From an uncultured Gammaproteobacteria bacterium (GTDB taxonomy: Bacteria; Patescibacteriota; Microgenomatia; UBA8517): DNA of 64,000 nucleotides. Below are positions 1-64,000 of the stretch, one piece after another. Location: the NCBI GenBank assembly GCA_964540475.1, contig CAZIMC010000001.1:345575-409574 (forward strand), read 5' to 3'. A program made the translations under genes and the position numbers. The notes beneath the pieces are model-generated. The model was not told the DNA's origin. It ran no database searches and was given only the letters and a program-made list of their open reading frames with translations. How positions within the stretch are numbered: the first letter of the stretch is position 1; the number at the start of each line of letters is the position of its first letter.

Positions 1-367
1 TTTCATCTATAAAGACTATTGGTGAGATTGTTCCTTTTTCTTCGTTTTCTTTTATGAGTTTGGGTTGGGCAGCGAATGAGGGAATTATTCCAGTACTTGC
101 GATCACCTTTTCAATATCTGAAATTTTAGTATTAACTGCCGAAAACTCGTAAAACGGTCTTTTTAGTTCCTTTGCAATAATCCGGGTTATGGTTGTTTTA
201 CCAGACCCTGGTGGCCCCCAAAATATAATAGAAGGAAAAAAGTTGGTTTTTTTACCATTTTGAACTAGTTTAGTAATAATTCCATCCCTACCCACGATTT
301 CTTCCTGTCCAACATAATCCACAAGGGTGGTGGGACGCATTAAATCAGCAAGAGGTGGTTGTGCCAT
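1..367 (-). CDS. rarA: Replication-associated recombination protein A-like AAA+ ATPase (RarA/MgsA), N-terminal part; gene runs off the window start
   Basis: The reverse-complement ORF starts at ATG (complement of 365-367) and has no stop down to position 1. Its translation MAQPPLADLMRPTTLVDYVGQEEIVGRDGIITKLVQNGKKTNFFPSIIFWGPPGSGKTTITRIIAKELKRPFYEF has the RarA N-terminal 'MRP.tL.eyvGQ' block and a Walker A GPPGSGKTT. It is absent from the supplied ORF track because it is truncated. Confidence 0.65.
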   Translation of the reverse strand, partial: MAQPPLADLMRPTTLVDYVGQEEIVGRDGIITKLVQNGKKTNFFPSIIFWGPPGSGKTTITRIIAKELKRPFYEFSAVNTKISDIEKVIASTGIIPSFAAQPKLIKENEEKGTISPIVFIDE

Positions 368-437
368 ACAATTATAGGAAGTTTCATTCTAACCCGAACA
401 GAAGCCGAAGTAAAGGGCTGTGAAGTATAATTGATAA

Positions 438-1076
438 ATGGATTTTTTAAGTGGCGTCAAAGTTTTAGAAGAAAAACAGTCCAAATTTAATGGAAAAGTT
501 ACAGTTGTCAAAAGTTTGGGGCTTGGGACGTATATTCAAGTGGACGGACTAACCCAATCCGGCGGTGTGGTTACTGATATTTGGAAAGAAACGCTAAAAA
601 AAGTGCATAGCGCAAAGCGCATAGTGCATAGTTGTTTGATATTGGGACTTGGCGGAGGAAGTGTTGCAAAACTCGTCAGAAAATATTGGCCGGAGACTGA
701 AATCACTGGAGTTGATATTGATCCTGTAATCGTAAAGTTAGGCATTAGGCACTTGGGGCTTGGCAATAGTAAGGCAGAGATCATAGTTAACGATGCAGCG
801 CAATTTGTAAGAATAAGCAGTAAGAGTAAGAAAAAGTGGGACTTAGTTATTATTGATATGTACAAAGGCTACGAAGTGCCGGAAAAATTTACTAAGGATT
901 CATTTCTTAAACTTATTCTTAGCCTGCTATCTGACAATGGTATTGCAGTTTTCAACAGACTTTATTTTGGTGAAAAAAGAAAAGAAGCGATGAAGTTCGG
1001 AGAAACTCTTCAGAAATATTTTAAGGTTGATTACCTATTCCCCGAAGCAAACGTGATGTTTCTTTGCAGGAAGTAA
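438..1076 (+). CDS. Spermidine synthase-like / class I SAM-dependent methyltransferase-fold protein
   Basis: This is a 212-aa ORF. It has a Gly-rich nucleotide-binding-like loop 'VHSCLILGLGGGSVAKLV' followed by an acidic 'ITGVDIDPVIV' strand and 'DLVIIDMY', a layout typical of spermidine/spermine synthase-family proteins. The exact activity is uncertain. Confidence 0.45.
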   Translation: MDFLSGVKVLEEKQSKFNGKVTVVKSLGLGTYIQVDGLTQSGGVVTDIWKETLKKVHSAKRIVHSCLILGLGGGSVAKLVRKYWPETEITGVDIDPVIVKLGIRHLGLGNSKAEIIVNDAAQFVRISSKSKKKWDLVIIDMYKGYEVPEKFTKDSFLKLILSLLSDNGIAVFNRLYFGEKRKEAMKFGETLQKYFKVDYLFPEANVMFLCRK

Positions 1077-1146
1077 ATGGCACTCGTGTTTGGTGTGTGC
1101 TAGAATGAGGCTTCGTAGAATTACCTAATCCTGCTACAATTAAAGT

Positions 1147-3864
1147 ATGCTTAATTTATTCTCAAAATTTTTGGACCTCAACCAAAGGGAAATAGACCGC
1201 TATTCCCGGATTGTTAATAAGATAAACGAGCTCGAAATCGAGACTTCCAAACTAAAAGACGGAGATTTCAAGAAAAAAACTGAAGAATTTAAGAATCGTA
1301 TTGAAAAAGGAGAGACTTTAGAAGGAATTTTACCCGAAGCATATGCGGTAGTTCGTGAAGCTAGCAGTAGGGCTCTCGGGATGAGGCATTATGATGTTCA
1401 GTTGATGGCGGCCATAACTCTTTTTGAAGGTCGGGTAGCAGAGCAAAAGACAGGGGAAGGAAAAACACTTTCGGCTGTTCCTGCGCTATATTTAAGAACA
1501 CTTACCGGAAAAGGAGTACACCTTGTTACAGTTAATGATTATTTGGCACGAAGAGATGCCGGCTGGAATGCTCCAATTTTTGATTTATTAGGACTATCTG
1601 TGGGCGTAATTATCCAGGAAGGAAAGAGCTTTATCTATGATTCCAGGTTTACTGATACCAGTCATGGAGACGAGAGACTATCGCACCTTAAACCTGCTAG
1701 CCGTAAAGAAACATATGCAAGTGACATAGTTTATGGGACAAACAACGAATTCGGTTTTGACTACTTGCGCGATAACATGGTCCAAACGTTGGACGAGATG
1801 GTCCAGCGCGGGCATTATTTTGCGATAGTTGACGAGGTTGATTCTGTTTTAATAGATGAAGCAAGAACCCCTTTAATTATTTCAGCTCCGGACACTGAAC
1901 CGACAGACAAATATTATAAATTTGCAGAGCTTATCCAAAAACTTAATTCCGATACTGATTTTAAGATTGACGAGAAAGCAAAGAGTGCAACCTTAACGGA
2001 GCGGGGAATTGAAAGAGTCGAAAAGCTATTGGGAATTCAAAACCTTTATGAAAAAGATTTTGACACAATTCACCATATCGAGAATGCATTAAGAGCAAAG
2101 ACGCTGTATTTACGGGACCGCGAATATGTGGTCAAAGATAACACCATAACTATTGTAGATGAATTTACAGGGAGACTAATGGTTGGTAGACGCTGGAGCG
2201 ACGGATTGCATCAGGCGGTCGAAGCGAAAGAAGGTGTACCCATTCAACAAGAAAGCAAAACTCTCGCGACAATTTCTTTCCAAAACTACTTTAGAATGTA
2301 TGAGCATCTTTCAGGGATGACCGGTACAGCTGCCACAGAGGCAGAAGAGTTTAGAAAAATATATAACCTTGAGGTGATTGCAATTCCAACACATAGGGAA
2401 ATGGTGAGACGCGACATGTCGGATGTTATTTACAAAAGCATATCCGCCAAGTACACAGCAATTGCTGATGAGATCGAAAAAATGCATGAAAAGGGTCAAC
2501 CAGTGCTTGTGGGCACTACCTCAATTGATAAAAACGAAATAATTTCGGACTACTTGAAGAGACGCAAAATTCCCCATAACGTTTTGAATGCAAAAAACCA
2601 CGAGCGGGAAGCCGCCATAATCTCCGATGCAGGCAAACCGGGTGGAGTAACGGTTGCAACAAACATGGCAGGGAGGGGTGTTGACATTGTATTGGGCGGG
2701 GCAGTACCTGAAAAACCAGATGGAGTAACAAATGAAAAGTTTAAGAAGAGTAAGGAATATAAAGCCTGGCAGGATCTTCACGAAAGAGTATTGAAAGCAG
2801 GAGGCCTTCATGTTCTTGGAACCGAGAGACATGAAAGCAGAAGAATTGACAACCAGCTTAGAGGGCGGTCAGGTAGACAGGGGGACCCGGGATCGTCCCG
2901 CTTTTATCTCTCATTGGAAGATGACTTAATGAGAATCTTCGGTGGTGAGCAGATAAAAGGAATTATGGATAGGCTAAAACTTCCGGAAGATCAGCCGATT
3001 GAGAATTCTTTGGTAAACCGTGCAATTGAGCAGGCTCAAGTGAAAGTTGAAGGTTTCCATTTTGATATAAGGAAAAGATTGGTTGAATTTGATGATGTTG
3101 CTAACCAGCAAAGAGATATTATTTACAAATTGAGAAGACGTGTACTTGAATCCAGTAATTTAAAAGAAGAGGTCTTAGATAAACTAAGAGAGAGGATTGA
3201 GGGTATGCTTCAATCATTTGAAGCACCAGATTCGGAGCAGGTCATGGTAAGCTTTCTTGAGATAGTACCTTTTGATGATTCTTCTTCGAAAAGAATTAGG
3301 AAAGAACTTGAAGCTAGAAATAATATAGAAGAAATTAAAGAATTTCTTTTCAAAGTTCTGGAGGATGTGCATAAAAGTAGGGAAGAACAAGTGGGTGCTG
3401 AAGTAATGAGACAGATGGAGCGGTTTGCATACCTTGGTGCGATTGACAGACAATGGATGGATCATATTGACCAGATCAATGATTTAAGGGAATCTGTTGA
3501 ACTCAGGCGGGTAGGACAAAAAGATCCTCTTGTTGAATTTAAAAATGAAGCCTACACAATGTTTGAGAATCTAATAGCAAGGATTAATGAGGAGTTGGCG
3601 CGAAGGCTCTTTAGAATTGGTGTTTCGGCTCCTCCTTCTGAGATCCCGCTTGATAAGGCAAGGGAAAATGTTGATACAACCGACATGACAGGCCTTGCAG
3701 GGGGTGCGGATCAGGCATTGCGGACTGGGCAGCCAGCCTTTGCCAGTCCGGGTAACCAAGCAACTAACATGCTAGCCAACCATGGCAAGCTTGGCCGCAA
3801 CGACCCCTGCTGGTGTGGATCAGGAAAAAAGTGGAAGAAATGTCATTATCCAACTCTAGGATAA
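1147..3864 (+). CDS. secA: Preprotein translocase ATPase SecA
   Basis: This is a 905-aa ORF with SecA motor motifs ('GEGKTL', 'VTVNDYLARRD', 'DEVDSVLIDEARTPLIIS', 'TGTA', 'TNMAGRGVDI', 'GRSGRQGDPGSSRFYLSLEDDL'). It ends with the SecA zinc-binding tail 'CWCGSGKKWKKCH'. Confidence 0.95.
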   Translation: MLNLFSKFLDLNQREIDRYSRIVNKINELEIETSKLKDGDFKKKTEEFKNRIEKGETLEGILPEAYAVVREASSRALGMRHYDVQLMAAITLFEGRVAEQKTGEGKTLSAVPALYLRTLTGKGVHLVTVNDYLARRDAGWNAPIFDLLGLSVGVIIQEGKSFIYDSRFTDTSHGDERLSHLKPASRKETYASDIVYGTNNEFGFDYLRDNMVQTLDEMVQRGHYFAIVDEVDSVLIDEARTPLIISAPDTEPTDKYYKFAELIQKLNSDTDFKIDEKAKSATLTERGIERVEKLLGIQNLYEKDFDTIHHIENALRAKTLYLRDREYVVKDNTITIVDEFTGRLMVGRRWSDGLHQAVEAKEGVPIQQESKTLATISFQNYFRMYEHLSGMTGTAATEAEEFRKIYNLEVIAIPTHREMVRRDMSDVIYKSISAKYTAIADEIEKMHEKGQPVLVGTTSIDKNEIISDYLKRRKIPHNVLNAKNHEREAAIISDAGKPGGVTVATNMAGRGVDIVLGGAVPEKPDGVTNEKFKKSKEYKAWQDLHERVLKAGGLHVLGTERHESRRIDNQLRGRSGRQGDPGSSRFYLSLEDDLMRIFGGEQIKGIMDRLKLPEDQPIENSLVNRAIEQAQVKVEGFHFDIRKRLVEFDDVANQQRDIIYKLRRRVLESSNLKEEVLDKLRERIEGMLQSFEAPDSEQVMVSFLEIVPFDDSSSKRIRKELEARNNIEEIKEFLFKVLEDVHKSREEQVGAEVMRQMERFAYLGAIDRQWMDHIDQINDLRESVELRRVGQKDPLVEFKNEAYTMFENLIARINEELARRLFRIGVSAPPSEIPLDKARENVDTTDMTGLAGGADQALRTGQPAFASPGNQATNMLANHGKLGRNDPCWCGSGKKWKKCHYPTLG

Positions 3865-4012
3865 TGACCCTGAGCATGTCGCATGGGCTACTATCCTCAA
3901 ATGTCCCAGTAGCGACAGATTGGAATGTATCAAACAGCCAATTAGTTGGTACGTAGCGATTTAAGTCTGTTTTGGGGGTTTTCAAAACCCTTCTTACAGG
4001 TTAGAATGGCTT

Positions 4013-4549
4013 TTGCCAATGGAAGAAAAACCAATAAACAACAAGAGCTTGGCAATATTATTAGGGGTATTACTTTTAATTGCCATTGGAGTGGGGCTTA
4101 TTTTCAGAGGGGATAATAATTTGGGAAGTCTAGTTGCTCAAAACCAGCAGGGGATTTCACTTAGTGAACTAGACAGTCTTGCACAATTTGAGCAAACAGG
4201 AGAGAATGTACAGATGCAAACTACGAGTGAGTTAGAAAAAGAGGACTTGGTAGTTGGAACAGGCGACGAAGCACAGGCAGGCAAGTCTGTTACTGTCCAT
4301 TATGTGGGAACTCTTCTTAATGGAACCAAGTTTGACAGCTCACGTGACCGAGGTGAGCCGTTTACCTTTAATTTGGGAGCTGGAGAAGTTATAGAAGGAT
4401 GGGACCTTGGAGTTTCCGGAATGAAAGTTGGGGGAAAGAGAGTTTTAACAATACCATCTGAACTGGCATATGGCCCTGCCGGAGCTCCTCCCGTTATTGG
4501 ACCAAATGAAACTTTAGTTTTTGAAGTTGAACTTCTTGAAGTTAATTAA
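4013..4549 (+). CDS. FKBP-type peptidyl-prolyl cis-trans isomerase with N-terminal signal/anchor
   Basis: This is a 178-aa ORF. It has an N-terminal hydrophobic segment and an FKBP domain block '[63 protein letters not shown]'. Confidence 0.8.
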
Positions 4550-4592
4550 TTTACCCTTTCAATTTACTTCAAATTTTCCTACTATTAATTAC

Positions 4593-5165
4593 ATGTCCCT
4601 CTCTAAACTTGTTGTAACTGAACTTAAAAGACATTCAGGATACTGGAGTTTGGCATTGGCTGTAGTTATCAGTATAGTAGTGTTTTATTTCCGGGATTAT
4701 CTGGTAAATCTAAAAACGTACGGTTATGTTGGCTTATTTTTTATTAGTATTCTCGGTAACGCAACAATCATTTTACCTGTTCCGGTCATATTGACCGCCT
4801 TTATTGGTGGCGGTATTTTTAATCCATTATTGGTGGGTATTGTAGTTTCTTTGGGCGCAGCAATCGGTGAACTTACGGGATACCTGGCCGGTTATGGTGG
4901 GCGGGGCTTTGTAAAAAGCAAAAAGGTTGAAAAGATGGAGGTTTGGATGAAAAAATACGGCCTTTGGACTCTTTTTGTATTATCAGCAATACCTAATCCG
5001 GCCTTTGATCTGGCAGGGATTGTAGCTGGTGCTTCTAAAGTTCCGGTCTATAAGTATTTAGTCATTGTCTGGCTTGGAAAGTTAATTAAGTTTTTGGCCA
5101 TATCATATCTCGGCGCAGGGTCGCTAACGCTTATTGATAGAATTCTCCAATTTTCAACCAAATAA
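4593..5165 (+). CDS. DedA/SNARE-associated (TVP38/TMEM64) family membrane protein
   Basis: The polytopic ORF has the DedA-type block 'GLFFISILGNATIILPVPVILTAFIGG' and a second Gly-rich re-entrant-like segment. The track ORF begins at 4521, overlapping the FKBP gene, so the first ATG at 4593 is the more plausible start. Confidence 0.65.
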   Translation: MSLSKLVVTELKRHSGYWSLALAVVISIVVFYFRDYLVNLKTYGYVGLFFISILGNATIILPVPVILTAFIGGGIFNPLLVGIVVSLGAAIGELTGYLAGYGGRGFVKSKKVEKMEVWMKKYGLWTLFVLSAIPNPAFDLAGIVAGASKVPVYKYLVIVWLGKLIKFLAISYLGAGSLTLIDRILQFSTK

Positions 5166-5403
5166 CCCCAACAGGCCAATAATGATTAGATAAATTGCGA
5201 CTATATAGTTTAGAAATCTCGGGAAGACTAAAATAAGAATTCCAAAAATTAGCGAAATAATAGGGTCATATGCGGTTAAATTCAGATTCATACATTCATT
5301 TAGACGGAGAATTTTTAGAAACTTATTATGAAGAGGTACGAAGTATGTAATAACATAAGCAATTTAACCTAATAAACTGATCCAGGTTGCCATATATCAT
5401 TTA

Positions 5404-5433
5404 TTGACATTGCTAGCTATTTATGTTTATACT
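5404..5433 (+). promoter_or_regulatory. Sigma70-like promoter candidate (TTGACA-N18-TATACT) for the LytR_C protein gene
   Basis: TTGACA lies at 5404-5409 and TATACT at 5428-5433 with an 18-nt spacer. The first in-frame ATG is at 5446, which implies a very short leader. Confidence 0.3.
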
Positions 5434-5445
5434 TGCGGCACTAAG

Positions 5446-6057
5446 ATGGAAGGCGTTTCTCAAGATAGTCATACTGTCCCAGGAGTTGGATTTCCGCAAG
5501 GTGGAAGTCCTAAACCCAAAAGAAGAACAAGCTTGATAGTGTTTATAATCTTGGGAATCTTGTTTTTAGCAGGTGGCGCAGTATTCTTTATCTCAAGGAG
5601 TAATGAAGAGATTGTATCCACACCTACGCCTACAGGCTTTTTTGAGAGCCAACCTGAAACTCCTACCCCTGAGCCCTCACCAACTCCAAGCCCGGTCAGT
5701 AAAAGCGAGGTTAGGATTGAAGTTTTAAATGGGATTGGTGTACCCGGTGAAGCTGCGTATTTGCAAGGGCAGTTACGAAGTTTGGGATTTACCAATATTA
5801 CTGCTGGAAACGCAGATACAGATGCTGCGACTGCCACTCAGGTTACATTTTCACCTATTGTCTCTCAAGCTATAATGGATGAAATCGAACAGCGTTTAAG
5901 AACAATCTATTCGTCTGTGACTACTAGTTCATCTAGTCTAAGTAATACAGACGTACGGATCGTAACAGGACCCAGAAGAGGTGCAACCCAAGCATCGCCC
6001 GCCGCAACTTCAGCGGCTTCAGCCTCACCCAGTGCAACGCCAACTACAACTAACTAG
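5446..6057 (+). CDS. LytR_C (LytR/CpsA/Psr C-terminal)-domain protein, membrane anchored, with a Pro/Thr/Ser-rich linker
   Basis: It has an N-terminal TM 'LIVFIILGILFLAGGAVFFI' and a 'PTPEPSPTPSP' linker. The block 'VRIEVLNGIGVPGEAAYLQGQLRSLGFTNITAGNAD' is typical of the LytR_C domain. The track start is an upstream TTG, so ATG 5446 is the preferred start. Confidence 0.55.
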   Translation: MEGVSQDSHTVPGVGFPQGGSPKPKRRTSLIVFIILGILFLAGGAVFFISRSNEEIVSTPTPTGFFESQPETPTPEPSPTPSPVSKSEVRIEVLNGIGVPGEAAYLQGQLRSLGFTNITAGNADTDAATATQVTFSPIVSQAIMDEIEQRLRTIYSSVTTSSSSLSNTDVRIVTGPRRGATQASPAATSAASASPSATPTTTN

Positions 6058-6077
6058 GCAGTTGGGTGTATTATTAA

Positions 6078-6539
6078 ATGAGTATGGATTTTCAGAGCCT
6101 ATTGTCTGGTGGTTTTGACATTAATTTGGGGAGCCTATCTATTTCGCCAGCTTGGTGGCAAGCAGGAGCAATAGTAGCACTATTATTCCTGCTTGTTTTG
6201 ATTTTTGCCCACTTTCAAAAAAGTTCAACAAGCTCTTCACTTAAGGGTATCTGGTCGGGGGTGGCGATCGGCTTTTTCCTAGCTTTAATACTTGAAGGAT
6301 TTTTGATAATTGCTGGGCGAACTATAGTTACGGAGATGCTGGGATGGAAGGATGCACCCAAGCCAATAACCCACGCACTTGATTTGGGGCGGGAAAAATT
6401 GGTCGATGTGTTGGGGGTCACTTCAGAAATTCCCAGCTCTGTCGCCTATGAAGAACCTTCTGCAATCGGTGTGGTTGGCGTTCTGCAGTCACTTCCTCCA
6501 GACGAAGTAGAAAAGGCTAAAAAAATTATTTGTGAGTGA
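6078..6539 (+). CDS. Hypothetical membrane protein
   Basis: This 153-aa ORF has two predicted TM helices ('WWQAGAIVALLFLLVLIFA', 'GVAIGFFLALILEGFLIIAG'). I recognise no family. Confidence 0.4.
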   Translation: MSMDFQSLLSGGFDINLGSLSISPAWWQAGAIVALLFLLVLIFAHFQKSSTSSSLKGIWSGVAIGFFLALILEGFLIIAGRTIVTEMLGWKDAPKPITHALDLGREKLVDVLGVTSEIPSSVAYEEPSAIGVVGVLQSLPPDEVEKAKKIICE

Positions 6540-6546
6540 TTGAAGG

Positions 6547-7647
6547 GTGGGATATACTTCACCAACGATGGAAGAAATTAAAAAGCGTATCCAAAACTTA
6601 GTTGAGAGACTAGGCGAGACCAAAAAGCATCTAGACTTTACGGGTAAAAGAAAGCAAGTGGAAATATTGGAGTCAAAGTCTTCGGATCCAAAGCTTTGGG
6701 AAGACGCGGAAGAAGCCAGAAATATAATGCAAAATTTGTCGGACCTCAAAAAGGAATTGGATGAAGTCGATCAAATTAGTGAGGATCTGGTTACCCTTCA
6801 GGAAATGATAAATGAAGGAGTTGTGACTGACGATTTTGGAAAAGAGCTGGAAAAGCTTGAGCAGGCGTTGCGGCAGTTTGAACTTGCATCGTTTCTTTCG
6901 GATGAATACGATCGTAAAAATGCTATGGTTTCGATTCACGCCGGCCAGGGAGGAACTGAGGCAATGGACTGGAGCAATATGCTTTTTAGAATGTACGTGC
7001 GATTTGCAGAGAGAAAAGGTTGGGAGATGGTAGTTTTAGATTATAACGAGGGAGAGGAAGCTGGAATAAAAAGCGTAACATTCAAGGTCCGTGGGGCATA
7101 CGCGTATGGCTACTTAAAGGGTGAATCCGGAACCCATAGACTTGTAAGACAGTCTCCGTTTAACGCAGACAAGTTAAGGCAGACCTCTTTTGCACTGGTT
7201 GAGGTATTGCCCGAACTTGAGGAAAAAGACCTCCCCGATATTGACATTAAAGACGACGACATAGATATTCAGTTTTTTAGAAGTTCATCTCAGGGTGGAC
7301 AGAACGTTCAGAAAGTCTCAACGGCAGTACGGATTATGCATAAACCCACGGGAATTGTAGTTACTGCTCAATCAGAACGCTTTCAGGAGCAGAATCGCAA
7401 GAATGCAATGAACCTTCTTCGCTCAAAACTCTGGATAAGACAGAAAGAGATGGAGAAACAGATGAGACGAGATATCAAGGGGGATTATCGTCCGGCCTCT
7501 TGGGGGACACAAATACGTTCTTATGTACTTCACCCGTACAAGATGATTAAAGATTTAAGGACGGACGTGGAGACTGGGAATACTGAAGCAGTCTTAGATG
7601 GGGAGATAGATGAATTTATCGAGGCGGAAGTAAAAATTGGGTCTTGA
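6547..7647 (+). CDS. prfB: Peptide chain release factor 2
   Basis: This 366-aa ORF carries the RF2-specific 'SPF' tripeptide ('RQSPFNAD') and the GGQ motif ('SSQGGQNVQKVSTAVRIMHKPTGIVV'). The ORF is contiguous with no internal CTT TGA frameshift site. Confidence 0.9.
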   Translation: MGYTSPTMEEIKKRIQNLVERLGETKKHLDFTGKRKQVEILESKSSDPKLWEDAEEARNIMQNLSDLKKELDEVDQISEDLVTLQEMINEGVVTDDFGKELEKLEQALRQFELASFLSDEYDRKNAMVSIHAGQGGTEAMDWSNMLFRMYVRFAERKGWEMVVLDYNEGEEAGIKSVTFKVRGAYAYGYLKGESGTHRLVRQSPFNADKLRQTSFALVEVLPELEEKDLPDIDIKDDDIDIQFFRSSSQGGQNVQKVSTAVRIMHKPTGIVVTAQSERFQEQNRKNAMNLLRSKLWIRQKEMEKQMRRDIKGDYRPASWGTQIRSYVLHPYKMIKDLRTDVETGNTEAVLDGEIDEFIEAEVKIGS

Positions 7648-8093
7648 TATTTTTCACCTTAAAAGTAGAATCAATTCCAACAATGACCGCAGAACTACGA
7701 GATTATGGAGCAATTCGTGATCAACTGATAGCCGATGAGGGGGAGAGGAACAGGGATCTTTATGAGTATTCGGGAGACCTTTTACGAAATACTGGCATTG
7801 TCCCGCTTTCAATTTGGCCCGAACCTAATAGTGTGGTAAGGGGCATCATTTCAGGTGAGGTAGACTACAACAAGCTTTTTGATGGCAGTGATGAAATGTA
7901 TTCAAACGAATTTCATAAGGGCGGTGTGTCTGGTGATCAAGAGGCCTTTGTCAAATGGCGAGAGGGTCAGGAAATGCTTTGCGAAGCTTTAGACTTAACA
8001 CCGTGTCTAAAGGGGCGGTGTCCATTATATGTTGCAACTGATACCAAACCTCCCATTTGTCGTGAATTTAAGATCGTATTTCGTAACTCCTAA
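7644..8093 (+). CDS. Hypothetical protein (Cys-containing C-terminus)
   Basis: This 149-aa ORF overlaps the prfB stop by 4 nt. Its C-terminus is 'CEALDLTPCLKGRCPLYVATDTKPPIC'. I recognise no family, and the true start may be Met at about 7683. Confidence 0.35.
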   Translation: MIFFTLKVESIPTMTAELRDYGAIRDQLIADEGERNRDLYEYSGDLLRNTGIVPLSIWPEPNSVVRGIISGEVDYNKLFDGSDEMYSNEFHKGGVSGDQEAFVKWREGQEMLCEALDLTPCLKGRCPLYVATDTKPPICREFKIVFRNS

Positions 8094-8129
8094 CTATCAC
8101 CTTGCCAAAGACTTGGAATTAGTGATATA

Positions 8130-8603
8130 TTGTTGTTTATGCAGCCACAAGGCATTGTCAGTCAGCCAGCGGGTACTTCTCGTGGAATGAGCAGCAGCTC
8201 GGTTAGAGATAAGAAAAAGGCAATTGTTACTGCCGGACTTTTTTTGGCAGTCATTATTGCAGGAATCTTTACGGGTAAAAGCCTGGCGGGGGAGGGAAGT
8301 TCAACAGCCCCCAGCGGTAATACTGCGCCTGGAGCTACAACCAGCCTTCGAGAGGCAGGAATTTCTGATGAAAGCACTTTCAGAGATAGCGCAGAAGGAA
8401 CTCTAAGAGAAGGTGGAATTGAGGGCGACGGCACGCACCACCTGGAACGCCCAGGGGGAGCTTCGCAAAATGTGTATTTGACATCCACTGTTATTGATCT
8501 TCAAAGTTTTGTAGGAAAGAAAGTTAAAGTATGGGGTGAAACAATCTCCGCAAAACGAGCCAGTTGGCTAATGGATGTCGGTAAAATTTCTGTTACAGAT
8601 TAG
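8130..8603 (+). CDS. Hypothetical membrane-anchored protein
   Basis: This 157-aa ORF has a single N-terminal TM ('AIVTAGLFLAVIIAGIF'), a Gly/Ser/Thr-rich disordered segment, and a small C-terminal domain. Confidence 0.35.
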   Translation: MLFMQPQGIVSQPAGTSRGMSSSSVRDKKKAIVTAGLFLAVIIAGIFTGKSLAGEGSSTAPSGNTAPGATTSLREAGISDESTFRDSAEGTLREGGIEGDGTHHLERPGGASQNVYLTSTVIDLQSFVGKKVKVWGETISAKRASWLMDVGKISVTD

Positions 8604-8656
8604 CCTTACACCTCGGGTTGTTAATTTAGTTTTCATTTGATACCCTGTATTTAGCT

Positions 8657-9316
8657 TTGCCCATGCTCAAGTTAAGTAACGTAACAAAGACCTTTGGAAA
8701 TATTAAGGCACTGGAGTCTATTTCCTTCGAAGTTGAAAAGGGTGAGTTTGTCTTTCTAATGGGCCCTTCAGGAGCTGGAAAGACTACAATCTTAAGACTG
8801 ATACTTAGAGAATATCTCCCAGACAGTGGTGAGATTATTTTTGACGGGAAAAATGTCGCACAAATAGCAAGACGTGATGTCCCCAAGCATAGACAGAAAA
8901 TTGGTGTAGTCTTTCAGGATTTTAAGCTTCTTGCCGAGAGAACAATTAGAGAGAATATCGAGGTTGTGCTTGCAGTTACGGGTATTAAACAGACGGAGTG
9001 GAAAAGCAGGGTTGATGAAGTTCTTGGCATGGTCGGTCTACTCGAAAGATCAGAACTGTTTCCATCTCAGCTTTCAGGTGGTGAGCTGCAAAGAGCTGCT
9101 TTGGCCAGGGCTTTGGTTGTTAACCCAAAAATTGTTTTGGCTGATGAACCAACAGGCAACCTAGATCATGATACCGCTGAATCAATTGTAAAATTGTTTG
9201 AGGCTATCAATAAAGAGGGAAAAACTGTTATTATGGCCACACACAATAAAGGTATTGTTGATAAACTCAAAAAGCGTGTGGTTTATGTTGAGGGAGGTAA
9301 AATAAAGGAAAAATGA
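8657..9316 (+). CDS. ftsE: Cell division ATP-binding protein FtsE (ABC ATPase)
   Basis: This 219-aa ORF has Walker A 'GPSGAGKTT', the ABC signature 'LSGGELQRAALARAL', Walker B 'ILADEPTGNLD' and an H-loop 'ATHN'. A permease gene follows it directly. Confidence 0.85.
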   Translation: MPMLKLSNVTKTFGNIKALESISFEVEKGEFVFLMGPSGAGKTTILRLILREYLPDSGEIIFDGKNVAQIARRDVPKHRQKIGVVFQDFKLLAERTIRENIEVVLAVTGIKQTEWKSRVDEVLGMVGLLERSELFPSQLSGGELQRAALARALVVNPKIVLADEPTGNLDHDTAESIVKLFEAINKEGKTVIMATHNKGIVDKLKKRVVYVEGGKIKEK

Positions 9317-10227
9317 GTATACACATAAAAACCGCCTTTGATTACATTAAACGATCGCCATTTCAGGCCATGGCTGCCATAACGGTGCTAACTTTGACTT
9401 TCTTTGTGGCTACAATACTGGCTGTTCTGGTTTACTCATCATCGAATGTTTTAAGGTATTTTGAAACACGGCCTCAGGTAATTGCATTCTTAAAGTCCAG
9501 CGTAACAGACGAGCAGGTAGTGGGTTTACAGAATAAGCTTACTGGTGACGGACGAGTTAAGAGTGTAAAGTATGTGCCGAAAGAAGAAGCTTTGGCTATC
9601 TACCAAAAAGCAACAGCAGACAATCCACTCTTGGGCGAACTTGTAAGTCCTTCGATTTTTCCGGCGTCACTTGAATTTTCGGTTGTTGAACTCGCCTTTG
9701 CTACCGATGTGATTGGGGAAATTGAGCAAGACGAGGCTGTTGAGTCAGTTGGTTTTACTGCCTCGCTGGGTGGGGAATCAAACATTGACGATGTTATAAC
9801 ACGCCTTAAGAACGTAACGTTGTACGTGCGCTACGGTGGTTTGGCGTTTGTGGGTTTTTTGGGAGCAGTTTCTCTTCTGGTTCTTCTAGTAATTATTGGA
9901 ATGAGACTGGCAACACGAAAAGAGGAAATCGAAATTCTTAATTTAGTTGGTGCAACGGCAGGTTTTATCAGGAGCCCGATTGTCTACGAAGCTTTTATAT
10001 ACGCAACAGCCGGTGTTGTTTTGGGTTGGGTAATGGCATTTACAATCTGGCTTTACGCAACGCCTGCAATCTTACAGTATTTTGGTGAAATACCGGTCCT
10101 ACCGGCGGGAACTACTAGCTTTTTCACACTCTTTTTAATAATTTTAGGAGCGGAGCTTCTTGTTGGCATCACTCTTGCGCTTATCGGGAGCAGCCTTGCT
10201 CTATCACGAGCTCTTAAGAACCGATGA
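9313..10227 (+). CDS. ftsX: Cell division permease FtsX
   Basis: The ORF overlaps the ftsE stop. It has an N-terminal TM, a large extracytoplasmic loop and three C-terminal TMs (FtsX topology). The block 'LNLVGATAGFIRSPIVYEAFIYATAGVVLG' resembles the FtsX core. Confidence 0.75.
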   Translation: MSIHIKTAFDYIKRSPFQAMAAITVLTLTFFVATILAVLVYSSSNVLRYFETRPQVIAFLKSSVTDEQVVGLQNKLTGDGRVKSVKYVPKEEALAIYQKATADNPLLGELVSPSIFPASLEFSVVELAFATDVIGEIEQDEAVESVGFTASLGGESNIDDVITRLKNVTLYVRYGGLAFVGFLGAVSLLVLLVIIGMRLATRKEEIEILNLVGATAGFIRSPIVYEAFIYATAGVVLGWVMAFTIWLYATPAILQYFGEIPVLPAGTTSFFTLFLIILGAELLVGITLALIGSSLALSRALKNR

Positions 10228-11381
10228 GAATCAAAATTATTCTGGCAGTTACTGCCACCCTTATTTTACTGGGTTTGCAGTTTTTTCAAGGTGCAAATAA
10301 TGTTTCAATTCAAGCAAAGACGCTTGAGGAAATTCAAAAAGAAATTGAAGAGTATCAAAATGAACTAGCCAGGCTTTCTGTTCAATCTAAGACTTTAGCT
10401 AATCAAGTGGCGCAATTTGATGCACAAATTAGATTAACTACATTGAAGATTTCCCAAACTGAGGAAAAGATTCTTCTCTTGGGTGGCAGGATTGACCAGC
10501 TTGAAAATTCACTGGACTCACTTACAAATGCCTTTTCTACAAGGGCGGTTGAAACCTATAAGATGAACAGACTTGGAGATGGTCTGTTTTTGCTTTTAGG
10601 GGCGGATGGCATAAACGAAGTGGTTTCCAGATATCACTACCTTCAAAGAATCCAGCAATCCGATCAGGATCTTTTGCAGCGACTTCAGAGGGCACAGACA
10701 ATTTATGTTGGTGAAAAAGAAGATCAGGAGGTTCTTCAAAAAGAGCTCGAGAAGCAAAAAGCAGAGCTGGATGATCAGAAAGCAGCTAAAGCCTTTCTAT
10801 TGCAAGTTACCCGGAATGATGAAGCTAAATACCAACAACTATTAGCTCAGGCAAGGTCTGAATATGAAGCTATTCAGGCAATTATAGCCGGGAAAGGGCA
10901 GGAGACCGAGGTGGGGCATGTTAGTCAGGGAGCAAGAATCGCCTCCATCATTCAGGGGGCGTCATGTAACTCAAGCGGAGCGCACCTTCACTTTATCGTC
11001 AGCAGCAACGGTATAACTCAAAATCCTTTTGCCCATCTTAAAGATGGCATTACTAACGAGAATTGCACTGGATCTTCCTGTGGCAGCGGCAATGGCGATC
11101 CTTTTAACCCAACAGGCACTTGGGATTGGCCAATTAGCCCAACAATACGCTATTCACAAGGTTATGGCGAAACTTGGGCAGTTAGAAACACATGGGTAGG
11201 AAGAATTTACAGGTTTCATAATGGGATTGATATAAACAGCTCCACATCCCCTGAAGTTCGGGCAGTTAGAAGCGGGACATTATACAGGGGAAGTTATAAT
11301 GTTGGTTGCGCGCTCCGGTATGTGAGGGTGGCGCATGATGACTCAGACCTTGATACCTTCTATTTACATATTAATTATTAG
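10224..11381 (+). CDS. Coiled-coil M23 family metallopeptidase (EnvC/PcsB-like FtsEX partner) with permuted M23 motif order
   Basis: The ORF overlaps the ftsX stop. It has a signal/TM, about 200 aa of heptad-rich coiled coil, and then M23 motifs 'SSGAHLHFIVSSNG' (HxH) and 'RFHNGIDI' (HxxxD), in that order. Confidence 0.7.
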   Translation: MRIKIILAVTATLILLGLQFFQGANNVSIQAKTLEEIQKEIEEYQNELARLSVQSKTLANQVAQFDAQIRLTTLKISQTEEKILLLGGRIDQLENSLDSLTNAFSTRAVETYKMNRLGDGLFLLLGADGINEVVSRYHYLQRIQQSDQDLLQRLQRAQTIYVGEKEDQEVLQKELEKQKAELDDQKAAKAFLLQVTRNDEAKYQQLLAQARSEYEAIQAIIAGKGQETEVGHVSQGARIASIIQGASCNSSGAHLHFIVSSNGITQNPFAHLKDGITNENCTGSSCGSGNGDPFNPTGTWDWPISPTIRYSQGYGETWAVRNTWVGRIYRFHNGIDINSSTSPEVRAVRSGTLYRGSYNVGCALRYVRVAHDDSDLDTFYLHINY

Positions 11382-11396
11382 AGTTAACATAAATCT

Positions 11397-12248
11397 ATGA
11401 AATTAGCACTAAAATTATTTTGCGGGATGTGCTTCGGATTTGTTGCTTTGGCAAGGGCTCCATCGTTAGTCAGTGCTCAAGTGGTTGTAAATGAAATTAA
11501 TCCATTTGAAGAGTGGGTTGAGCTTTATAAGACTCAATCAGGAGAAGTGAGCATGGAAAATTGTACAATATATTTCCACAACTCAACTTCTTCTTCTCAG
11601 AATAAAGCTTTTACTCCAGATGACAAATTTTTGGAAAATGAAAATTACAAAAAAATAGACACTGGTGCAACTTGGCTCGATAATAATAGTGACACAGTTA
11701 TTCTTGAATGCGATTGGGGTCAAAACTCTGTATCATATGGCACTGGGGGTGTGGTGGTTAAACCTCCTAATGGTAAAACTGTGGGACGATACCCAGACGG
11801 AGGAAGCGGTATTTATGTGTTGGATAGCCCATCGCCTTTAGCAGCTAACGCACTTCCGCCATCACCAACACCAACTCCCACTCCCACACCGACACCTACG
11901 CCCACACCCTCTCCTTCTCCTTCCATTGCTCCAACCCCTTCTCCTAAGCCCTCCCCTTCCCTTAAGCCTGCGCTTTCTCCCAGTCCGACAGCTACAGCTT
12001 CAGCCTCTCCCTTGGGTACAACATTTGATGAAGAAGAAGCCTTAGGCCCAAGAGGTGAAACATTGGGGATTGGAACATCTGCTTCAGCTTCACCAATGGT
12101 TGCTGGTGCCGAAACATCGAGTAGAAAATTTTCGCCGGTTGCAATTATATTAATAGTTGGCGGACTATTACTTGTGGGCTTTGCATTATTTATGTTCTTT
12201 AAGAGCTATCAAAAAGATAAACAAACTGGTGGACCTACCCCTGTATGA
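11397..12248 (+). CDS. Lamin-tail-domain (LTD) protein with Pro/Thr/Ser-rich linker and C-terminal TM anchor
   Basis: It has a signal peptide. The LTD-like start '[32 protein letters not shown]' is followed by the linker '[37 protein letters not shown]' and a C-terminal hydrophobic helix '[21 protein letters not shown]'. Confidence 0.5.
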
Positions 12249-12655
12249 AGAAAATAATTTATTATTGGTTGCCGGTTTTGGTTTGGGCTTTGATAATATT
12301 TACCTTTTCTTCTATAACGACCATTAAAACTACTGAAATATATTGGCAGGACTTTGCCTTAAAAAAATTTGCCCATATTACCGAGTATGCCGTCCTGACA
12401 TTTTTGCTTTATAGAGCATTCCTAAATAGTGGATTTAACAAGGAAGAATCAGGATTTTATTCAGTGCTGATTAGCATATTGTATGCATTTTCTGACGAAT
12501 ACCACCAGAGCTTTACTCCAGGGCGGGAGTCAACGTTACGGGATGTAATCTTTGATGCACTCGGGAGCGTTTTGGCAATTTATGTAATTTGGAAATTAGT
12601 ACCAAAACTGCCGGGGAAACTTAAGCTATTTGTAAATCGATTGCAAATAATTTGA
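12245..12655 (+). CDS. VanZ-like family membrane protein
   Basis: This 136-aa ORF has 4 predicted TMs and the VanZ signature blocks '[13 protein letters not shown]' and '[26 protein letters not shown]'. Confidence 0.6.
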
Positions 12656-12721
12656 TTAAGTCCCAGAATCAGCTTTACTCGCGGCGCGCTTCTATTTATT
12701 AAACAGCCTGAACATGACTAC

Positions 12722-12750
12722 TTGACAAGGGTTAATGGCTTATATAACAT
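12722..12750 (+). promoter_or_regulatory. Sigma70-like promoter candidate (TTGACA-N17-TAACAT)
   Basis: TTGACA lies at 12722-12727 and TAACAT at 12745-12750 with a 17-nt spacer. The first ATG of the downstream ORF is at 12776. The ORF-track start at 12722 is a TTG that coincides with the -35 box. Confidence 0.3.
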
Positions 12751-12775
12751 TATCCCACACTTGCCCAATGAGAAA

Positions 12776-13492
12776 ATGAAGAATAAAGGGCAAACTATAA
12801 CTATCACACTACCATCATTCCCCATTCGAGAATACATCTCTAAAGTCAAAAATTATATGCTCTATCTTCTAAGTGAATTAAAATCTAAATTTTCCCTTAA
12901 TTTTACAAGAAGAACTTTAAATCCAAAAAACTTTTATGAAAAGAACAAGAACCTTAAAAGATATTTACCCTATATCATAATTGCGATTTTCGTTCTTCTT
13001 ACATTAATGTTGGGGGGTGTCGCGATTAGGAATATTTCAATTGCCTCTTCGAAACCGACAGTGGCTGATGCAAAAGCGAGTAACAATATTGGTAGAGAAT
13101 TTTCATTTCCCTTAGTGAATGCCAGTGGAGAAAAGGTAAGTGAGGTAAGGTTCGTATTTGAAAAAGCAGAGTTAAGAGACGAAATTATTGTTCAAGGCCA
13201 AAAAGCAAACTCAGTTAAAGGGCGAGTGTTTTTTGTACTGAATCTTAAAATTATCAATGAGCATAACCAGGCAGTTGAAATTAACACCAGAGATTATGTT
13301 CGACTTGCTGTATCCGGCAACGAATCAGAGTGGTTGGCTCCCGAGATTCACAATGATCCTGTTGAGGTTCAGCCCATATCAACTAAATACACAAGGTTAG
13401 GATTTACTATTAACGAGACGGATAAAAATTTGACACTTCGTGTAGGAGAAATTAGTGGGGAAAAGGAAGAAATAACAATTTCATTTAAATAA
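12776..13492 (+). CDS. Hypothetical secreted/membrane-anchored protein
   Basis: The ORF has a single TM ('YIIIAIFVLLTLMLGGVAI') after a basic N-terminus, followed by a beta-rich soluble domain. I recognise no family. Confidence 0.4.
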   Translation: MKNKGQTITITLPSFPIREYISKVKNYMLYLLSELKSKFSLNFTRRTLNPKNFYEKNKNLKRYLPYIIIAIFVLLTLMLGGVAIRNISIASSKPTVADAKASNNIGREFSFPLVNASGEKVSEVRFVFEKAELRDEIIVQGQKANSVKGRVFFVLNLKIINEHNQAVEINTRDYVRLAVSGNESEWLAPEIHNDPVEVQPISTKYTRLGFTINETDKNLTLRVGEISGEKEEITISFK

Positions 13493-13495
13493 ATT

Positions 13496-13675
13496 ATGCA
13501 TGACTTTTCTGTTAAGCAAATTTCACCGAAGCTTCTCTTGGAAATAAAAACAGCTCTTCAGAGTGTGGATGCATATGGGAGTGTAGAGCTTTATGTACAG
13601 GATGGTGTGGTTACGCAGGTAACCGTAAGAAATATCAGGAAAACAAACGGTCACAGATTGCAAAAATCAGTGTAA
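13496..13675 (+). CDS. DUF2292 (YezD)-like small protein, 59 aa, not in the ORF track
   Basis: It runs from ATG 13496 to TAA 13673-13675. The translation MHDFSVKQISPKLLLEIKTALQSVDAYGSVELYVQDGVVTQVTVRNIRKTNGHRLQKSV matches the DUF2292 pattern '...YGSVxIxIQDGKVVQIExxEKxR'. Confidence 0.45.
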   Translation: MHDFSVKQISPKLLLEIKTALQSVDAYGSVELYVQDGVVTQVTVRNIRKTNGHRLQKSV

Positions 13676-13687
13676 CTTTTGTAATAC

Positions 13688-13716
13688 TTGACAAGCTCTA
13701 CGTAGATTAGTATATA
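13688..13716 (+). promoter_or_regulatory. Near-consensus sigma70-like promoter (TTGACA-N17-TATATA) of the repeat-protein operon
   Basis: TTGACA lies at 13688-13693 and TATATA at 13711-13716 with a 17-nt spacer. This predicts a TSS near 13723 and a ~150-nt leader before ATG 13871. Confidence 0.4.
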
Positions 13717-13735
13717 TTAAGGGACACAACGAGCT

Positions 13736-13790
13736 GACCGCAAACGGAGGCTTTTCATCCTGAACAGGGGTGGGAAGCCTCCGTTTTCGT
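13736..13790 (+). promoter_or_regulatory. Conserved leader motif GACCGCAAACGGAGG plus leader hairpin (5' arm AAACGGAGGCTT / 3' arm AAGCCTCCGTTT); a second hairpin lies at 13812-13836
   Basis: A perfect 11-12-bp inverted repeat 'aaacggaggctt'...'aagcctccgttt' flanks a ~20-nt loop and is followed by 'tcgttt'. A second stem, 'ctccccgatt/aatcggggaa', follows at 13812-13836. The 15-mer recurs in the equivalent position upstream of the minus-strand paralog (19940-19954). Confidence 0.4.
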
Positions 13791-13870
13791 TTATAAAGCG
13801 TAAACGGATTTAGGTGAAGTGCTCCCCGATTTAATCGGGGAAACCAATCTAGAAAGGAGGTGAATAGTAT

Positions 13871-15172
13871 ATGAATTTATTTCAAAAGAAAGTCGCTTCT
13901 GCAATCGCTTCAGGTGCAATGCTTCTTAATTTAGTGGTACCGGCATTAGCTCAATCCACTACATTAGTCATTACTGGAAACGGTGCAGATTCTGAAAACA
14001 AGACAGACGTCAAGGTTACTACCTCGACGACAGTTACACAAAATAACGATGCAAACATTAGCAACAACGTAAACTCAAGCGCAAACACTGGTAATAATAC
14101 AGCTAGCAGAAATACTGGTGGTGATGTTTATGTTGGTACTGGAGACGCAACATCTGTTGTTTCAGTTGCAAACACTGCAAACAGCAATCAAGCAGACATC
14201 GACGGATGCTGCGGTAGTGATGTTGAGGTGCTCATTGGTCAAAATGGAGCCGACAGTAAAAACGATGCCAAACTGAAGCTCGAAAATACTGTTTGGGTAG
14301 ACCAAAACAATGATGCTAGTTTGCAAAACAACGTCACCTCCAATACAAACACCGGTGGAAATCGTACAAACAGAAATACTGGTGGTGATGTTGCCATCGA
14401 AACAGGAGATGCATTATCTGCGGTAAGCATTGAGAACAGTGCAAACTACAACTCGGCTAGAATTGGCGGAGGCAGTGGTAGCTCACTAAGTATGTGGATT
14501 CTTGAAAATGGTGCAGACACCAAAAACAAGATCGACCTTAAGTTTGAGAACTTGCTGGGAGTTAGACAATATAACGACGCAAATGTTTCAAACAAGGTTA
14601 ATGCTGACGCAGAAACAGGCGACAACAAAGCAAACAAGAATACCGGTGGCGAAGTATTTATCGGCACAGGTGATGCAGAAGTTGGAGTCTTAGTTGACAA
14701 TTTAGTCAACTTCAATTGGGCAGACGTAGAGTGCGACTGCTTGATGGATGTACTGGCTAAGATTGCAAAAAATGGCGATGAATCCAAAAATGAGATAAAA
14801 GCCAACCTGTCTGATACCAGATATGTTGCTCAAGAAAACGATTTCTCATGTGGAAAAGGTGGTTACGGATTGCCTTCAATTCTTTCATTACTCTTGGGTA
14901 AGAAGAAATCAGGAGGAGATTGTAACGACATAAACGCCTATGCCGGCACCGGTGATAATACCGCCAAGGCAAATACTGGTGAAGGTGACAGTGACCCTGC
15001 CATCGAAACCGGTAACGCAAGTGTCTTTGTTGAAGTTGAGAACACAGCCAATTCCAACGAAGTTGGAGCGGGTAGTGGCCCATCCTGGGAGTTTCCTCTT
15101 CCTGGAGGCTTTAGTTTCAACTTAAACATTTCCTTTAGCTTGGCACAATTATTGGCCGCTTTGGGACTTTAA
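13871..15172 (+). CDS. Secreted Asn/Thr/Gly-rich tandem-repeat protein (paralog 1), putative surface/fibre protein
   Basis: It has the SD 'gaaaggaggtga' and a signal peptide 'MNLFQKKVASAIASGAMLLNLVVPALA'. It contains at least 5 degenerate ~80-aa repeats of the form 'GNGADS.N...V.Q.NDA...NNV.S.ANTG.N.A.RNTGGDV.I.TGDA..V..V.N.ANSN'. Cys pairs (GCCG, CDC, C...C) lie between repeats, and the C-terminus is hydrophobic. Confidence 0.8.
   Translation: MNLFQKKVASAIASGAMLLNLVVPALAQSTTLVITGNGADSENKTDVKVTTSTTVTQNNDANISNNVNSSANTGNNTASRNTGGDVYVGTGDATSVVSVANTANSNQADIDGCCGSDVEVLIGQNGADSKNDAKLKLENTVWVDQNNDASLQNNVTSNTNTGGNRTNRNTGGDVAIETGDALSAVSIENSANYNSARIGGGSGSSLSMWILENGADTKNKIDLKFENLLGVRQYNDANVSNKVNADAETGDNKANKNTGGEVFIGTGDAEVGVLVDNLVNFNWADVECDCLMDVLAKIAKNGDESKNEIKANLSDTRYVAQENDFSCGKGGYGLPSILSLLLGKKKSGGDCNDINAYAGTGDNTAKANTGEGDSDPAIETGNASVFVEVENTANSNEVGAGSGPSWEFPLPGGFSFNLNISFSLAQLLAALGL
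13960..15060 (+). repeat. Degenerate ~240-nt (~80-aa) tandem coding repeats; similar repeats continue in the paralogs at 15640-17100, 17590-18330 and 19250-19750
   Basis: The protein-level periodicity is the 'NTGGD...TGDA' unit. At the nucleotide level some repeats share identical 21-mers, for example 'agaaatactggtggtgatgtt' at 14108-14128 and 14372-14392. Confidence 0.6.
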
Positions 15173-15274
15173 AAGACTTTTAGGACATTGGGTTGGCCTA
15201 TCCGCACTTCGGTAGGCCGCCCAAAAATCCTAAAAAAGTAATCAGTTTAGGAGTAATCCGGCAAGAAATTATTT

Positions 15275-17500
15275 ATGAAACATAATTTATATAAAAGAAT
15301 AATTGCAACATTATTAGCAATAGCCCTTATTGTTAATCAGATTGGAATTGCATATGCTAATGCCCAGACTGCTCCAACTCCGCCACCGCCACCCAGCGCG
15401 CCTACGCCCCCTCCAAGCCCAACATCTACTCCAACCCCTCCGCCACCGCCACCCAGCGTGACGCCTGTTCCCACCCCTACTCCTACGCCAGTTGGCACCC
15501 CAACACCCCCTCCTGCACCTACGTGGTCACCGACACCAACCCCCTCGCCCACACCAACCAACACAGCCACAAAGACACCTAAACCCAGTCCATCCCCTAC
15601 TTCTGAGCCTGTTACCTCAACTCAAACTACAACCGGCGGGGGAAATAGTGATGGCAATGTAGGTGCTACCAATGTCGAAACAGGAGATGCTAACAATATT
15701 GCAAATGTTGGGAGTGTTGCAAACACAAATACAGCAGTTGCAGGAGGAAGTGGTGGGAGTATAAATGTACTTAATGATCAAAATGGGCAGGAATCGGCCA
15801 ATAATTCATCAGCTAAAATAGTTACTGATACTAACCTCGATCAAACAAATAGCGCAAAGGTTATCAATAGCCTAGCACAAAACAGCACAACCGGGGAAAA
15901 TTCAGCCTCCAGGAATGTTGGGGATTCGACCATTACAACAGGTGATGCGAACACTACAGGAACGGTTGTAACTTCTGTTAATACTAATGTGGCTGGCATG
16001 ATGGTTTCCGAATTTAATATATTAGATGACCACGTTGGGGATATCATATTGGATTTTGGTGCCAACTGCGTTTCCGGGTGTTCTGGGGCTAACACTAACA
16101 TAGCAAATACTAATAACGGCTCAGCTTCAACAAATTCAGCAACTTTGGATTCAAATAGTGGCGAAGTTGTGTTTCAAAATAACGATGCTTCTGTAGAAAA
16201 TAATTTAGTACTTGAGTCAAACACTGGCGAAAATAGAACCGACAGAAACACGGCCGGGGATTCATCGATTGAAACCGGAGATGCAAACGTTTCTGCTAAT
16301 GTTATTACCTTTGCTAACAACAATATTATTGGTGATGTTATTTATGCGGCGGTAAACATATTCGGGAACCTGGTTGGGGATATTATTTTTCCGGATGGAA
16401 CGCTAATTCCTTGTTGCTTGGGAACCTCTACCGTAGCTAACACCAATAACGGCTCGGGGTCAAACAACACTTCAAATTTGACGCAAAACAATACTGGCGA
16501 TATCTACCAATTTAATAATGTCGACATTCAGAACAATTTAATATTTGATGCAAACACGGGAGGAAATGATATAAGTCGCAATACCAACGGTAATTCATCT
16601 GTTCAAACTGGAGAGTCTAATGTTTTGGCACAGGTAATAAATATTGCTAACAACAATCTTGTGGGCGGGGATTATTGGCTTGTAATTGTTAATGAAGCAG
16701 GTAAATGGGTTGGTAAAATATTGGGCGCGGACGGCAGCTTTATCGCAGGGTCTCCAATATTCGAATTTCTCGTTGGTACATCCGGGGAAGTGAATGTAGC
16801 CAATGCAGATAATGCTAGCGGTACAGAAAATGTTGCATCAGTAACTCAAAATAACAACTCCTCAGTAACACAACTTAATAATGCGCAAATTGTTAACAAT
16901 GTAAATCTTTCAGCGAACACCGGTGATAATTCTGCTAGTAGAAACACTGGGGGAAACAACTCAATAGTAACAGGAGACGCAACTATCATTGCCAATATAG
17001 TGAATTTTGTTAATAACAACATAGTAGGAGGAGGCAGGCTGTTTGTAACTGTTGTTAATGTATTTGGAAGCTGGGTAGGAGATTTTGTTGGTCCTGGCTT
17101 CAAAAAAGAAGTTAAAGATGCGGCCAGTAACCAAAATGATGTTAACGGTGTGGGGGGTATGAGCGAAGGAGACGATCAGGAAAAAAATGGTGATTCAAAT
17201 ACCAACACAGCTGGTGGATCAAAAGAATATACGCAGACAAATCAGACTGCATCCAACCTAAATAATCCTGTTGCCGATAAATTTTACAGTAAAGTTGCAG
17301 GTTTCAGTATTTTAAATTCTCAGGACGACACATTCGGCGGAGGCGGCTTATTACCAGGATCAGAACAGGCAGGCAAAAGAACGGTAAACATCAACCTTGC
17401 CTGGTTACTTCTAGGAGTAGTCCCGTTAGGTGTAGTTACTACTATTATTCGACGTAGACATATTATTCTTAAGTTGGTAAGTAGCAATAAAAAGGTATGA
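15275..17500 (+). CDS. Secreted Pro-rich-linker + Asn/Thr/Gly-rich repeat protein (paralog 2) with C-terminal hydrophobic segment and basic tail
   Basis: It is 741 aa with a signal peptide. The N-terminal linker is 'TAPTPPPPPSAPTPPPSPTSTPTPPPPPPSVTPVPTPTPTPVGTPTPPPAPTWSPTPTPSPTPT'. The repeats are 'ANTG.N.A.RNTG..S..TGDA' with inserted 'NNNI[IV]G(D/G)...V.N..G.WVG' segments. The C-terminus 'GGLLPGSEQAGKRTVNINLAWLLLGVVPLGVVTTIIRRRH' has a motif, TM and positive tail arranged like a cell-wall sorting signal. Confidence 0.8.
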   Translation: MKHNLYKRIIATLLAIALIVNQIGIAYANAQTAPTPPPPPSAPTPPPSPTSTPTPPPPPPSVTPVPTPTPTPVGTPTPPPAPTWSPTPTPSPTPTNTATKTPKPSPSPTSEPVTSTQTTTGGGNSDGNVGATNVETGDANNIANVGSVANTNTAVAGGSGGSINVLNDQNGQESANNSSAKIVTDTNLDQTNSAKVINSLAQNSTTGENSASRNVGDSTITTGDANTTGTVVTSVNTNVAGMMVSEFNILDDHVGDIILDFGANCVSGCSGANTNIANTNNGSASTNSATLDSNSGEVVFQNNDASVENNLVLESNTGENRTDRNTAGDSSIETGDANVSANVITFANNNIIGDVIYAAVNIFGNLVGDIIFPDGTLIPCCLGTSTVANTNNGSGSNNTSNLTQNNTGDIYQFNNVDIQNNLIFDANTGGNDISRNTNGNSSVQTGESNVLAQVINIANNNLVGGDYWLVIVNEAGKWVGKILGADGSFIAGSPIFEFLVGTSGEVNVANADNASGTENVASVTQNNNSSVTQLNNAQIVNNVNLSANTGDNSASRNTGGNNSIVTGDATIIANIVNFVNNNIVGGGRLFVTVVNVFGSWVGDFVGPGFKKEVKDAASNQNDVNGVGGMSEGDDQEKNGDSNTNTAGGSKEYTQTNQTASNLNNPVADKFYSKVAGFSILNSQDDTFGGGGLLPGSEQAGKRTVNINLAWLLLGVVPLGVVTTIIRRRHIILKLVSSNKKV

Positions 17501-18627
17501 TGAAAAAAATCAAACAAATTTTTATGCTGCTGACCATTTCCTCGTCTCTTTTTCATTCTTCTGCATTGTGGGTAGCTGCACAAGAGTTGGTAATTTCCGG
17601 CAATGGTGCGGGTGCGGGCAGCGAGGTCGCTATTCAATCTAATTCAACTACTACTATTTCGCAGAGCAATTCTGGCGAAGTTGTCAATACGGTGGACACC
17701 CAGGCCAATACCGGGGGTAACGAAACTAGTGGTAACAGTGGAGACGTTGCAATACAAACAGGCGATATTGAAAGTTTCACTAAGATTCAGACTAGTTTGA
17801 ACCACTCATCCGTAGTTAATGAGTGCTGTAATGGACCAGAGATAAAAATTGAGGTTAACGAAAACGGTTCAGATTCAACAAATAACGTTTCTGTTACATC
17901 AAACAATCAAACAACCATTACAGTAAATCAAAATGCTACAGTGGGCAATAACGTTTCAGGCACGGCTAATACTGGACATAATACAGCCAATAATAATGGT
18001 GGAAATATTTATATTGGTACAGGTGATATAAAAGCTAAGTCGGTAGTTAAAACTGGTCCAGTAAACTATGTACAAATTCAAGGAGGGTTAAATGGGAGTG
18101 GTCTCAATATTGATGTATCTAATAATGGGGACTCTTCCAACAACCTGGTTACTCTCTTGTTAAATGACCTGGCTAATATAAATGTAAACCATAGTGCTAA
18201 CATCTATAACAAGCTAGATTGGGATCTAAATACTGGTAATAATGTCGCCAATGGAAACAATTGGGATGTAATGATTAAAACCGGCGACATTTTATTAGAT
18301 TTGTTGATCGAGAACGGACCGGTCAATGTTGGTGGAATAACCTGGGGTTGCTGTGATGGAGGCACACCCGATGGACCAGATGATCCCAGTGATCCCGACA
18401 ACGAAGGAAACCCGCCCAAAGGAAGTGGTGGGGGATCTCAAAATGGAGCTTCAATAAGTGAAATATTGGGAATTGGTCAAGGTCCGGCAGTACTTGGTTT
18501 GTCGGCAACGGGAGGTCTGTTTGACGCACCCGTTTACTTCTGGTTGGGTATGTTTCTTATTACCTACGGATTTAAACTACTAGGTGAGAACTTGCCCCGT
18601 ATCCGCTTCGTAAAAAATGGCAATTGA
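17497..18627 (+). CDS. Secreted Asn/Thr/Gly-rich repeat protein (paralog 3), C-terminal TM
   Basis: An ATGA start/stop overlap joins it to the upstream paralog. Its signal peptide is 'MMKKIKQIFMLLTISSSLFHSSALWVAA'. The repeats are 'SGNGAGAGSEV...ANTGGNETSGNSGDVAIQTGD' with CC pairs 'NECCNGPE' and 'WGCCDGG'. The C-terminus is '...LSATGGLFDAPVYFWLGMFLITYGFKLLGENLPRIRF'. Confidence 0.8.
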   Translation: MMKKIKQIFMLLTISSSLFHSSALWVAAQELVISGNGAGAGSEVAIQSNSTTTISQSNSGEVVNTVDTQANTGGNETSGNSGDVAIQTGDIESFTKIQTSLNHSSVVNECCNGPEIKIEVNENGSDSTNNVSVTSNNQTTITVNQNATVGNNVSGTANTGHNTANNNGGNIYIGTGDIKAKSVVKTGPVNYVQIQGGLNGSGLNIDVSNNGDSSNNLVTLLLNDLANINVNHSANIYNKLDWDLNTGNNVANGNNWDVMIKTGDILLDLLIENGPVNVGGITWGCCDGGTPDGPDDPSDPDNEGNPPKGSGGGSQNGASISEILGIGQGPAVLGLSATGGLFDAPVYFWLGMFLITYGFKLLGENLPRIRFVKNGN

Positions 18628-19168
18628 AAAGACCACTAGGGAGAAACTTGGTTTGGCTATATCGCTAATTGTATTGGGCGTACTATTTATATGGAATAGG
18701 ACACCTTCCACTGTCGCCTCTGACACTTTCAAGAATGAACCAGTTAAAGTTCAGGGCTTTGACACACAGAATGCAGAGGGAGACTTGCCTACGAGGGTCG
18801 TTATTCCTGGCCTGGGCATAGATTTACCAGTCGAAAGAGCAAAAATTATAGACGGATATTGGGAAGTATTTGAAGATACGGCAGCTTGGGGAGAGGATTC
18901 TGGGTTACCGGGTAAGCCGGGAAATCAGGTGGTTTTTGCTCACGCCAGAGAGGGTTTATTTTTACCCCTTAAAGACGTCTCTGAGGGGGAAGTTATTTAT
19001 ATTTTGACAAATAGTGATTGGTATTCATATAAGGTGGCTGAAATAAAAGAAGTACTCCCAAATCAGACAGAGGTAATTGCACCCACCCTTGATGAAACGC
19101 TTACACTTTATACTTGTTCTGGGTTTAACGACAGTAAGAGACTTATTGTCATAGCTAAGAGAGTCTAA
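18617..19168 (+). CDS. Sortase (transpeptidase) family protein
   Basis: This 183-aa ORF overlaps the 3' end of paralog 3 by 11 nt. It has an N-terminal TM 'LGLAISLIVLGVLFIW', a conserved His in 'VVFAHAREG', the catalytic 'LTLYTCSG' (TLxTC) motif and a downstream Arg ('SKRLIVIAKR'). Confidence 0.8.
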   Translation: MAIEKTTREKLGLAISLIVLGVLFIWNRTPSTVASDTFKNEPVKVQGFDTQNAEGDLPTRVVIPGLGIDLPVERAKIIDGYWEVFEDTAAWGEDSGLPGKPGNQVVFAHAREGLFLPLKDVSEGEVIYILTNSDWYSYKVAEIKEVLPNQTEVIAPTLDETLTLYTCSGFNDSKRLIVIAKRV

Positions 19169-19176
19169 AACTACAA

Positions 19177-19207
19177 GGGGGATCTTTGGTCTACTCAAAG
19201 ATCCCCC
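19177..19207. terminator. Bidirectional hairpin terminator between the convergent sortase and minus-strand repeat-protein genes
   Basis: A perfect 12-bp inverted repeat 'gggggatctttg'/'caaagatccccc' flanks a 7-nt loop. It lies 8 nt after the sortase stop and 17 nt after the minus-gene stop. A T-rich tract on the minus-strand side (complement of 'acaaaa'). Confidence 0.5.
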
Positions 19208-19223
19208 ACAAAATAGTGGGTTG

Positions 19224-19820
19224 TTAGTTGAGAACGTTTTCTCCACCAACGACTTCCACACCGACATTTGTTTCAGACTCGTCGGTTGTTAGATCTACAG
19301 TTCCGCCAACATTGTTGTTGGCTTTGTTTTTACCAGTTAAGCTTTTGAATAAAGCGGATAAGCCGACACTTACTTTAGATTTTTGCTTGATGTCTAGTTT
19401 GGTTTTACTTTTGACATCAATTTTATTAGTAGTGCTATTGCCGTTTCCGACAATACTTAAAGCGTTATTTTCCTGGTCCTCGCAGCAGCAGTCAGGAGTG
19501 GTAGCTGTATTCGACCCTCCCGAGACCAACACTCCGATCGAGGTTGCAGCAGCGCCAGTTCCGATGCTTACGCCACTTCCAACATTGGAATTTGCGGTAT
19601 TGCCGCCAGTGTTTGATACAGCCGTTATTCCCACACCCACGCTTGCGTTTGAGTTTTGGGTTAGCTTTGTAGTACACTTGGTGTTTACCAATATTTTATT
19701 ATTGGAATTATTTCCATTCTCACCGATTGTCAAATCGTCAGCAGAAACGGATGTAACCAAAAGTGATAAGGTTAGGAGTGCAGTGCCTGTTCCGGCAAAC
19801 ACTTTTGCTAGTTTATTCAT
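19224..19820 (-). CDS. Secreted Asn/Thr/Gly-rich repeat protein (paralog 4, short)
   Basis: This 198-aa ORF has the signal peptide 'MNKLAKVFAGTGTALLTLSLLVTSVSA', repeats 'SNTGGNTANSNVGSGVSIGTG' and a Cys cluster 'PDCCCEDQ'. Its SD 'aaaggaggtga' and upstream 15-mer are the same as in the + strand operon. A fully overlapping + strand ORF (19228-19824) is judged a shadow ORF. Confidence 0.75.
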   Translation of the reverse strand: MNKLAKVFAGTGTALLTLSLLVTSVSADDLTIGENGNNSNNKILVNTKCTTKLTQNSNASVGVGITAVSNTGGNTANSNVGSGVSIGTGAAATSIGVLVSGGSNTATTPDCCCEDQENNALSIVGNGNSTTNKIDVKSKTKLDIKQKSKVSVGLSALFKSLTGKNKANNNVGGTVDLTTDESETNVGVEVVGGENVLN

Positions 19821-19939
19821 TTAAATCACCTCCTTTCTGGCAAGTTTATTAATTTGAAGTGACAAATTGATCTCTTGTTGAATCGACAAGAAGTGACTCG
19901 AGACGTACCTAGTAGACAGATATATCTTCTTCATAAAAA

Positions 19940-19954
19940 CCTCCGTTTGCGGTC
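19940..19954 (-). promoter_or_regulatory. Second copy of the leader motif GACCGCAAACGGAGG (minus-strand orientation)
   Basis: The + strand reads 'cctccgtttgcggtc', whose reverse complement is gaccgcaaacggagg followed by ttttt. It lies about 120 nt upstream of the minus-strand start codon at 19820, matching the ~121-nt spacing in the + strand leader. Confidence 0.4.
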
Positions 19955-20060
19955 GGTTTGTAAAATGTAAAGACAGTGTAGCAGACTTAAAAGCGTGAGC
20001 GTCAACTGCATCTTATTTGTTAAAAATGTATACAAATGTAATTGTTAAACTAAGGCGGAA

Positions 20061-20089
20061 TTGATTTAGATATGTTAAAAGGCTAATAT
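20061..20089 (+). promoter_or_regulatory. Sigma70-like promoter candidate (TTGATT-N17-TAATAT) for the CAP-domain gene
   Basis: TTGATT lies at 20061-20066 and TAATAT at 20084-20089 with a 17-nt spacer. The SD 'aggaa' lies 5-9 nt before ATG 20102. Confidence 0.3.
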
Positions 20090-20101
20090 GTTTAGGAACG
20101 A

Positions 20102-21061
20102 ATGCTACATAATCTGTCCCATCTTTTTATTCCCAGAGAGAGCAATAACTATAAAGCCAAGTTGCTACACCACAGTGGTATTTTAGTGCTAATTTCCCTT
20201 TTAATTACGTTTCAAGGTTTTGTAAACTTGTTACCTAAAATTAGCCCCAGCGTTTTAGGTTATGCTGCAAATATTTCACCTGATGATGTAGTAAGGTTAA
20301 CCAACGAAAAGCGTATACAAGCAGGACTTTCCCCATTATCGCATAATTCTGTATTATCAAGTGCAGCGCAAGCAAAAGCGGTGCATATGATTGAAAATGA
20401 TTATTGGGCACACGTGGCCCCAGATGGCACTCAGCCATGGAAATTCTTTACTGACTTTAGTTATAAATATAAATACGCCGGAGAGAATTTGGCTCGTGAT
20501 TTTTCAAATCCTAATTCTGCGGTTGAGGCTTGGATGAATTCACCAACCCACAGAGACAACATGCTATCCTCCAAATATCGAGAAATAGGGATCGGCGTTG
20601 TGGAAGGTGATCTTAACGGAGTTGATACGACCATTATTGTTCAGTTTTTTGGAACTAATTACGCAGATTCGCTTCCACCTGCACCTGTTGCCCAAGTTCA
20701 GAATGTTGCCAATATTGCTTCGCCCGCCCCCACTTTGCAGCCAACATCAACACCCACCTTAACACCTACTCCCACCCCCGCTCCCATCTCTAGTTCAACA
20801 CCTTTCGTAGAAGTTATCACAACCCCTGTGCCACAAACCGCTGTATTGGAAGATCAGCGGGTGTTAATTTCTCCATTTGTAACTTCGAAAGGCGTATCCT
20901 TAAGTATAGTGGGTATACTATTGCTAGTTTTAGTTGTTGATGGAGTTGTGGTGTCAAGGCGGCGAATTGCAAGAATTGGCGGACGAACATTTGCTCACCT
21001 GGCTTTCCTGGGTATGATCCTAACAATTGCTGTAATACTTAAAGCAGGGAGGGTCATATGA
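20102..21061 (+). CDS. CAP/SCP/PR-1 superfamily domain protein with Pro/Thr linker and C-terminal TM
   Basis: The CAP-domain blocks are 'AAQAKAVHMIENDYWAHVAPDG', 'YAGENLARDFSNPNSAVEAWMNSPTHRDNMLSSKYREIGIGVV'. They are followed by the linker 'PTSTPTLTPTPTPAPISSSTP' and a TM 'LSIVGILLLVLVVDGVVV'. Confidence 0.7.
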   Translation: MLHNLSHLFIPRESNNYKAKLLHHSGILVLISLLITFQGFVNLLPKISPSVLGYAANISPDDVVRLTNEKRIQAGLSPLSHNSVLSSAAQAKAVHMIENDYWAHVAPDGTQPWKFFTDFSYKYKYAGENLARDFSNPNSAVEAWMNSPTHRDNMLSSKYREIGIGVVEGDLNGVDTTIIVQFFGTNYADSLPPAPVAQVQNVANIASPAPTLQPTSTPTLTPTPTPAPISSSTPFVEVITTPVPQTAVLEDQRVLISPFVTSKGVSLSIVGILLLVLVVDGVVVSRRRIARIGGRTFAHLAFLGMILTIAVILKAGRVI

Positions 21062-21318
21062 AGCATTTTGTTAAACACGCCCCGCATTACTTAAGCTTGA
21101 TTGCTGTAATTACGCTTGGTTTGGTGGGATTTATGGTTTTTAAATATGACAGGGCTGTTCAAACGGCCGCAATTGTTGCCACAGCGGTTTCTTATGTGAT
21201 ATGGGGAGTAGTGCATCATTATATTCACAAGAATTTGTATCTTATAGTCATAATTGAGTATGTTTTAGTGGCAATTGTTGGACTGATAATTGTCTTCTCA
21301 CTGGTTCTTCAAACCTAG
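21058..21318 (+). CDS. Small hypothetical membrane protein (2 TM)
   Basis: This 86-aa ORF overlaps the upstream stop (ATGA) and has two hydrophobic helices. I recognise no family. Confidence 0.35.
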   Translation: MKHFVKHAPHYLSLIAVITLGLVGFMVFKYDRAVQTAAIVATAVSYVIWGVVHHYIHKNLYLIVIIEYVLVAIVGLIIVFSLVLQT

Positions 21319-21324
21319 AATTGA

Positions 21325-21867
21325 TTGAGTGTGTTTGCTCAAAAGGAGTATAATTATTGCCGTACTATGGGAAAAACTGAATCTAAATTTACAAGTCCCA
21401 CCAGCGGACCTCTTTCCTTGCCGGAATTGGTAGGGGAGGTTTCTGCGTTTGTTGGCAAAGAACCTAGCAAATTCTACAGTTTGGTTATAGGGACTGACTC
21501 TCAGGCCAAAAGAATAAATGGCAAGGCTGAAATTGATTTTGTCACGGCAATAATTGTCCACCGAAAAGGCAGAGGCGCTAGATATTTTTGGAAAAAAGAG
21601 AAACACATAAGAGTACCGGTTCTTCGCGAGAAAATATATACAGAAACATTAATGTCACTTCAAACGGCCCAAGAATTAGTTCCCCTGCTTAGGTCGGCAA
21701 TATCGCCTGCTAAATACGATCTTGAAATACACATAGATGTAGGACCTCTAGGGCCTACTCGTGAGATGATCCGGGAAGTTGTTGGAATGGTAAACGGTAA
21801 TGGGTTTGTCGCCAAGACAAAGCCTGATAGTTGGGGTGCGTCTTCAGTTGCAGACAAGCATGCATAA
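21325..21867 (+). CDS. Hypothetical protein, possibly DUF458/YkuK-like RNase H-fold
   Basis: The ORF runs from a TTG at 21325. The first ATG is at 21367 (MGKTESKF...) and is preceded by a TATAAT hexamer at 21351-21356, so the transcript is possibly leaderless. The family assignment is weak, resting on motif 'LVIGTDSQ...IDFVTAIIVHRKGRGARYFW'. Confidence 0.3.
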   Translation: MSVFAQKEYNYCRTMGKTESKFTSPTSGPLSLPELVGEVSAFVGKEPSKFYSLVIGTDSQAKRINGKAEIDFVTAIIVHRKGRGARYFWKKEKHIRVPVLREKIYTETLMSLQTAQELVPLLRSAISPAKYDLEIHIDVGPLGPTREMIREVVGMVNGNGFVAKTKPDSWGASSVADKHA

Positions 21868-21882
21868 TGTTATATTGCTTGC

Positions 21883-22608
21883 ATGAAAGGTGTAGTATTG
21901 GCCGGGGGTTTGGGAACAAGGCTTTACCCGCTCACTCATGCAACCAACAAGCACCTCCTTCCAGTTTATGATCAGCCAATGGTTTACTATCCCTTGCAGA
22001 CTCTTGTAAGGGCAGGCATAAAAGATGTAATGGTTGTTACTGGTGGACCCCATGCAGGTCACTTTATAAGAGTGTTAAAAAATGGAGACATAATTGGTTT
22101 ACGAACCCTACACTATGCCTATCAGGAAAAAGAGGGCGGGATAGCCCAAGCCCTGGGCCTAACTGAGAATTTTTCTGACGGGGAAGCAGTTTGTGTAATA
22201 TTGGGAGACAATTGCACTGATGCAGACATATCTCAGGAGGTGCAAAACTTTAAACGCGGTGCACACATCTTTTTAAAGGAGGTTGGCGATCCGCAGCGAT
22301 TTGGTGTACCGACGTTCAACGAGAAAGGCTCTGTAATATCTTTAACAGAAAAGCCAACTGAACCAGCTTCCAATTTTGCTGTAACTGGTTTATATCTCTA
22401 TGATTCAACAGTTTATCAAGTGATAAAAGGGCTTAAGCCTTCTGGCAGAGGGGAACTTGAAATTACTGACGTAAATAACGAATACATTAGGCAGGGGTTA
22501 TTAACACATAGTCAATTACAGGGATACTGGAGGGATGCAGGGACTTTTGAAGCATTGCAGGAAGTTGGATATTATTGGTATCAAAAAAGGGGGGCAGAAA
22601 GAAGATGA
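21883..22608 (+). CDS. rfbA: Glucose-1-phosphate thymidylyltransferase
   Basis: It has the N-terminus 'MKGVVLAGGLGTRLYPLTHATNKHLLPVYDQPMVYYPL', the nucleotidyltransferase G-x-G-T-R motif, and the operon context of the dTDP-rhamnose genes. Confidence 0.8.
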   Translation: MKGVVLAGGLGTRLYPLTHATNKHLLPVYDQPMVYYPLQTLVRAGIKDVMVVTGGPHAGHFIRVLKNGDIIGLRTLHYAYQEKEGGIAQALGLTENFSDGEAVCVILGDNCTDADISQEVQNFKRGAHIFLKEVGDPQRFGVPTFNEKGSVISLTEKPTEPASNFAVTGLYLYDSTVYQVIKGLKPSGRGELEITDVNNEYIRQGLLTHSQLQGYWRDAGTFEALQEVGYYWYQKRGAERR

Positions 22609-23681
22609 ACGGCAGAAGGATTTTAGTTACTGGTGGGGCTGGTTTTATTGGGACGAACTTTGTTTATTATTGGGTCAAGCGACATCCCCAAGATTCAATA
22701 ACAGTCCTAGACAAGTTAACCTATGCTGGGCACTTGGAAAACATAAGGCCGTTGGTTGATGCTGGAAAAGTAAATTTTGTCCATGGAGATATATGCGATG
22801 AACAAGCTGTAGACAGTACAATGAGAGAAGTTGATGCGGTGGTTCATTTTGCTGCAGAAACACACGTTGACAGATCACTATCTGGATTAGAAGGGAAAAG
22901 AGTATTTTATCGTACAAATATAGAAGGCACTGAAACGTTATTGGAATCAGCAAGAACAAATGGTATAAGAAGATTTCTGCATGTTTCAACAGATGAAGTT
23001 TTTGGAGATTTGGATTATGATGACCCCACCAGATTTCACGAAAAATCAGCCTATAATCCCCATAGTCCCTATGCAGTTTCAAAATCTGGAGCCGAATGGG
23101 CTGCACGGGCATTTATGCATACTTGGGGTGAGCCGGAAGTTTTAATTACCAATTGCACTAACAACTATGGTCCGTTTCAAACGCCGGAAAAAGTCATTCC
23201 ACGTTCGATTTCGCTATTGTTAGCTGGAGAGAAGATAAAACTGTACACCGATGCTTCTGGCACGCCTGGTAGAAATGTTAGGGATTGGCTGCATGTTGAA
23301 GATCATTGCAGTGCATTAGAGGCAGTGCTTCTTAGGGGGAGAGCAGGTGAAACGTATTGTGTGGGAGGCGATACTGAACTTTCTAATTATCAATTGGTAG
23401 AAAAAATGTTAGCCATAATGTCGGAACTGACTGGAAAGAATATGGATTTCCAAACTCACGTGGAATTTGTAAAAGATAGACCTGGGCACGACAGAAGATA
23501 TGCAATGGACACCTCAAAAATAAAACAGGAACTTGGTTGGTTCCCTGTTCACTCGTTTGAAGAGGGGTTCAAGCAAACAGTTGCCTGGTATATATCTCCG
23601 AGAGGGAGAGAGTGGTTAGAATACTTAAACGAGCTTTCTAGAGAAGTCCGAATTGGGCAGGATAGCAAAGAAAGAAAATAA
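22605..23681 (+). CDS. rfbB: dTDP-glucose 4,6-dehydratase
   Basis: An ATGA overlap joins it to rfbA, with the start at MNGRRILVTGGAGFIGTNFV (a Rossmann fold). The SDR active site is 'YAVSKSGAEW' (YxxxK). The track ORF begins earlier, at 22575. Confidence 0.85.
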   Translation: MNGRRILVTGGAGFIGTNFVYYWVKRHPQDSITVLDKLTYAGHLENIRPLVDAGKVNFVHGDICDEQAVDSTMREVDAVVHFAAETHVDRSLSGLEGKRVFYRTNIEGTETLLESARTNGIRRFLHVSTDEVFGDLDYDDPTRFHEKSAYNPHSPYAVSKSGAEWAARAFMHTWGEPEVLITNCTNNYGPFQTPEKVIPRSISLLLAGEKIKLYTDASGTPGRNVRDWLHVEDHCSALEAVLLRGRAGETYCVGGDTELSNYQLVEKMLAIMSELTGKNMDFQTHVEFVKDRPGHDRRYAMDTSKIKQELGWFPVHSFEEGFKQTVAWYISPRGREWLEYLNELSREVRIGQDSKERK

Positions 23682-23754
23682 GACATATAACTACCCACAA
23701 AGCAATGGACATGTTGAATTATACAAAAGGAGCTGGAGATAAAGAACGTTCATA

Positions 23755-24336
23755 ATGAGCCAAGTAGAACACGGAGCCAATACTACTGAAAATATAAAAA
23801 CTACAAACATACCCGGACTATTAATCATTGAAAGGCCGACATTCACTGATAATAGGGGGTTTTTCCATGAAGTATGCAGACTTACCGACCTTGATTTAAT
23901 GGGAGTTGATTTTAAGCCAATACAAACTAGCCACTCCAAGTCAGAACCTGGGGTAATTCGGGCAATTCATACTGAACAGTGGCAAAAACTAATTTATCCG
24001 GTCACTGGTGTAATGTTTGCTGCGATAGTTGATGTGCGTCCTGAAAGCCCCACTTTTGGTATGTACGAAACATTTGTGTTTGATAATTCACGTCCGGAAT
24101 CTAAGCATACCGCCCTTTTTTTACCAAAAGGTTTAGGTAATTCAATTTGTGTAGTGGGCGATGAGCCGGTCCATTATATCTACCAAGTAGACGAATATTG
24201 GGATAATGCCAAAGCACAAGGAATTGCGTGGGATGACCCCGATCTAGCTATTCCGTGGCCAGTTGCGAATCCGACTATCTCCGAGCGCGATATGCATAAC
24301 CCGACATTAAGAGAACTTTTCCCACACAAATTTTAA
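23755..24336 (+). CDS. rfbC: dTDP-4-dehydrorhamnose 3,5-epimerase
   Basis: This 193-aa cupin has 'IPGLLIIERPTFTDNRGFFHE' and 'RAIHTEQW...YQVDEYWD', which match RmlC. Confidence 0.8.
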   Translation: MSQVEHGANTTENIKTTNIPGLLIIERPTFTDNRGFFHEVCRLTDLDLMGVDFKPIQTSHSKSEPGVIRAIHTEQWQKLIYPVTGVMFAAIVDVRPESPTFGMYETFVFDNSRPESKHTALFLPKGLGNSICVVGDEPVHYIYQVDEYWDNAKAQGIAWDDPDLAIPWPVANPTISERDMHNPTLRELFPHKF

Positions 24337-25271
24337 TGGTTGAAAGAATACATCAAGTACAAATTTTTGGCGCAAGATGTTTTGTGGCGGACTGTGTTGG
24401 ACCTGAATTAAATGCGAATGAAACCTTAGCTCAACTAGTATCAAGAGATAGCGTTGACATTTTTGATTATAAAGCCTTAACGCGGTATGTTGGGGACTCC
24501 TCAGCCTCAGTGATTGTTAACTTCATTGGCTTTACGGATGTTTCAGGTGCTCAGAATGAACAAAACAGAGCAGTACTTCGGCACTTAAATGTAGAGTTGC
24601 CGAGGCAGTTGGCAATTTTATGTGGAACTTATCGGAAGCGATTTATCCACATTTCAAGCGACTTTGTCTTTGCTGGAGCGCAGGACTATCAAGGGCCATA
24701 CCACGAAGGAGATTATGCTGACTCAACCCCAAACAGTATTGGAAAGTATGCCCGTTCAAAGCGCGAGGGTGAGAGAGAGGTGTTTGATGCAAACTCAGAT
24801 GCCAGTGTTGTCAGGATATCGTATCCTTTTGGCCATATTTATGCAAAAAATCCAATGAAGGATTTTGCGATAAAGATGATGGTTCGGGCTTTACGGGGAG
24901 ATAAAATATTTAATGACCAACAATTAACGCCAACCTATCTGCCTGATTTGCGGTTGGCCATTGAAAGAATAATCAAGCTGAACGAAAGGGGGATATTTCA
25001 TGTTGCTACTACTCCACCCGTTACGCCATACGAATTTACAGCCGAATTACTAAAGCTTTGGAGGGTGGCTAACAACATTCAACCGGCAAGCGCAGAGCAA
25101 TACTTAAATACACCTGGCGTCACGCCCTTTCCTCTTTATGGCGGGCTTGATGTCAGCTTGACTGAAAGCAGACTAAGTTTAAAATTTTCCTCATGGCAAA
25201 AAGCACTAAAAGAATACGTACCAAAAATAAGAGCAGTGTGGCACAAATTGGTATTACCAGAGATTACTTAA
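24336..25271 (+). CDS. rfbD: dTDP-4-dehydrorhamnose reductase-like protein (divergent NAD(P)-binding motif)
   Basis: This 311-aa ORF follows rfbC in the same operon. It has the catalytic 'YARSKREGE' (YxxxK) and RmlD-like length. The N-terminal glycine-rich motif is degenerate ('[13 protein letters not shown]'). Confidence 0.55.
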
Positions 25272-25968
25272 GAAGGTCGGGTCTTCGTTCTCTTGTGCGT
25301 TTAAGAGACGTATCGATTCGCCATTTTTCGATTTCTGCGTGATTCCCTTCCAACAGAACTTTTGGAACACTCCAGCCTTTATAACTCTCGGGTCTAGTGT
25401 ATTGAACAAACCCCAGCATTCTGGGGATCCCTGGAGTATCAAAATCCGAAAAAGATTCTTTTTTTAGTGACTCTTCTTTACCTACAGTTCCTGGGATAAG
25501 CCTTACAACGGCATCTGCGACTACCATTGCCGGGATTTCTCCACCGGTTAAAACATAATCTCCGACTGAGATCTCTTCATCCACAAGGTGTTCGCGAACT
25601 CTTTCATCTATTCCCTTATAGTGTCCCGCTATTAAAATAAGATGATCGTATTTTGTTGATAGTTCCTCTGCTTTCTTTTGGTTAAAGGTTGTTCCTGCCG
25701 GGTCCATTAAAATAACCCTGGTTTTGGCATTTAGGTTTTTAGTTTTTAGTTCTTGTATGGCAAGATCTATCGGTTCAATCATTAAGACCATTCCAGGTCC
25801 ACCACCGTATGGCCTATCATCAACCATCTTGTGTTTGTCCTTAGCCCAGTCTCTTATGTTGTGTGCTTTTATCTCGGCCAGTCCTTTGTCGAGAGCTTTT
25901 TTTATAATGCTATCGCCAAACGGTCCGTCAAACATCTCTGGAAAAAGTGTCAAAATATCAATTCTCAT
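25264..25968 (-). CDS. trmD: tRNA (guanine37-N1)-methyltransferase
   Basis: This 234-aa ORF has '[26 protein letters not shown]' and the SPOUT-knot region '[13 protein letters not shown]...[24 protein letters not shown]'. Confidence 0.85.
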
Positions 25969-26046
25969 GTGTATATTTTACCAATTACGAGTTATTTTAA
26001 CCACTCTCTTATTGTGGTACGGGTTATTTATTGCTAAAGTGAAGAA

Positions 26047-27186
26047 ATGGACAAAGTGGTAATCGTAATGCCAGCCTATAAGGAAGCTGAAAATATTGGC
26101 CCAATGATAGAGGAACTTGTTGGCAAAGAGTTCCCCAAAATAGACAATGCAGATATGCATTTGCTAGTGGTAAATGATCTACCCCCTGATGGATCAGCCG
26201 ATGACGGCACAGGAGAGATCGTCAAAAAGGCTATGGAAAAATACAAAAATCTCCACATTTTGGAGGATAAGAAACAGGGGTTGGGGTGGGCATATATTCG
26301 CGGTTTCAGGTATGCCATGGAGAAATTAAATGCCGATGCTGTAATGGAAATGGATGCGGATTTCCAGCATCCTCCGAGGTTTGTTAAAGATATGGTCGCC
26401 GCGTATCTAGACGGTGCCGATTATGTAATAGGTTCAAGGTATATTAAAGGCGGTTCCGTTCCTGCCGAATGGGCTTTCAGTCGTAAAGCGATAAGTTACT
26501 TTGGTAATTTATTCATCAGATTGGTTTTGACTAAACCCGGTCTGCACGATTTAACAACTGGTTTTAGATTAACAAGGGTTAAGGGGGTATTAGAAAAAAT
26601 AGATTTAGAAAATTTGATGGAACCCCACCTCTTTGCACACAAAGTGGATCTTTTATATCAAAGCGTCAAAAATGCCAAAAAGGTTACCGAAGTTCCTTTG
26701 GAGTTTGCCGCAAGGACAAAGGAAAAATCAAAGTTTAACCCTAAAGAAATGATTGGAACTTTCAAGGTGGCAATTATTTTGGGTATCAGAGACAAAAAAA
26801 GGTTTATTAAGTTTGGTATAGTAGGAACTAGCGGATATTTGGTAACGGCGTTCTCGATTCATTTTCTTGCAAGGACACCACTTCCTGAATGGGCGATTTG
26901 GGCAACCGCTACTGAGCTTGCAATCATCAATAATTTTACTTTCAACAATATCTGGACGTTTAGAGATGCAGAAATAAAGGGGTTTTGGCACCTTGTACAG
27001 AAATTCTTGCAATTTAACTTAACTTCAGCTGGCGCGCTTGTAATTCAGACTGTGGCAGGTACTATTGGTGTTTATTTTCTGGGACCTCAGTACAGGCAAT
27101 TAATCTTACCCTTCGTAACAGTTGGGCTGGTAATGCCTTATAACTACTTAATGTACAATCTGGTTATCTGGAGAACAAAGCTTTAA
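26047..27186 (+). CDS. Polyprenyl-phosphate sugar synthase: DPM1/GtrB-like GT2 fused to a GtrA-like 4-TM domain
   Basis: The N-terminal GT2 has 'VIVMPAYKEAENI' and the DPM1-type 'EMDADFQHPP'. The C-terminal ~120 aa form four TMs ('KFGIVGTSGYLVTAFSIHFLA...NNFTFNNIWTF') typical of GtrA-family proteins. Confidence 0.7.
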   Translation: MDKVVIVMPAYKEAENIGPMIEELVGKEFPKIDNADMHLLVVNDLPPDGSADDGTGEIVKKAMEKYKNLHILEDKKQGLGWAYIRGFRYAMEKLNADAVMEMDADFQHPPRFVKDMVAAYLDGADYVIGSRYIKGGSVPAEWAFSRKAISYFGNLFIRLVLTKPGLHDLTTGFRLTRVKGVLEKIDLENLMEPHLFAHKVDLLYQSVKNAKKVTEVPLEFAARTKEKSKFNPKEMIGTFKVAIILGIRDKKRFIKFGIVGTSGYLVTAFSIHFLARTPLPEWAIWATATELAIINNFTFNNIWTFRDAEIKGFWHLVQKFLQFNLTSAGALVIQTVAGTIGVYFLGPQYRQLILPFVTVGLVMPYNYLMYNLVIWRTKL

Positions 27187-27602
27187 GTTCTCACTAATAC
27201 TGGTCGAAACTTATAACCATATATTAAAGGTCCTTTGTCTTTCTCGCCCTGCGAAGGCTTGTTAAGTAATCTGGTTACCATTTCCACCTGCATACCAATT
27301 TTTAGTTCATCTGGGTCCACATCTGTGAGCTGAGCTGTTATTATCGGGCCTTCTTCAAGTTTAACCAGAGCACAATAATATGGTGCAAGCCCACCAAATC
27401 CTTCAGGTGCATCAAATACTTTTGTATAACTATATACTTCACCTCTACCAGAAAATTGATATTCCACCTTTGCACCTCCTCGGCATGATGGGCACACATC
27501 CCGCGGAGGGAAGATTTTTACTTCACAGTGCGGGCAGACTTCGCCCATTAGGCCATATCTGTATTTTTGCAGACGCCAATTTCGTGCAATTTCGTGCGAC
27601 AT
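27183..27602 (-). CDS. DUF35-like Zn-ribbon + OB-fold protein
   Basis: This 139-aa ORF has a C4 zinc ribbon 'CPHCEVKIFPPRDVCPSC' followed by an OB-fold-like region, as in the DUF35 acyl-CoA-associated proteins. No thiolase partner lies adjacent. Confidence 0.45.
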   Translation of the reverse strand: MSHEIARNWRLQKYRYGLMGEVCPHCEVKIFPPRDVCPSCRGGAKVEYQFSGRGEVYSYTKVFDAPEGFGGLAPYYCALVKLEEGPIITAQLTDVDPDELKIGMQVEMVTRLLNKPSQGEKDKGPLIYGYKFRPVLVRT

Positions 27603-27644
27603 CTATATATTAGTCGTAATTCAATGAAGAATACCCACGCGCTA

Positions 27645-28805
27645 TTAAAGAAATGCCGACCAGTCGGAGATTGGCATTACATTTTGTGTGATAAATGAAA
27701 GACTGAATAGGTATATTGGAATAAGTAATACAATCATTATGTATTTAAATTCTTTTCTAGTTAATGCATCAGAGTAACCCAAAATCAAAAATGGAGTAAT
27801 GGGCAGAGCGTACCTAACAATGTCTCTGTGCGAGACGAAAAGCAACGATATAAAGAAAATAATGGTAAACCAGGCAATATTGTGCATACCTTTTTGTATT
27901 AGCTTTATTATTCCAAATATTGCAATCAGATATACGAAGATAATTTCCTCCAACCAAAAAGTGCCTACCCAGGTGGCAGAATAGTTAAAGATCTGAAACG
28001 GCGGGAAAAACAGATGAATGTTATCACCTGATTTAAAGTAGACAAAAAAGTCGTTATAAGCTAGCTTGTACACGTAAAATACTCCTAATAGCGAAAGCGG
28101 AATCAGAAGCAAGGGGATTGCTTTGGGTAAATTAATATTTTTAACTAGCTTATTGATGGTTGTGTGGGCAATATCTTTTAAATGCGGAAACACAAGTGCT
28201 AACGCGAAGGCTATAAACAGTAATATTCCAGGTGACTTGGTGAATTGCGCTGCTGCTCCAAATAAACCCGCAAGCAAGTAGTTTTTTCGGTTAAAATAGT
28301 AAACAGCAGCCAGTATAGCAGCAATGAATAGTGTTTCAGCTGATCCAACTGATCTGACTACAAGCCATCTGGCTGGAAGTACGCTGAAGATGAAAGTTAG
28401 CCACAGAGCCTTCTCCGAGTCCAAATAATCTGAAGCTAATTTGTAAAAGAAATATATAGAAACGATTGAAAATATTGCAGTAACTGTTAATAAACCATAA
28501 GGGTACCCTGTTAGCGGAGAGATTAGCCTTACAAGAAACGGATAGAGTGGAAAGTGAGCAGAATAATACTCGTTACTTAAGGGGAAAGGGTAATTTTCCT
28601 GAATAGCTTGCGGGTTATACAAAGTTTTGGCAACCACCAAAAAGAGGGGACCATCATAATTTGCCACAATTGTTGCCATGCCGTTAGTAGCAAGTGGAAT
28701 TTGCCAAAACGCAGGTAACCTAAGAATAAATGGGGTCCACAGTAGAAAAGTGGGAATGAGTGCGAAAACAGAGATAACAATGAGAATTTTAAGACGTGTA
28801 AGCAT
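27645..28805 (-). CDS. Polytopic membrane protein (about 11 TM), putative GT-C-type glycosyltransferase
   Basis: This 386-aa ORF is highly hydrophobic with aromatic-rich loops ('YPFPLSNEYYSAHFPLYPFLVRL'). No family-specific motif is recognised. Confidence 0.4.
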   Translation of the reverse strand: MLTRLKILIVISVFALIPTFLLWTPFILRLPAFWQIPLATNGMATIVANYDGPLFLVVAKTLYNPQAIQENYPFPLSNEYYSAHFPLYPFLVRLISPLTGYPYGLLTVTAIFSIVSIYFFYKLASDYLDSEKALWLTFIFSVLPARWLVVRSVGSAETLFIAAILAAVYYFNRKNYLLAGLFGAAAQFTKSPGILLFIAFALALVFPHLKDIAHTTINKLVKNINLPKAIPLLLIPLSLLGVFYVYKLAYNDFFVYFKSGDNIHLFFPPFQIFNYSATWVGTFWLEEIIFVYLIAIFGIIKLIQKGMHNIAWFTIIFFISLLFVSHRDIVRYALPITPFLILGYSDALTRKEFKYIMIVLLIPIYLFSLSFITQNVMPISDWSAFL

Positions 28806-28882
28806 TTAGAAAATGATATAACGAAGCTATTGTTAATACAATAGAATGGAATTGGCTTATGGCTATATGTTAGACTTCAGAT

Positions 28883-29590
28883 ATGCATTTAATTGACAAG
28901 CTTTCTGTATTTTTTCCGGCATATAACGAAGAGGCAAATCTAGAACGGACAGTCAAAAAGGCAGTTGAAGTCTTAAACAAAGTTGCCAAGGAGTGGGAAA
29001 TAATAATTGTTAATGATGGATCGACTGATAAAACAGGCGAGGTTGCACAAAATCTTGCTGAAAGCAATAAACAGATTAAGATAGTAACGCACAACCCTAA
29101 CAGAGGTTACGGAGCGGCATTTAAATCAGGACTTTATGCTGCAAAATACCCTTGGGTAACCTTTACAGATTCAGACGGACAATTCAATTTTTCAGAAATT
29201 ACAAATTTCCTGCAAAAGCAAAAAGGCACTGATTCCGATATGGTGATAGGCTACTATTTGGACCGTAAAGTTTCGCTTGGTAAAAAAATCACTAGCAAGA
29301 TGTGGGAATATTTAGTTTTCTTTTTATTTGGATTGAAAGTTCGGGATATAGATTGTGGATTCAAATTAATTCGCAAAAAAGTGATTGATACTATACCTAG
29401 GCTGGAATCTGAGAGAGGGGCATTTATATCGAGCGAATTTTTAATAAAAGCTAAGCGGGCGGGATTTAAGATTGTGGAAATTGGCGTAACCCACTATCCC
29501 AGAAAAGCTGGAGAAGGAACTGGACGCAAATTAAACGTTATAATTAAGAGCTTTATGGATCTATTTAGGTTGTGGAAGAAGCTGAGATAA
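28883..29590 (+). CDS. DPM1/GtrB/ArnC-like GT2 polyprenyl-phosphate glycosyltransferase
   Basis: It has 'VFFPAYNEEANL', 'IIIVNDGSTDKT', 'FTDSDGQFN' (DxD) and 'RDIDCGFKLIRKKV'. A GT-C gene lies immediately downstream. Confidence 0.7.
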   Translation: MHLIDKLSVFFPAYNEEANLERTVKKAVEVLNKVAKEWEIIIVNDGSTDKTGEVAQNLAESNKQIKIVTHNPNRGYGAAFKSGLYAAKYPWVTFTDSDGQFNFSEITNFLQKQKGTDSDMVIGYYLDRKVSLGKKITSKMWEYLVFFLFGLKVRDIDCGFKLIRKKVIDTIPRLESERGAFISSEFLIKAKRAGFKIVEIGVTHYPRKAGEGTGRKLNVIIKSFMDLFRLWKKLR

Positions 29591-31218
29591 ATTCTCAATG
29601 TACAAATTTTAATAAATCTTCAATGCTACGAATTTCAGCAATCAAAGAATGGATTAAGTCCCACAAGCTTGAGTTTCTAATTTTGACTCTGACACTACTT
29701 CTGGGGGCATTTTTAAGACTTTATAGAATTGACGAATACATGACTTTTCTTGGGGACGAGGGTAGAGACGCAATTATTGTAAGACGTTTTCTAACTCAAG
29801 GAGACTTAATGTTTGTGGGGCCTGGTACTTCAATTGGAAATATGTATCTTGGGCCACTTTACTACTACATGATGGCCCCAGCACTTTTACTGGCCAATTT
29901 TTCACCTGTTGGTCCTGCTGTAATGGTTGCACTACTTAATACCATAACTATATTTTTAGTCTGGTATGTTGCTCGAAAATGGTTTCCATCGCAAGGCCGG
30001 GCTCAAATTAATATTCCCGCATTAACGGGTGCTTTTCTTTATGCGATTTCAACAACCGTAGTAATATTTTCCCGATCCTCATGGAATCCAAACATAATGC
30101 CATTTTTTGCTCTCCTGTCAATTTATTCTATATGGAAGGTTTACAAAGAAAGAAAATACACTTGGCTAATTGTACTTGGGCTTTCGTTTGCATTTGTATT
30201 GCAATCACACTATCTGGGGCTACTTCTTATGCCACCACTCTTTATTTTTTACATTTTGACTATGAGAGATTTTGTATCGTTTAGGAATTTGAATTTAGAC
30301 TTTGCAAATAAACCAGACTTACGAAAGCTTTTGCAACAAACAACAGTTGGCTTATTACTATTTTTAGTACTAATGTCCCCACTCGTCGCTTTTGATTTCA
30401 GACATGATTTCCGAAATTTTAGAGGTATGATGGAATTTATCACAGGTTCAAAAGAAAATTATTCCCCGTCGCTTGAAAGCACATTATCTAAAATTTTACC
30501 GATGTCTAAGAGTGTGATAACAAGGCTGCTTGCTGCCAGAGATAAGACTCTTGGGATGCCGTTGTCTCTAGTTCTTTTAATCGGGGGCTTTATAGCGCTT
30601 CTCAAAAAAAAGAATAACGAAATTCTCCTATTACTTACTTGGCTTCTTTTTGGAAGCGTTGGTCTAGCTCTTCTTAGGCAGGAAGTATATGATCATTATT
30701 TTGGGTTTTTGTATCCTGTACCTTTTCTTTTATTGGCCGCTATTTTAAGCAAGATTAAAGATATTCAATTTCAAAAGCTATTTAGCGCACTTTCTGTAAT
30801 TATACTTACCCTTGCTGTAATAAAAGAATCGCCCATAAAAGACACGCCGGATAGGCAACTCGCAAGAAGTATAATAATTGCTGAGAAAATAGCAGAAGAA
30901 GCAAAGGGAGAAAGATTTAATCTAGCAACTATATCAGAAACAACCAATCGGGATACTTACCAGTATTGGCTAGAGCTTTGGGGTGAGCCAGTCGTTGATA
31001 CAGACCAGCTTAATCCTAAATTTACGGTCACAGATCAGTTATTTGTGGTCTGTGATAAACCGAGAGAGCTATGCAACCCAACGCATGATCCCTCTGCGTG
31101 GATAACCAATTTCGGTTGGAGTATAATTACTGACTCTTGGGAGATTGATGGCCGAACTATCTTCAAACTTGCCCACAGTGAGCAGTGGCTAAGAATGCGA
31201 GACAATAATGAATTATAG
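29572..31218 (+). CDS. ArnT/PMT (GT39/GT83)-like GT-C membrane glycosyltransferase
   Basis: This 548-aa ORF has about 11 TMs. The first extracytoplasmic loop carries 'FLGDEGRDAIIVRRF' (the DE motif of PMT_2-type GT-C enzymes). It has a C-terminal soluble domain. Confidence 0.6.
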   Translation: MEEAEINSQCTNFNKSSMLRISAIKEWIKSHKLEFLILTLTLLLGAFLRLYRIDEYMTFLGDEGRDAIIVRRFLTQGDLMFVGPGTSIGNMYLGPLYYYMMAPALLLANFSPVGPAVMVALLNTITIFLVWYVARKWFPSQGRAQINIPALTGAFLYAISTTVVIFSRSSWNPNIMPFFALLSIYSIWKVYKERKYTWLIVLGLSFAFVLQSHYLGLLLMPPLFIFYILTMRDFVSFRNLNLDFANKPDLRKLLQQTTVGLLLFLVLMSPLVAFDFRHDFRNFRGMMEFITGSKENYSPSLESTLSKILPMSKSVITRLLAARDKTLGMPLSLVLLIGGFIALLKKKNNEILLLLTWLLFGSVGLALLRQEVYDHYFGFLYPVPFLLLAAILSKIKDIQFQKLFSALSVIILTLAVIKESPIKDTPDRQLARSIIIAEKIAEEAKGERFNLATISETTNRDTYQYWLELWGEPVVDTDQLNPKFTVTDQLFVVCDKPRELCNPTHDPSAWITNFGWSIITDSWEIDGRTIFKLAHSEQWLRMRDNNEL

Positions 31219-32194
31219 TCAGTCTAAACAAATTCTTCAGGAGATTAAAAAGGCAAAAAGAATTCTCACAAATATACACAGGAGTAGTGACCCGGATTCT
31301 GTAGCCAGCGCATTGAGCCTTAAGGCGATAATTGAAACTATATTCAAAAAGGAAGTAACGGTTATAGCTGTTGATAATTCATATCAAGGTTATAAATATA
31401 TTTCTGGTACAGAGTGTGTCAGGGTGATAGAACCCTTAGAGTTCAATTTTTCAGAATATGACCTTTTTATTATTGTAGACTGCGAAATGCTGCAGCAAGC
31501 AGGAATATCTGCCGACAACGTATCTGATATAACCGTAATAAATATTGATCATCATCCAAAGAACAACATTAGAGGAAAACATAATTTGCTTGATAAGGCA
31601 GCCAGTTCCACTTCGGAAATTGTATATTTACTGAATAAGGATTGGCGGGTCAATATTAACAAGGAGTTAGCCACTACATTACTGGCCGGGATAATGGGTG
31701 ACACTGGTATATTTACATATGTAAACACCAAACCCAGAACCCTTAGCATTTCAAGTGAGTTGATAGAATCTGGTGCAGATCACCCTTATGTAGTTTACAA
31801 AATGACCCAATTTAACAGTTTAAACCTATTAAAATTGTGGGGAAGTATGCTGGATAAACTAGAAGTTGATACTAAGTATAATTTTGCCTGGTCTGCGTTG
31901 CCTTTTGAGGTATACAGTAAGTACAATTCAGCAATCAGTCCCAGTAAGTCTTTTTCTAACTTAATTATCAGGACTGTTGAAGGAACCAATTTTGGTATCT
32001 CAATGGTAGAAAAGGAAAAAAAGGTTTTGCATATAAGTATTAGATCTAGAGTTGAAGATTTTGATATTTCTCCTATAGCCAGGGAATTGGGCGGAGGCGG
32101 TCATAAAGCAGCATCAGGTGCGAGTGTTGCAGGCTTACCCTTTGAAAAGGCTGTCGCTAAAGTTCTTCGAACAGCAAGAAAATTCGCAAAATAA
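31208..32194 (+). CDS. DHH/DHHA1 phosphoesterase (NrnA-like nanoRNase/pAp phosphatase)
   Basis: The DHH motif is 'VINIDHHPKNN', there is a 'DCEM' acidic cluster, and the DHHA1 'GGGGHKAASG' motif lies near the C-terminus. Confidence 0.65.
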   Translation: MNYSQSKQILQEIKKAKRILTNIHRSSDPDSVASALSLKAIIETIFKKEVTVIAVDNSYQGYKYISGTECVRVIEPLEFNFSEYDLFIIVDCEMLQQAGISADNVSDITVINIDHHPKNNIRGKHNLLDKAASSTSEIVYLLNKDWRVNINKELATTLLAGIMGDTGIFTYVNTKPRTLSISSELIESGADHPYVVYKMTQFNSLNLLKLWGSMLDKLEVDTKYNFAWSALPFEVYSKYNSAISPSKSFSNLIIRTVEGTNFGISMVEKEKKVLHISIRSRVEDFDISPIARELGGGGHKAASGASVAGLPFEKAVAKVLRTARKFAK

Positions 32195-32242
32195 GAATAA
32201 ACATATTAGCTCTTTAGCTTTCAGGCAGTTTATCCGTATGTA

Positions 32243-35200
32243 TTGCTTTGTGTTAAACTTTGTAAAGTACGTATGATGTTTAAGCGTTTGCGACAACTAC
32301 TTTTGAGTAAAAACACCATATTGATAATTATATTAACCCTGTTGGTTATATGGGCAGGGAAGGGCATCTTTAAATATAATGTTTTCAGTACACATGACGG
32401 AAATCACCACATTGCCAGATGTTATGACGCAGTCCAAACAATAAAGGAGGGGCATTTTCCGTTAAGATGGGCGGGAAGTCTTAATTACGGTTGCGGTGTG
32501 CCTATTTATAATTTCTTTTACCCACTGCTTTACTATCTTGTTATTATTCTCGAAGCTATATCTGGTAGGATAATATTTTCACTTAAAGTTATATATTTCT
32601 TATCACTTCTTATTTCGACGATATTTTTCTACCTCTGGATGAAAGTTGAGACAGGCAGAAAAAGCGCAGCATTTGCTTCGTCTCTGCTTTACCTATTTGC
32701 CCCATACCGGTTTTCACTGATATTTGTCAGGGGGTCGCCAGAATTTTTAGCTTATGCCTTGTTCCCGGTGGTTTTGTATATTTATTCACTTTTCTTCAAG
32801 GCTGAAAATAGGCGGACAAAGTTACTATTAGCCTTCATGGCAGTCTTAAGCGGTGGGGCATTGGCAATTTCGCATAATTTTACCGTTCTTTTCCTGATGC
32901 CAATACTTCTACTATATTTAATTGTAAAAATATTAAATACAAGAGACCCGGAGTGGGCACTTGCTATTTTTAGTTTTATCAGTAGCTTCACTCTAAGTGC
33001 ATTTTTTATTCTGCCGGCAGTCGTAGAGAAAAAATTTACTAAACTAGGGTCTTTAGATATTGTCAACTATAAAGAACACTTCCCGACTTTATGGCAATTA
33101 ATTCGCTCTAAGTGGGACTACTTCTATTCTTCACCAGGCGTTGAAAATGATGGAATGTCTTTTATGCTGGGATATGCACAATGGGTAGTACTTGCCGTAT
33201 CAACGACTTTCCTTGTAGTTAGTTTTGTTAAACATAGGAGTAGACTGAAAGCATTTATTTTCAAAAACGCCAGTGTATTGGCTTCACTTACCCTATCGTT
33301 ACTAAGCGTATTTATGATGTTACCTGTGTCCGAACCCTTGTGGGAAGTTTTACCATTTATTTCTGACATTCAGTTCCCGTGGCGTTTATTGGGTATTGCA
33401 ACATTCTTTATTAGTGTGTTATTCGGTTTCCTCCTTACAAGTATAAAAAATAAAAAAGTTTACTGGCTAATCCTTGTTATTGTGTCGATTTTGGCAATTT
33501 ATGGTAATAAAAATCACATACTTCCCCAACCAGTCTCGGTTGAAGATTTATACATGTATAGCGATTTTGATAAGTTGCACTATCACAGGTATACGACTAC
33601 AACTTTGGGTGATGACATTATTGCGCCATCCGCGCCGAGTGCTTGCTATTATTCCAGCGAAAAGGTTTATTGGGAAGATAGCTCACCCCTTGATCACGAA
33701 GTGTTAAGTTCCGGCAATACTTTCGCGGATATTAAAATTAATATTAATGAACCACCAGCTGAACGAAGCGTGGTATTACACCTCTCGTATTTCCCCAATA
33801 CCTTCGATGTGAACGTAAATGGAATTAAAATCGATTACCGGGATTGTCAAGGGTTGGTGTGTTTTAACCCCGACATATTAAGAGAAGGTACTAATTTCAT
33901 ATCATGGGGTGTTAAGCAAACTCCGATACAAAATATAGGAAATGTAATCACACTAATAACATTGGTAGGGTGGTTTGTATTCGTGATAGTGTTTTACAAC
34001 AAGAACAGCAAATTCACCAGGAAAGATTTAGCTATATTTCTAACAATATTTTGCACCCTAATTGTTTTTATCTTTTTAAGATTTACTAACATACATCAAA
34101 GAATTAGTTTTGGTTGGGATCAGGAGAGAGATGCAGTGGCGGCAACCGAGATACTACGTGGAAATTTTACTTTGATTGGCCCACAAGCCTTGGGGCCTGA
34201 AGGATTTTTCTTGCCGCCATATTTTTACTACTTTCTTTCTCCGTTTTACTTTATTACCAGTGGAAATCCACTAGCGATGATACTCTTTTTGGCTGCCTAT
34301 AATCTTACTTTCTTTTCTCTAAGTTTTATTGTAATCAAAAGATTATTCGGTTTGTACCCCGCTCTGTTTTTATTGGCTTTCTGGGCAGTTAACCCAAGAA
34401 TTGTTCAAATGGATACCACCTCTTGGAATCCTCTCTTAATTCCTTTGTTTGTGATACTTTTGTTCTATTTGTATTACTCATACTATATTAAAAACAAGCT
34501 TCAGACTTTATTGTTGATAGGAATAATGTATGGAATTGGCTTGGGTATGCATATACAGTTTTTGTTATTATTTCCATTTGTTATACCCCTGGTCCAGGCG
34601 ATATTAAAAACTTCACTTAAGCCGAGGCTTAAAAGAGCAGCCTCATTGCTTTTTGGTTTTATGCTCACACTCTTGCCGCTTGTAATATTTGATATTCGAA
34701 ATAATTTTCTAAACCTGAATTTAATGTTAGGATTTTTATCTAAAAATTCTCAAAGTAGCGGATATCCGTTTCTTCAAACTTTCGACAGATTCTTTTACAG
34801 TCTTACGGGTTTATATTCGATACCTGGTCTGGGAATAATTTCCTATATACTGGGCTTGCTTTTTATTATTTTTATAAGATATAAGATTACTCAGAAAACT
34901 TTTGAAAAGAAATTTTTTGAAGGATTATCGTATGTGTGGGGGTTAACGCCTTTCTATTTTTTGATTTATCGTGGCAGTGTTTCTGAATATTACTTCAATT
35001 ATTTAATACCAGTATTTTTAGTTGCATTAGCTTTTGCAGCAGGCAGGATTTATCAATATTTGGCAATAAGAAAGATGTCGTTTTTTATGGTACTAGTAGT
35101 CCCTGTGCTTTTATTCTGGCTTTTGAGAAGTTATGGTGACTTAAAGCCCCACGCCTTAAGCCTTTTCTTTAAAGACAAAGCGATAAGTTTTTTGTCAACA

Positions 35201-35434
35201 GTGTCAGCGAAAAGCCCCGAGTTTAATGTATCCTTTGATGCTCCGCACAACGAAGATGCAGGGTTTAGATACTTATTAAGATATCACAAAGTTCCAGCTA
35301 CTGGGGATCCTCGCGATCCACTGGTTGAGATAATTATCCCACCTGATAAAAAGCCCGAGCCTTATATTTTTGGTGGAATTGGTGTATATTTACCTGATGG
35401 ATTTGCTTCTTCAGTTGGTTTAAAGGAAAATTAG
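32243..35434 (+). CDS. Large (1063 aa) GT-C-fold membrane protein, family B paralog (YfhO-like?)
   Basis: The N-terminal loop is 'FSTHDGNHHIARCYDAVQTIKEGHFPLRWAGSLNYGCGVPIYNFFYPLLYY', followed later by 'FPWRLLGIA'. These blocks are shared with the ORFs at 43836, 46237 and 47891. It has more than 20 TM helices. Confidence 0.5.
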   Translation: MLCVKLCKVRMMFKRLRQLLLSKNTILIIILTLLVIWAGKGIFKYNVFSTHDGNHHIARCYDAVQTIKEGHFPLRWAGSLNYGCGVPIYNFFYPLLYYLVIILEAISGRIIFSLKVIYFLSLLISTIFFYLWMKVETGRKSAAFASSLLYLFAPYRFSLIFVRGSPEFLAYALFPVVLYIYSLFFKAENRRTKLLLAFMAVLSGGALAISHNFTVLFLMPILLLYLIVKILNTRDPEWALAIFSFISSFTLSAFFILPAVVEKKFTKLGSLDIVNYKEHFPTLWQLIRSKWDYFYSSPGVENDGMSFMLGYAQWVVLAVSTTFLVVSFVKHRSRLKAFIFKNASVLASLTLSLLSVFMMLPVSEPLWEVLPFISDIQFPWRLLGIATFFISVLFGFLLTSIKNKKVYWLILVIVSILAIYGNKNHILPQPVSVEDLYMYSDFDKLHYHRYTTTTLGDDIIAPSAPSACYYSSEKVYWEDSSPLDHEVLSSGNTFADIKININEPPAERSVVLHLSYFPNTFDVNVNGIKIDYRDCQGLVCFNPDILREGTNFISWGVKQTPIQNIGNVITLITLVGWFVFVIVFYNKNSKFTRKDLAIFLTIFCTLIVFIFLRFTNIHQRISFGWDQERDAVAATEILRGNFTLIGPQALGPEGFFLPPYFYYFLSPFYFITSGNPLAMILFLAAYNLTFFSLSFIVIKRLFGLYPALFLLAFWAVNPRIVQMDTTSWNPLLIPLFVILLFYLYYSYYIKNKLQTLLLIGIMYGIGLGMHIQFLLLFPFVIPLVQAILKTSLKPRLKRAASLLFGFMLTLLPLVIFDIRNNFLNLNLMLGFLSKNSQSSGYPFLQTFDRFFYSLTGLYSIPGLGIISYILGLLFIIFIRYKITQKTFEKKFFEGLSYVWGLTPFYFLIYRGSVSEYYFNYLIPVFLVALAFAAGRIYQYLAIRKMSFFMVLVVPVLLFWLLRSYGDLKPHALSLFFKDKAISFLSTVSAKSPEFNVSFDAPHNEDAGFRYLLRYHKVPATGDPRDPLVEIIIPPDKKPEPYIFGGIGVYLPDGFASSVGLKEN

Positions 35435-35451
35435 TAATACACTAAACTAAA

Positions 35452-36204
35452 ATGCACATATCAATAATCGTCCCATGTTATAACGAACGTGAGAATCTAA
35501 AGCGAGGAGTATTGAATGAGGTTTATAAATTTTTGATACAAAAGAAATATGATTGGGAAGTGATAATTTCAGATGACGGGAGCACGGATGACAGCATAGA
35601 GCTTGTAAAGAGTCAGATAAAAGGTAAAAAGGGATTTAGGCTACTGGAAAATCCACATGGCGGCAAGCCACTAGCACTTCATTATGGAATTAAAAGCGCC
35701 AAGGGAAACCACATTCTTTTTACCGACATGGATCAATCAACTCCAATTAAGGAACTTGATAAGTTAATGGACGCAGTCACTTCCGGGGTTGGTGCTGTTA
35801 TTGGCTCTAGAGGGCTTGTTCGTCGTGACTTTCCAATTTATAGAAAAGCAGGCGCAATTGTTTTTGCAACAATTAGGAGAGTTCTGATTCTTCCTGAAAT
35901 AACTGATACACAGTGTGGATTTAAACTATTTGAAGCAAGGACTTTAAAAAAAGCCTTTCCTAAACTGGAGTTTTTCAAATCCAAGGAAAGAGTGGTTGGC
36001 TGGAAAGTCACCTCCTACGATGTTGAGCTTTTACACATCATTAAAAAAATGGGTCGCACTATTATTGAAGTTCCGGTAATTTGGAACGATAAAGATACCA
36101 GTAAAGGCAAAGGGGGAACACTATCAAGATATCTTCGTGAGTCTCAAGAAATGCTTATGCAGATTCTTAGAGTGAAGGTTAATGACTGGAAAGGTTTGTA
36201 TTAA
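35452..36204 (+). CDS. DPM1/GtrB-like GT2 polyprenyl-phosphate glycosyltransferase
   Basis: It has 'ISIIVPCYNERENL', 'VIISDDGSTDDS', 'FTDMDQSTP' and 'TDTQCGFKLFEARTL', with a GT-C gene directly downstream. Confidence 0.7.
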   Translation: MHISIIVPCYNERENLKRGVLNEVYKFLIQKKYDWEVIISDDGSTDDSIELVKSQIKGKKGFRLLENPHGGKPLALHYGIKSAKGNHILFTDMDQSTPIKELDKLMDAVTSGVGAVIGSRGLVRRDFPIYRKAGAIVFATIRRVLILPEITDTQCGFKLFEARTLKKAFPKLEFFKSKERVVGWKVTSYDVELLHIIKKMGRTIIEVPVIWNDKDTSKGKGGTLSRYLRESQEMLMQILRVKVNDWKGLY

Positions 36205-36210
36205 TTCAAG

Positions 36211-37713
36211 GTGTTTAAAGACAGAAAAATTTTGCTTACACTCGGGGCTATAATGTTTCTTGCCCTAGTTCTGAGGCTAATTAGTCTTACTTCGTTTCCG
36301 ATTTTTGCAGACGAGGCTATATATATTAGATGGGCTCAGGTTATGCGGGCTGAACCTGCCTTACGGTTCTTGCCGCTTTCAGACGGAAAACAACCACTTT
36401 TTATGTGGGTTATGATTCCTTTTCTTAAAATATTTAGTGATCCGCTCTTGGCAGGGCGATTATTATCTGTACTAAGTGGTGTCGGGACAGTCGCGGGGAT
36501 TTTTGTGCTTTCATTAGCGTTGTTTCAATCGAAAAAGGTAGGGATGGTGGCTTCGGTAATGTATGCAGTTTCTCCCTTCAGTGTGTTTTTTGACCGCATG
36601 GCACTGGTAGATTCACTTTTAGCGTTCTTTGCGGTTTGGACAGTTAACTTTAGCCTCATGGCAATAAAAGAAATTCGCCCTGATTACGCAATGATTGCCG
36701 GTTTTTTCCTCGGCGGAGCGCTTTTAACCAAATCACCAGCCCTATTTATTGCGTTACTGTTGCCCTCGCTTGTTTTGATTGCCAGTAAGAAAAGCAAAGT
36801 TCCACTAAGAAATTACTTAAAAATAGCGGGGCTTTTCGGTGCGACATATATAATCGGTTACGGTTTATACAACATTTTGCGCCTCGGCCCTGAGTTTCAT
36901 ATGATTTCCCTAAGGAATGCGGATTATGTGTTTCCATTAGGTCATATTATTACCAGTCCATTAAATCCATTCCTTGGAAATTTAGGGAGTGTAGCAAACT
37001 GGTACCTATATTTAGGGCCCGGGGTAGTTTTTCTTCTTTTGCCACTGTCGGTTTATCATTTATTTAGAAATAAGAAAAAAGAGTTACTTATACTTTTACT
37101 GTTTGCATTCTTACCGGTTCTGATTCAATCGGTTTATGCTAAAGTTTTTACGTCAAGGTATATTCTTTTTACAGTACCGTATGTATTTGTATTGTTGGCT
37201 GCGGGACTTAATGAGACCAAGCCTGTAATAAAGAAGATGTTTGGTGCGGCCTTGATAATATTTGTTGCGCTTTCGCTGATACATAATTTATTGATAATTG
37301 CAAACCCGCAAAGGGCACTTCTTCCTGAGAGGTCGGGATACCTTGAACGTTGGACTGCGGGGTATGGAATCCGAGAAGTTGCGGAAAGTATTAGAAAGGA
37401 ATACGAGAGTAACCTGGGACAAACTATAGTGGTAGGAACTGAAGGTTATTTCGGAACTTTGCCTGACGGCCTGCAAATATATTTGAACGACCTGCCGGAG
37501 GTGGTTGTGATTGGCGTTGGTTTAGACTTAAACGAGGTCCCAAAAAGTCTGTTGGAATCAAAAGCTTTCGGTAATAAAACATATCTGGTTATTAATAATA
37601 CACGGTTAAAAGCTAACCCAGATGAATTGAAGGCGGAATTAATAGAAAGCTACCCTAAAGCGCAGCCGAAACATGGGCAAAGGGAAGAATTACTGTTTTT
37701 TGAAGTTAAATAG
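36211..37713 (+). CDS. ArnT/PMT-like GT-C membrane glycosyltransferase
   Basis: The ORF begins at a GTG start and encodes 500 aa with about 11 TMs, an 'IFADEAIYIRWAQ' first-loop DE motif and a C-terminal soluble domain. It is the closest paralog of 59153-60712. Confidence 0.6.
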   Translation: MFKDRKILLTLGAIMFLALVLRLISLTSFPIFADEAIYIRWAQVMRAEPALRFLPLSDGKQPLFMWVMIPFLKIFSDPLLAGRLLSVLSGVGTVAGIFVLSLALFQSKKVGMVASVMYAVSPFSVFFDRMALVDSLLAFFAVWTVNFSLMAIKEIRPDYAMIAGFFLGGALLTKSPALFIALLLPSLVLIASKKSKVPLRNYLKIAGLFGATYIIGYGLYNILRLGPEFHMISLRNADYVFPLGHIITSPLNPFLGNLGSVANWYLYLGPGVVFLLLPLSVYHLFRNKKKELLILLLFAFLPVLIQSVYAKVFTSRYILFTVPYVFVLLAAGLNETKPVIKKMFGAALIIFVALSLIHNLLIIANPQRALLPERSGYLERWTAGYGIREVAESIRKEYESNLGQTIVVGTEGYFGTLPDGLQIYLNDLPEVVVIGVGLDLNEVPKSLLESKAFGNKTYLVINNTRLKANPDELKAELIESYPKAQPKHGQREELLFFEVK

Positions 37714-37766
37714 TCTTAATAGTAAACTTGCCAATCGTGAGGTCTGTTTGGGGTTTTAAATATTAA

Positions 37767-39266
37767 ATGTCAGTAATTAATCAACATCAGGACCATCTGG
37801 ATCCGACTCTTGAGATTAGCCTTGATACTGTCAAGAAACGTGCAGTTCAAGGCATAATCGCACTAACAGGCAGGACATTTATTTTAAATATTATTGCCTT
37901 TGTAGCTCAGGGATTTTTATGGGCGTATCTTAACGAGTTTCAGTTTGGGGTGTTTTGGATTGTTTCTGCGGTTGTGAACTTCATGGCGTATTTTTCGGAT
38001 ATTGGCTTGGCAGCTGCTTTGATTCAGATGAGAGAAAAACCGCAGGAGAGTGACTTAAGGACAATATTTACTGTTCAACAAACTCTGGTTTTCCTTCTTT
38101 TAATCATTCTTTTTATAGTAAGCCCGCTTCTTGCACGAACACATAACTTATCAAATGAGGGAATAATGCTTTTATATGCATTAGGGTTTTCTTTTTTCCT
38201 ATCCTCTTTAAAAAGTATCCCTTCAGTGCTACTGGAGCGCAAGCTCGAGTTTGGAAAATTCGTTATTCCACAGGTTTTGGAGACATTTGTTTACAGTATT
38301 GTTGTTGTAATTCTTGCCTGGAGGGGATTTGGTATTACAAGTTTTACCTATGCTGTAGTTATCCGAGGAATCGTTGGGATGACAGCAATTTATCTTTTAG
38401 AGCCCTGGAAGCCGGGTTTTGCTTTTTCTAAGGATGCGTTAAAAAAATTATTATCCTTTGGCATACCATATCAGCTAAACACCTTTCTGGCAGTTCTTAA
38501 AGATGATGGTATGACAATTCTTCTGGGAGGGATTTTAGGGCCTGCGGGAATTGGGATATTGGGTACTGCACAAAGGCTTGCTTCATATCCTTTACGTTTT
38601 TTTATGGATAATGTAACAAAGGTTACATTTCCGGCCTTTTCTAGAATGCAGGATTCGCCGCGAGATCTGCAAAACAGTTTAACCAGATCAATATTTTTTA
38701 TATGTTATCTTGTTTTTCCTTCGACCGTTGGTATGGTTATATTATCTCCGGTGCTTATACAGATTGTTCCAGGGTACGCTAAATGGGAGCCGGCACTGAT
38801 TCCTTTAATGCTTATTTCGATAAATACACTATTTGCGTCTGTCACGACACAGTTAACCAATGCACTAAATGCAACCGGGAGAATTAAAATTACGTTTTTC
38901 TTGATGATTGGCTGGACTGTCCTGACCTGGCTTTCTGTTCCATACTTGTCAGCAACCTTTGGGGTTAATGGTGCAGCTGCCGGATATGCATTGGTTGGGA
39001 GCTCTTCAGCATTGGCTATAATCATTGCACGAAGGTTCGTTAAATTTTCGTTACTTGCATCAGTTGTTAAGCCAGCACTTGCGACAATTGCAATGGGGGC
39101 AGCCTTGATTATTGGCAGAAACTTGCTTGCCGCAAGTTTGTCTGGTTTTTCTTTCTTAATCATTTTGGGGGCAATTACCTACGGATTATCATCATTTATT
39201 CTAATTGGAGCAAATCTGATCCACGATGTACGTCACAGTATAAAAACTATTTTTGCTAGACAGTGA
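37767..39266 (+). CDS. Wzx-like polysaccharide/oligosaccharide flippase (MOP superfamily)
   Basis: This 499-aa ORF has about 14 TMs. The Wzx/MurJ-like polysaccharide-biosynthesis-protein layout is supported by 'GIPYQLNTFLAVLKDDGMTILLGGILGPAGIGILGTAQRLASYP'. Confidence 0.6.
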   Translation: MSVINQHQDHLDPTLEISLDTVKKRAVQGIIALTGRTFILNIIAFVAQGFLWAYLNEFQFGVFWIVSAVVNFMAYFSDIGLAAALIQMREKPQESDLRTIFTVQQTLVFLLLIILFIVSPLLARTHNLSNEGIMLLYALGFSFFLSSLKSIPSVLLERKLEFGKFVIPQVLETFVYSIVVVILAWRGFGITSFTYAVVIRGIVGMTAIYLLEPWKPGFAFSKDALKKLLSFGIPYQLNTFLAVLKDDGMTILLGGILGPAGIGILGTAQRLASYPLRFFMDNVTKVTFPAFSRMQDSPRDLQNSLTRSIFFICYLVFPSTVGMVILSPVLIQIVPGYAKWEPALIPLMLISINTLFASVTTQLTNALNATGRIKITFFLMIGWTVLTWLSVPYLSATFGVNGAAAGYALVGSSSALAIIIARRFVKFSLLASVVKPALATIAMGAALIIGRNLLAASLSGFSFLIILGAITYGLSSFILIGANLIHDVRHSIKTIFARQ

Positions 39267-39312
39267 AGGTAAGTTGACCCCAAATGATATCTTTTCGTGG
39301 TAGAATTTAAGA

Positions 39313-40224
39313 GTGAGTAGCATTACAGTCTGTATAAATACATTAAACGAGGAAAAAAATCTTCCCAAAGCCATTTCTTCTATAAAAAGTATAGCAAGCG
39401 ACATAGTAGTAGTTGACATGATGAGCGATGATGAGACTGTAAAGGTGGCCAAAAAGCTTGGTGCCAAGGTATATGAATATAGAAGAATGGGGTATGTAGA
39501 GCCAGCGAGAAACTTTGCGTTGTCAAAGGCGACTGGGGATTGGGTGTTAATTCTGGATGCGGATGAGGTTATTCCGCCAGCTTTAGCCAAGAAATTCGTA
39601 GAAATTGCCAGAAAATCTACCTTTACTTACTACAGGGTTCCAAGGAAAAATATCAACTTCGGTAAGTGGATGAGACATTCGCGATGGTGGCCGGATTATA
39701 ATATCAGGTTTTTCAAAAAGGGAAGTGTTACCTGGAATGACGAAATTCACTCAATCCCGGTTACTTACGGCAAAGGCGCAGATCTACCTTCTGAAGAGCA
39801 ATTTGCCATAGTCCATTCAAATTATTCAACCGTTGAGCAGTATCTTTCCCGCATGGAGAGGTATACGACCATTCAAGCTGATGAGTTGTTAAAGAAAAAT
39901 CACAAGTTTATTTGGAAAGACTTAGTTAAAAAACCAATGGCAGAGTTTTTAAGCAGGTACTTTTTAGCGGAGGGTTACAAAGATGGTTTGCACGGACTTG
40001 CCCTTTCGGGATTACAGGCTTTTTCCGAATTTATCGTATTCTTAAAAGTCTGGCAGAAAGAGAAGTTTTTAGAACAAACTACCACTCCAGACGAAATTGA
40101 AGAACAATTTAGCGAAAGTATGAACGAAATTAAATGGTGGATATTTGAGACTCGGATTAGAAACGCCAAGCCAATATCCGCCTCAGTTAATAAACTCGCC
40201 CGCAAAATATTCTTGCGAAAATGA
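39313..40224 (+). CDS. Family 2 glycosyltransferase
   Basis: 'ITVCINTLNEEKNLPKAISSI' and 'VLILDADEVI' (DxD) indicate a soluble GT2-A fold. Confidence 0.7.
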   Translation: MSSITVCINTLNEEKNLPKAISSIKSIASDIVVVDMMSDDETVKVAKKLGAKVYEYRRMGYVEPARNFALSKATGDWVLILDADEVIPPALAKKFVEIARKSTFTYYRVPRKNINFGKWMRHSRWWPDYNIRFFKKGSVTWNDEIHSIPVTYGKGADLPSEEQFAIVHSNYSTVEQYLSRMERYTTIQADELLKKNHKFIWKDLVKKPMAEFLSRYFLAEGYKDGLHGLALSGLQAFSEFIVFLKVWQKEKFLEQTTTPDEIEEQFSESMNEIKWWIFETRIRNAKPISASVNKLARKIFLRK

Positions 40225-41138
40225 CTACGAAGATTTATGCAGTACTAGTTAACTGGAATGGAGTGTCCGACACACTGGCTTGTGTTAAATCATTGCAAAG
40301 AGCTGTTAGACGTGGATTTACACTCGATATAGTTGTAGTTGATAATGGTTCGACCGACAATTCACCTGAGACTCTTCGGAAAAATTATTCCGGGGACAAC
40401 AAGGTACACCTGATTTTAAGCAGAAAAAATAACGGATTTACTGGAGGCAACAATAAAGGTATATCATATGCTCTTAAGAGGGAGGCCGATTTTGTGCTTG
40501 TTATCAATAACGACACTGAGGTACACCAGGATCTTGTAATTAACTTATTTGAAGCCTTTAAAGATAATTCCAGTGTCGGTATTACTTCACCAAAGATCTA
40601 TTTTTCTCCCGGATTTGAATATCACAAAAAATATAAAACCTCGCACATAGGCAAAATTATTTGGTACGCCGGAGGGATTTTGGATTGGAATAATGTTTAT
40701 GGACAGAATCGCGGTGTTGATGAGGTGGATCAGGGTCAGTTTAACCAGGTAGAGGAAATTGATTTTGCAACGGGAGCTTGTATGATGATTGACAGCCGGT
40801 TGCTAAAAAAAATTGGCTACTTCAACGAAAAATATTTTGCTTATCTTGAAGATGTTGAATTTTCCTGGCGTACAAAACTGGCTGGCTGGAAGATAATATA
40901 TGTGCCGAGCGCATGCTTATGGCACAAAGTTTCCCAGTCGTCGGGAATCGGCAGTAACCTAAATGATTATTTTATAACCCGAAATAGATTGCTTTTTGGC
41001 ATGAAGTATGCAAAGTTACGCACAAGACTTGCATTAATAAGGGAAGCGATTAGATTCGTGGTAAATGGTAGAAAGTGGCAGAAAACCGCGGTTATCGATT
41101 TTATGACCGGAAACCTGGGAAAGGGGAGTTTTGAATAA
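40221..41138 (+). CDS. Family 2 glycosyltransferase (rhamnosyltransferase-like, 'VNWN' subgroup)
   Basis: 'YAVLVNWNGVSDTLACVKSL', 'VVVDNGSTDNS' and 'YLEDVEFSWR' are typical of WbbL-like GT2 rhamnosyltransferases. The dTDP-rhamnose genes are in the same window. Confidence 0.7.
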   Translation: MTTKIYAVLVNWNGVSDTLACVKSLQRAVRRGFTLDIVVVDNGSTDNSPETLRKNYSGDNKVHLILSRKNNGFTGGNNKGISYALKREADFVLVINNDTEVHQDLVINLFEAFKDNSSVGITSPKIYFSPGFEYHKKYKTSHIGKIIWYAGGILDWNNVYGQNRGVDEVDQGQFNQVEEIDFATGACMMIDSRLLKKIGYFNEKYFAYLEDVEFSWRTKLAGWKIIYVPSACLWHKVSQSSGIGSNLNDYFITRNRLLFGMKYAKLRTRLALIREAIRFVVNGRKWQKTAVIDFMTGNLGKGSFE

Positions 41139-41904
41139 TATGCGTATCTCGGCAATTGTTATTACAAAAAATGAGGAAAAAATGCTTCCGGACTGCCTTA
41201 AAAGTTTATCATGGGTTGATGAGATAGTTGTAGTTGATAGCGGTTCATCCGATAAAACAGTAAATATTGCAAAAAGGAACGGAGCCAAGGTGTTTTTAAA
41301 CAAAAGTTTTAGTTTCTCTTCTTCAAGAAATCTAGGCTTAAAGCATGCAAAAGGTGAATGGGTACTATATATAGATGCTGATGAGAGGGTAACTGAAGAA
41401 TTGAGGGGAGAGATTGTGCTGGTGATAGGAGGAACTATTAACAACTATAATGCCTATGCTATTCCCCGGAGAAATATAATTTTAGGGAAGGAGTTTAAAT
41501 TTGGCGGACAGAGGCCGGATTATGTTAAGAGATTGTTCTTAAAGGTAAACCTGGAAAACTGGGATGGAGAGCTTCACGAGGAACCAAGGTTTAAGGGGGA
41601 GCTGGGGCACCTTAAAAATTCGCTTTTACACATTAAACATGAGTCTTTTCCTGAGATGGTAGAAAAGACCAATAATTGGAGTGAAGTGGAGGCAAAACTA
41701 ATGTTCCTTGCAAAACATCCGCCAATGACTATACCCAGATTTTTCTCGGCAATTTTGCGTGAATTTTGGTTGCGGATGATCAGGCAGTTGGCATTCTTGG
41801 ATGGCGCTGAGGGAATAATGTATGCAATGTATCTGGTGTTTAGCAGGTTTATAAGTTACGCCAAACTTTGGGAACTTCAATACAAGAAAGGCATAGTAAA
41901 ATGA
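41131..41904 (+). CDS. Family 2 glycosyltransferase
   Basis: 'ISAIVITKNEEKMLPDCLKSL', 'VVVDSGSSDKT' and 'YIDADERV' are GT2 motifs. Confidence 0.7.
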   Translation: MNNMRISAIVITKNEEKMLPDCLKSLSWVDEIVVVDSGSSDKTVNIAKRNGAKVFLNKSFSFSSSRNLGLKHAKGEWVLYIDADERVTEELRGEIVLVIGGTINNYNAYAIPRRNIILGKEFKFGGQRPDYVKRLFLKVNLENWDGELHEEPRFKGELGHLKNSLLHIKHESFPEMVEKTNNWSEVEAKLMFLAKHPPMTIPRFFSAILREFWLRMIRQLAFLDGAEGIMYAMYLVFSRFISYAKLWELQYKKGIVK

Positions 41905-42932
41905 AGGCAGCCGTTTACAGTCCATATCTTGATACTCTTGGTGGCGGAGAACGCTACGTTTTAAGCTTTGCGAAAGTTCTTTCTGACAACGGTTGGTCCG
42001 TTGATTTGCAATCCTCGGATAATGTTATTACAAAGAAACTCGAAAAAAGATTTGGGCTTCACTTTAAAAACATCAAAACCGTAGAAGACATAAAAAGAGG
42101 AGACGGGTACGATTTATGTTTTTGGCTTTCCGATGGTAGTGTCCCAAATTTATTAGCCAGAAAAAACATACTTCACTTCCAGAGGCCATTTTTTAACGTA
42201 GACGGTAAAAACCTGATTAATAGAATGAAGTTTTTTAGAATAAATAGGGTGGTTGTTAATTCAGTATTCACTAAAAAATGGATAGATAAGGAGTATCCGG
42301 TTAATTCTACGATTTTGTATCCACCAGTTGATGTTTCAAAATTTAAACCTGGGAAAAAGGAGAAGCTAATAATTTGTATTGCAAGGTTTTCTCAACTTGA
42401 GCAGTCTAAAAGGCAGGATGTCTTAGTTTCTGCATTTAAAAAGCTTTACGATTTAGGGAATAAAGATTGGAAAATGGTGCTGGCTGGGGGGAGCGAGGTG
42501 GGAAGAACCAACTACGTGGACACATTGAGGCGATCCGGGAAAGGATACCCCATTAGAATAATTGAGAATCCTGATTTCAAGGTGATTAAAGACCTTTATG
42601 CGAAGGCAAAGATATTTTGGTCGGCGAGCGGGTATGGGGTTGACGAAGAGAAGAACCCACAGAAATTGGAGCATTTTGGAATTACAGTAGTTGAAGCAAT
42701 GTCAGCCGGAGTGCTTCCTGTAGTTTATAATGCCGGTGGTCATAAAGAAATTATTGAAGATAGCGTGAATGGGTTTCTTTGGAAGACTAAGGGTGAATTG
42801 ATTAAAAAAACCAGAAAGATCATCGAAGAAGATAAATTTATTAAAGATATAGTCAAAAGTGCAAAGTCGGATTCAAATATATACTCCTATGAGTCATTCG
42901 AAAAAAAGGTGCTAGAAATAATTAAACCCTGA
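41901..42932 (+). CDS. Family 4 (GT-B, group 1) glycosyltransferase
   Basis: 'EHFGITVVEAMSAGVLPVVYNAGG' matches the GT4 E-x7-E motif. It has two Rossmann-like halves. An ATGA overlap with the upstream gene puts the start at 41901 rather than the track's 41868. Confidence 0.7.
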   Translation: MKAAVYSPYLDTLGGGERYVLSFAKVLSDNGWSVDLQSSDNVITKKLEKRFGLHFKNIKTVEDIKRGDGYDLCFWLSDGSVPNLLARKNILHFQRPFFNVDGKNLINRMKFFRINRVVVNSVFTKKWIDKEYPVNSTILYPPVDVSKFKPGKKEKLIICIARFSQLEQSKRQDVLVSAFKKLYDLGNKDWKMVLAGGSEVGRTNYVDTLRRSGKGYPIRIIENPDFKVIKDLYAKAKIFWSASGYGVDEEKNPQKLEHFGITVVEAMSAGVLPVVYNAGGHKEIIEDSVNGFLWKTKGELIKKTRKIIEEDKFIKDIVKSAKSDSNIYSYESFEKKVLEIIKP

Positions 42933-42933
42933 T

Positions 42934-43833
42934 ATGAAACTAAAAGTTAGTATAGTAATACCAAATTACAACGGCAGAGAGATATTAGAAAAGAATCTTG
43001 CTGGCGTTATGGCTGCCGTTACTGATACTGCTAACAACATACACGAAACGATAGTGGTAGATGATGCTTCGACCGATGATAGTGTGGCTTTCATTAAGGA
43101 TAACTATCCGGAAATTAGACTTATAAAACACCGGATAAACAGGGGATTTGCAAGTAGCGTAAATACAGGTGTGCGCATGGCAAAGGGGGAGCTGGTCGTT
43201 TTACTGAATAGCGATGTGTTCCCAAGTGTAAGATTTTTGGCAAGTACCTTTAGGCATTTCGAAAACGAAAACGTGTTTGGGGTTTCTCTGCACGAAAAAG
43301 GATATGGCCCAGCAAGAGGGGTTTTTAAAGACGGCTTTGTTGGACACGAGTCAATTGAGGAAAGTAATCAGGCAAAAGATACTTTTTGGGTAAGTGGAGG
43401 TAGCGGGATTTTTAGAAGAAACGGGTGGATAAAGTTAGGAGGAATGGACGAGAAATTATTAAGCCCTTTTTATTGGGAAGATTTAGATTTGTGTTACCGT
43501 GCGCAAAAAAGAGGGTATGTATTAATTTGGGAGCCAAAAGCGCTAGTTACACACAAACACGAAACAACAATTGGGAGATTGCCGCAAAAGTATGTAGATA
43601 GAATTAGAGAGAGAAACCAACTTATATTTATTTGGAAAAATCTTACCAGCTCTAGACTATTTAGAAAACATTTAGTTGGGTTGACGAAAAGGAGTATTTT
43701 ACACCCAGGCTACATAAGAATAGTGTTGATGTCATTGTCTAAGGTTGGATTAATCTTGAAAGCTCGAAGAGCCGAAGCCAAAGAGGGTAAAATATCTGAT
43801 GAGACAATATTTCAAAGATTTGTAAGAAAATAG
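42934..43833 (+). CDS. Family 2 glycosyltransferase
   Basis: 'VSIVIPNYNGREIL', 'IVVDDASTDDS' and 'VLLNSDVF' are GT2 motifs. Confidence 0.7.
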   Translation: MKLKVSIVIPNYNGREILEKNLAGVMAAVTDTANNIHETIVVDDASTDDSVAFIKDNYPEIRLIKHRINRGFASSVNTGVRMAKGELVVLLNSDVFPSVRFLASTFRHFENENVFGVSLHEKGYGPARGVFKDGFVGHESIEESNQAKDTFWVSGGSGIFRRNGWIKLGGMDEKLLSPFYWEDLDLCYRAQKRGYVLIWEPKALVTHKHETTIGRLPQKYVDRIRERNQLIFIWKNLTSSRLFRKHLVGLTKRSILHPGYIRIVLMSLSKVGLILKARRAEAKEGKISDETIFQRFVRK

Positions 43834-43835
43834 AA

Positions 43836-46280
43836 ATGAAAGACCTGTCAATAATAATTGTAAATTATAATACTCCCGATTTGGTGCAAGATTGTGTTAG
43901 TTCGATAAAGTCCTCAAAAACAAAACTAAATTACGAAATTATTGTAGTTGATAATGGTTCTGACAAAAGGCCGTCGAAGCTAAAAGACTGTACTCTCATA
44001 GTAAATAAAGAAAATCTGGGATTCGCAAAAGCGAACAATCAAGGGTTAGAAATTGCCAAAGGAAAGCACATACTGGTTCTTAACTCGGATACCCTGGTCG
44101 AAGAAGGAGCGTTAGACATGCTTTTCAGTTTTGCTGAAAATACTGGTGATGCTGGGGTTGTAGGACCGAGACTTTTAAATAAGGATGGATCACTACAGAA
44201 GTCATGCTTTAATTTTCCATCGATTAAAAACGCAATATTGGAGTTTTGGTTTAACAAAAAGGGCGCTTATCAAAAGTTTGCTCCCGAAACAACAAACCCG
44301 GTTGCGGTGGACGCAGTAGTTGGTGCGGCCTTTTTGATAACCCAAAAGGCTAAAAAGCGTGTCGGGAAACTAAACGAGAAATATTTTATGTATTTTGAAG
44401 ACTTGGATTATTGCAGGAAGGTAAAAAAAGCTGGATTAAAAACATATTATTTACCTCAAGCTCAAATTGTTCATTATCACGGAGCAAGCGGAAAGAAACT
44501 TAAGAAAGCTAGCGATCAATGGAAGCGGTTAATCCCTGCTAGTAAAATTTATCATGGCACGGTTAAGCATTACTTGTTGTCTGCGATTATTTGGTCGGGT
44601 CAACGATTTTCCTCATACTTACCCTTCTTTTTGGTATTGGTTATTACCATACCTGCATTTTGGCATTTATTAAAACCAGGCTTTTTCCCCATGCAAGACG
44701 ATCTTCAGGCATTTCGCGTACAGCAGTTGGATAAATGTCTTGACGATCTGCAAATTCCCTGCCGTTGGGTGCCGGATGCGGGTTATCAGTATGGTTACCC
44801 GCAATTTAATTATTATCCCCCATTACCTTATTATGTTGGAGCCATATTGCATAGAGTAGGGCTTCAATATATCGATGTTGTTAAGGTTCTTTTCATATTG
44901 GGATACATTTTTTCAGCATATGCCATATACGTTTTAGTCTCTGAAATTGCAAACAAATGGTCTGGCTTTGTGGTGTCGATTTTGTATACGTATATCCCAT
45001 ACAAGGCGGTAGAAGTTTATGTGAGAGGTGCGCTAAACGAGTTTTGGGCACAAATATTTTTTCCTTTAATACTGTGGTCTATTTATAAAATTGTTAAATC
45101 AGGTAGTAATAAATATTTAATTTTACTAGGAATTTCACTTGCCTTATTGTCAACTACACATTTATTGATGACTTTAATTTTCATACCTGTTACAGCAATT
45201 TGGGCCCTTTACTGGCTAAAAGTAGGAGAAGGGAAGAATCTAAAAAAATTAATATTGGGTGGATTATTAAGTATTGGTCTATCGGCATTTTTTGTTTTTC
45301 CGGTAATTTTCGAAAAAAGGTTTGCCCATGTCGAAAGCATGCTTTCAGGGTATTTTGATTATAGACAACATTTCATTAGCCTATATAAAATGTTTCTATC
45401 AAGAGAATGGGGATATGGCTCATCAGGTTTTCCTGATGAATTGCTGAACCTCTCACTGGGGCTAGTTCAATGGATAGCCGCCTTGGGTGCTACGGTAATT
45501 GCTTTCATAAAATTTCGAGGCGACAGGAAAACTTCTAGTCTTGTACTTCTCTTGTCTGTTACTACGCTTGCAAGCATTTTTATGATGCATATGAAGTCCA
45601 GTTTTATCTGGGCAAATCTTCCGGTTTTATGGTATTTACAGTTTCCCTGGAGATTTCTAGCTGTTAGTATATTTTTAACATGTATCTTGTCTGGGTTTTT
45701 AATTTACTTTATTAAACGGTATAGGTATTTGATTGGCGTATTTCTGATAATATTAGCGTTTGTATTAAATATTTCTTATTTTGTTCCCAAAGATTGGTAT
45801 TATATTTCAGATGAAGAAAAGTTTTCAGGCGTTTTCTGGGAAAAACAATTAACTATAAGTATATTTGACTATCTACCAATATATGCAACGCTCCCTCCCC
45901 CTTCCAAGGCACCTGAATTACCAGAGGTGCTTGAAGGGGAAGTCGTTTTTGAGTCCTACAATAAACGAAGTAATTATCAATATGGGGAAGTAGAGGTTCT
46001 AGAGGAAGCTTTAGTTAGAGTGCCGTTATTCGATTTTCCTGGGATGGTGGTTACGGCGGGTGGAAACAAAATTGTCCATTGGAATGATGAGTGTAGACAT
46101 GAGCCGTATTGCTTAGGCCTTATCACCTTCCGGTTGCCTCCTGGTAAGTATGACTTAAATATAGCCCTTCAGAATACCCCGGTAAGAAGTGTGGGAAACT
46201 TTCTTACAATATTTACCCTTTTGATACTTGTAATATATGCTTACAGACAAAAAAGAAATGAAAAGCTTGCTAACCAATAA
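43836..46280 (+). CDS. Fusion protein: N-terminal GT2 glycosyltransferase + C-terminal family B GT-C membrane domain
   Basis: Residues 1-250 carry 'LSIIIVNYNTPDL', 'IVVDNGSDK', 'LVLNSDT' and 'YFEDLDYC' (GT2). Residues about 270-814 carry 'FFPMQDDLQAFRVQQLDKCLDDLQIPCRWVPDAGYQYGYPQFNYYPPLPYY' and 'FPWRFLAV' (family B) across about 13 TMs. Confidence 0.6.
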   Translation: MKDLSIIIVNYNTPDLVQDCVSSIKSSKTKLNYEIIVVDNGSDKRPSKLKDCTLIVNKENLGFAKANNQGLEIAKGKHILVLNSDTLVEEGALDMLFSFAENTGDAGVVGPRLLNKDGSLQKSCFNFPSIKNAILEFWFNKKGAYQKFAPETTNPVAVDAVVGAAFLITQKAKKRVGKLNEKYFMYFEDLDYCRKVKKAGLKTYYLPQAQIVHYHGASGKKLKKASDQWKRLIPASKIYHGTVKHYLLSAIIWSGQRFSSYLPFFLVLVITIPAFWHLLKPGFFPMQDDLQAFRVQQLDKCLDDLQIPCRWVPDAGYQYGYPQFNYYPPLPYYVGAILHRVGLQYIDVVKVLFILGYIFSAYAIYVLVSEIANKWSGFVVSILYTYIPYKAVEVYVRGALNEFWAQIFFPLILWSIYKIVKSGSNKYLILLGISLALLSTTHLLMTLIFIPVTAIWALYWLKVGEGKNLKKLILGGLLSIGLSAFFVFPVIFEKRFAHVESMLSGYFDYRQHFISLYKMFLSREWGYGSSGFPDELLNLSLGLVQWIAALGATVIAFIKFRGDRKTSSLVLLLSVTTLASIFMMHMKSSFIWANLPVLWYLQFPWRFLAVSIFLTCILSGFLIYFIKRYRYLIGVFLIILAFVLNISYFVPKDWYYISDEEKFSGVFWEKQLTISIFDYLPIYATLPPPSKAPELPEVLEGEVVFESYNKRSNYQYGEVEVLEEALVRVPLFDFPGMVVTAGGNKIVHWNDECRHEPYCLGLITFRLPPGKYDLNIALQNTPVRSVGNFLTIFTLLILVIYAYRQKRNEKLANQ

Positions 46281-47919
46281 CTGGGAAAAGATTTTGTTGA
46301 TACTCCTTGGTCTTACGTTATCATGGCCTATTTTTGTTCGTGGATATTTCTCGCATCATGACGACCTTCAGGTTATAAGAATTTTTGAAATGCGCAACTG
46401 TCTTGTTGATTTGCAAATTCCCTGCCGATGGGTCTCCAATATGGGCAATGGTTATGGTTTTCCTCTGTTTAATTACTATAATCCGCTTCCTTACTATATT
46501 GGTGGTTTGGCAAGTTTCATAACTGGATATGTTAACGCTGCTAAGCTTTTGTTCCTGATACCCGCCGTTTTTTCCGGATTGGCAATGTATTTATTTGTTG
46601 AACAATTGACGAACAAAAAAACCGCAATATTGGCAGGCGCACTATACACACTAGCTCCTTATAGAGCCCTTGATTTATATGTCCGGGGGGCGATTGGGGA
46701 AAGTTTTGCAATACTCATTGTTCCTCTTTTGTTCTATATGAGCCTATTACTAACGAAAGATCCAAAACCAAAACATTTTATTGTTATGACACTTGTGACC
46801 TTTGCCTTTTTAGTGAGTCATAATGTTTCGGTGGTGTTGTGGGCACCTGTTTTTTTAATTTGGTTTATATATCTTGTATATAAATACAAATTGAAAGCTA
46901 TCTGGCCTGTAGTACTTTCGGTATTAATAGGTATCGGTATTTCTTCTTTTTTTGTTATCCCTGCATTTATGGAAAGAGATTTAGTAACGACTGAAAACTT
47001 AATAAGCACGGACTTGGATTTTAGAAATCATTTCGTTTCATATAAACAGCTCCTGTTTGACAGGGAATGGGGTTACGGAGCATCCGTTCCTGGACCGGAA
47101 GATGACATGTCATTTCAGGTTGGCTACCCGCACTGGTTACTGGCTATCCTGGCTCCGGCACTGTTTCTTTTAAAAAGAAAAAATCTTAACGATGGATTAG
47201 CGCCTATCATAACGATATTTACAGCGATTTTCTTATTGTCATTATTCATGACACACAACAAATCTTCATTTGTGTGGGAAAATTTTAGTATATTGCAATT
47301 TGTCCAATTCCCATGGAGATATTTGTCTATCACTATATTTGCATCATCAATCCTCGGGGGGCTAATTGTTTATATGTTAGACAAGCAATTTGCCAAAGCG
47401 ATTATCATAATTCTTTTTATAACAACATTTTTTTTAAACTGGCATTACTTTAAGCCTCAGCTATTTTTCACTGATACGAATGATGTAAGTAAGTTGAGCG
47501 GACGGCAGTGGGATAACCAGATCGAAGGATCAATGTTAGACTATTTACCAAAAGGCGCCATTGAAATGGGAGAAAAGTCATCTGATTATCCACGTCTTCT
47601 TGAGGGCGACGGGGATGTTGCGCCTTTAGTCAAGAAAACAAACAGTTGGCAGGCGGCAGTAAATTTATCCGAAGACGGCAAGATTATTATACCGGTTTAT
47701 GATTTTCCTATATGGCGGGTTAGGCTTAATGGTAAAGAGGTAAACCATAGTACGCATGAAGGGCTAATACTGTTAGATTTGCCCGATGGAGAGAACATGA
47801 TCGATGGGAAATTAGAAAATACTCCCATTCGCACCGTATCGAATGCAATTACACTTTTAAGTCTGGCAGGTTTACCTGCCCTATTAATATATGGAAAAAG
47901 CAGAAAGATTCTTAGATAA
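46237..47919 (+). CDS. GT-C-fold membrane protein, family B paralog
   Basis: 'YFSHHDDLQVIRIFEMRNCLVDLQIPCRWVSNMGNGYGFPLFNYYNPLPYY', 'DREWGYGASVPGPEDDMSF' and 'FPWRYLSI' are close to the C-terminal half of the upstream fusion protein. Confidence 0.5.
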   Translation: MLTDKKEMKSLLTNNWEKILLILLGLTLSWPIFVRGYFSHHDDLQVIRIFEMRNCLVDLQIPCRWVSNMGNGYGFPLFNYYNPLPYYIGGLASFITGYVNAAKLLFLIPAVFSGLAMYLFVEQLTNKKTAILAGALYTLAPYRALDLYVRGAIGESFAILIVPLLFYMSLLLTKDPKPKHFIVMTLVTFAFLVSHNVSVVLWAPVFLIWFIYLVYKYKLKAIWPVVLSVLIGIGISSFFVIPAFMERDLVTTENLISTDLDFRNHFVSYKQLLFDREWGYGASVPGPEDDMSFQVGYPHWLLAILAPALFLLKRKNLNDGLAPIITIFTAIFLLSLFMTHNKSSFVWENFSILQFVQFPWRYLSITIFASSILGGLIVYMLDKQFAKAIIIILFITTFFLNWHYFKPQLFFTDTNDVSKLSGRQWDNQIEGSMLDYLPKGAIEMGEKSSDYPRLLEGDGDVAPLVKKTNSWQAAVNLSEDGKIIIPVYDFPIWRVRLNGKEVNHSTHEGLILLDLPDGENMIDGKLENTPIRTVSNAITLLSLAGLPALLIYGKSRKILR

Positions 47920-49552
47920 GTACATTATAATATTCTTTTTATTACTCACCATTCCGGCTACATGGTCGCTTTTTAAATTCGGATTTTTTGGGGTGTCGGA
48001 TGATTTGCACATAGGCTGGCTTCATCAAATGCATAGAGCAATTAGTATGGGCCAGTTTCCCGCCAGATATGTTCCGGATCTAAGTTACGGTTTTGGTTAC
48101 CCGCTCTTTAATTTTTATGCACCTCTACCATTTTATATCGGCGAAATTTTTCATAATTTGGGTTTTAGTTTGGTTGATAGTATTAAGGCCTTGTTTCTTA
48201 TTAGCCTTCCTCTATCGGGGTACTTTATGTACAAACTACTAAGAGAGTTTGGTAATCCTTTCGTTTCTTTATTTGGAGGACTTTTATATGTTTATACACC
48301 GTACCGAGCAACCGATATTTTTGTTAGGGGAGCGGTGGGGGAGGCGACTGTTTTTATTTTTATACCATTAGTGGTTTTATCATTTATTAAAGTCTTTAAA
48401 AGCCAAAACTTGGATTATAAATCGATTGGATTAGGGGGACTTTCATTGGCACTATTGATAACGTCGCACAATATTACTGCCTTAATCTTATATTCCCTTC
48501 TTATTCCCCTATTTTTAATTTATTTGTATTTTTCCAAACAGCGGCTAATGCATTTTTTATCAACACTTTATGTTTCTTTGCTTGGACTTTTGATAAGCAG
48601 TTTTTTTTGGGTTCCTGCTATTGTTGAAAGTGGGCTAGTAAAATATGACACAGTCTTTAATTATTGGGATCACTTCCCAACATTAAGGCAACTTGTAACT
48701 CCTTATTTTGGTCACGGTGCGTCTGTCCCTGGTCCATATGACTTGATGTCTTTCTATGCGGGAATTGTGAATGTTTCTCTTATTATTGCGGGTACTGTTT
48801 TAGTTTTTAAGATAAATAAGGTTCCAGTTAATATAAGGCCGTTTATGTTCTGGCTGGTACTAATAAGTATGATTTCAGTTTTCTTTATGAACCACCGTTC
48901 GGCATTTCTTTGGGAAAATCTACCATTAATTGCATATTTCCAGTTTCCGTGGAGATTTCTAACAATTATAACTTTTGCCAGTGCTGGTTTGGCTGTTTTA
49001 CTGAGTGTTGTTAAGAAAAACAGAATTTTTTCTGTGATACTGATCTTGGTTGTTATTGGTATAAACTATTCATATTTTAGGCCGGAATCTTTTTTGGGAC
49101 GGACTGATGAATATTACATTGATAGATACATACCTTTTCCCAACGCAAGCGAAGCATATAAGCAAACTGGTGAGGAATATTTAAGATTGCCCCAGGACAC
49201 GCAAATCCGTCCGAGTGAGAATTACCCACGGTTTTATTCTGATCAAATTGAAATTAAAAATATCGAAATAATAAATCCGTTAAATGCCAGAGCGCATGTG
49301 GTATCAAGCGGCGTTGGACTCCTGAATTATAATAAATATAACTATCCCGGTTGGGTTGTTGAGATTAATGGTGTAAATACTCCAATTGAGACCGGGACAC
49401 CATATGGGCAGATTGCAGTTGTAGTTCCAGAAGGAGAACACCTTGTTGAAGTTCGTTTTAGCGAAACCCCTTTTAGGACAGTATTTAATTTTATATCGGT
49501 AAGCGCATTGATTGTTGCGGCAATTTTGATAATCAAAGGAATTCGAAAGTAA
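47891..49552 (+). CDS. GT-C-fold membrane protein, family B paralog
   Basis: 'FFGVSDDLHIGWLHQMHRAISMGQFPARYVPDLSYGFGYPLFNFYAPLPFY', 'GHGASVPGPYDLMSF' and 'FPWRFLTI' are the family B blocks. Confidence 0.5.
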   Translation: MEKAERFLDKYIIIFFLLLTIPATWSLFKFGFFGVSDDLHIGWLHQMHRAISMGQFPARYVPDLSYGFGYPLFNFYAPLPFYIGEIFHNLGFSLVDSIKALFLISLPLSGYFMYKLLREFGNPFVSLFGGLLYVYTPYRATDIFVRGAVGEATVFIFIPLVVLSFIKVFKSQNLDYKSIGLGGLSLALLITSHNITALILYSLLIPLFLIYLYFSKQRLMHFLSTLYVSLLGLLISSFFWVPAIVESGLVKYDTVFNYWDHFPTLRQLVTPYFGHGASVPGPYDLMSFYAGIVNVSLIIAGTVLVFKINKVPVNIRPFMFWLVLISMISVFFMNHRSAFLWENLPLIAYFQFPWRFLTIITFASAGLAVLLSVVKKNRIFSVILILVVIGINYSYFRPESFLGRTDEYYIDRYIPFPNASEAYKQTGEEYLRLPQDTQIRPSENYPRFYSDQIEIKNIEIINPLNARAHVVSSGVGLLNYNKYNYPGWVVEINGVNTPIETGTPYGQIAVVVPEGEHLVEVRFSETPFRTVFNFISVSALIVAAILIIKGIRK

Positions 49553-51537
49553 TGGATGCGAGTATGATTTGGGATATCGGTAAGTTCATATTGTTTATTC
49601 TGTTGGTTTTTTTAGTTCCGGGAAGCGTTTTAATAAAAAATTCTTCAAATAAATACCTACTTTCAACTGTTTTTACTTCTATATGTGTGGGTCTGGTGGC
49701 ATTTACCGCAGCTTCACTGCTTGGGGGATACCTTAATTTCAGGCATTTAAACTTACTTGTAACAGTTCTATTTTTTTTGTTTTTTATATTTACCAACAAA
49801 GAAAGATTAGGCACAAGGGTCACTCCATTAGTAGAACTTATAAAGAAAAAGCATTTGTGCTGGTTGTTTGCAATAATTCTACTAGGTACGGTATTTCAAA
49901 ATAATACAACCTTTCGTTCTGGGACTATTTATGATTTTGGTGTAGGTTATTGGGGACCTCTTGCAAGAGATGGTGTGTGGCATGAGGCACTTACAAACGA
50001 GCTTGTTGCAAAATTCCCTCCGGATAATCCTGGTCTATCTAGCGAAAGGCTAGTTAATTACCACTATCTTTATAACTTGTTGGTTGCTGAGACTCATAAA
50101 TTTTCCGGTATATCAATTCCCGATCTAATTTATAGGTTATACCCGATATTATTTTCTATCCTGCTGGGGATCGGGACATATGTGCTCTCAATAAAGCTTT
50201 TTAAGAAGAGAGTAGTATCTCTGTTTGCCGTTTTCTTTGCATATTTCGGCAGTAGTTTTGGTTGGATAGTGGAATACATTCGTAGCGGGGCGCTGGGCGG
50301 TGAATCGACGTTTTGGGCGAATCAACCAGTGTCTTTTAATTTAAACCCTCCTTTTGCAGTATCCTTAGTTTTACTCATTAGTCTTGCTTACCTATTTTTA
50401 CAACTTAAGTTTAAGAGAAAAGGGATTTATTTGTCATTCATCATGATTGGTTCACTTTTGATTGGGTTCAAAGTTTATGCAGGATTAATTTTTATAGGTG
50501 CATTGGCGGCAATTTCCTTGGAGGCGTTAATTTTTAAGAAAAGATTGCTTTATTTAAAATTATTAATAGTCATACTCCCATTAACATTTTTGATATTTGC
50601 TTTGCAGTCGCCTTTCGCAGGGGGGCTTATCGAATTCAGGCCATTTTGGTTTGTTGACTCTATGATGGATTTTGGTGACAGGGTGGGATGGCTTAGGATA
50701 TCGATGGCCAGAGATGCATATTTTGAAGAAGACAGATGGATTAAATATCTAAGCGTTGAGTCCTTGTCATTTGCAATATTTGTAATCGGGAATATGGGAA
50801 CACGTATTATCGGGCTTATACCTGCTCTTGGGATCTGGTGGAAATCCTTATTCAAGCTTAATGGTTTTTGCTTAATATTTTGGATGAGTTTAATAGCATT
50901 TGCGCTTCCTTTAATATTTGTGCAAAAAGGAAATCCTTGGAACACAATTCAATTTTTTTATTACTTCCTGTATTTTTCAGCACTTTTCGCAGGATACTCG
51001 CTCTATGTGATTTCAAAAAAGTTACCCCGTAATTTAGGATTAATTTGTGTGGTATTTATACTGCTTGTTACACCAATAAGCTCAGTCGGAACATTCAGGT
51101 CGGGATTTAACCCAACCCCACCCGCAAGTATTAGTGGGTATGAATATGAGGCTTTGAAATTTCTATCAAACCAGAAAAGGGGCGCGGTATTAACTTACCC
51201 CTACAAAGCCGGTTTAAGAGAAAAATTTGATGAGCCCTTTCCTTTGTGGGCATATTCCCCCAGCACCTATGTATCCGCCGTTTCCGGTCAGCCTGTATTT
51301 CTTGAGGACATTGAGCAGCAAACCATATTGCAGTATGACTTTAAATCCCGAGAAAACCAGAGTGTAAAATTTTTTACCGAGGCAGATATTGCCTGGTCAA
51401 CGCGGTTTTTATATGGCAATGCTATTGAATATGTCTATATTCCTGAGTTTTTTAAGCTGCCAAAAGAAGAGGAAGCATACCCTATGATAAAAATATTTGA
51501 AAATTCAGAAGCTGATTTGTACAGAGTTGTGCGCTAG
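49552..51537 (+). CDS. Polytopic membrane protein with C-terminal soluble domain, putative GT-C glycosyltransferase
   Basis: This 661-aa ORF has about 13 TMs and a ~170-aa extracytoplasmic C-terminal domain. I recognise no specific family motif. Confidence 0.4.
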   Translation: MDASMIWDIGKFILFILLVFLVPGSVLIKNSSNKYLLSTVFTSICVGLVAFTAASLLGGYLNFRHLNLLVTVLFFLFFIFTNKERLGTRVTPLVELIKKKHLCWLFAIILLGTVFQNNTTFRSGTIYDFGVGYWGPLARDGVWHEALTNELVAKFPPDNPGLSSERLVNYHYLYNLLVAETHKFSGISIPDLIYRLYPILFSILLGIGTYVLSIKLFKKRVVSLFAVFFAYFGSSFGWIVEYIRSGALGGESTFWANQPVSFNLNPPFAVSLVLLISLAYLFLQLKFKRKGIYLSFIMIGSLLIGFKVYAGLIFIGALAAISLEALIFKKRLLYLKLLIVILPLTFLIFALQSPFAGGLIEFRPFWFVDSMMDFGDRVGWLRISMARDAYFEEDRWIKYLSVESLSFAIFVIGNMGTRIIGLIPALGIWWKSLFKLNGFCLIFWMSLIAFALPLIFVQKGNPWNTIQFFYYFLYFSALFAGYSLYVISKKLPRNLGLICVVFILLVTPISSVGTFRSGFNPTPPASISGYEYEALKFLSNQKRGAVLTYPYKAGLREKFDEPFPLWAYSPSTYVSAVSGQPVFLEDIEQQTILQYDFKSRENQSVKFFTEADIAWSTRFLYGNAIEYVYIPEFFKLPKEEEAYPMIKIFENSEADLYRVVR

Positions 51538-51546
51538 ATAGTTAAT

Positions 51547-52746
51547 ATGAAAAAACTGTTAGTTTTGGCAATCCTAATTAGGATACTTTTGATGCCTTTT
51601 GTTTTTCATCCAGATATAAAAACATACCATTTTCAATCCTCTTTTTTAAGGGAAGGTGTTATTAACATCTATCCTTATCTGATAGAGAATAGAGAGAGGT
51701 TGCCATTCAAGGAAGAGTTTGTTTATTTCCCTTTAACATATTTCTTTTTAGGAACATATCAGGCATTAGCCTTGCCATTTTTGGGGAATGGTTTTAATTC
51801 CTGGCTTTTTGATGCATCTCAACGTGTTGTTTCTAACCCTAATATTTTTAGATATCTATTTATTCTCAAGCTCCCTTATCTATTAATTGATGTTTTAATA
51901 GCCTTTCTACTAACTAAATTCTTTAAAGACAAAAAGCTCAAAAATGAAGCCTTCACTCTCTGGCTATTTAATCCGTTCACGATAGTGCTTATATACTTTT
52001 TTAGTAATGTTGACATTATTCCCGTCTTATTAATCCTAGTCACAATAATTTTGCTTAACAGAAATAAAATAATTGGGGCGGCATCTACTCTGGCGTTAGC
52101 AACGATGTTTAAAGCTTTCCCCTTAGTTTTATTTCCCTATTATGTGGTCAAACTTACTGGCATTAAAAAGATGGTTACGATAATAATTTTATTTTCAACA
52201 ATCGTTTTTGTTTTTCTAGCCCTTTTCTGGTCGCAAAATTTTGTCGATTCGGCTTTAGTTTCAGGTTTAACGACTAGAGTTTTGAATAACTCAGGTAACT
52301 TATTTGTTGTAAAGCTAATATCGCCCACTACTTTGGGCCTTTCACTGGTCGGATTACTATATTTGAAAAACAGAAAAAAAGTACAATTATGGGAAATAAC
52401 CTTGGTAGTTTTTTTGGTAATGCTCATCTTTATTCGCATACACGTTCAGTGGCTTTTGTGGATTGCGCCGTTTCTAGTTTTATTTTATGTCAACAATAAA
52501 AAACATCTGATACCTGTTATTTTAGTTTCTGTTTTTTCTATCCTCATACCACTTACCTATAACGATCGTTTTATGAATTTTGCGTTACTGGGGCCAATAA
52601 GTGATCTGAGTTTTCAATTGCCTACCATATACACAGCAATCCAGAAGGTTGGGGATCCGTTAATATTTCGAAAGATATTTCAGGGCATACTTATTTTAAA
52701 CACTGCTTTCGTAAGTTATGTTATGTTATTCAATAAAAAGTCATGA
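51547..52746 (+). CDS. Polytopic membrane protein (DUF2029/GT87-like?)
   Basis: This 399-aa ORF has about 11 TMs. Its first loop 'HPDIKTYHFQSSFLREGVINIYPY' and overall layout resemble the PIG-M/GT87 mannosyltransferase-like superfamily. The call is weak. Confidence 0.4.
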   Translation: MKKLLVLAILIRILLMPFVFHPDIKTYHFQSSFLREGVINIYPYLIENRERLPFKEEFVYFPLTYFFLGTYQALALPFLGNGFNSWLFDASQRVVSNPNIFRYLFILKLPYLLIDVLIAFLLTKFFKDKKLKNEAFTLWLFNPFTIVLIYFFSNVDIIPVLLILVTIILLNRNKIIGAASTLALATMFKAFPLVLFPYYVVKLTGIKKMVTIIILFSTIVFVFLALFWSQNFVDSALVSGLTTRVLNNSGNLFVVKLISPTTLGLSLVGLLYLKNRKKVQLWEITLVVFLVMLIFIRIHVQWLLWIAPFLVLFYVNNKKHLIPVILVSVFSILIPLTYNDRFMNFALLGPISDLSFQLPTIYTAIQKVGDPLIFRKIFQGILILNTAFVSYVMLFNKKS

Positions 52747-53354
52747 GATATTTGATTGCTAGTTCTTTACTCTTAATACTGCTTCTTTTGTCTTGGCCAG
52801 TCGTATTGTCTATCGTTGTACCAAGGATTCCTCAAAATGTGCAACCTGGACTAGACAGAACCGAGTATGTGCACAGTGAAAACATGATCGAATTCACTGT
52901 TGTTTCGGAGGTAAACAACCTTTCCGCAATTGGAGTTAGTGTTAAAAACCCTCAGTTATTAAACAAAAAAGATCTAATCTTAAGCATCCGTGATGAAAAC
53001 GGAAACTCCATTGCGACCAGTGTTCTAAACGGCAGTGTGATATCGGATGGAGATTTAGTTAAATTTAAATTTGATCCAATTCCAGATTCTGCTAACAAAT
53101 ATTATAAAATGACCTTTTCTTCTCCCGAATCAACACCCCCTGATTCGTTTCAGATTTTTTTAACACACGACCTAGTACCAAGTTTTATTTTATATACAAC
53201 ACCGGAAAAAAGACTAAGTCTTGCTAAAAATATATACAAGGGATGGTTAGATCATTTATTGGCTGATAAAACATTTACAGTAGCTTATACTTTGTTGATA
53301 CTTTGCGGTCTAATGTTACTTTTACGTTATCACTTGACTGAAAAACAAAACTAG
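52743..53354 (+). CDS. Hypothetical protein with N-terminal TM anchor and extracytoplasmic domain
   Basis: This 203-aa ORF overlaps the upstream stop. It has the TM 'LIASSLLLILLLLSWPVVLSIVV' and a C-terminal second hydrophobic segment. Confidence 0.35.
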   Translation: MRYLIASSLLLILLLLSWPVVLSIVVPRIPQNVQPGLDRTEYVHSENMIEFTVVSEVNNLSAIGVSVKNPQLLNKKDLILSIRDENGNSIATSVLNGSVISDGDLVKFKFDPIPDSANKYYKMTFSSPESTPPDSFQIFLTHDLVPSFILYTTPEKRLSLAKNIYKGWLDHLLADKTFTVAYTLLILCGLMLLLRYHLTEKQN

Positions 53355-53355
53355 A

Positions 53356-55227
53356 ATGATCGACGCCGAGCTTATTCATCAAATAAATACAACAAGAGGG
53401 ACATTGCCTGATTCGATAGGTATTCTCGGAAGATTTATATTTAATAAATCTCTTATAATCCCGTATCATTTTTTTGAAGTCGCAGAGTTACTTTATAGAA
53501 CCTTCTTCTTGATCGGAGTGGTGGCAATCATTGTCCTGTTAATTAAATACAACACATCAAAACAGGCAATGGTAAAAGAAAGATTTAAAAGTACTAAAAA
53601 ATATCTGACAATTTTAGCACTAATTATATTAATAGGATTTGGGCTTAGGTTTTATATGCTTGAGAAATACCCTGTCCACTTAGGTCATGACGAAGTTACC
53701 CAGTTGTATGATGCAATTTCCATAAAAGAAACAGGTAAAGATATTTATGGCAACAACTACCCCTTTATATTTAAGTCTGTAAATGATAATAAACCCCCCT
53801 TTTATACGTATATAACCATTCCTTCATTTATGATTTTCGGGTGGAGAGAGCTTGCAATAAGGTTTCCTGGAGCTATGTGTGGCACACTTCTAATACCGGT
53901 AATTTTTTATTTCGTCTACAAATTTACCCACAATTACAGATACGGCCTAGCTGCTTCACTTTTTACGGCAATCGCTCCATTCGAGGTTATTTACTCAAGA
54001 AAAAGTTTTGAAAATCAGGCTGGTATTTTACTGACACTTTTGGGGATTTCTCTAGTAAAAACGTATATAGATAACCCCAAAAAGCGCCTTACATTTTATA
54101 TTGGAACAGCTACTATTGCGCTAGCGGCTTATACATATTTCTCGCATGCGATATTGATTCCGTTTCTTTATGTAGCTTTTTTGTTTTTGTACAAAAATGA
54201 AATAGGAAAAGAGTTCAAAAAAGGCCTGGTTTTGTTACTGCTATTATTGGCCCCTCTATATTATCTGATATCAATAACTCCGCAGGCCACACAAAGGAGT
54301 CGTGACGTGAGTTTAATTAAGGACCCGAAAGTTGCAAACGATCTGGCTAATGTAAGTGGTACAAGCTTTGAGGCAATAAAAGTGCCCTTTATATACATTA
54401 GCCATGCTTACTCGCGGGTTCTGAACAATTTAAGCCCGACGTTTTTATTCGTGAATGGCATGGATCTGACTAATTATGATTTTATAGACGTTGGTCCACT
54501 GTACGCGTTTCAATTGCCTCTGATGCTTCTGGGGGGATTATACCTTATTAGAAAGGGAGGAAAGTTTAGCGCACTTCTAATTCTCATCGGCACCCTATCA
54601 TTTTTGCCGGCGATTTTAACTTTCGAAAACTATTCACCACATCGAATTATTGCAGTATTTAGTATGTTAAATATTGTAAGCGCAGTAGGGCTAGTACGTT
54701 TAATAAAGATATTGAATCAGTTTTCTTTAGTGAAACGATCCATTATGTTAGGTGCACTTGGTGTGCTAGCTGTTTATAGTATGTTCTACGTAGCATTGAT
54801 TTACACTTTCCAGAATCCTACAGAAAAGTCTCACTTCCTGCACTACCCGTTTAAACAGGTGGCACAAAGTGCGTGGGAAAATTACGGCGAATATGACAGA
54901 ATAATCTTCGATCCTTCATTTGGTCTAGAACAACCGTTTATAGGTACAGGTTCCCAGTACTACCTGGCATTCTACGGGCACCTACCTCCTCAGGTGCTTC
55001 AAACTGAGTACCGTATGGGTGACGAAACCAAACGCGAAACTCTGTTTGGTAAGTTTTCGGTTAAAGCTTTGTTCTGGCCGGATGATAGAAAGGTAAGAAA
55101 CGCTCTAGTAATAGCAAGCCCTTGGTCAATTTCAAGAGACAGTTTCGATGACAGTCAGCTTATTAAAGAAATTAAATACTATAATAGCAATATAACTGCC
55201 TTTTACGTTGTTGGGACAGATGAATGA
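53356..55227 (+). CDS. ArnT/PMT-like GT-C membrane glycosyltransferase (family A)
   Basis: 'GHDEVTQLYDAISIKETGKDIYGNNYPFIFKSVNDNKPPFYTYI' aligns block-for-block with the paralogs at 56290, 61855 and 63498. It has about 12 TMs plus a C-terminal soluble domain. Confidence 0.6.
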   Translation: MIDAELIHQINTTRGTLPDSIGILGRFIFNKSLIIPYHFFEVAELLYRTFFLIGVVAIIVLLIKYNTSKQAMVKERFKSTKKYLTILALIILIGFGLRFYMLEKYPVHLGHDEVTQLYDAISIKETGKDIYGNNYPFIFKSVNDNKPPFYTYITIPSFMIFGWRELAIRFPGAMCGTLLIPVIFYFVYKFTHNYRYGLAASLFTAIAPFEVIYSRKSFENQAGILLTLLGISLVKTYIDNPKKRLTFYIGTATIALAAYTYFSHAILIPFLYVAFLFLYKNEIGKEFKKGLVLLLLLLAPLYYLISITPQATQRSRDVSLIKDPKVANDLANVSGTSFEAIKVPFIYISHAYSRVLNNLSPTFLFVNGMDLTNYDFIDVGPLYAFQLPLMLLGGLYLIRKGGKFSALLILIGTLSFLPAILTFENYSPHRIIAVFSMLNIVSAVGLVRLIKILNQFSLVKRSIMLGALGVLAVYSMFYVALIYTFQNPTEKSHFLHYPFKQVAQSAWENYGEYDRIIFDPSFGLEQPFIGTGSQYYLAFYGHLPPQVLQTEYRMGDETKRETLFGKFSVKALFWPDDRKVRNALVIASPWSISRDSFDDSQLIKEIKYYNSNITAFYVVGTDE

Positions 55228-56312
55228 AAATTAATTTAAAGCCGGTGTTACTCATATATCTTCTTTTTGCCACGATTAGGATTTTTGCGTTTCAACACCT
55301 TCCTTTATACGACATTTGGGGAGGGGGACTTTACCCGACGACGTTTGATATTTTGCCGGCTGGCTACAAATTAATAACAGTAATTATTTTGGATCATGCC
55401 AACATCCTATTGATGTATTTTCTTGGCCTAGTTTATTTTAATAGAAAAACGGCACTTATAAGCAGTTTGATATATGCAATCTCTATGGGCCCTTTATATT
55501 ATATTCTCGGCAACCTTGTGGTTGTGGGTTTAGTGTCTTTTTGTTCACTACTTCTTATTTCGATTAAAAAATTTGATGCTAACATTTGTTACAAAGTATC
55601 TGCATTAGTGTCCATTTTATTGCTTGCTTGTATATCCTTAAAAGCATTCTTGTTTGGCTTGCTCGCAGTCTTGACTTTGTTAAAAGGTAATGCTCTTCTT
55701 AAGATAGGTTTATTTGTATTCGGTGTTGTTGTCTGGAGTACTTTTCTTAGACAGGAGTTTTCAGGTACTGTAATTCGTGAGGATTTTTATTATTTGGTTG
55801 ATATTGGGATAGTAAACGACGTGAATGAGTTTCGGGGAATACTATTATCCGAGAAGTTCTCAGTTGTATCAAAATTAATAGACAATAAATATTTCTATAT
55901 GATACGTTTTGCGATAATAAATGCTTTTCGTAATTTAATTCCGGTACATTTTTTTACAGCACAAACTAAGATGTTGGGGTTTTCAAATAACCTTCCTATA
56001 TACACAGTACTGCTTGCACCTTTATGTTATTCGATCTATTTGTTACTGCCTAAAATAAAACCAAAGCAGTGGCTAGCCTTATTGGCTTTATTGCCGCTTG
56101 CCTTCTCATCTTTCAATGAAATAAACCTTTTACTTATATTTCCAATTTTCGCAGTTTTAATTGCCAACGGTTTAGTGAGACTTGGATCCAATAAAAAACT
56201 ATTGATTACTGTAGTAGCAATACTGGCCATACAGGTTCTTGTTTCATTTTCAGAAATTTCTACCCGGGAACCAGAAAGGTATAAAGATTATGTCCAAACA
56301 AAAAATTTCTAA
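55224..56312 (+). CDS. Polytopic membrane protein, unknown family
   Basis: This 362-aa ORF has about 10 TMs and overlaps its neighbours at both ends. Confidence 0.4.
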   Translation: MKINLKPVLLIYLLFATIRIFAFQHLPLYDIWGGGLYPTTFDILPAGYKLITVIILDHANILLMYFLGLVYFNRKTALISSLIYAISMGPLYYILGNLVVVGLVSFCSLLLISIKKFDANICYKVSALVSILLLACISLKAFLFGLLAVLTLLKGNALLKIGLFVFGVVVWSTFLRQEFSGTVIREDFYYLVDIGIVNDVNEFRGILLSEKFSVVSKLIDNKYFYMIRFAIINAFRNLIPVHFFTAQTKMLGFSNNLPIYTVLLAPLCYSIYLLLPKIKPKQWLALLALLPLAFSSFNEINLLLIFPIFAVLIANGLVRLGSNKKLLITVVAILAIQVLVSFSEISTREPERYKDYVQTKNF

Positions 56313-57969
56313 CCAGCTAATTACGGTTATATTATTAGGAATAATATCGATATCCATTTTTGTCAGATTCTATAAATTAGGAAGCTATCCGACTGGTCTG
56401 AACGTGGATGAGGTTGCATTTGGATATAATGCCTATTCGATTCTTGAAACAGGTAGAGATGAAAATGGGAACTTTATGCCTTTGTTATTTGAGTCCTATG
56501 GTGATTACAAGCCCCCCGTATATGTCTACCTAACTGTTTTGCCAGTTAAAATATTTGGATTAAATGAGTTTTCTGTACGCTTTATGTCTGCAATACTTGG
56601 GGTTGCAACGGTATTTGTGTCCTACTTTTTCTTTACTGAATTGACAGAAAACAAAAGAACAGGGTTGTTGGCTTCTTTTTTGTTAGCAATATCGCCATGG
56701 CATGTATTTTATTCACGATTGGGAATGGAGGCGCAGCCGGCCAACTTCCTGGTTTTTACGGGAATGTACTTTTTATACCGGCTTTCGCGTAATGGTGGAA
56801 TAATTAATGCATTTATTGCTGCCTTATTAATAGTAGCATCCATGTATACCTATCATTCAGAGAAGCTTTTTGCCCCGCTCATTGTAATGGCATTTTTGTT
56901 AATTAGTTTCAAAAAGTTGGTGAAATTCAAAAAAGACATTTTAGTCTTTCTAGTTCTCTGCGTAATGCTTTCTGCTCCATTAATAATTAATTTTATTTTT
57001 GGTAATGATAGTGCGCGGGCAGAAACACAGTTTATGACAAAGGACCCAGCATTTGAGAGATTCATTTTTTCGTCATTACCCGAAGCAAACGCGTGGATGG
57101 TGGCCCTAAGTAACAAATATATATTAATGTTTTACTATGCTGTTCGAAAATTTCTTTCATTTTTTGATCCTCAGTTTATATTTTCAAATGGTCTGAATTT
57201 AACCAAAGATGGCACATTAGGCTTGGGAATTGTGTACCTGTTTGAACTGCCCCTAGTTGTCTTGGGTATATATTCATTAATATACAAAAAATATAAGGAT
57301 AAGTTTTTTATTGGCATTTGGATATTATTAGGATTGATACCCGCATCCATAACTATTGGTGAATACCACACAATTCGTACACTTATGTTGGCTCCAATTG
57401 CTAGCTTAATATCAGCGGTGGGTGCGATGCACTTAGTGGAGCTGCTTGGTAAGCAAAAGAGAATATTTACTATATCTCTTTATGTCCTTTTTACAATTTT
57501 TGCAAGCTGGAATTTGATATATGCCGCAGTTGTATACTTTAAATATTATCCCCATCAAAGAGGCGAGTGGTACATGGAAGGAACAAGAGAAATAATAAGT
57601 TATGTCATTGAAAATTATGACAAATATGAAGAAGTAGTTTTTGATCCATCCCGTGGCCTGACTGGGCCATACACAATTGGTGTTCCGCACGAATACTTTT
57701 TATTCTATTCTAAATTTGATCCAGAAAAGTACCACCAACTTACAAAATTTTCTAACGAAGGAGCATTCACGTTTGATAAATTTACGGTAAGACACATAGA
57801 TTGGCAAACTGAAGACCCCAAAAAAAACATTTTGTACGTTGGAAGCCCTTGGGGGCTACCTGACGAATCAAATGAAAACGCCGAAGTCTTAAAAAAGGTT
57901 TATTTAACCAACGGAGGACTGGCGTTGTTGGCAGTGAGGACAAAGACGGATGATACCAGTAATAAGTAG
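56290..57969 (+). CDS. ArnT/PMT-like GT-C membrane glycosyltransferase (family A)
   Basis: 'NVDEVAFGYNAYSILETGRDENGNFMPLLFESYGDYKPPVYVYL' is the first-loop DE motif. The track ORF begins at 56239, and the internal Met at 56290 (MSKQKISNQ) reduces the overlap with the upstream gene. Confidence 0.6.
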   Translation: MSKQKISNQLITVILLGIISISIFVRFYKLGSYPTGLNVDEVAFGYNAYSILETGRDENGNFMPLLFESYGDYKPPVYVYLTVLPVKIFGLNEFSVRFMSAILGVATVFVSYFFFTELTENKRTGLLASFLLAISPWHVFYSRLGMEAQPANFLVFTGMYFLYRLSRNGGIINAFIAALLIVASMYTYHSEKLFAPLIVMAFLLISFKKLVKFKKDILVFLVLCVMLSAPLIINFIFGNDSARAETQFMTKDPAFERFIFSSLPEANAWMVALSNKYILMFYYAVRKFLSFFDPQFIFSNGLNLTKDGTLGLGIVYLFELPLVVLGIYSLIYKKYKDKFFIGIWILLGLIPASITIGEYHTIRTLMLAPIASLISAVGAMHLVELLGKQKRIFTISLYVLFTIFASWNLIYAAVVYFKYYPHQRGEWYMEGTREIISYVIENYDKYEEVVFDPSRGLTGPYTIGVPHEYFLFYSKFDPEKYHQLTKFSNEGAFTFDKFTVRHIDWQTEDPKKNILYVGSPWGLPDESNENAEVLKKVYLTNGGLALLAVRTKTDDTSNK

Positions 57970-57988
57970 GTGTATGATTATCTAAATT

Positions 57989-58732
57989 ATGAAAAAGCCC
58001 AGAATTGTTATAGTTATGCCTGCTTACAATGCCGCCAAAACGGTTAACGATACATACAAAGAGATCCCGCAGGAATACCGGAAAAACATAATTCTTGTTG
58101 ATGACCAAAGCACTGATAACACTGTAACGCTAGCAAAAAAACTTGGTTTTAAAGTTTTTACACATCCAAACAATTTGGGCTATGGGGGAAACCAGAAAAC
58201 ATGCTATTGGGAAGCAATGAAGCTAAACCCGGATGTGGTGGTTATGCTCCATCCTGATTACCAGTATGATGCTAGCCTAATGGGCGAGCTTATTCGGCCG
58301 ATTATTCAAGGAAGGTATGATTTTATGTTTGGAAGCAGAATTTCAAGCAAAAAGGGAGCTTTAGAGGGCGGGATGCCGCCTCTTAAATATTATGTTAACA
58401 GGATTGTCTGTCTGATCCAAAACATACTTTTAGGGACTAATTTTACAGAATTTTTTTCAGGTTATCGTGCATACTCTAAAGCCCTCCTAAAGAAGGTTCC
58501 TTTCCAGAGATTCTCAAATGACTTTGTGTTTGATCAGGAAATGACAATTTCTGCCTTAAGTTATGGTTTAAGGATTGGAGAGGTTGCGATCCCTACAAGG
58601 TATCACGAAAAAGCATCTTCAATAGGTTTTCTTAAGGGCGCGAAATTCGTGTTTGACAGTTTTGTTGTGATTGCCAATTACTATATGTATCGGATGGGGG
58701 TTACACGCGACAGACGGTTTGGTAGAGATTAA
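57989..58732 (+). CDS. Family 2 glycosyltransferase (DPM1-like?)
   Basis: It has 'IVIVMPAYNAAKTV', 'ILVDDQSTDNT', 'NLGYGGNQK' and 'LHPDYQYD'. It lies upstream of a GT-C gene, as in the other GT2/GT-C pairs. Confidence 0.65.
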   Translation: MKKPRIVIVMPAYNAAKTVNDTYKEIPQEYRKNIILVDDQSTDNTVTLAKKLGFKVFTHPNNLGYGGNQKTCYWEAMKLNPDVVVMLHPDYQYDASLMGELIRPIIQGRYDFMFGSRISSKKGALEGGMPPLKYYVNRIVCLIQNILLGTNFTEFFSGYRAYSKALLKKVPFQRFSNDFVFDQEMTISALSYGLRIGEVAIPTRYHEKASSIGFLKGAKFVFDSFVVIANYYMYRMGVTRDRRFGRD

Positions 58733-58737
58733 CTTTC

Positions 58738-59184
58738 CTACTTTCCTAAAGCTGCAATCCTTGCTTCATTCTGATCGAAGAAGTTATTTAGATAGTCAAT
58801 ATTGGTTTTCAGGTAAAGCTCATTCATTAACGCCCTAGCCTGTAGCTGGCGAATCCTTGCTTTTTCCAGGTGTTTGTAAGCGAGCTTAACATGCCCTTTT
58901 TCTTTCATTATAGTAGCCTCGGTGATCCTTTTTGATGATATGGTCAAGTGCCAATATGCCCAGTCTTCCTCACCCAGTACAAATAGTGAGGTGAAGCTTT
59001 CTCTGCCGACTTTAAGTAGATGCAAGGGTGAAAGAGACACCGCGCCTAATCCATGAACGACTGCTGTGTAGATAAGTATTAAAAACATAGCGATAACGCC
59101 AAATTTCCTTTTGTGTAGCATGGCCATTCTGTCCATGTTAACATAGGTTATCATGTTATTCACCATACTTCTGGCCTTATTCAC
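58738..59184 (-). CDS. Hypothetical small membrane protein
   Basis: This 148-aa minus-strand ORF has one TM ('FGVIAMFLILIYTAVVHGLGAV') and a helical C-terminus. It overlaps the start of the next + strand gene by about 30 nt. Confidence 0.3.
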   Translation of the reverse strand: MNKARSMVNNMITYVNMDRMAMLHKRKFGVIAMFLILIYTAVVHGLGAVSLSPLHLLKVGRESFTSLFVLGEEDWAYWHLTISSKRITEATIMKEKGHVKLAYKHLEKARIRQLQARALMNELYLKTNIDYLNNFFDQNEARIAALGK

Positions 59185-60712
59185 CTCAGTTAGGGCTTAT
59201 GGGCTTCTTGAATATCCAATTTACTTAGATGAAGGTGTTTATATCTGGTGGGCATACCTTTTCAATATTGATAGTAACTTTGCCTATAATTCTATGCAGG
59301 ATGGGAAAACGCCACTTTTTATTTGGCTGACTGCAGCACTTCATGAATATGTAAAACCCTACATTCTCTCGGGGAGATTGATTTCAGTTTTCTCAGGCGC
59401 AATAAGTGCAATTGCCTGGCTGTCAATCTTCAAGCTGGCTTTTAAAAAATCCAGTATATTTTGGCCGTTTGTAATATTTATAGTTGCCCCGTACGCGTTA
59501 TTTGTTGAGAGGATGGCGTTTGTTGACAGCCTTCTTGTTGCTTGCGGAAGTCTGTCTATCCTTTTCTTTTACGCTAGCAGCAGATTTGTGGATTCACGGC
59601 GATATAGGCTTTCTTTATTAGCAGCTTCTGTAGCTGGAGTGTTTTTAGGGCTTTCCTACTTGACCAAAACTTCCGCAGTAGCTTTTTTGTACGCAACCTT
59701 TGCAGTCGGTACGCTTTGGGTTATAAGAAAGCTATGTTTAAGAAAGTATCTGGAGTCAGCTTTTTTGGTGGTTAACACAATTATCTTGTATTTGGTGTAC
59801 AACGAGTTTCTGGTGGCTCTAAGGGTTGCTGCACATCGATTTGATAATGTCGGAGTAAAAGAAGCTGGATTGACGTATACGTTGCCTGAAATATTGTCTA
59901 GTTTAACTACTGCCGCAGGGAGTAAGATTTACCTATCTTCCTTGAATGTGGTTTCTCAATATTTTGTGGTTTATTTGAGCAGTTTTTTGCTACTTTTTTT
60001 GTTGGGTGGGGTCTTGATAGTGAGATACCATAGGAAATCCGCCTGGATTCTGCTTTACATGCTAGTGATTTTTGTTGGCACTTTTCTTTCAGCCAAAGTT
60101 ACTGCTACTCGCTATTTTTATCCGGTAGTTCCTTCGATAATTATTATTGCCGGCTTTGGGGCTGGGTGGCTTTGGGAAAGAAGGGACAAAGCGCTGAGAG
60201 TAATGCTAATTGCTGCATTCTTTCTACCTGTCTACCAAGCGGCTCGGGTTGTTGTCGATCCAGTAAATGCAACTCACGCTTCTCATGAGCAAAACTTCGT
60301 GTCTTCGGATCTTACCGCGATTGGGCTAAGCGAAGTAATACAAATTTTACATGATACTGCTGATCAGTCAGTTGTGGGTGTAGTTGGTGTTTGGGGGATA
60401 GGAGATGGGGCAGCACTTACTTTGAATGAGGCGGGAATGGAGGCGTACCCTGTAAACCTTTTCGTATTTGAAGGTCCAGGTCGCGAAGGTAGTTGTACGT
60501 TTGAAAAGAAAAAGATTGGTGATGTCTGTTATCAACTGACTATCGACCGAATAATTGATAGCACAAAACCTAATAAGTATTTGTATATCGTACCCAGGAA
60601 TGTTGACTTATCAGTTTTAAGGCAGCTTATTGATTTTGAGCTGGTAAGGGAGTTTGAGAGACCTATGAGTGATGCACGCGTTTACTTGCTAAGGCTGCAC
60701 GGAACTCCTTAA
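59153..60712 (+). CDS. ArnT/PMT-like GT-C membrane glycosyltransferase
   Basis: 'IYLDEGVYIWWAYLF...MQDGKTPLFIWLT' parallels 'IFADEAIYIRWAQ...SDGKQPLFMWVM' of the ORF at 36211. It is 519 aa with a C-terminal soluble domain. Confidence 0.55.
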   Translation: MLFTILLALFTSVRAYGLLEYPIYLDEGVYIWWAYLFNIDSNFAYNSMQDGKTPLFIWLTAALHEYVKPYILSGRLISVFSGAISAIAWLSIFKLAFKKSSIFWPFVIFIVAPYALFVERMAFVDSLLVACGSLSILFFYASSRFVDSRRYRLSLLAASVAGVFLGLSYLTKTSAVAFLYATFAVGTLWVIRKLCLRKYLESAFLVVNTIILYLVYNEFLVALRVAAHRFDNVGVKEAGLTYTLPEILSSLTTAAGSKIYLSSLNVVSQYFVVYLSSFLLLFLLGGVLIVRYHRKSAWILLYMLVIFVGTFLSAKVTATRYFYPVVPSIIIIAGFGAGWLWERRDKALRVMLIAAFFLPVYQAARVVVDPVNATHASHEQNFVSSDLTAIGLSEVIQILHDTADQSVVGVVGVWGIGDGAALTLNEAGMEAYPVNLFVFEGPGREGSCTFEKKKIGDVCYQLTIDRIIDSTKPNKYLYIVPRNVDLSVLRQLIDFELVREFERPMSDARVYLLRLHGTP

Positions 60713-61832
60713 TAGCAACAAGAAAAGGTAAAGCAGCAAAAAAGATTAGACTAGCACTTTGCCCGTAAGACGACCAGTATCCGCTGCCGACAAAGTTTAT
60801 ATATTTATTAATAATAAGCAAAAAATGGGAGACGAAGATTAAACATAGTGAGGTCATTTTTAGTTTGGCAAAAGGTAGTGCGAGGTATATCCAAGTAAAA
60901 TACCATGCTTGTGAACTTGCATACTTTAATCCCAGAGAGAAAAGCAATATCAGGACAGCAAATTTGAAAAATACCTCTTTCTTCTCTATGATAAAAAACA
61001 CAGGGAAAAGCAGTAAGCTTATAAATTTTGTGAGGACAGACGTCATAAAAATAATAAATGCAGCTAGCTTTTTGTTTCTCAAAAACAGAAAGTAGGATAA
61101 TACAAACAGTCCGATCATTAGTGTTTCGTTGTGAGCATTTACTAAAAGTTCAAATATAAGTAGGGGATTAAAAAACCACAATCCGAAAACCAATCTATTA
61201 TTTAATATTCTAAAGAGCAGAAATCCTGTTACAAAAAAGACGATTCCGTTTAGAAGTTTAGTTGCAAGAAGTACGGTTATCAGTTTACCCGCTGAAAAGA
61301 TGGCAAGAGGTATGGTTGAATAAATTAAAGCAACCGGTCCGTAGACATACGGCTTATGTGTCCAAAGAACAAAGTTCAACCAGGAGTCGTGCTCACGAAG
61401 TACTTCCGGTATGACGATGTAAGGGTTTAGTTTATACACCCAGGCCATTTTGGCAGAGAAGACATAGCTGTAAATGTCACTGGACAAAAATGGATATGAC
61501 AGGCTGCCGACAATGGTAACTATCGCTGCTGCAATAAACATCCATTTCATTGAAGGTTTTTTTGAAAGGAGCGCGTAAGCCTGGAGGGCAAACAAGACGG
61601 TTATTAATGCGATAAATAACCGCCTGAACAAATGCCGGTTGTAGATCATAAAGGCGCGGTAAGTATCAATCGCAAGAACCTGAGGATGTGATTCTGATAT
61701 GACTGTCATCAGTCCGTGATCAAACCAGGCGTAGGAGAACACTAAAAGAGCTAAAGAGACAAAGGATACGAAAATGACAAATAGCATCGTATTTATAATG
61801 TTAGACTCTATCAGTTTACTTGACAATGGCAA
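60663..61832 (-). CDS. Polytopic membrane protein, GT87/DUF2029-like putative mannosyltransferase
   Basis: This 389-aa ORF has about 11 TMs. The loop 'SSDIYSYVFSAKMAWVYKLNPY' resembles the conserved Asp-containing first loop of PimE/GT87-type enzymes. It shows convergent 3' overlap with 59153-60712. Confidence 0.45.
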   Translation of the reverse strand: MPLSSKLIESNIINTMLFVIFVSFVSLALLVFSYAWFDHGLMTVISESHPQVLAIDTYRAFMIYNRHLFRRLFIALITVLFALQAYALLSKKPSMKWMFIAAAIVTIVGSLSYPFLSSDIYSYVFSAKMAWVYKLNPYIVIPEVLREHDSWLNFVLWTHKPYVYGPVALIYSTIPLAIFSAGKLITVLLATKLLNGIVFFVTGFLLFRILNNRLVFGLWFFNPLLIFELLVNAHNETLMIGLFVLSYFLFLRNKKLAAFIIFMTSVLTKFISLLLFPVFFIIEKKEVFFKFAVLILLFSLGLKYASSQAWYFTWIYLALPFAKLKMTSLCLIFVSHFLLIINKYINFVGSGYWSSYGQSASLIFFAALPFLVAIKEFRAALASKRVHHS

Positions 61833-61854
61833 ACTGCTACCATTCTTTTAGGTA

Positions 61855-63498
61855 ATGAAAAGGGCCCATTTACTTCTGTTTTTGATCGTACTGGCCGCAT
61901 TCTTTTTGAGATTTTGGCGGGTAGTTGAGATTCCCCCCTCACTTAATTGGGATGAGGTATCAATTGGATATAACGCCTATTCAATACTAGAGACTGGTAG
62001 GGACGAATGGGGTGAGTTTATGCCACTTCACTTTAGGTCTTTTGGTGAATACAAACTACCTGCGCAAATATATGCTTCCATTCCGGGAATATTTGTTTTT
62101 GGCTTAAACGAATTTGGCTTAAGAATTACACCCGTATTTTACGGAACCCTAACGGTTTTTTTACTCTATTTTCTTGCTAAAAAAATTACAAAAAATACAG
62201 CGGTTGGTTTATTATCTGCATTTTTCCTTGCTGTATCCCCCTGGCATATTCAGCTAACTAGAGCATCCTTTGAATCTTCTTTTTCTGTTTTTTGGGTGGC
62301 TTTGGGGTTGCTCCTACTTGTTAGGGGTTTTGAAAAGCCTAAGTACTGGATACTTTCTGCGCTACCTTTTGCAATTGCTGTTTATACGTATAATAGTGCT
62401 CGCGTGTTTGTGCCACTTTTTGCGGCGATAACTTTTTTAGTATACAGGAAAGAATTTTTAAAATTCAAAAAAGAAACGCTCTTTACAATATTATTTTTTG
62501 GAATACTCCTTTTACCACTTGTCCCATTCGTTTTAAGCGGTGAGGCTGGCGCACGTTATAAACTAGTAAGTATTACTGATGAAGCGGGGCTTGTACCCCG
62601 CATTAATGAAAGAAGAGGGGCAACGAACTTACCTGCACCTTTGCCAAGACTTATACATAACAAAGTAACTTATGTTTCATTTTATTTTGCTAAAAATTAT
62701 TTGGCCCACTTTTCGCCGGACTTTCTTTTTGTAAGCGGTGCCGGACACAGTCAGCATCATGTGCAAAATATTGGACAGCTATACCTTATCCAAGCACCCT
62801 TTTTAATAATTGGGCTACTGGCATTGCGTAAAACCAATAATAAATTTTTAGCTCTTATTGTTGGTTGGATCTTGTTAACTTTTGTACCAGTGGCGGCCAC
62901 TCAAGACAGCATTCCTAACGCCTTAAGAACTGTCATTGCCGCCCCTGCATATCAAGTATTAACAGCGCTCGGCATTGTATTTATTGCCGAAAAATATAAA
63001 GACAAGAAAAGCGTGTTGTATACCCTTTTCGGAATTGCCGCTATTTTATTTGCTTTTAGTTTTGCAAAGTATATAAATAATTTGTACTACAATTACCCGA
63101 TAAAATACTCCCGTGACTGGCAGTATGGCAACAAACAAGTAGTTCAGTTAATTAAAGAGCATTACAACGATTATGATCTGATTGTATATACCCGACACTA
63201 CGGCGAGCCACATATATTTACGTTATTTTATCTGGGGTGGGACCCGGAAATGTTACAGAAAGATTCCCAACTAGTTAGATATGAAACACACGACTGGGTG
63301 TGGGTCGAAAATTTTGATAAGTTTTATTTCCCCAATTTGTCCGACAAAGGTACGGGATATCTTGATATAGTAGCCCAAAACTCCGGGAAACGCATACTTT
63401 TTATCGGCAGACCTGGTGATTTTGGGAACGAGAAGAAATTATATGAGATAGACTTTTTAAATGGAGAACCTGCTTTTGAGTTAATAGAAGTACTATGA
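61855..63498 (+). CDS. ArnT/PMT-like GT-C membrane glycosyltransferase (family A)
   Basis: 'NWDEVSIGYNAYSILETGRDEWGEFMPLHFRSFGEYKLPAQIYA' is near-identical in pattern to the ORF at 56290. It is 547 aa. Confidence 0.6.
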   Translation: MKRAHLLLFLIVLAAFFLRFWRVVEIPPSLNWDEVSIGYNAYSILETGRDEWGEFMPLHFRSFGEYKLPAQIYASIPGIFVFGLNEFGLRITPVFYGTLTVFLLYFLAKKITKNTAVGLLSAFFLAVSPWHIQLTRASFESSFSVFWVALGLLLLVRGFEKPKYWILSALPFAIAVYTYNSARVFVPLFAAITFLVYRKEFLKFKKETLFTILFFGILLLPLVPFVLSGEAGARYKLVSITDEAGLVPRINERRGATNLPAPLPRLIHNKVTYVSFYFAKNYLAHFSPDFLFVSGAGHSQHHVQNIGQLYLIQAPFLIIGLLALRKTNNKFLALIVGWILLTFVPVAATQDSIPNALRTVIAAPAYQVLTALGIVFIAEKYKDKKSVLYTLFGIAAILFAFSFAKYINNLYYNYPIKYSRDWQYGNKQVVQLIKEHYNDYDLIVYTRHYGEPHIFTLFYLGWDPEMLQKDSQLVRYETHDWVWVENFDKFYFPNLSDKGTGYLDIVAQNSGKRILFIGRPGDFGNEKKLYEIDFLNGEPAFELIEVL

Positions 63499-64000
63499 GT
63501 AGGAAACTGATAATCGTTTTAATTATCGCACTTGCAACATTTGTCAGATTTTACAAGCTTTCAGAGGTGCCTCCTTCATATAGCTGGGACGAAGCGGCAA
63601 TAGGATACGATGCCTACTCGATAGCCCAAACCGGGAAAGACCAGTGGGGTGAGAAACTTCCTTTGGCATTCAAGTCTTTTGGTGAGTACAAACTACCCTT
63701 TCATATCTATACAACAGCAATAATTTATAAGCTGTTCGGATTTACTGTAGTTGGGGTAAGATTTGGCTCCGCAGTGTTAGGGGTAGTTAACGTCTATTTG
63801 TTGTATCTAATAGTCAAAAAGTGGACAGCTAACGTGAGGCTGTCGTTGGCTGCGAGTTTTTTTCTAGCCATATCCCCTTGGCATATCCAGTTTTCCAGGG
63901 TTAGTTGGGAAACTAATTATGCATTACTATTCTTTTTACTTGGGCTACTAAGTTTTATTGGCTTCGTTAAGTACAAGAAACGTTGGTATTTACTACTTTT
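63498..64000 (+). CDS. ArnT/PMT-like GT-C membrane glycosyltransferase (family A), 5' part; gene runs off the window end
   Basis: An ATGA overlap joins it to the upstream gene. 'SWDEAAIGYDAYSIAQTGKDQWGEKLPLAFKSFGEYKLPFHIYT' is the first-loop DE motif. Confidence 0.55.

Follow-up and report, generated by a model that had tools for sequence, protein, structure and literature searches.

In mycobacteria, PimE, MptA-C, Emb and Aft form an assembly line for LM/LAM and arabinogalactan, and in the streptococcal group A carbohydrate, side chains are added by GacI, GacK and GacL, with a Wzx-like protein flipping the polyprenol-phosphate monosaccharide. Three-component extracytoplasmic glycosylation systems are known (PMC11127046), and in streptococci Ser/Thr-rich disordered regions receive sugars through GtrB together with a GT-C enzyme (PMC12041528). 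All detectable protein glycosylation in C. bescii requires a single GT39 (PMC6151902), and CPR cells were described as having a monoderm envelope, an S-layer and pili (bioRxiv 10.1101/2020.05.14.094862). The window analysed here, the whole stretch of 64,000 nucleotides, is from a tiny-genome uncultured Microgenomates (CPR/Patescibacteria) bacterium and very probably carries, as a native and vertically inherited locus, a system for extracytoplasmic glycosylation that draws on polyprenol-phosphate sugars and acts chiefly at the outer surface of the cytoplasmic membrane.

Extent and gene content

The glycosylation locus starts at 21883 and runs past 64000, so that it covers at least 42 kb and is open at the window end (Table 1; genes are named by their first coordinate). 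The first-pass annotation gave correct ORFs and coordinates, and its boundaries at 26 kb and the window end proved too narrow: the true upstream start of the cluster is rmlABCD, outside that range, and the arrays of relatives extend at least 10 kb beyond the 61855 orthologue. From 26047 to the window end we found 16 GT-C-like polytopic membrane genes with 17 GT-C modules, 13 of the genes being well supported and three tentative (55224, 60663 and 27645, all weak assignments); with Wzx added, this agrees with the about 17 polytopic membrane proteins, most of them GT-C-like, that had been proposed. The proposed number of at least 11 soluble glycosyltransferases was a slight overcount, since Pfam gives 10 GT-A/GT-B genes over the same range, eight of them free-standing and soluble: the GT2 genes 26047, 28883, 35452, 39313, 40221, 41131, 42934, 43836 (N-terminal domain) and 57989, and the sole GT4 gene of the cluster, 41868.

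Whether profiles would place the membrane ORFs in families other than glycosyltransferases had been raised as a test; profile, paralogy and fold searches gave GT-C, with Wzx as the only transporter. PMT/PMT_2 was matched at or above the Pfam cutoff by 27645, 29572, 36211, 53356, 56239 and 61855, and PTPS_related above it by 32243 (N half), 43836 (C part), 46237 and 47891. The C half of 32243, together with 59153, 55224 and the partial 63495, was assigned by paralogy or profile-profile comparison, and 51547 and, tentatively, 60663 are GT87-like. At least five subfamilies are thus represented, namely GT39/ArnT-like, PTPS_related, GT87/PIG-M-like, PIG-V-like and OST-like. In an alignment of seven proteins (29572, 36211, 53356, 56239, 59153, 61855 and 63495), D-E after TM1 is invariant, in line with the first-loop DE claimed for at least seven, and 43836, 46237 and 47891 have D-D at this position; the second signature noted earlier in four proteins, GYNAYSI.ETG.D..G...P..F.S.G[DE]YK.P, is present in 53356, 56239, 61855 and 63495. 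By homology, the sixteen GT-C genes of these subfamilies have an acidic first-loop motif, and the positive-inside rule places this loop outside the cell.

The genes are as tightly packed as had been described: neighbours overlap cleanly by 4 nt (ATGA) in four places and by more in several others, and the strand is nearly always plus, the exceptions being 27183, 27645, 60663 and the doubtful 58738. The gene density of the array is far beyond chance. Genes other than glycosyltransferases are embedded in it (27183, DUF35-like; 31208, DHH/DHHA1; and the bitopic 52743). The last of these matches neither Pfam nor NCBIfam; its QPG, NPxLxN, DG and DS motifs are invariant in the alignment, and its gene follows the GT87-like gene in many related loci. 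Its product is a putative accessory subunit.

Table 1. Features of the glycosylation locus and its upstream neighbours
Position	Strand	Assignment	Evidence
5404-6057 (LytR_C); 11397-12248; 15275-17500; 20102-21061 (CAP domain)	+	envelope proteins with Ser/Thr/Pro-rich linkers, candidate acceptors	Pfam; composition
13871-15172; 17497-18627	+	repeat proteins	Pfam
18617-19168	+	sortase	Pfam
21883-22608 (rmlA); 22575-23681 (rmlB); 23755-24336 (rmlC); 24336-25271 (rmlD)	+	dTDP-L-rhamnose synthesis	Pfam NTP_transferase 6e-52; GDP_Man_Dehyd/Epimerase 3e-68; dTDP_sugar_isom 7e-39; RmlD_sub_bind 8e-37
26047-27186	+	DPMS-type polyprenol-phosphate sugar synthase, GT2 catalytic domain fused to GtrA/DPMS TM domain	Pfam GT2 1.7e-21, GtrA_DPMS_TM 2.6e-15
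27183-27602	-	DUF35/ChsH2-like OB-fold and zinc-ribbon protein	Pfam OB_ChsH2_C 7.7e-22, zf-ChsH2 4e-07
27645-28805	-	GT-C, PIG-V/PMT_2-like, 8 TM	PMT_2 27.4 bits (cutoff 26.1); related ORF L001:17923-19110 matches Mannosyl_trans2 (PIG-V), 5.9e-11
28883-29590	+	short GT2, polyprenyl-phosphate sugar synthase-like (ArnC/GtrB/PgfS type)	Pfam GT2 7.8e-32; NCBIfam ArnC 2.5e-22, Dol-P hexose transferase 1.7e-17 (both below cutoff)
29572-31218	+	GT-C (PMT_2), GDEG after TM1	PMT_2 36.1 bits; DE in alignment
31208-32194	+	DHH/DHHA1 phosphoesterase	Pfam DHH 3e-17, DHHA1 5e-07; 11-nt overlap with neighbour
32243-35434	+	tandem double GT-C, 1063 aa, ~21 TM; N half PTPS_related-type, C half PMT_2-type	PTPS_related 41.7 bits; PMT_2 22.6 bits (sub-threshold); hhalign N half to 46237 family 100%, C half to 29572 97.8%
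35452-36204	+	short GT2, possibly polyprenyl-phosphate sugar synthase	Pfam GT2 1.4e-24; NCBIfam mixed, among them ArnC 3e-12 and PgfS 1e-10
36211-37713	+	GT-C, PMT/ArnT-like, ADEA motif	PMT_2 54.6 bits; PMT 40.3 bits
37767-39266	+	Wzx/MOP-family flippase	Pfam Polysacc_synt_3 5.9e-53 (180 bits); NCBIfam MOP flippase 2e-40
39313-40224; 40221-41138; 41131-41904; 41868-42932; 42934-43833	+	cytoplasmic Leloir glycosyltransferases: GT2, GT2, GT2, GT4, GT2	Pfam
43836-46280	+	GT2 domain (residues 1 to ~250) fused to PTPS_related GT-C module, QDD motif	GT2 1.2e-22; PTPS_related 1.1e-06; BLAST to 46237 2.5e-101
46237-47919; 47891-49552	+	PTPS_related GT-C paralogues	HDD/SDD after TM1, C-terminal beta-domain, final TM; 46237 structure a low-confidence model
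49552-51537	+	previously unannotated family, OST/DPY19-like GT-C fold	predicted fold
51547-52746	+	GT-C, GT87/PIG-M-like, 10 TM, invariant HPD after TM1	GT87 17.4 bits (below cutoff 25); 10 of 11 orthologues match GT87 (PF09594; best 5.5e-08), 2 match PIG-M
52743-53354	+	small N-terminally anchored protein, conserved extracytoplasmic domain of ~150 aa	4-nt overlap with 51547 stop
53356-55227; 56239-57969	+	GT39/ArnT-like GT-C paralogues	DE and second signature; PMT_2 42 and 47.8 bits; PMT 44.9 bits
55224-56312	+	divergent short GT-C-like membrane protein, tentative	hhalign 93.8% to 61855 family; no Pfam match; single remote homologue in 5.8-billion-sequence database
57989-58732	+	short GT2, polyprenyl-phosphate sugar synthase-like	Pfam GT2 3.5e-19; NCBIfam AglJ 1.3e-22, PpgS 5.8e-17 (full length), Dol-P hexose transferase 6.6e-13 (all below cutoff)
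58738-59184	-	doubtful 148-aa ORF in 420-bp gap, possibly non-coding	no Pfam/NCBIfam match; no counterpart across 31 loci
59153-60712	+	GT-C, 36211 paralogue, LDEG motif	BLAST to 36211 8e-22; hhalign 98.6%; PMT_2 18.6 bits (sub-threshold)
60663-61832	-	tentative GT87/MptA-like GT-C, 10 TM	TIGR03459 (MptA) E 8.9e-06, far below cutoff; hhalign ~85% to 51547 family
61855-63498	+	GT39/ArnT-like GT-C	PMT 45.1 bits; PMT_2 43.7 bits
63495 to beyond 64000	+	61855 paralogue, partial, runs past window end	48% identical to 61855; 4-nt overlap with 61855 gene

Donor synthesis and proposed pathway

By homology, 26047, 28883, 57989 and probably 35452 resemble enzymes of the cytoplasmic face that charge polyprenol phosphate with a monosaccharide. 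The GtrA domain reported earlier in 26047 is present, but it is the membrane part of a full-length DPMS-type synthase rather than a separate flippase: the protein aligns full-length to P. furiosus DPMS 5MLZ (E 1.3e-38, residues 3-377 vs 24-374). For the three short GT2s, polyprenyl-phosphate sugar synthases were the best or near-best NCBIfam matches, every one below the equivalog cutoff, and the top PDB matches of 28883 were ArnC (2e-17) and GtrB 5EKP (3.5e-16). Because the DPMS homologue and these GT2s, which would make the donors of the GT-Cs, are interleaved with them, homology supports the earlier suggestion that envelope polymers, proteins or both are glycosylated outside the cytoplasm by a diversified system with several steps.

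By homology, RmlABCD make dTDP-rhamnose. The Wzx/MOP flippase, which had been recognised correctly, adjoins five soluble GT2/GT4 enzymes, of which 40221 and 42934 are rhamnosyltransferase-like (TIGR01556 7e-18 and 3.6e-11, both below cutoff). Wzx, the DPMS membrane domain or the two together would flip lipid-linked mono- and oligosaccharides, and each GT-C paralogue may then add a specific sugar or linkage, in sequence or on different acceptors. For en-bloc transfer of a Wzx-flipped oligosaccharide, 49552 is the best candidate. Speaking against the proposed pathway, window ORFs of at least 100 aa included nothing recognisable as an initiating phosphoglycosyltransferase, a Wzy polymerase or a WaaL/PglL-type ligase.

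The 49552 family and candidate products

We describe here the 49552 family as an OST-like GT-C family on the basis of its predicted fold, which resembles that of the oligosaccharyltransferases STT3/AglB/PglB, including the C-terminal globular domain (AglB), and places an invariant YVSAFSG at their WWDYG site. The protein has three extra N-terminal TM helices, and D140..H144 of its first external loop is invariant. One rival explanation takes 49552 as a functional oligosaccharyltransferase for which the Wzx/GT2/GT4/Rml block builds the lipid-linked oligosaccharide, in an en-bloc protein glycosylation pathway that resembles N-glycosylation but uses a non-canonical acceptor motif; the other GT-Cs would trim or extend the glycan on the outer face, as the ALG and PMT enzymes do in the ER. 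Consistent with this, the significant Foldseek matches of 49552 were exclusively OST, DPY19 or AftA, the C-terminal profile matched a single PDB sequence, the AglB-S2 domain (E 0.62, not significant alone), with YVSAFSG aligned onto WWDYG, and no alternative ligase or transferase for the flipped oligosaccharide was found. The family is also conserved in the array (20 ORFs across the 31 related loci), and a search with its profile gave 1763 representative clusters. However, 49552 has no Pfam match at all, STT3 included, and no significant sequence link to known OSTs was found; WWDYG is not conserved, so that 49552 is unlikely to recognise N-X-S/T in the way known OSTs do, and the window has no initiating phosphoglycosyltransferase. 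We consider this pathway rather unlikely.

A better-placed rival, to which we give somewhat less than even chances, holds that the locus mainly makes an envelope glycopolymer free of protein (a lipoglycan, or else a rhamnose-rich polysaccharide linked to the wall), with the GT-Cs as an assembly line or as side-chain adders. The presence of rmlABCD with two rhamnosyltransferase-like GT2s and of GT87/MptA-like and PIG-V-like GT-Cs points in this direction, as do the match of 27645 to NF046093, a 'cell surface glycopolymer formation' family (E 7e-12, below cutoff), and a number of GT-Cs comparable to the mycobacterial complement. Against it, among solved structures the largest paralogue group comes nearest to ArnT/PMT and not to Emb/Aft (61855 profile: ArnT 5EZM 1.4e-07, Pmt4 0.005), 49552 is most like protein-modifying OST/DPY19, and Wzy, an LCP-type ligase catalytic domain and a polymer ABC exporter were not seen in the window. 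Glycopolymer and protein glycosylation are compatible, and the locus may make both products. For extracytoplasmic glycosylation by the GT-C array, the most likely acceptors would be Ser/Thr/Pro-rich linkers of secreted or anchored envelope proteins, an S-layer or a pilus, and a rhamnose-containing wall glycan is equally plausible as a second product. The four candidate acceptors just upstream, linked to the locus by proximity only, have linkers with at least 70-93% S+T+P over 30-aa windows.

Conservation and origin of the array

The same array recurs, with gene order partly kept, at 31 loci of Woesebacteria, Daviesbacteria and Microgenomates MAGs, each with 3-10 GT-C-like ORFs per at most 21.6 kb. 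The first-pass annotation had called it an island, and a horizontally acquired, strain-variable 'glycosylation island' like O-antigen/capsule loci, diversifying surface antigens under phage/host pressure, would agree with the fall of total GC from ~0.42 to ~0.37 in the cluster, with the lack of counterparts of 55224, 59153, 60663 and 36211 in the 10-kb flanks of the 31 loci, and with differing copy numbers of GT39-like and 51547-like paralogues among genomes. However, GC3 is unshifted (0.352 upstream vs 0.355 inside), and the dip lies in GC1 and GC2 because of the amino-acid composition of membrane proteins; integrase, tRNA and mobile-element genes are absent. A core order of 46237, 47891, 51547, 52743, the 49552 family, GT39s, 57989, 61855, two more GT39s and a GT2 is common to several loci of Woesebacteria and relatives, and the Daviesbacteria loci have the flanking GT2/GT4 block and a GT39 run. 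At least 20 Microgenomates MAGs have a 61855 orthologue (57-64% identity), and 57989 is among the best-conserved genes, with a copy at 64-73% identity in eight related loci. Every paralogue can be paired with an orthologue of its own in other genera (43-64% identity), whereas the group-B copies of the window share 27-48% among themselves. Orthologues being closer than paralogues, the GT-C paralogues are old and have been kept as distinct specificities. A horizontal origin, which we regard as highly improbable, is largely refuted for the array core; peripheral turnover of single paralogues is possible. Since the locus recurs in relatives, an elaborate surface sugar coat appears to be central to the Microgenomates group.

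Boundaries, relatives and origin of the array

The first 21 kb of the window are given to housekeeping and envelope genes (those for SecA, a peptide release factor, FtsE/FtsX, an M23 peptidase, a sortase and secreted repeat proteins). The glycosylation array begins after them with rmlA-D, four adjoining genes whose products each carry the domain characteristic of the corresponding Rml enzyme, and only trmD, on the opposite strand, separates these from the genes that follow. The window ends within another GT39-like gene. The first-pass annotation had placed every ORF correctly and had recognised the dense run of glycosyltransferases; its boundaries needed correction upstream, where the rml genes were added.

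We searched GTDB species genomes with the protein of gene 61855 and recovered 31 related loci, whose best orthologues were 57-64% identical; all informative record titles among them were Woesebacteria, Daviesbacteria, Microgenomates or Patescibacteria MAGs, and a related complete chromosome has 820,589 bp. The window is accordingly assigned to a Microgenomates (CPR) bacterium. Each of the 31 loci carries 3-10 GT-C-like ORFs (polytopic membrane glycosyltransferases) within at most 21.6 kb. Several loci share a core order, namely 46237, 47891, 51547, 52743, a 49552 family member, GT39s, 57989, 61855, two further GT39s and a GT2. Relatives served as a guide to what lies beyond the window end. In the closest one, the 61855 orthologue is followed by two PMT-like genes, an FAD oxidoreductase, a GT2, a GT4, a PIG-V-like GT-C and two GT2s, and a second relative has downstream an SDR, a GT4, a PIG-V-like gene, a second MOP flippase, a GT2 and another PMT_2-like gene. 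Orthologues are 43-64% identical, compared with 27-48% among one set of the window's own paralogues (group B), and the duplications are therefore older than the genus split.

The array had been described as an island. GC3 is 0.352 upstream and 0.355 inside the cluster, where the dip in GC is confined to codon positions 1 and 2; no integrase or mobility gene was found in the window, and scans of it for tRNAs and Rfam elements were empty. Horizontal acquisition as a genomic island was rejected because GC3 shows no shift and relatives keep the array, and the shared gene order, unchanged GC3 and lack of mobility genes together argue for a native conserved locus. In one related Woesebacteria locus, a single ORF (L010:17962-19497) fuses a VKOR domain to a dihydroorotate dehydrogenase domain, which suggests that pyrimidine synthesis and disulfide formation are linked through quinones.

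Features of the window by coordinate (start only where a gene is named by its start; strand where noted)
Position	Assignment	Observation
5404-6057	Ser/Thr/Pro-rich envelope protein	LytR_C domain
11397-12248	Ser/Thr/Pro-rich envelope protein	
13871-15172	Secreted repeat protein	
15275-17500	Ser/Thr/Pro-rich envelope protein; secreted repeat protein	
17497-18627	Secreted repeat protein	
18617-19168	Sortase	
19224-19820 (-)	Secreted repeat protein	
20102-21061	Ser/Thr/Pro-rich envelope protein	CAP domain
21883-25271	rmlA-D	
26047-27186	GT2; putative DPMS-type synthase	
27183-27602 (-)	DUF35/ChsH2-type protein	Stand-alone; OB-fold and zinc ribbon
27645 (-)	PMT and/or PMT_2	GT-C assignment tentative
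28883	GT2	ArnC and GtrB nearest
29572	PMT and/or PMT_2	
31208-32194 (+)	DHH/DHHA1 phosphoesterase	
32243-35434	PTPS_related (N half), PMT_2-like (C half)	1063 aa, ~21 TM; C half tied to 29572 (hhalign 97.8%)
35452	GT2	Mixed matches
36211	PMT and/or PMT_2	PF02366 40.3 bits
37767-39266	Wzx/MOP flippase	Polysacc_synt_3 180.5 bits; 13 TM helices
39313	GT2	
40221	GT2	Rhamnosyltransferase-like
41131	GT2	
41868	GT4	
42934	GT2	Rhamnosyltransferase-like
43836-46280	GT2 (N-terminus), PTPS_related (C part)	
46237	PTPS_related	
47891	PTPS_related	
49552-51537	OST-like by predicted fold	
51547	GT87-like	Below GT87 threshold alone; 10 of 11 orthologues match GT87 (best 5.5e-08)
52743-53354	Small N-anchored protein	Conserved extracytoplasmic domain
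53356	PMT and/or PMT_2	
55224-56312	GT-C-like, tentative	8-9 TM; tied to 61855 group (hhalign 93.8%)
56239	PMT and/or PMT_2	PF02366 44.9 bits
57989	GT2	Full-length alignment with PpgS and haloarchaeal Dol-P hexose transferase
58733-59152	Non-coding	420 bp
59153	GT-C-like	Tied to 36211 (BLAST 8e-22; hhalign 98.6%)
60663 (-)	GT-C-like, tentative	Weak GT87/MptA likeness
61855-63498	PMT and/or PMT_2	PF02366 45.1 bits
63495	GT-C-like, partial ORF	48% identity to 61855 (BLAST)

Membrane glycosyltransferases, candidate donor synthases and flippase

Pfam assigned ten genes to GT2 or GT4, eight of them free-standing, so that an earlier count of at least 11 soluble glycosyltransferases was slightly too high. 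Ten genes reached the Pfam cutoffs for PMT, PMT_2 or PTPS_related (PF10131), the cutoff for those listed as PMT and/or PMT_2 being the gathering score. With the genes tied to these groups by BLAST, hhalign or orthologue matches, and with 49552, the total is 16 GT-C-like genes, 13 of them solid and three tentative; the modules number 17 since 32243 is a tandem fusion. Of GT-C superfamily members one expects a polytopic protein of 8-13 or more TM helices with a family profile or fold, and these proteins fit, with weak matches in 27645, 55224 and 60663. Adding the flippase to the 16 gives the about 17 polytopic membrane proteins originally estimated. PF10131 presumably belongs to the Pfam GT-C clan and is backed in this analysis by the fold search alone; the AlphaFold2 model of 46237, for which four paralogues served as input, has low confidence and supports a GT-C fold but nothing finer. 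PDB sequence-profile searches gave nothing useful for full-length 49552, 51547 or the PTPS_related families.

The D-E after TM1, noted at first sight in at least seven membrane proteins, proved invariant in an alignment of seven, as did a downstream Arg. The second signature likewise held in its four carriers (53356, 56239, 61855 and 63495), where it reads GYNAYSI.ETG.D..G...P..F.S.G[DE]YK.P. At the D-E position, 43836, 46237 and 47891 have D-D; the N half of 32243 has HD, and the 51547 and 49552 families have invariant acidic residues at D23 and D140, respectively. Acidic residues in the first extracytoplasmic loop, as in GT-C enzymes, are thus found; the D-E and D-D loops are predicted by the positive-inside rule to lie outside the cell, because Lys/Arg precede TM1.

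Genes 36211, 56239 and 61855 combine the PMT N-terminal domain (PF02366, cutoff 22.7 bits) with the loop-1 DE, and in this they resemble the Ppm1/Pmt (GT39) system of Actinobacteria and the GT39 of Caldicellulosiruptor bescii. Unlike those systems, which have one such enzyme, the window has many paralogues, and in the PDB the profile of the main group (that of 61855) is nearer to ArnT (5EZM, 1.4e-07, over only ~160 residues) than to PMT (0.005). LPS and lipid A are absent from CPR bacteria (PMC10221324), which would exclude an ArnT (GT83) lipid A function for the 61855 group.

The match of 26047 to the dolichol-phosphate mannose synthase of Pyrococcus furiosus (5MLZ, E 1.3e-38) extends over the full length of the protein (residues 3-377); judged from its sequence, 26047 appears to be a DPMS-type synthase, with a GT2 domain and a C-terminal GtrA/DPMS TM domain. 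The GtrA domain once counted as a flippase is the membrane domain of this type of synthase. Copies of 57989 occur at 64-73% identity in eight related loci, a degree of conservation that few other array genes reach. No NCBIfam score of the putative synthases reached its equivalog cutoff; the matches support the enzyme class but not the sugar. The rhamnosyltransferase-like 40221 and 42934 fit with the rml operon. The Wzx-like flippase, already proposed at 37767, is supported by the agreement of domain score and TM count, and its NCBIfam MOP flippase match (2e-40) is below the equivalog cutoff. Among ORFs of 100 aa or longer in the window, we recognised no initiating phosphoglycosyltransferase, no Wzy and no ligase of the WaaL/PglL type.

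In three-component extracytoplasmic systems such as GtrA/GtrB/GtrC, CsbB/GtcA/YfhO, PgfS/PgfM1/PgfM2, GtrB/PgtC2 and polyprenyl-phosphoribose synthase with a MATE flippase and GT136, the polyprenol-phosphate sugar formed by a GT2 is moved by a flippase and then transferred outside the membrane, by a GT-C, to a glycan or to Ser/Thr-rich regions of proteins (PMC11127046, PMC12041528). The window is similar in that its four candidate synthases are interleaved with GT-Cs. It differs in having 16 GT-Cs of at least five subfamilies, compared with one or two per locus, and in having no stand-alone GtrA, one synthase instead bearing the DPMS/GtrA membrane domain. Mycobacterial and corynebacterial assembly lines (PimE, MptA/B/C, EmbA/B/C, AftA-D) and streptococcal GacI/J/K/L likewise use GT-Cs and polyprenol-phosphate sugars to build or decorate monoderm envelope glycans, and the window shares with them GT87/MptA-like members, the rml operon, rhamnosyltransferase-like GT2s and a Wzx-like flippase; no Emb- or Aft-type Pfam family was matched in the window. 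The whole GT-C complement of M. tuberculosis is about as large as this array, although the mycobacterial genes are dispersed, whereas the array is contiguous in a genome of ~1 Mb.

Several other features of the cluster were observed. Gene 32243 fuses two different GT-C modules; 43836 fuses a GT2 to a GT-C, and the two parts are separate ORFs in several relatives (L009:2935-3717, L006:1426-3138). Gene 55224 lacks the canonical D-E loop despite its tie to the GT39-like group, had a single remote homologue in a search of 5.8 billion sequences, and is a fast-evolving or degenerating paralogue. In archaea, the counterpart of the DUF35/ChsH2-type protein at 27183 acts as a scaffold for thiolase and HMG-CoA synthase of the mevalonate pathway, the pathway that would supply the synthesis of polyprenol carriers; genes for such partners are not found near 27183. 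The phosphoesterase gene 31208 overlaps the preceding GT-C gene by 11 nt and hence appears co-transcribed with the glycosyltransferases. Gene 52743 overlaps the stop of the GT87-like gene by 4 nt, and its orthologues (e.g., L002:3349-3948) follow a GT87-like gene in many related loci. Its protein belongs to no known family, had a single remote homologue in the database search, and may be an accessory subunit. Exact-protein look-ups located 52743 only on a 1-kb Logan contig of SRR12404947, and gave no contig for 36211 or SecA. The array's largest non-coding stretch, at 58733, contains only a doubtful minus-strand ORF (58738-59184) and may be an internal promoter region.

The 49552 family and its predicted fold

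Gene 49552 has no Pfam or NCBIfam match, and 27 of its homologues matched no Pfam family even at E<=10, STT3 (PF02516) included. Neither sequence nor profile comparison gave a significant match to STT3 or to solved OSTs; no OST was among the PDB matches of the full-length profile, and hhalign found no link to the window's other families. The family itself is large: 554 homologues were retrieved from the database at E<=1e-5, and the profile detected 1763 representative clusters at E<=0.001. The few listed homologues with a source name are all "hypothetical protein" from Patescibacteria.

AlphaFold2 gave a confident model of 49552 (pLDDT 84.5, pTM 0.88), and all 14 significant Foldseek matches of this model were DPY19, PglB, AglB, STT3 or AftA. 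The predicted fold is a GT-C fold most similar to OSTs, with a C-terminal globular core domain of the OST type, and the first external loop has an invariant Asp, as in STT3/AglB/PglB and DPY19. Unlike OSTs, 49552 has three extra N-terminal TM helices and lacks WWDYG, the OST motif that binds the +2 Ser/Thr of the sequon, with no WWD in its C-terminal domain. The profile of this domain had a single PDB match, 3vu0_A (E 0.62, non-significant alone), in which an invariant YVSAFSG (from Y573) lies over the AglB WWDYG. LT[YH]P[YF], considered as the replacement of WWDYG, was dropped since the HMM alignment puts YVSAFSG there. The family alignment also has invariant D140/H144/E150 in the first external loop, E251 in a GGES.FW loop and P364.W366..R377 in a later loop, and these residues are candidate counterparts of the OST catalytic acidic residues in EL1, the DxD in EL2 and the TIXE/SVSE motif in EL5. 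We conclude from the model that 49552 is a GT-C of the OST/DPY19 structural type, one that fails the OST sequence-motif tests. That it works like an en-bloc transferase with a different acceptor is a tentative suggestion.

About one third of the listed homologues (P0010, P0031 and others; ~1150 aa) are longer at the N-terminus, where a secreted domain of ~490 aa, with its signal peptide, is joined to the OST-like membrane domain. Several of them have a precomputed Pfam match to PF12979, the extra domain being its likely site. One long homologue is labelled Berkelbacteria and one Parcubacteria, so the family reaches beyond Microgenomates. Related loci carry 49552-like genes on the opposite strand, which two paralogue subtypes explain better than inversion; the window copy is 45-51% identical to the (+) subtype and ~30% to the (-) subtype.

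Candidate acceptors, product and significance

Four envelope proteins encoded upstream of the array have linkers of 70-93% Ser/Thr/Pro and adjoin the sortase and the secreted repeat-protein family. Linkers of this type are acceptors of streptococcal GtrB/GT-C systems (PMC12041528), and similar Pro/Thr/Ser-rich linkers are the classical acceptors of Ppm1/Pmt enzymes; their presence near the array is only circumstantial evidence for protein O-mannosyltransferase activity (transfer of mannose from polyprenol-P-Man to Ser/Thr) of the GT39-like copies. All protein glycosylation that can be detected in C. bescii depends on one GT39 (PMC6151902), and CPR cells are monoderm, with an S-layer and pili (bioRxiv 10.1101/2020.05.14.094862). 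On the strength of the neighbouring linkers, these precedents and the CPR S-layer and pili, protein O-glycosylation is the leading reading of the array. A rhamnose-containing wall glycan or lipoglycan fits equally well as the product, given the rml genes, the rhamnosyltransferase-like GT2s, and the GT87/MptA-like and PIG-V-like GT-Cs. Protein O-glycosylation and a wall glycan or lipoglycan are compatible, and both may hold. The extracytoplasmic glycosylation proposed in the first-pass annotation is supported, with its counts, boundaries and island label corrected.

In the protein at 5404, the Ser/Thr/Pro-rich segment lies just outside the TM helix and the C-terminal tail is Ser/Thr/Ala-rich, a layout like that of disordered regions in streptococcal LytR and PrsA that are reported to be glycosylated. 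The secreted repeat proteins beside the sortase are paralogous, with repeats of the form NTGxN...RNTGGDV.I.TGDA, paired Cys and, in two members, a C-terminal TM anchor. The family has no Pfam match and could be CPR-specific surface-layer or fibre proteins. In the overlapping ORF pair at 19224-19824, the minus strand is the real gene, because its product has a signal peptide and the same repeats.

The dolichol-phosphate-sugar toolkit of the ER and Archaea (DPMS, ALG3/9/12, PIG-M/V, PMT, STT3) has counterparts of the same family types together in this one bacterial locus: an archaeal/eukaryotic-type DPMS, and PMT-like, PIG-M/GT87-like, PIG-V-like and OST-like proteins. This likeness is at the family level and is not evidence of shared pathways, the window's context being bacterial. 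A broader proposal, which we consider unlikely as a whole, is that the 49552 family is an unrecognised divergent OST/DPY19 branch in several Patescibacteria lineages, transferring en bloc a Wzx-flipped rhamnose-containing oligosaccharide to a non-N-X-S/T acceptor, with YVSAFSG in place of WWDYG. With the archaeal/eukaryotic-type DPMS and the PMT-, PIG-M- and PIG-V-like GT-Cs, it would give Microgenomates an "ER-like" pathway of surface protein glycosylation with many enzymes, which would shape the S-layer or the pili that serve in episymbiosis.

Each component is of a known kind. What is unusual is the scale (16 or more GT-Cs of at least five subfamilies in one array of a ~1 Mb genome), its retention across a CPR class, and an OST-like family that sequence profiles do not reveal. 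In the library searched, no paper described this array or any OST-like protein in CPR bacteria. The locus yields testable enzymes, namely four lipid-sugar synthases, five GT-C subfamilies and one OST-like family with an altered acceptor motif, which together with the neighbouring candidate acceptors could open the CPR surface glycome to heterologous biochemistry and enrichment glycoproteomics. They would also add to the sequence diversity known for OST-like enzymes, a class of interest to glycoengineering. CPR/Patescibacteria, whose genomes are reduced to ~1 Mb, presumably live attached to host cells, so their surface is where the biology happens; this lineage nonetheless keeps at least 42 kb, and probably more than 50 kb (~5% or more of such a genome), for extracytoplasmic glycosylation.

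Follow-up and report, generated by a model that had tools for sequence, protein, structure and literature searches.

Gene content of the locus

The window, a 64,000-nucleotide stretch of DNA, comes from a tiny uncultivated bacterium of the Microgenomates in the candidate phyla radiation (CPR); genes are designated below by their lower coordinate, with (−) marking the minus strand. All open reading frames named in a preliminary description of this DNA are present at the positions assigned to them there. Between 27.6 and 63.5 kb we count 11 supported GT-C genes, namely 27645(−), 29572, 32243 (two modules), 36211, 43836, 46237, 47891, 53356, 56239, 59153 and 61855, together with two weak candidates, 51547 (GT87-like) and 60663(−) (MptA-like), and two polytopic proteins without class, 49552 and 55224, for a total of 11–15. 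The GT-C proteins match the PMT_2, PMT or PTPS_related Pfam families and contain 7–28 hydrophobic segments, and an acidic motif directly follows the first transmembrane helix (TM1) in 11 GT-C-class proteins. The three GT2/GT-C pairs described earlier exist, and their partners are GT-C enzymes as judged by Pfam matches, the AF2 model of 29572 and, for 59153, similarity to 36211, but a count of three understates the GT-C content of the locus. GT-C-like genes make up 38–52% of its approximately 29 genes, and the probability that three GT2 genes would each precede a GT-C by chance is p ~0.05–0.14. At this density, adjacency inside the window alone is near chance and not significant; the significance of the pairing derives instead from cross-genome conservation and natural fusions.

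Genes for dTDP-L-rhamnose synthesis, rmlA, rmlB, rmlC and rmlD (21883–25271, plus strand; Pfam NTP_transferase, GDP_Man_Dehyd/Epimerase, dTDP_sugar_isom and RmlD_sub_bind), form a block that is syntenic in the related locus L167 and supplies the co-located glycan pathway. A DHH/DHHA1 phosphoesterase gene (31208–32194, plus strand; Pfam DHH and DHHA1), which is NrnA-like with a below-cutoff score of 110 bits against the NrnA model, is translationally coupled to the GT-C gene 29572 and is retained at this place in L166, L167 and loci of the Woesebacteria type. It is followed by a 1063-aa tandem double GT-C module (32243–35434, plus strand; PTPS_related at aa 89–440, PMT_2 at aa 658–804), whose N-terminal half resembles 46237, 47891 and 43836 and whose C-terminal half is 26% identical to 29572. 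Further downstream lie a Wzx/MOP-family flippase gene (37767–39266, plus strand; Polysacc_synt_3 180 bits, MOP flippase model 139 bits) and a set of PTPS_related-type GT-Cs with a DD motif after TM1 (43836–46280, 46237–47919 and 47891–49552, plus strand), the first of which joins a GT-C to a GT2 of rhamnosyltransferase-like, non-DPM type. The Wzx/MOP gene is a candidate exporter of an Und-PP-glycan or of lipid-linked monosaccharides; no initiating phosphoglycosyltransferase and no Wzy was recognised within the window. At 8–15 kb upstream there are a sortase gene and large ORFs without annotation.

Probable GT2 synthases and their GT-C partners

Sequence comparison supports the grouping of 26047, 28883 (GT2a), 35452 (GT2b) and 57989 (GT2c) with the polyprenyl-phosphate sugar synthases (DPMS/GtrB/ArnC/PpgS) and not with processive or ordinary GT2 enzymes, in agreement with the DPM type proposed for them earlier. 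For each of the four, the top matches in the PDB and in NCBIfam are enzymes of the polyprenyl-P glycosyltransferase class (ArnC, GtrB, PfDPMS, AglJ, PpgS and Dol-P-hexose transferase) and span the whole catalytic domain, whereas the five remaining GT2s of the locus, serving as negative controls, match rhamnosyltransferase, MftF, EpsD or SunS types. Scores against the Pfam GT2 family PF00535 are 111 bits for 28883–29590, 87 for 35452–36204, 70 for 57989–58732 and 77 for 26047–27186, and all GT2s stay below the NCBIfam equivalog cutoffs. The DPM1/GtrB/ArnC-type motifs reported previously are present as DADFQHPP (26047), DSDGQ (28883), DMDQ (35452) and HPDYQ (57989). In PfDPMS, D91 and Q93 contact the metal/diphosphate, and R117, R131 and S135 the acceptor phosphate (PMC5526996); all five are kept in 26047, the aspartate, GSR and R131 in 35452, and the aspartate, glutamine and GSR in 57989, while 28883 carries DxDxQ, as in ArnC. 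The divergent donor-site motifs agree with the earlier suggestion of several different sugars. The GT2 paralogues are mutually only 22–28% identical, and the GT2s next to the sister GT-Cs 36211 and 59153 are not mutual nearest relatives; given this low identity and these discordant similarity patterns, we see no sign of the co-duplication of partners that had been envisaged.

GT2a (28883–29590, plus strand; 235 aa, no TM helix predicted) is an ArnC/GtrB-like synthase with PDB matches to ArnC (2e-17, aa 4–213), GtrB (3.5e-16) and PfDPMS (1e-11); against the NCBIfam ArnC model it scores 79 bits across its entire catalytic domain. Its DSDGQ motif lies at aa 96–100, with D96, D98, G99 and Q100 invariant, and orthologues of 63–74% identity occur in at least 516 species genomes. 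The ArnT-like transferase GT-Ca (29572–31218, plus strand; PMT_2 36 bits) follows with a 19-nt overlap from its GTG start, or after a 32-nt gap from the NCBI ATG start at 29623. Its AF2 model (pLDDT 87) is closest in the PDB to ArnT (5f15/5ezm, TM 0.57–0.59), all further fold matches being other GT-C enzymes, and the first outer loop carries an invariant DEGRD motif. This order is found in 73/73 related loci, mostly with overlaps of 4–19 nt, and in at least eight lineages the two are fused into a single protein of 717–741 aa (six clusters at 90% identity, P0264, P0289, P0322, P0328, P0330 and P0343; at least eight full-length clusters at 50% identity). The fusions have a consistent topology in which the cytoplasmic GT2 leads into TM1 and on to the outward-facing DEGRD loop, and the L167 fusion occupies the orthologous position in a locus that matches the window gene for gene. 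Together, these data support a pair of ArnC-like GT2 and ArnT-like GT-C conserved across Microgenomates, with Rosetta-stone-type fusions confirming the pairing.

The second pair is likewise supported as conserved across Microgenomates. GT2b (35452–36204, plus strand; 250 aa, no TM helix predicted), a DPMS/GtrB-like synthase, matches PfDPMS at 8.6e-13 over aa 1–233, and its family profile recovers PfDPMS (3e-24), GtrB (2e-23) and ArnC (2.5e-17) from the PDB. DMDQ spans aa 92–95, and the invariant residues are D92, D94, Q95, G118-S119-R120, R131 and D152-T-Q-C-G-F-K158. The PMT/ArnT-like GT-Cb (36211–37713, plus strand; PMT_2 55 bits, PMT 40 bits; D34-E35 after TM1) begins after a 6-nt gap and is directly preceded by GT2b in 54/62 loci, with the Wzx/MOP gene syntenic downstream of the block in most. 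The orthologues of GT2b are far more divergent (33–60% identity) than those of GT2a, so that its specificity may differ between genomes.

Direct GT2-to-GT-C succession, as described for three pairs, holds for these two but not for the third. GT2c (57989–58732, plus strand; 247 aa, no TM helix predicted) is an AglJ/PpgS/DPMS-like synthase by profile and fold, with NCBIfam scores of 80.6 bits for AglJ, 61.9 bits over the full length for PpgS and 48 bits for Dol-P-hexose transferase; profile-to-PDB comparison yields PfDPMS at 6e-7, and a single-sequence PDB search found nothing. Its donor motif is atypical (HPDYQ, aa 88–92), histidine replacing the first DxD aspartate, and the GSR acceptor-phosphate motif is invariant. 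The AF2 model (pLDDT 81) matches PfDPMS best (E = 7.5e-12, TM 0.70), with GpgS nearly equal. The supposed partner 59153 (59153–60712, plus strand; D26-E27 after TM1) starts 420 nt downstream, the sole ORF between being 58738–59184 on the minus strand. Its PMT_2 score of 18.6 bits falls under the 26.1 cutoff, and the GT-C call is rescued by similarity to its paralogue 36211 (28% identity, E = 1e-21). No 59153 orthologue was found in 84 related loci; it is a genome-specific gene, and the third pair as described lacks conservation. Upstream, GT2c is preceded by an array (53356–57969, plus strand; PMT_2 and PMT matches) of GT-C 53356–55227, polytopic 55224–56312 and GT-C 56239–57969, the last ending 19 nt before GT2c; in relatives, 53356/56239-like GT-Cs adjoin GT2c homologues directly upstream. 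The most conserved downstream neighbour in relatives is 61855 (61855–63498, plus strand; PMT 45 bits, PMT_2 44 bits), whose orthologues (57–61% identity) come after GT2c homologues in L083–L089. The three GT-Cs 53356, 56239 and 61855 are mutually 28–31% identical, and a gene for a GT-C or polytopic protein adjoins the GT2c homologue in 11/11 loci where that homologue is 58% identical or more. Embedded in this array, GT2c looks like a single donor for many transferases.

The fourth synthase, 26047 (26047–27186, plus strand), is type-III-DPMS-like and probably specific for mannose, joining a GT2 domain (PF00535) to a full-length four-TM GtrA/DPMS domain (PF04138, residues 255–375). It aligns over its full length with PfDPMS 5MLZ (E = 1.3e-38, 34% identity; 33% in the TM domain), with DADFQHPP at aa 103–110 and equivalents of GSR, R131 and S135. 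The domains are those of the GtrB-GtrA fusion described previously, but the architecture is that of known type-III DPMS, for whose TM domain flippase activity is a hypothesis only (PMC12992685). An association absent from that description is with 27645(−) (27645–28805), a convergent GT-C-like membrane protein gene (PMT_2 27.4 bits; 45 bits, below cutoff, against the NCBIfam 'cell surface glycopolymer formation protein'): both genes lie, in this orientation, directly upstream of the 28883-type GT2 in 36/64 loci, making 27645(−) a candidate transferase for the 26047 product.

Proposed pathway and alternative readings

From what is observed, namely protein families and folds, the order of genes, their conservation and the fusions, we infer the lipid carrier, the sugars, their flipping, the acceptor and the assignment of GT2s to GT-Cs within the array, and we consider it likely that the locus encodes lipid-linked sugar donor/transferase modules building a surface glycan. 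At the cytoplasmic face, the four divergent GT2s would convert nucleotide sugar and polyprenyl phosphate into polyprenyl-P-monosaccharides; these would be flipped across the membrane, and the GT-Cs, with their catalytic Asp-Glu/Asp loop outward, would move the sugar onto an extracytoplasmic acceptor. Loading of a sugar onto a lipid followed by outer-face transfer is a well-known scheme, here kept across hundreds of related genomes. Although there are four synthases, just one GtrA-like domain was found and a stand-alone GtrA was not, which leaves Wzx as the one protein assignable to the flipping step. GT2a and GT-Ca probably associate physically, the TM-less synthase being anchored in this way; in some relatives the two are one polypeptide. 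GT2b would partner with GT-Cb. 26047 is probably a polyprenyl-P-mannose synthase with its own GtrA-like TM domain, its product probably feeding 27645(−) and other GT-Cs, and GT2c may be the single donor for the paralogous 53356, 56239, 59153 and 61855. In mycobacterial GT-C arrays, polyprenyl-P-mannose and decaprenyl-P-arabinose are shared donors. The acceptor would most likely be a rhamnose-containing surface glycan made by the rmlABCD, GT2/GT4 and Wzx genes of the same locus, or alternatively surface proteins. Three-component and multi-component glycosylation systems are established (PMC11127046, PMC8035078), and a known variant, GacI/J/K/L, combines a TM-less GT-A, a Wzx-type flippase and a GT-C beside rhamnan genes (PMC8035078).

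If surface proteins were the acceptors, the donor chemistry would be the same, but the GT-Cs would act as PMT-like protein O-glycosyltransferases on secreted, sortase-anchored or S-layer targets, as in actinobacterial Ppm1/Pmt and streptococcal PgfS/PgfM, their many paralogues reflecting different protein or site specificities. The PF02366 (PMT) matches of 36211, 56239 and 61855, the presence of Pmt4 and Pmt1/2 among the fold matches of 29572 and of PgfS among the GT2 NCBIfam matches, and the upstream sortase and large ORFs speak for this reading. Nevertheless, 29572 is structurally closest to ArnT, which has a lipid acceptor, with weaker PMT matches, and Pfam reports no MIR domain, which is typical of eukaryotic PMTs. 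The modules are also flanked by rmlABCD on one side and by a glycan-assembly block (Wzx/GT2/GT4) on the other, the same layout as in rhamnan side-chain systems (PMC8035078), and we regard protein acceptors as possible but rather unlikely.

The surface-glycan proposal also has to be weighed against readings in which the GT2s are not donors for GT-Cs at all. Were the short GT2s ordinary cytoplasmic transferases extending an Und-PP-linked repeat unit, their GT-C adjacency would result from crowding; the chance probability within the window, the absence of TM helices and the generic GT2 families among the top NCBIfam scores of 35452 speak for this. We consider this very improbable in view of the adjacency in 73/73 and 54/62 related genomes, the recurrent GT2a::GT-Ca fusions, the whole-length catalytic-domain likeness to ArnC, GtrB and DPMS, including acceptor-phosphate residues, and the different classification of the truly ordinary GT2s of the locus. 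GT2c in particular could instead be a relative of the soluble, 3-phosphoglycerate-using enzyme GpgS, or of MpgS, making a glycosyl-phosphoglycerate-type compatible solute or primer in an incidental GT-C setting. Foldseek places GpgS of M. tuberculosis and of M. hassiacum (E = 4e-11, TM 0.57–0.68) nearly level with PfDPMS, and the substituted DxD aspartate and the empty single-sequence search also speak for this reading. Yet AglJ, PpgS and Dol-P-hexose transferase far outscore GpgS (31 bits, N-terminal part only), PfDPMS is the top match by fold and by profile-to-PDB comparison, the GSR motif is invariant and the GT-C array association is conserved, and we give the soluble-enzyme reading very little credence.

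Relation to known systems

ArnC/ArnT are the Und-P-L-Ara4FN synthase and lipid A Ara4N transferase of Gram-negative bacteria. Pair 1 shares their logic of a GT2 making a polyprenyl-P-sugar that a GT-C transfers on the outer face, with ArnC the best solved relative of GT2a and GT-Ca resembling ArnT (TM about 0.58). However, scores are far under the equivalog cutoffs (79 vs 529 and 18–20 vs 567 bits), GT2a lacks the two C-terminal TM helices of ArnC, and the ArnA/B/D/E/F genes are absent here. No CPR bacterium is known to produce lipid A, and the acceptor must therefore be a different molecule from that of ArnT. GtrA/GtrB/GtrC form the three-component O-antigen glucosylation system of Shigella and Salmonella phages. 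Likewise, an Und-P-sugar synthase gene lies beside a GT-C gene (PMC11127046), and GtrB is the second-best PDB match for GT2a and for the GT2b profile, but here a stand-alone GtrA is absent, the synthases lack a TM anchor, and the setting is a chromosomal, vertically conserved core locus with several donors and 11–15 GT-Cs instead of a phage cassette.

Mycobacterial Ppm1 and PpgS (Rv3631) are similarly short, TM-less polyprenyl-P-sugar synthases, with GT2c matching PpgS over its full length (62 bits), and the mycobacterial arrays (Pmt, PimE, MptA-C, Rv3779, Emb/Aft) likewise have many GT-C paralogues per lipid donor, with weak GT87 and MptA matches for 51547 and 60663(−). Scores are, however, far under family cutoffs, arabinan and PIM genes are absent here, and the lineage and envelope are unrelated to those of this host. 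P. furiosus type-III DPMS (5MLZ) aligns with 26047 (aa 3–377 vs 24–374), four-TM GtrA-like domain included; 26047 has the DADFQH motif and counterparts of R117, R131 and S135, retains Asn277 and, like type-III enzymes from outside the Thermococcales, has Asn in place of Arg341. In contrast, the pocket residue Asn248 is Thr and the gate residue Phe338 is Met. Strict type-III DPMS is restricted to hyperthermophilic archaea (PMC12992685), whereas the host of 26047 is bacterial and mesophilic, its carrier presumably a bacterial polyprenyl-P and not dolichyl-P.

GacI/J/K/L of Streptococcus pyogenes resembles this locus in its TM-less GT-A synthase, Wzx-type flippase, GT-C and rhamnose/rhamnosyltransferase neighbours; CsbB/GtcA/YfhO, GtlA/GtlB and RgpI/RgpH are related Gram-positive multi-component transmembrane glycosylation systems (PMC8035078). 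Unlike in the Gac system, no GacJ-like partner was identified here and GT-Cs are far more numerous; to judge by the natural fusions, the anchoring role seems to fall to the GT-C.

The putative GT2 synthases and their GT-C partners

Every open reading frame named in the preliminary description is present in the window, and the four GT2 proteins that it had assigned to the DPM1/GtrB/ArnC kind, namely GT2a (28883-29590), GT2b (35452-36204), GT2c (57989-58732) and 26047 (26047-27186), are indeed nearest, among characterised proteins, to polyprenyl-phosphate (Pol-P) sugar synthases when compared along the full catalytic domain. All four carry the Pfam domain PF00535. GT2a matched ArnC (2e-17, aa 4-213), GtrB (3.5e-16) and the type-III DPMS of Pyrococcus furiosus (PfDPMS), and its match to the NCBIfam ArnC model spans the whole catalytic domain. 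As a single sequence GT2b retrieved DPMS, GtrB and ArnC relatives, its class being less clear than by profile; the top matches of a profile of 21 orthologues were PfDPMS (3e-24), GtrB (2e-23) and ArnC (2.5e-17). A single-sequence PDB search with GT2c gave no matches, and profile and fold searches were needed: its profile matches PfDPMS in the PDB, its best NCBIfam models are AglJ, PpgS and a Dol-P-hexose transferase, and the best fold match of its AF2 model (pLDDT 81) is PfDPMS, with GpgS nearly equal. Five other GT2s in the locus, used as negative controls, match rhamnosyltransferase, MftF, EpsD or SunS-like families. None of the proteins reaches the NCBIfam equivalog cutoffs for ArnC, ArnT, AglJ, PpgS or PgfS (best scores against cutoffs: ArnC 79/529, AglJ 80.6/325, PpgS 61.9/370, PgfS 60/500, ArnT 18-20/567). 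We therefore place them in the same class but do not treat them as orthologues, and sugar specificity is accordingly not transferable.

The motifs quoted previously were recovered: 26047 has DADFQHPP (aa 103-110) and GT2a has DSDGQ (aa 96-100). The DxD(xQ) signature reads DADFQH in 26047, DSDGQF in GT2a, DMDQST in GT2b, with the Q displaced by one residue, and HPDYQY in GT2c, where H takes the place of the first D and the equivalents of D91 and Q93 of PfDPMS are retained. In PfDPMS (motif 89-DADLQH-94) the metal ligands do not include the first Asp; D91 and Q93 are assigned to metal and diphosphate, and R117, R131 and S135 to the acceptor phosphate (PMC5526996). This residue set is complete in 26047, including the equivalents of R117, R131 and S135, and partial in the other three: GT2b keeps GSR and R131, with Ala/Gly aligned at the S135 position, GT2c has an invariant GSR in an alignment to PfDPMS that ends near residue 122, and GT2a shows the ArnC/GtrB residue pattern instead of GSR. 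Each motif variant is invariant inside its own orthologue family alignment, and the variation among the four would fit different nucleotide-sugar donors. Judged by sequence class, the predicted activity of all four is synthesis of a polyprenyl-P-sugar from a nucleotide-sugar and polyprenyl-P. GT2a, GT2b and GT2c contain no hydrophobic segments, and like human DPM1, PpgS and GacI they are TM-less; 26047 has a 4-TM domain.

The GT-C assignment of the genes following GT2a and GT2b was likewise confirmed. GT-Ca (29572-31218) and GT-Cb (36211-37713) have PMT_2/PMT Pfam matches, and the AF2 model of GT-Ca (pLDDT 87) fits ArnT best (TM 0.57-0.59), followed by AglB, STT3, ALG12, PglB, Pmt4, DPY19, ALG9, Emb and AftA; its matches at E < 0.01 are GT-C enzymes only. 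Across the locus, the gathering score of PMT_2, PMT or PTPS_related is reached by 10 proteins. The PMT_2/PMT match of 59153-60712 is sub-threshold (18.6 bits), and we count this protein as a GT-C on the basis of its 28% identity to GT-Cb (E = 1e-21) and a DE motif right after TM1. The same DE motif occurs in 29572, 36211, 53356, 56239 and 61855, and a DD or DG motif occupies this position in 27645, 32243, 43836, 46237 and 47891. The acidic pair of GT-Ca, D62-E63 in ORF numbering, corresponds to the invariant D45-E46 in the numbering of its homologue P0241, and the DEGRD motif of the first loop is invariant. From the topology and the junction of natural fusions, this acidic loop probably faces outward, and family precedent together with GT2 pairing suggests that the GT-Cs may use a polyprenyl-phosphate-linked donor on the outer face. 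With GT2a ArnC-like and GT-Ca ArnT-like, pair 1 is an ArnC-like/ArnT-like couple.

For 26047, described earlier as a GtrB-GtrA fusion, the presence of GT2 and GtrA-like domains in one chain holds (a complete PF04138 GtrA/DPMS TM domain besides PF00535), but the arrangement is not novel, being that of type-III DPMS, for which a structure has been solved from P. furiosus. The protein aligns with PfDPMS from end to end (E = 1.3e-38, 34% identity; 33% in the TM domain) and combines a GT2, a 4-TM GtrA-like domain and a DADxQH motif in a single chain, as the type-III definition demands. A 2026 paper proposes that the GtrA-like TM domain of type-III DPMS may flip Dol-P-Man, finds strictly defined members in hyperthermophilic archaea only, and characterises their TM domain by a polar pocket (N248, N277, R341 or N) and a gating F338 (PMC12992685). 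In 26047, Asn277 is kept and Asn stands at the Arg341 position, as in non-Thermococcales members; the HMMER alignment places Thr at Asn248 and Met at the gate Phe338, so that the pocket departs from the strict type-III pattern. We therefore consider 26047 a bacterial variation on the type-III theme rather than a strict member. As a bacterial, mesophilic, full-length homologue it qualifies the recent claim confining the architecture to hyperthermophilic archaea, and its GtrA-like domain is a hypothetical flippase.

Conservation of the pairs and natural fusions

GT-C-like genes make up 38-52% of the locus, and three GT2-then-GT-C adjacencies within the window would arise by chance with p about 0.05-0.14, so that the case for pairing must rest on other evidence. 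A scan of species-representative genomes found a GT2a orthologue in at least 516 genomes, and pairing was scored in the 80 best loci, from Woese-, Shapiro-, Collier- and Amesbacteria (identity 63-74% for GT2a and 31-65% for GT-Ca). Pair 1 is conserved, with a GT-Ca orthologue directly after GT2a in all 73 loci with enough sequence, and in most of these the maximal ORFs overlap by 4-19 nt. Pair 2 is also conserved (54/62 loci), the exceptions mostly having another GT-C or an insert of about 1 kb between GT2b and GT-Cb. The recurrent order is GT2a, GT-Ca, a variable segment with DHH and extra GT-Cs, GT2b, GT-Cb, a 43836-like GT2::GT-C and Wzx; a 26047-like gene (+) with a 27645-like GT-C (-) lies directly upstream of this core in 36/64 loci. 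The names of homologues include Candidatus Woesebacteria, and the host belongs to the Microgenomates group of CPR. Many MAG records with this locus (L002-L081, the related genome loci) are titled uncultured Gammaproteobacteria, uncultured Pseudomonadales, Spirochaetia or Alphaproteobacteria; on a Microgenomates-specific locus such titles are probably taxonomic mislabels. In the same loci the GT2b/GT-Cb orthologues are far more divergent than GT2a (33-60% vs 63-74% identity), and not in parallel with it, as L002, the locus nearest in GT2a, carries a GT2b only 39% identical, which hints at module replacement or changed specificity.

The strongest evidence for pairing comes from natural fusions. 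Six 90%-identity clusters among the GT-Ca homologues are single proteins of 717-739 aa, with 47-53% identity to GT2a over the N-terminal 230 residues and 50-53% identity to GT-Ca over the remainder; an exhaustive search of 50%-identity representatives gave at least 8 full-length fusion clusters (708-741 aa). None occurs among the 80 closest genome loci, the fusions coming from more distant lineages. The locus of one fusion (L167) is syntenic with the window gene for gene: rmlABCD, trmD(-), GT2-GtrA, DUF35(-), GT-C(-), the fusion, DHH, GT-C, a PTPS-type GT-C and GT2. At the fusion junction TM1 continues directly from the GT2 C-terminal helix and the FLGDEGRD loop comes next, as would be expected of a cytoplasmic synthase joined to a GT-C whose active site faces outward. 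The fusions further suggest that the GT-C serves as the membrane anchor of the TM-less GT2a.

Pair 3, drawn as GT2c immediately upstream of 59153, did not hold: 420 nt and a minus-strand ORF intervene, and in the surroundings of GT2c homologues, covered in four genomic contexts and 80 metagenomic loci, none of the ORFs has 59153 as its closest match. In close relatives the GT2c homologues (71-79% identity) are set within runs of 4-7 GT-C genes, directly adjoined upstream by a 53356/56239-like GT-C and followed downstream by a 61855-like GT-C (57-61% identical), often after a small plus-strand membrane ORF (76-162 aa, 1-4 TM helices). A GT-C or polytopic neighbour accompanies GT2c homologues in 11/11 loci at >=58% identity and 13/18 at 44-58%. 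Embedded in such runs, GT2c makes better sense as a single donor synthase that serves several GT-C paralogues. Compared with related loci, three genes at 58733-61832 look inserted between GT2c and the GT-C 61855: an ORF at 58738-59184(-) (148 aa, 1 TM), the GT-C 59153-60712, and a polytopic, weakly MptA-like protein at 60663-61832(-). As the related loci lack a 59153-like ORF, the insertion of 59153 and 60663(-) looks specific to this genome. After GT2c the window has no small plus-strand membrane ORF that could be a GacJ/DPM3-like anchor, only the minus-strand 148-aa ORF.

Co-duplication of the GT2/GT-C pairs, which the preliminary description had proposed to test, is rejected by all-against-all comparison, in which the GT2 and GT-C similarity patterns disagree. 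The closest GT-Cs are 36211 and 59153, and the GT2s beside them (35452, 57989) have no mutual BLAST match at E = 1e-3; the closest GT2s are 28883 and 35452, and their GT-Cs do not match each other. The four synthases are 22-28% identical to one another and 63-79% identical to their orthologues in other classes. Given this low paralogue identity and the discordant patterns, we take the modules to be ancient and independently assembled, not recent tandem co-duplicates.

The surrounding envelope-glycan locus

The region is one large envelope-glycan locus in a genome of low GC (about 0.38), with rmlABCD (21883-25271) alongside trmD, a Wzx flippase (37767), and five further GT2s and one GT4 at 39313-46280. 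Between 27.6 and 63.5 kb we count 11 supported and 2 weak GT-C genes, plus 2 unclassified polytopic proteins. The 1063-aa ORF at 32243-35434 (+) contains two tandem GT-C modules (PTPS_related, aa 89-440; PMT_2-like, aa 658-804), its C half being 26% identical to GT-Ca; the related loci L001, L166 and L167 have orthologues about 1020-1056 aa long. Another GT2::GT-C fusion type, at 43836-46280 (+), joins a rhamnosyltransferase-like, non-DPM GT2 (aa 1-230) to a PTPS_related GT-C, which suggests a cytoplasmic and an extracytoplasmic transferase within a single chain; its orthologue adjoins Wzx in most Microgenomates loci.

Several smaller genes accompany these. An NrnA-like DHH/DHHA1 phosphoesterase at 31208-32194 (+; sub-cutoff, at 110 bits) overlaps the stop of GT-Ca by 11 nt and is kept after GT-Ca in Woesebacteria-type loci, with overlaps of 4 nt in L166 and L167. 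Between 26047 and the GT-C 27645(-) lies a DUF35/ChsH2-type OB-fold and zinc-ribbon protein (27183-27602, -), also present in L167. The usual companions of this family are thiolase or HMG-CoA synthase, neither of which was found near it. A DedA/VTT-domain protein is encoded at 4521-5165 (+), some 20 kb upstream of the glycosylation genes; for members of its family a role as flippases in undecaprenyl-phosphate recycling has been proposed. The segment 13871-19168 (+) comprises three large ORFs (433, 741 and 376 aa) with no Pfam match and, immediately after them, a sortase gene (18617-19168). The products of the three may be substrates of the sortase or surface proteins of a pilus-like type, which would make them potential acceptors for glycosylation. 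At 19224-19820(-) and 19228-19824(+), two 198-aa ORFs mirror each other on opposite strands over nearly the same coordinates, and neither has a Pfam match.

Proposed pathway and relation to known systems

In the proposed pathway, the four GT2s would make polyprenyl-P-monosaccharides in the cytoplasm, the lipid-linked sugar would be translocated over the membrane, and the GT-Cs would transfer it to an acceptor on the outer face, possibly a rhamnose-containing glycan or else surface proteins. For translocation, the only flippase candidates are Wzx (37767) and the GtrA-like domain of 26047, the single such domain for four synthases; a Pfam scan of the ORFs of 100 aa or more revealed no stand-alone GtrA. 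An alternative, which we consider unlikely, is that the TM-less synthase and the GT-C of Microgenomates form an obligatory complex that also translocates the lipid-linked sugar, with no need for a separate GtrA-type flippase. Such a complex would couple inner-face synthesis to outer-face transfer, with hand-over by the GT-C membrane domain or the complex itself. If true, it would be a self-contained synthase-translocase-transferase machine, a single polypeptide in several lineages, within the conserved core envelope-glycan pathway of reduced-genome, probably episymbiotic bacteria.

The findings leave the known paradigm unchanged and extend it to a new lineage, with the Rosetta-stone fusions and the large GT-C share of a very small genome (11-15 GT-Cs in about 36 kb) as interesting extras. 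CPR/Patescibacteria live attached to other cells, and to our knowledge their envelopes are essentially uncharacterised. A block of genes devoted to outer-face glycosylation and kept at 63-79% identity in Woese-, Shapiro-, Collier- and Amesbacteria points to a core glycoconjugate of the cell surface, a potential target for labelling or enrichment and for work on host interaction. The GT2::GT-C fusions found in nature provide a clean genetic argument for physical association of synthase and transferase, and as single chains they would be convenient for structural studies of donor hand-over and flipping. In CPR genome papers, multiple 'dolichol-phosphate mannosyltransferase' genes receive only passing mention (PMC4736985, PMC6031116), and our literature search found no prior description of these conserved GT-C/GT2 modules or fusions in CPR.

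Among known systems, the three-component Gtr system shares the side-by-side arrangement of synthase and GT-C that is conserved here, but the stand-alone GtrA was not found in the Pfam scan of ORFs of 100 aa or more. GT2c resembles the mycobacterial logic, in which a single lipid donor serves many GT-Cs. Closest to the locus as a whole is the streptococcal rhamnan side-chain variant: in both, a GT-A without TM helices is accompanied by a Wzx-type flippase, a GT-C and adjoining rml genes.

Follow-up and report, generated by a model that had tools for sequence, protein, structure and literature searches.

Multi-component transmembrane glycosylation is generally modelled with three parts: a GT-A Pren-P-sugar synthase, a flippase and a GT-C enzyme (PMC8035078). 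Described systems of this kind include CsbB/GtcA/YfhO, GacI/GacK/GacL and CsdAB (PMC8035078, PMC5836110). The mycobacterial embCAB operon contains three tandem paralogous GT-C genes, specialised rather than redundant, whose products act as dimers (EmbA-EmbB and EmbC2 complexes; PDB 7BVC/7BVE). Pfam family PF10131 (PTPS_related) lies in the GT-C clan (CL0111) and is listed as of unknown function (PMC7801869). It is a large orphan family of about 19,600 50%-identity clusters, with no characterised member and no solved structure related by sequence.

Here we describe an array of three PF10131 genes, termed B1, B2 and B3, in the window (the whole 64,000-nucleotide stretch of DNA that was analysed). 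The three open reading frames (43836-46280, 46237-47919 and 47891-49552) are present, all on the + strand, where the initial annotation had placed them. The array and its more distant fourth paralog comprise the following features:

43836..44600, + strand: N-terminal cytoplasmic GT2 (GT-A fold) domain of B1, aa 1-255 (PF00535, 81 bits, aa 5-122)
44601..46280, + strand: PF10131 GT-C module of B1, aa ~256-814 (27.8 bits, cut-off 26.4); putative catalytic Asp288 at nt 44697-44699
46237..47919, + strand: B2, a stand-alone PF10131 GT-C protein of 560 aa (52.7 bits); 44-nt overlap with B1 and 29-nt overlap with B3; Asp42 (nt 46360-46362) is the putative catalytic residue
47891..49552, + strand: B3, a PF10131 paralog of 553 aa, the most divergent of the triad (47.9 bits); Asp37 at nt 47999-48001
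32243..34042, + strand: N-terminal PF10131 module of a 1063-aa protein (32243-35434), the fourth paralog (41.7 bits)
34043..35434, + strand: PMT_2-like GT-C module at the C-terminal end of that protein (PF13231, aa 658-804, 22.6 bits, below cut-off)

The initial annotation had recognised the three genes as colinear paralogs by matching blocks of sequence, a claim that an absence of significant pairwise similarity would have overturned. By BLASTP, the similarity is far above chance: the proteins are 30-34% identical over their full length (for B1, the C-terminal ~560 aa), with E values of 1e-63 to 1e-101. B1 (aa 276-806) is 33.6% identical to B2 over 538 aa (E 2e-101) and 31.1% identical to B3 over 569 aa (E 1.5e-63); B2 and B3 are 30.0% identical over 567 aa (E 5e-74). 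As proposed, the module recurs in the 1063-aa protein, whose N-terminal ~600 aa are 25-33% identical to B1-B3 (E 1e-40 to 1e-43). Its C-terminal module is 25% identical to a PMT_2 protein encoded at 29572-31218 (E 1.6e-16, BLASTP), and the same two-module architecture is found in protein P0171.

The array resembles embCAB in placing three tandem paralogous GT-C genes in one operon, in its extracytoplasmic carbohydrate-binding-type domains and, presumably, in the use of a polyprenyl-P-sugar donor. The likeness is nevertheless one of organisation, by analogy, and not of membership: the window proteins had no match to the Emb/Aft profiles (PF04602/PF12250), Foldseek TM-scores to Emb reached only 0.32-0.36, and Emb proteins are ~1050 aa long with large C-terminal domains. 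The multi-component systems are matched in another respect: the island around the triad holds candidates for all three component types, the GT-A part by sub-cut-off matches, and it shares a rhamnose pathway with the rhamnan systems of streptococci and lactococci. It differs from them in that the GT-C belongs to PF10131, not YfhO or PMT_2, and in having a fixed three-paralog array with pairwise fusions instead of one GT-C per GT-A.

The assignment to PF10131 replaces the view that the family could not be named with confidence and was possibly YfhO-like; the reading of the genes as GT-C-like was borne out, as was their separation from the window's PMT/ArnT-like family. All four window modules passed the PF10131 gathering threshold (26.4 bits), B1 marginally, and the match was present in 36 of 42 relatives. 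In all four proteins, only profile positions 1 to ~301-324 of 621 aligned, short of a full-profile match, and the C-terminal beta-sandwich and terminal TM helix lie outside the matched region, where the proteins depart from the Pfam model. The window modules resemble PF10131 as polytopic membrane proteins of GT-C fold, but over the N-terminal half of the profile, and the family name gives no mechanism. Because the family lacks a characterised member or a sequence-related solved structure, we infer donor, acceptor and catalysis. YfhO (PF09586) had no match at E<=0.1 in the window proteins and is a clan relative only, with secondary matches in 6 of the 42 family members. STT3 (PF02516) likewise had no match in the window proteins; several B2 orthologs carry a faint precomputed secondary match to it. 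The label '6-pyruvoyl-tetrahydropterin synthase' is a misnomer for these proteins, and annotations of the type '6-pyruvoyl-tetrahydropterin synthase-related' are misleading for them.

The AF2 model of B2 (pLDDT 85.3, pTM 0.88) contains ~12 TM helices, a C-terminal beta-sandwich of ~80 residues and a final TM helix. When this model was used in a Foldseek search, all matches at E<=0.02 (the top 27) were GT-C enzymes, among them STT3/AglB/PglB, Pmt4, DPY19, Emb, AftD, AftA and ArnT; TM-scores were modest (0.32-0.49), with no single GT-C subfamily singled out. On the evidence of the model and the profile matches, we regard B1-B3 as GT-C-fold glycosyltransferases. Residues D42, P62, R64, Y87, R150, G151, E155, P163, H195, P242, W347 and Q357-R361 (B2 numbering) are invariant in the three positional classes and the fourth paralog, and the GT-C module of B1 retains them. 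Helix order and the positive-inside rule indicate that these residues map to the external side. D42, which does not vary in 57+57+57+8 sequences or in the fourth paralog, would thereby supply the conserved acidic residue of the first extracytoplasmic loop that is expected of a GT-C enzyme. B1 and B2 also conserve the adjacent D43, and the EL1 motif of the 1063-aa protein reads HDGNH. The motif strings that had been quoted as a family signature were found in the translations, but B3 has partly diverged from them, with 'YFGHGAS' for 'REWGYG' and 'FPARYV' for 'IPCRWV'.

Further genes adjoin the triad or lie close to it:

42934..43833, + strand: GT2 glycosyltransferase directly upstream of B1, in the same co-directional operon (PF00535, 78 bits)
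49552..51537, + strand: polytopic membrane protein of 661 aa with translational coupling to B3 (TAATG), conserved beside the triad in 63 loci
37767..39266, + strand: Wzx/MOP-type flippase of the island (PF13440, Polysacc_synt_3, 180 bits; NF007773, 139 bits)

The 661-aa protein had no match in a Pfam profile search. An hhalign comparison with the PF10131 family alignment covered 358 colinear columns at a probability of 85% (E 5.7e-6), and the protein is probably a very divergent GT-C. Homologs of the flippase lie close to the triad in 62 loci, and a homolog of the upstream GT2 precedes the GT2-B1 gene in locus L085.

Among 81 Microgenomates loci, the ordered triad B1-B2-B3 occurred in at least 54 (as a plain triad in 38, accompanied by a fourth copy in 13 and with a GT2-fused B1 in 3), and neighbouring genes were conserved in 52-67 loci. 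The 29-nt overlap of B2 and B3 is identical in 26 loci. In six loci (L009, L025, L030, L037, L046 and L070), the GT2 domain is a separate gene of ~275 aa directly upstream of B1; it is fused to the GT-C module here, in L011, L015 and L044, and in four representative clusters (P0124, P0144, P0148 and P0243). A B2+B3 fusion protein (P0121) is present on three assemblies. Together, the fusions and the conserved overlapping stop/start junctions indicate that the genes form one co-translated functional module; as evidence of a complex of B1-B3 they are indirect.

The triad lies at the centre of a ~38-kb glycan-assembly island that also carries the dTDP-rhamnose genes rmlABCD and cytoplasmic GT2/GT4 enzymes. 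A sortase and secreted proteins are encoded upstream. Four GT2s (26047, 28883, 35452 and 57989) resemble polyprenyl-phosphate-sugar synthases, with best matches to ArnC, Dol-P-hexose transferase, PpgS, AglJ and PgfS, all far below the curated cut-offs. One of them is a GT2-GtrA fusion (26047-27186; GtrA_DPMS_TM, 57 bits, cut-off 26.1), so that the island holds flippase candidates of both GtrA and Wzx type. At least 15 GT-C modules are encoded in the 38 kb, more than ten besides the triad, and this number argues for assembly rather than simple decoration. Searches within the window revealed no priming phosphoglycosyltransferase and no recognisable teichoic-acid synthesis genes.

From these results, we propose, with a probability of about 60%, that B1-B3 are three anciently diverged, specialised PF10131 paralogs that act on a surface glycan as polyprenyl-phosphate-sugar-dependent transferases, either one after another or within a complex. 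Each would cross the membrane with ~12 helices, have its N and C termini in the cytoplasm and carry an outward-facing active site around the invariant Asp (D42 in B2) of the HDDLQ motif in external loop 1, where R64, R150, E155, H195 and the QFPWR361 motif would join it. The acceptor glycan is probably bound by the small external beta-sandwich, which the last TM helix tethers. Most likely, as in other GT-C enzymes, sugar would pass from a flipped polyprenyl-phosphate-linked donor to the growing cell-surface glycan, and the three copies would account for three different steps or linkages; the substitutions fixed in the B3 class across 57 genomes fit such specialisation. The proteins, predicted to be made from one co-translated operon (GT2 - (GT2)B1 - B2 - B3 - 661-aa GT-C-like protein), would probably function next to one another, and may assemble into a hetero-oligomer. 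One point against this proposal is the GT2 domain of B1: it weakly matches the rhamnosyltransferase subfamily TIGR01556 in a profile search, and it resembles chain-building GT2s (rhamnosyltransferase/MftF-like), not Pren-P-sugar synthases. The modest Foldseek TM-scores, the marginal PF10131 score of B1 and the lack of a priming phosphoglycosyltransferase in the window also weigh against it. More tentatively, GT2-B1-B2-B3, together with the downstream 661-aa protein, may constitute a coupled hetero-oligomeric extracytoplasmic glycan-assembly machine, Microgenomates-specific and nearly universal there, in which each paralog makes one linkage of a lineage-defining envelope glycan.

The ancient divergence in this proposal runs against the initial annotation, which saw a recent tandem duplication. 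One GT-C gene duplicated twice in this lineage, with copies now diverging, would leave adjacent, co-directional and colinear genes such as B1-B3, but the comparisons make it hardly credible. The proteins are just 30-34% identical and, gene overlaps aside, share no extended DNA similarity, only 57-107-nt patches at 72-78%. Each copy has orthologs elsewhere, in the same order, at 43-51% identity (45-51% for B2 orthologs in other Microgenomates), and mean identity to positional counterparts in other genomes is 43-47%, compared with 28-36% to the neighbouring copies. In an NJ tree of 57 genomes, with labels assigned by position only, the three classes were each monophyletic (57 of 57 sequences in every case), with bootstrap values of 99, 61 and 68% (B1 clade 99%; B1+B2 clade 100%), and the nearest neighbour belonged to the sequence's own positional class in 171 of 171 cases. 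Since the triad order recurs, the copies are nearer their positional counterparts than their neighbours, and extended DNA similarity is lacking, the duplication is not recent; DNA comparison, ortholog order and class monophyly together refute that reading and, at the level of sequence, mark B1-B3 as old, specialised copies.

Three other functions deserve consideration, each of them improbable. STT3/PglB/AglB- or O-OTase-like enzymes would take a preassembled glycan from its Wzx-flipped polyprenyl-pyrophosphate carrier and attach it en bloc to proteins, for example of the S-layer, pilin or sortase-substrate kind, with paralogs for different acceptors or glycans. The top Foldseek matches (STT3, AglB and PglB, E 5e-5 to 1.5e-3), the secondary STT3 matches of B2 orthologs, the nearby conserved flippase and the upstream sortase and secreted proteins are in keeping with this. 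The window proteins also have in common with these enzymes an acidic residue of the first external loop and an external loop that is long and flexible. TM-scores to these enzymes (0.36-0.49), however, are no better than to Pmt4, DPY19 and AftD; PF02516 is unmatched in the window proteins; and the ~80-residue beta-sandwich is not a C-terminal domain of their type. A regex search for WWD[YFW]G found no instance in the four window proteins, and the only WWDYG-like string, WGYG, sits in a flexible inter-helix loop rather than in the C-terminal domain; B3 and the 1063-aa protein lack it. About equally doubtful is the idea that just one or two of the triad are catalytic, the other or others, most plausibly B3, stabilising a hetero-oligomer or binding the acceptor. 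Speculation in a review that small GT-Cs might depend on partner proteins (PMC8035078) and the known B2-B3 fusion speak for it, as do the fixed changes of the B3 class across 57 genomes (H340N and D435L, and loss of the C55/C63 cysteine pair and of the DY of the DYLP motif). Yet B3 keeps every family-invariant residue, including D42, R64, R150, E155, H195 and QFPWR361, as do B1 and B2, and its mean within-class identity (43%, against 45-47% for B1 and B2; 57 genomes) is on a par with theirs. Slightly less plausible still is decoration of the YfhO type known from Bacillus and Listeria, in which each paralog, paired with a CsbB/GtcA-type protein, would put a single sugar on a polymer resembling teichoic acid. 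YfhO shares the GT-C clan and appears as a secondary match in the 6 members mentioned above and in some precomputed annotations, and the island has the GT2-GtrA fusion and small Pren-P-sugar-synthase-like GT2s; against this stand the better match to PF10131, the lack of teichoic-acid synthesis genes in the window, and a B1-fused GT2 that is not of CsbB/GtrB type.

CPR bacteria, Microgenomates among them, live attached to other cells and have genomes of ~1 Mb; to our knowledge, their surface chemistry is essentially unknown. With its order, overlaps and class-specific residues conserved across the group, the array offers a concrete entry point to PF10131 function and to the CPR envelope glycan. 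If the assembly-machine reading holds, it would provide the first functional context for PF10131 and would explain why its modules are repeatedly tandem or fused, in proteins that carry several GT-C modules and reach 3,329 aa. For annotation, tandem paralogs at 30% identity are not to be taken as recent amplification. The PMT/ArnT-like family of the same window was likewise said to be repeated, and it is: the open reading frames at 53356, 56239 (previously given as 56290) and 61855 encode proteins with 28-31% mutual identity (E 1e-46 to 1e-72), and the cut frame from 63498 is 46% identical to that at 61855.

We found that three adjacent, co-directional and overlapping ORFs, here called B1, B2 and B3 (together, the triad), are paralogs of one another:

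43836-46280, + strand: B1, 814 aa
46237-47919, + strand: B2, 560 aa
47891-49552, + strand: B3, 553 aa

The colinear similarity reported in the initial annotation proved to be full-length by formal BLASTP (E 1.5e-63 to 2e-101): B1 (aa 276-806) is 33.6% identical to B2 (E 2e-101) and 31.1% identical to B3 (E 1.5e-63), and B2 and B3 share 30.0% identity (E 5e-74). The 1063-aa protein at 32243-35434, which had been said to carry the same motifs, is indeed a relative: its N-terminal ~600 aa constitute a fourth, more distant copy (25-33% identity, E ~1e-40). The quoted signature motifs are present in the translations, but two of them are altered in B3. We rejected the string 'WGYG' as a counterpart of the OST 'WWDYG' motif: the resemblance is a positional coincidence. 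A second, PMT-like family was also borne out, as ORFs 53356, 56239 and 61855 are mutually 28-31% identical, and 61855 has 46% identity with the cut ORF from 63498.

All four window modules exceed the gathering threshold of Pfam family PF10131, 'PTPS_related' (27.8-52.7 bits vs 26.4). The YfhO profile, which the initial annotation had considered a possible assignment, matched none of the four at E<=0.1, and NCBIfam contains no model for them. Of 42 relatives, 36 matched PF10131, with PMT_2 additionally matched by 12 and YfhO by 6. PF10131 belongs to GT-C clan CL0111, and PMC7801869 enters it as 'function unknown'; our searches of the literature on PF10131/PTPS_related and on CPR bacteria with GT-C enzymes returned nothing beyond that paper. 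The family is large: a profile search gathered 19,584 clusters (50% identity) with a cut-off of E<=1e-3, and 6,701 with E<=1e-30. When the PDB was searched by sequence with two profiles of the family, no solved structure was a true match. An AlphaFold2 model of B2, built with 26 orthologs as input, was confident (pLDDT 85.3, pTM 0.88). It comprises about 12 transmembrane helices; the first external loop is structured, and a long loop at aa 279-289 has low confidence. The C-terminal part forms a beta-sandwich (aa ~450-526), after which comes one last transmembrane helix. When this model was compared with the PDB by Foldseek, the top matches were GT-C enzymes only (STT3/AglB/PglB, Pmt4, DPY19, Emb, AftD, AftA and ArnT; E 5e-5 to 2e-2, TM-scores 0.32-0.49). 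Since the top matches were GT-C enzymes alone, we regard the GT-C fold predicted for B2 as a firm assignment, with no GT-C subfamily singled out. The PF10131 proteins of the window belong to an existing Pfam family, and their fold is ordinary.

The initial annotation had attributed the triad to recent tandem duplication. Our data refute a recent amplification. Outside the gene overlaps, the DNA of the three copies shares only patches of 57-107 nt at 72-78% identity, located at the most conserved motifs. In many Microgenomates MAGs, among them those of Daviesbacteria and Woesebacteria, B2 has orthologs of 45-51% identity, whereas it is only 30-34% identical to its own neighbours. B2 is also 100% identical to database entry P0001, and its closest relatives suggest a Woesebacteria/Daviesbacteria-like member of the Microgenomates as the source. 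The B1-B2-B3 order is also conserved: among 81 non-redundant loci, drawn from 80 loci of species-representative genomes plus additional loci, 38 contain a plain triad, 13 a triad with a fourth downstream copy, and 3 a triad with GT2-fused B1 as in the window; the remaining loci are mostly on cut contigs. In an NJ tree of 180 sequences, labelled by array position only and rooted on the fourth paralog in the 1063-aa protein, positions 1, 2 and 3 were each monophyletic (57/57), as was position 4 (8/8). In a 61-taxon set the three classes had bootstrap support of 99%, 61% and 68%, and B1 plus B2 had 100%; resolution is poorest at the base of the B2 class. The nearest neighbour fell within the same class for 171/171 sequences, and mean identity was 43-47% within classes and 28-36% between them. 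The deepest split separates B3 from B1 and B2, and all class splits are older than the point at which the sampled Microgenomates diverged. Some Daviesbacteria-type loci carry a further tandem paralog, B4, downstream of B3 (for example L006:13383-15116, L007:13292-14995 and L022:13312-15015, among others); it forms its own clade (8/8), is nearest to B1/B2 and keeps a cysteine pair described below.

The junctions of the triad are tight, with overlaps of 44 nt between B1 and B2 and 29 nt between B2 and B3, the latter exactly 29 nt in 26 loci, and a TAATG junction between B3 and the next gene. The N-terminal GT2 domain of B1 (PF00535, with a weak rhamnosyltransferase-type match) is joined to B1 in the window, in four representative clusters and in loci L011, L015 and L044; six loci have it as an unfused gene of ~275 aa directly upstream of B1. 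B2 and B3 are likewise fused in P0121, a single 1093-aa protein that is identical on one NCBI MAG and two independent run assemblies:

L085:6001-9282: P0121, B2-B3 fusion
L086:1531-4812: P0121, B2-B3 fusion
L087:668-3949: P0121, B2-B3 fusion

The gene order in this genome is GT2-GT2-B1-[B2B3]-GT87-657aa-658aa-PMT_2. The 1063-aa window protein (+ strand) also carries two GT-C modules in one chain, PF10131 and then a PMT_2-like module, an architecture shared by database protein P0171 (1060 aa). These fusions are topologically consistent, each module having a predicted cytoplasmic start and end, and on the Rosetta-stone argument they are indirect evidence that the fused parts function jointly. 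The representative library also held P0141 (3329 aa), P0126 (1670 aa) and P0122 (1116 aa), giant predicted chains that each carry between two and several PF10131-like modules. Multi-module GT-C chains of this size are unusual, and these three may be real genes or gene-calling artefacts; P0141 and P0122 appear by eye to be rich in Ala, Arg and Gly, suggesting high-GC, probably non-CPR hosts.

The residues that do not vary, either across the classes or in the more distant copy within the 1063-aa protein, are (B2 numbering) D42, P62, R64, Y87, K103, R150, G151, E155, P163, H195, P242, W347 and Q357-F-P-W-R361. The order of the helices in the model, together with a Lys and Arg distribution that follows the positive-inside rule, leads us to infer that the polar ones are all extracytoplasmic. 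D42 sits in HDDLQ, immediately past TM1; GT-C catalysis is typified by an acidic residue that is invariant in this first external loop (PMC8035078; PMC7801869). In 57/57 genomes, B3 has lost the Cys55-Cys63 pair (probably an external disulfide) that is present in B1, B2 and B4, and carries Pro at position 63; in the same 57/57 genomes H340 is replaced by Asn and the 'DY' of the DYLP motif is substituted. Such changes could make B3 a pseudoenzyme, a possibility against which stands its retention of the full invariant residue set. We read the fixed changes as those of apparently subfunctionalised paralogs, not decaying copies.

The triad lies in a glycan island that runs from ~21.9 kb to beyond 64 kb of the window, in a genome of probably ~1 Mb:

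21883-25271, + strand: rmlA, rmlB, rmlC and rmlD, complete dTDP-L-rhamnose pathway
26047-27186, + strand: GT2 domain fused to a GtrA/DPMS transmembrane domain
28883, 35452 and 57989: three small GT2s, best matches polyprenyl-phosphate-sugar synthases
27645 (- strand), 29572, 36211, 53356, 56239, 61855 and 63498 (cut): PMT_2/PMT-like ORFs
37767: Wzx flippase
39313-43833: five more GT2/GT4 enzymes
49552-51537, + strand: 661-aa polytopic membrane protein, start overlapping the B3 stop
51547: GT87-like ORF

ORF 59153 is related to 36211. The rml genes point to a rhamnose-containing glycan, and the GT2-GtrA protein would be a candidate polyprenyl-P-sugar synthase and flippase combined. Counting the PF10131 modules, at least 15 GT-C modules occur in ~38 kb (26047-64000). 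In 58-67 loci the triad has company from homologs of PMT-like 36211, small GT2 35452, the 661-aa protein and Wzx. The 661-aa protein, which has no Pfam match, adjoins the triad in 63 loci; in Daviesbacteria it occurs within proteins of ~1140 aa. Its alignment to the PF10131 family profile (hhalign probability 85%, E 5.7e-6, 358 colinear columns) places an invariant 'RDGVWH' opposite the HDDLQ loop, and it probably represents an undescribed, very divergent GT-C family.

Our data establish the homology, fold, conservation, order, fusions and context of B1-B3. From these we infer that they are catalysts, which kind of donor and acceptor they use, and that they act in series or as a complex; we consider the general proposal that follows roughly 60% probable. 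Cytoplasmic GT2/GT4 enzymes, the B1-fused GT2 among them, would build a lipid-linked precursor, probably with rhamnose, which Wzx and GtrA-type proteins would flip along with polyprenyl-P-sugars from the small GT2s. Outside the membrane, each of B1, B2 and B3 would use a polyprenyl-P-linked donor to add its own particular sugar or linkage, with the invariant EL1 Asp as putative catalytic base and the beta-sandwich domain holding the acceptor. Co-translated, the three may assemble as a complex, as EmbA-EmbB and Pmt1-Pmt2 do. The Foldseek ranking and the nearby Wzx suggest a less likely alternative, an OST-like role in en-bloc protein glycosylation; however, the window proteins have neither a WWDYG motif nor a C-terminal domain of OST type, and the STT3 profile does not match them. 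YfhO-type teichoic-acid decoration offers only a clan-level analogy. The literature that we searched describes neither a fixed B1-B2-B3 array across Microgenomates, its pairwise fusions and class-specific residues, nor the unusual abundance of GT-C modules in the island around it. The triad establishes no new principle, and gives experiments a good starting point for studying both an orphan GT-C family and the CPR envelope.

Upstream of the island, 13871-19168 (+) encodes three secreted proteins (433, 741 and 376 aa) with signal peptides and no Pfam match, two of them with C-terminal hydrophobic anchors and the 741-aa one with an N-terminal stretch rich in Pro, Thr and Ser. They are followed by a sortase gene (18617-19168, +); no canonical LPXTG motif was found. 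The secreted proteins may be pilus-like or otherwise at the surface, and are possible targets of glycosylation. A DedA/VTT-domain membrane protein (4521-5165, +) adjoins a LytR_C-domain protein (5404-6057, +); a preprint proposes the DedA/VTT family as polyprenyl-phosphate transporters (bioRxiv 10.1101/2022.02.03.479048). Finally, two 198-aa ORFs occupy a near-identical span on opposite strands (19224-19820, -, and 19228-19824, +), of which likely at most one is a real gene.
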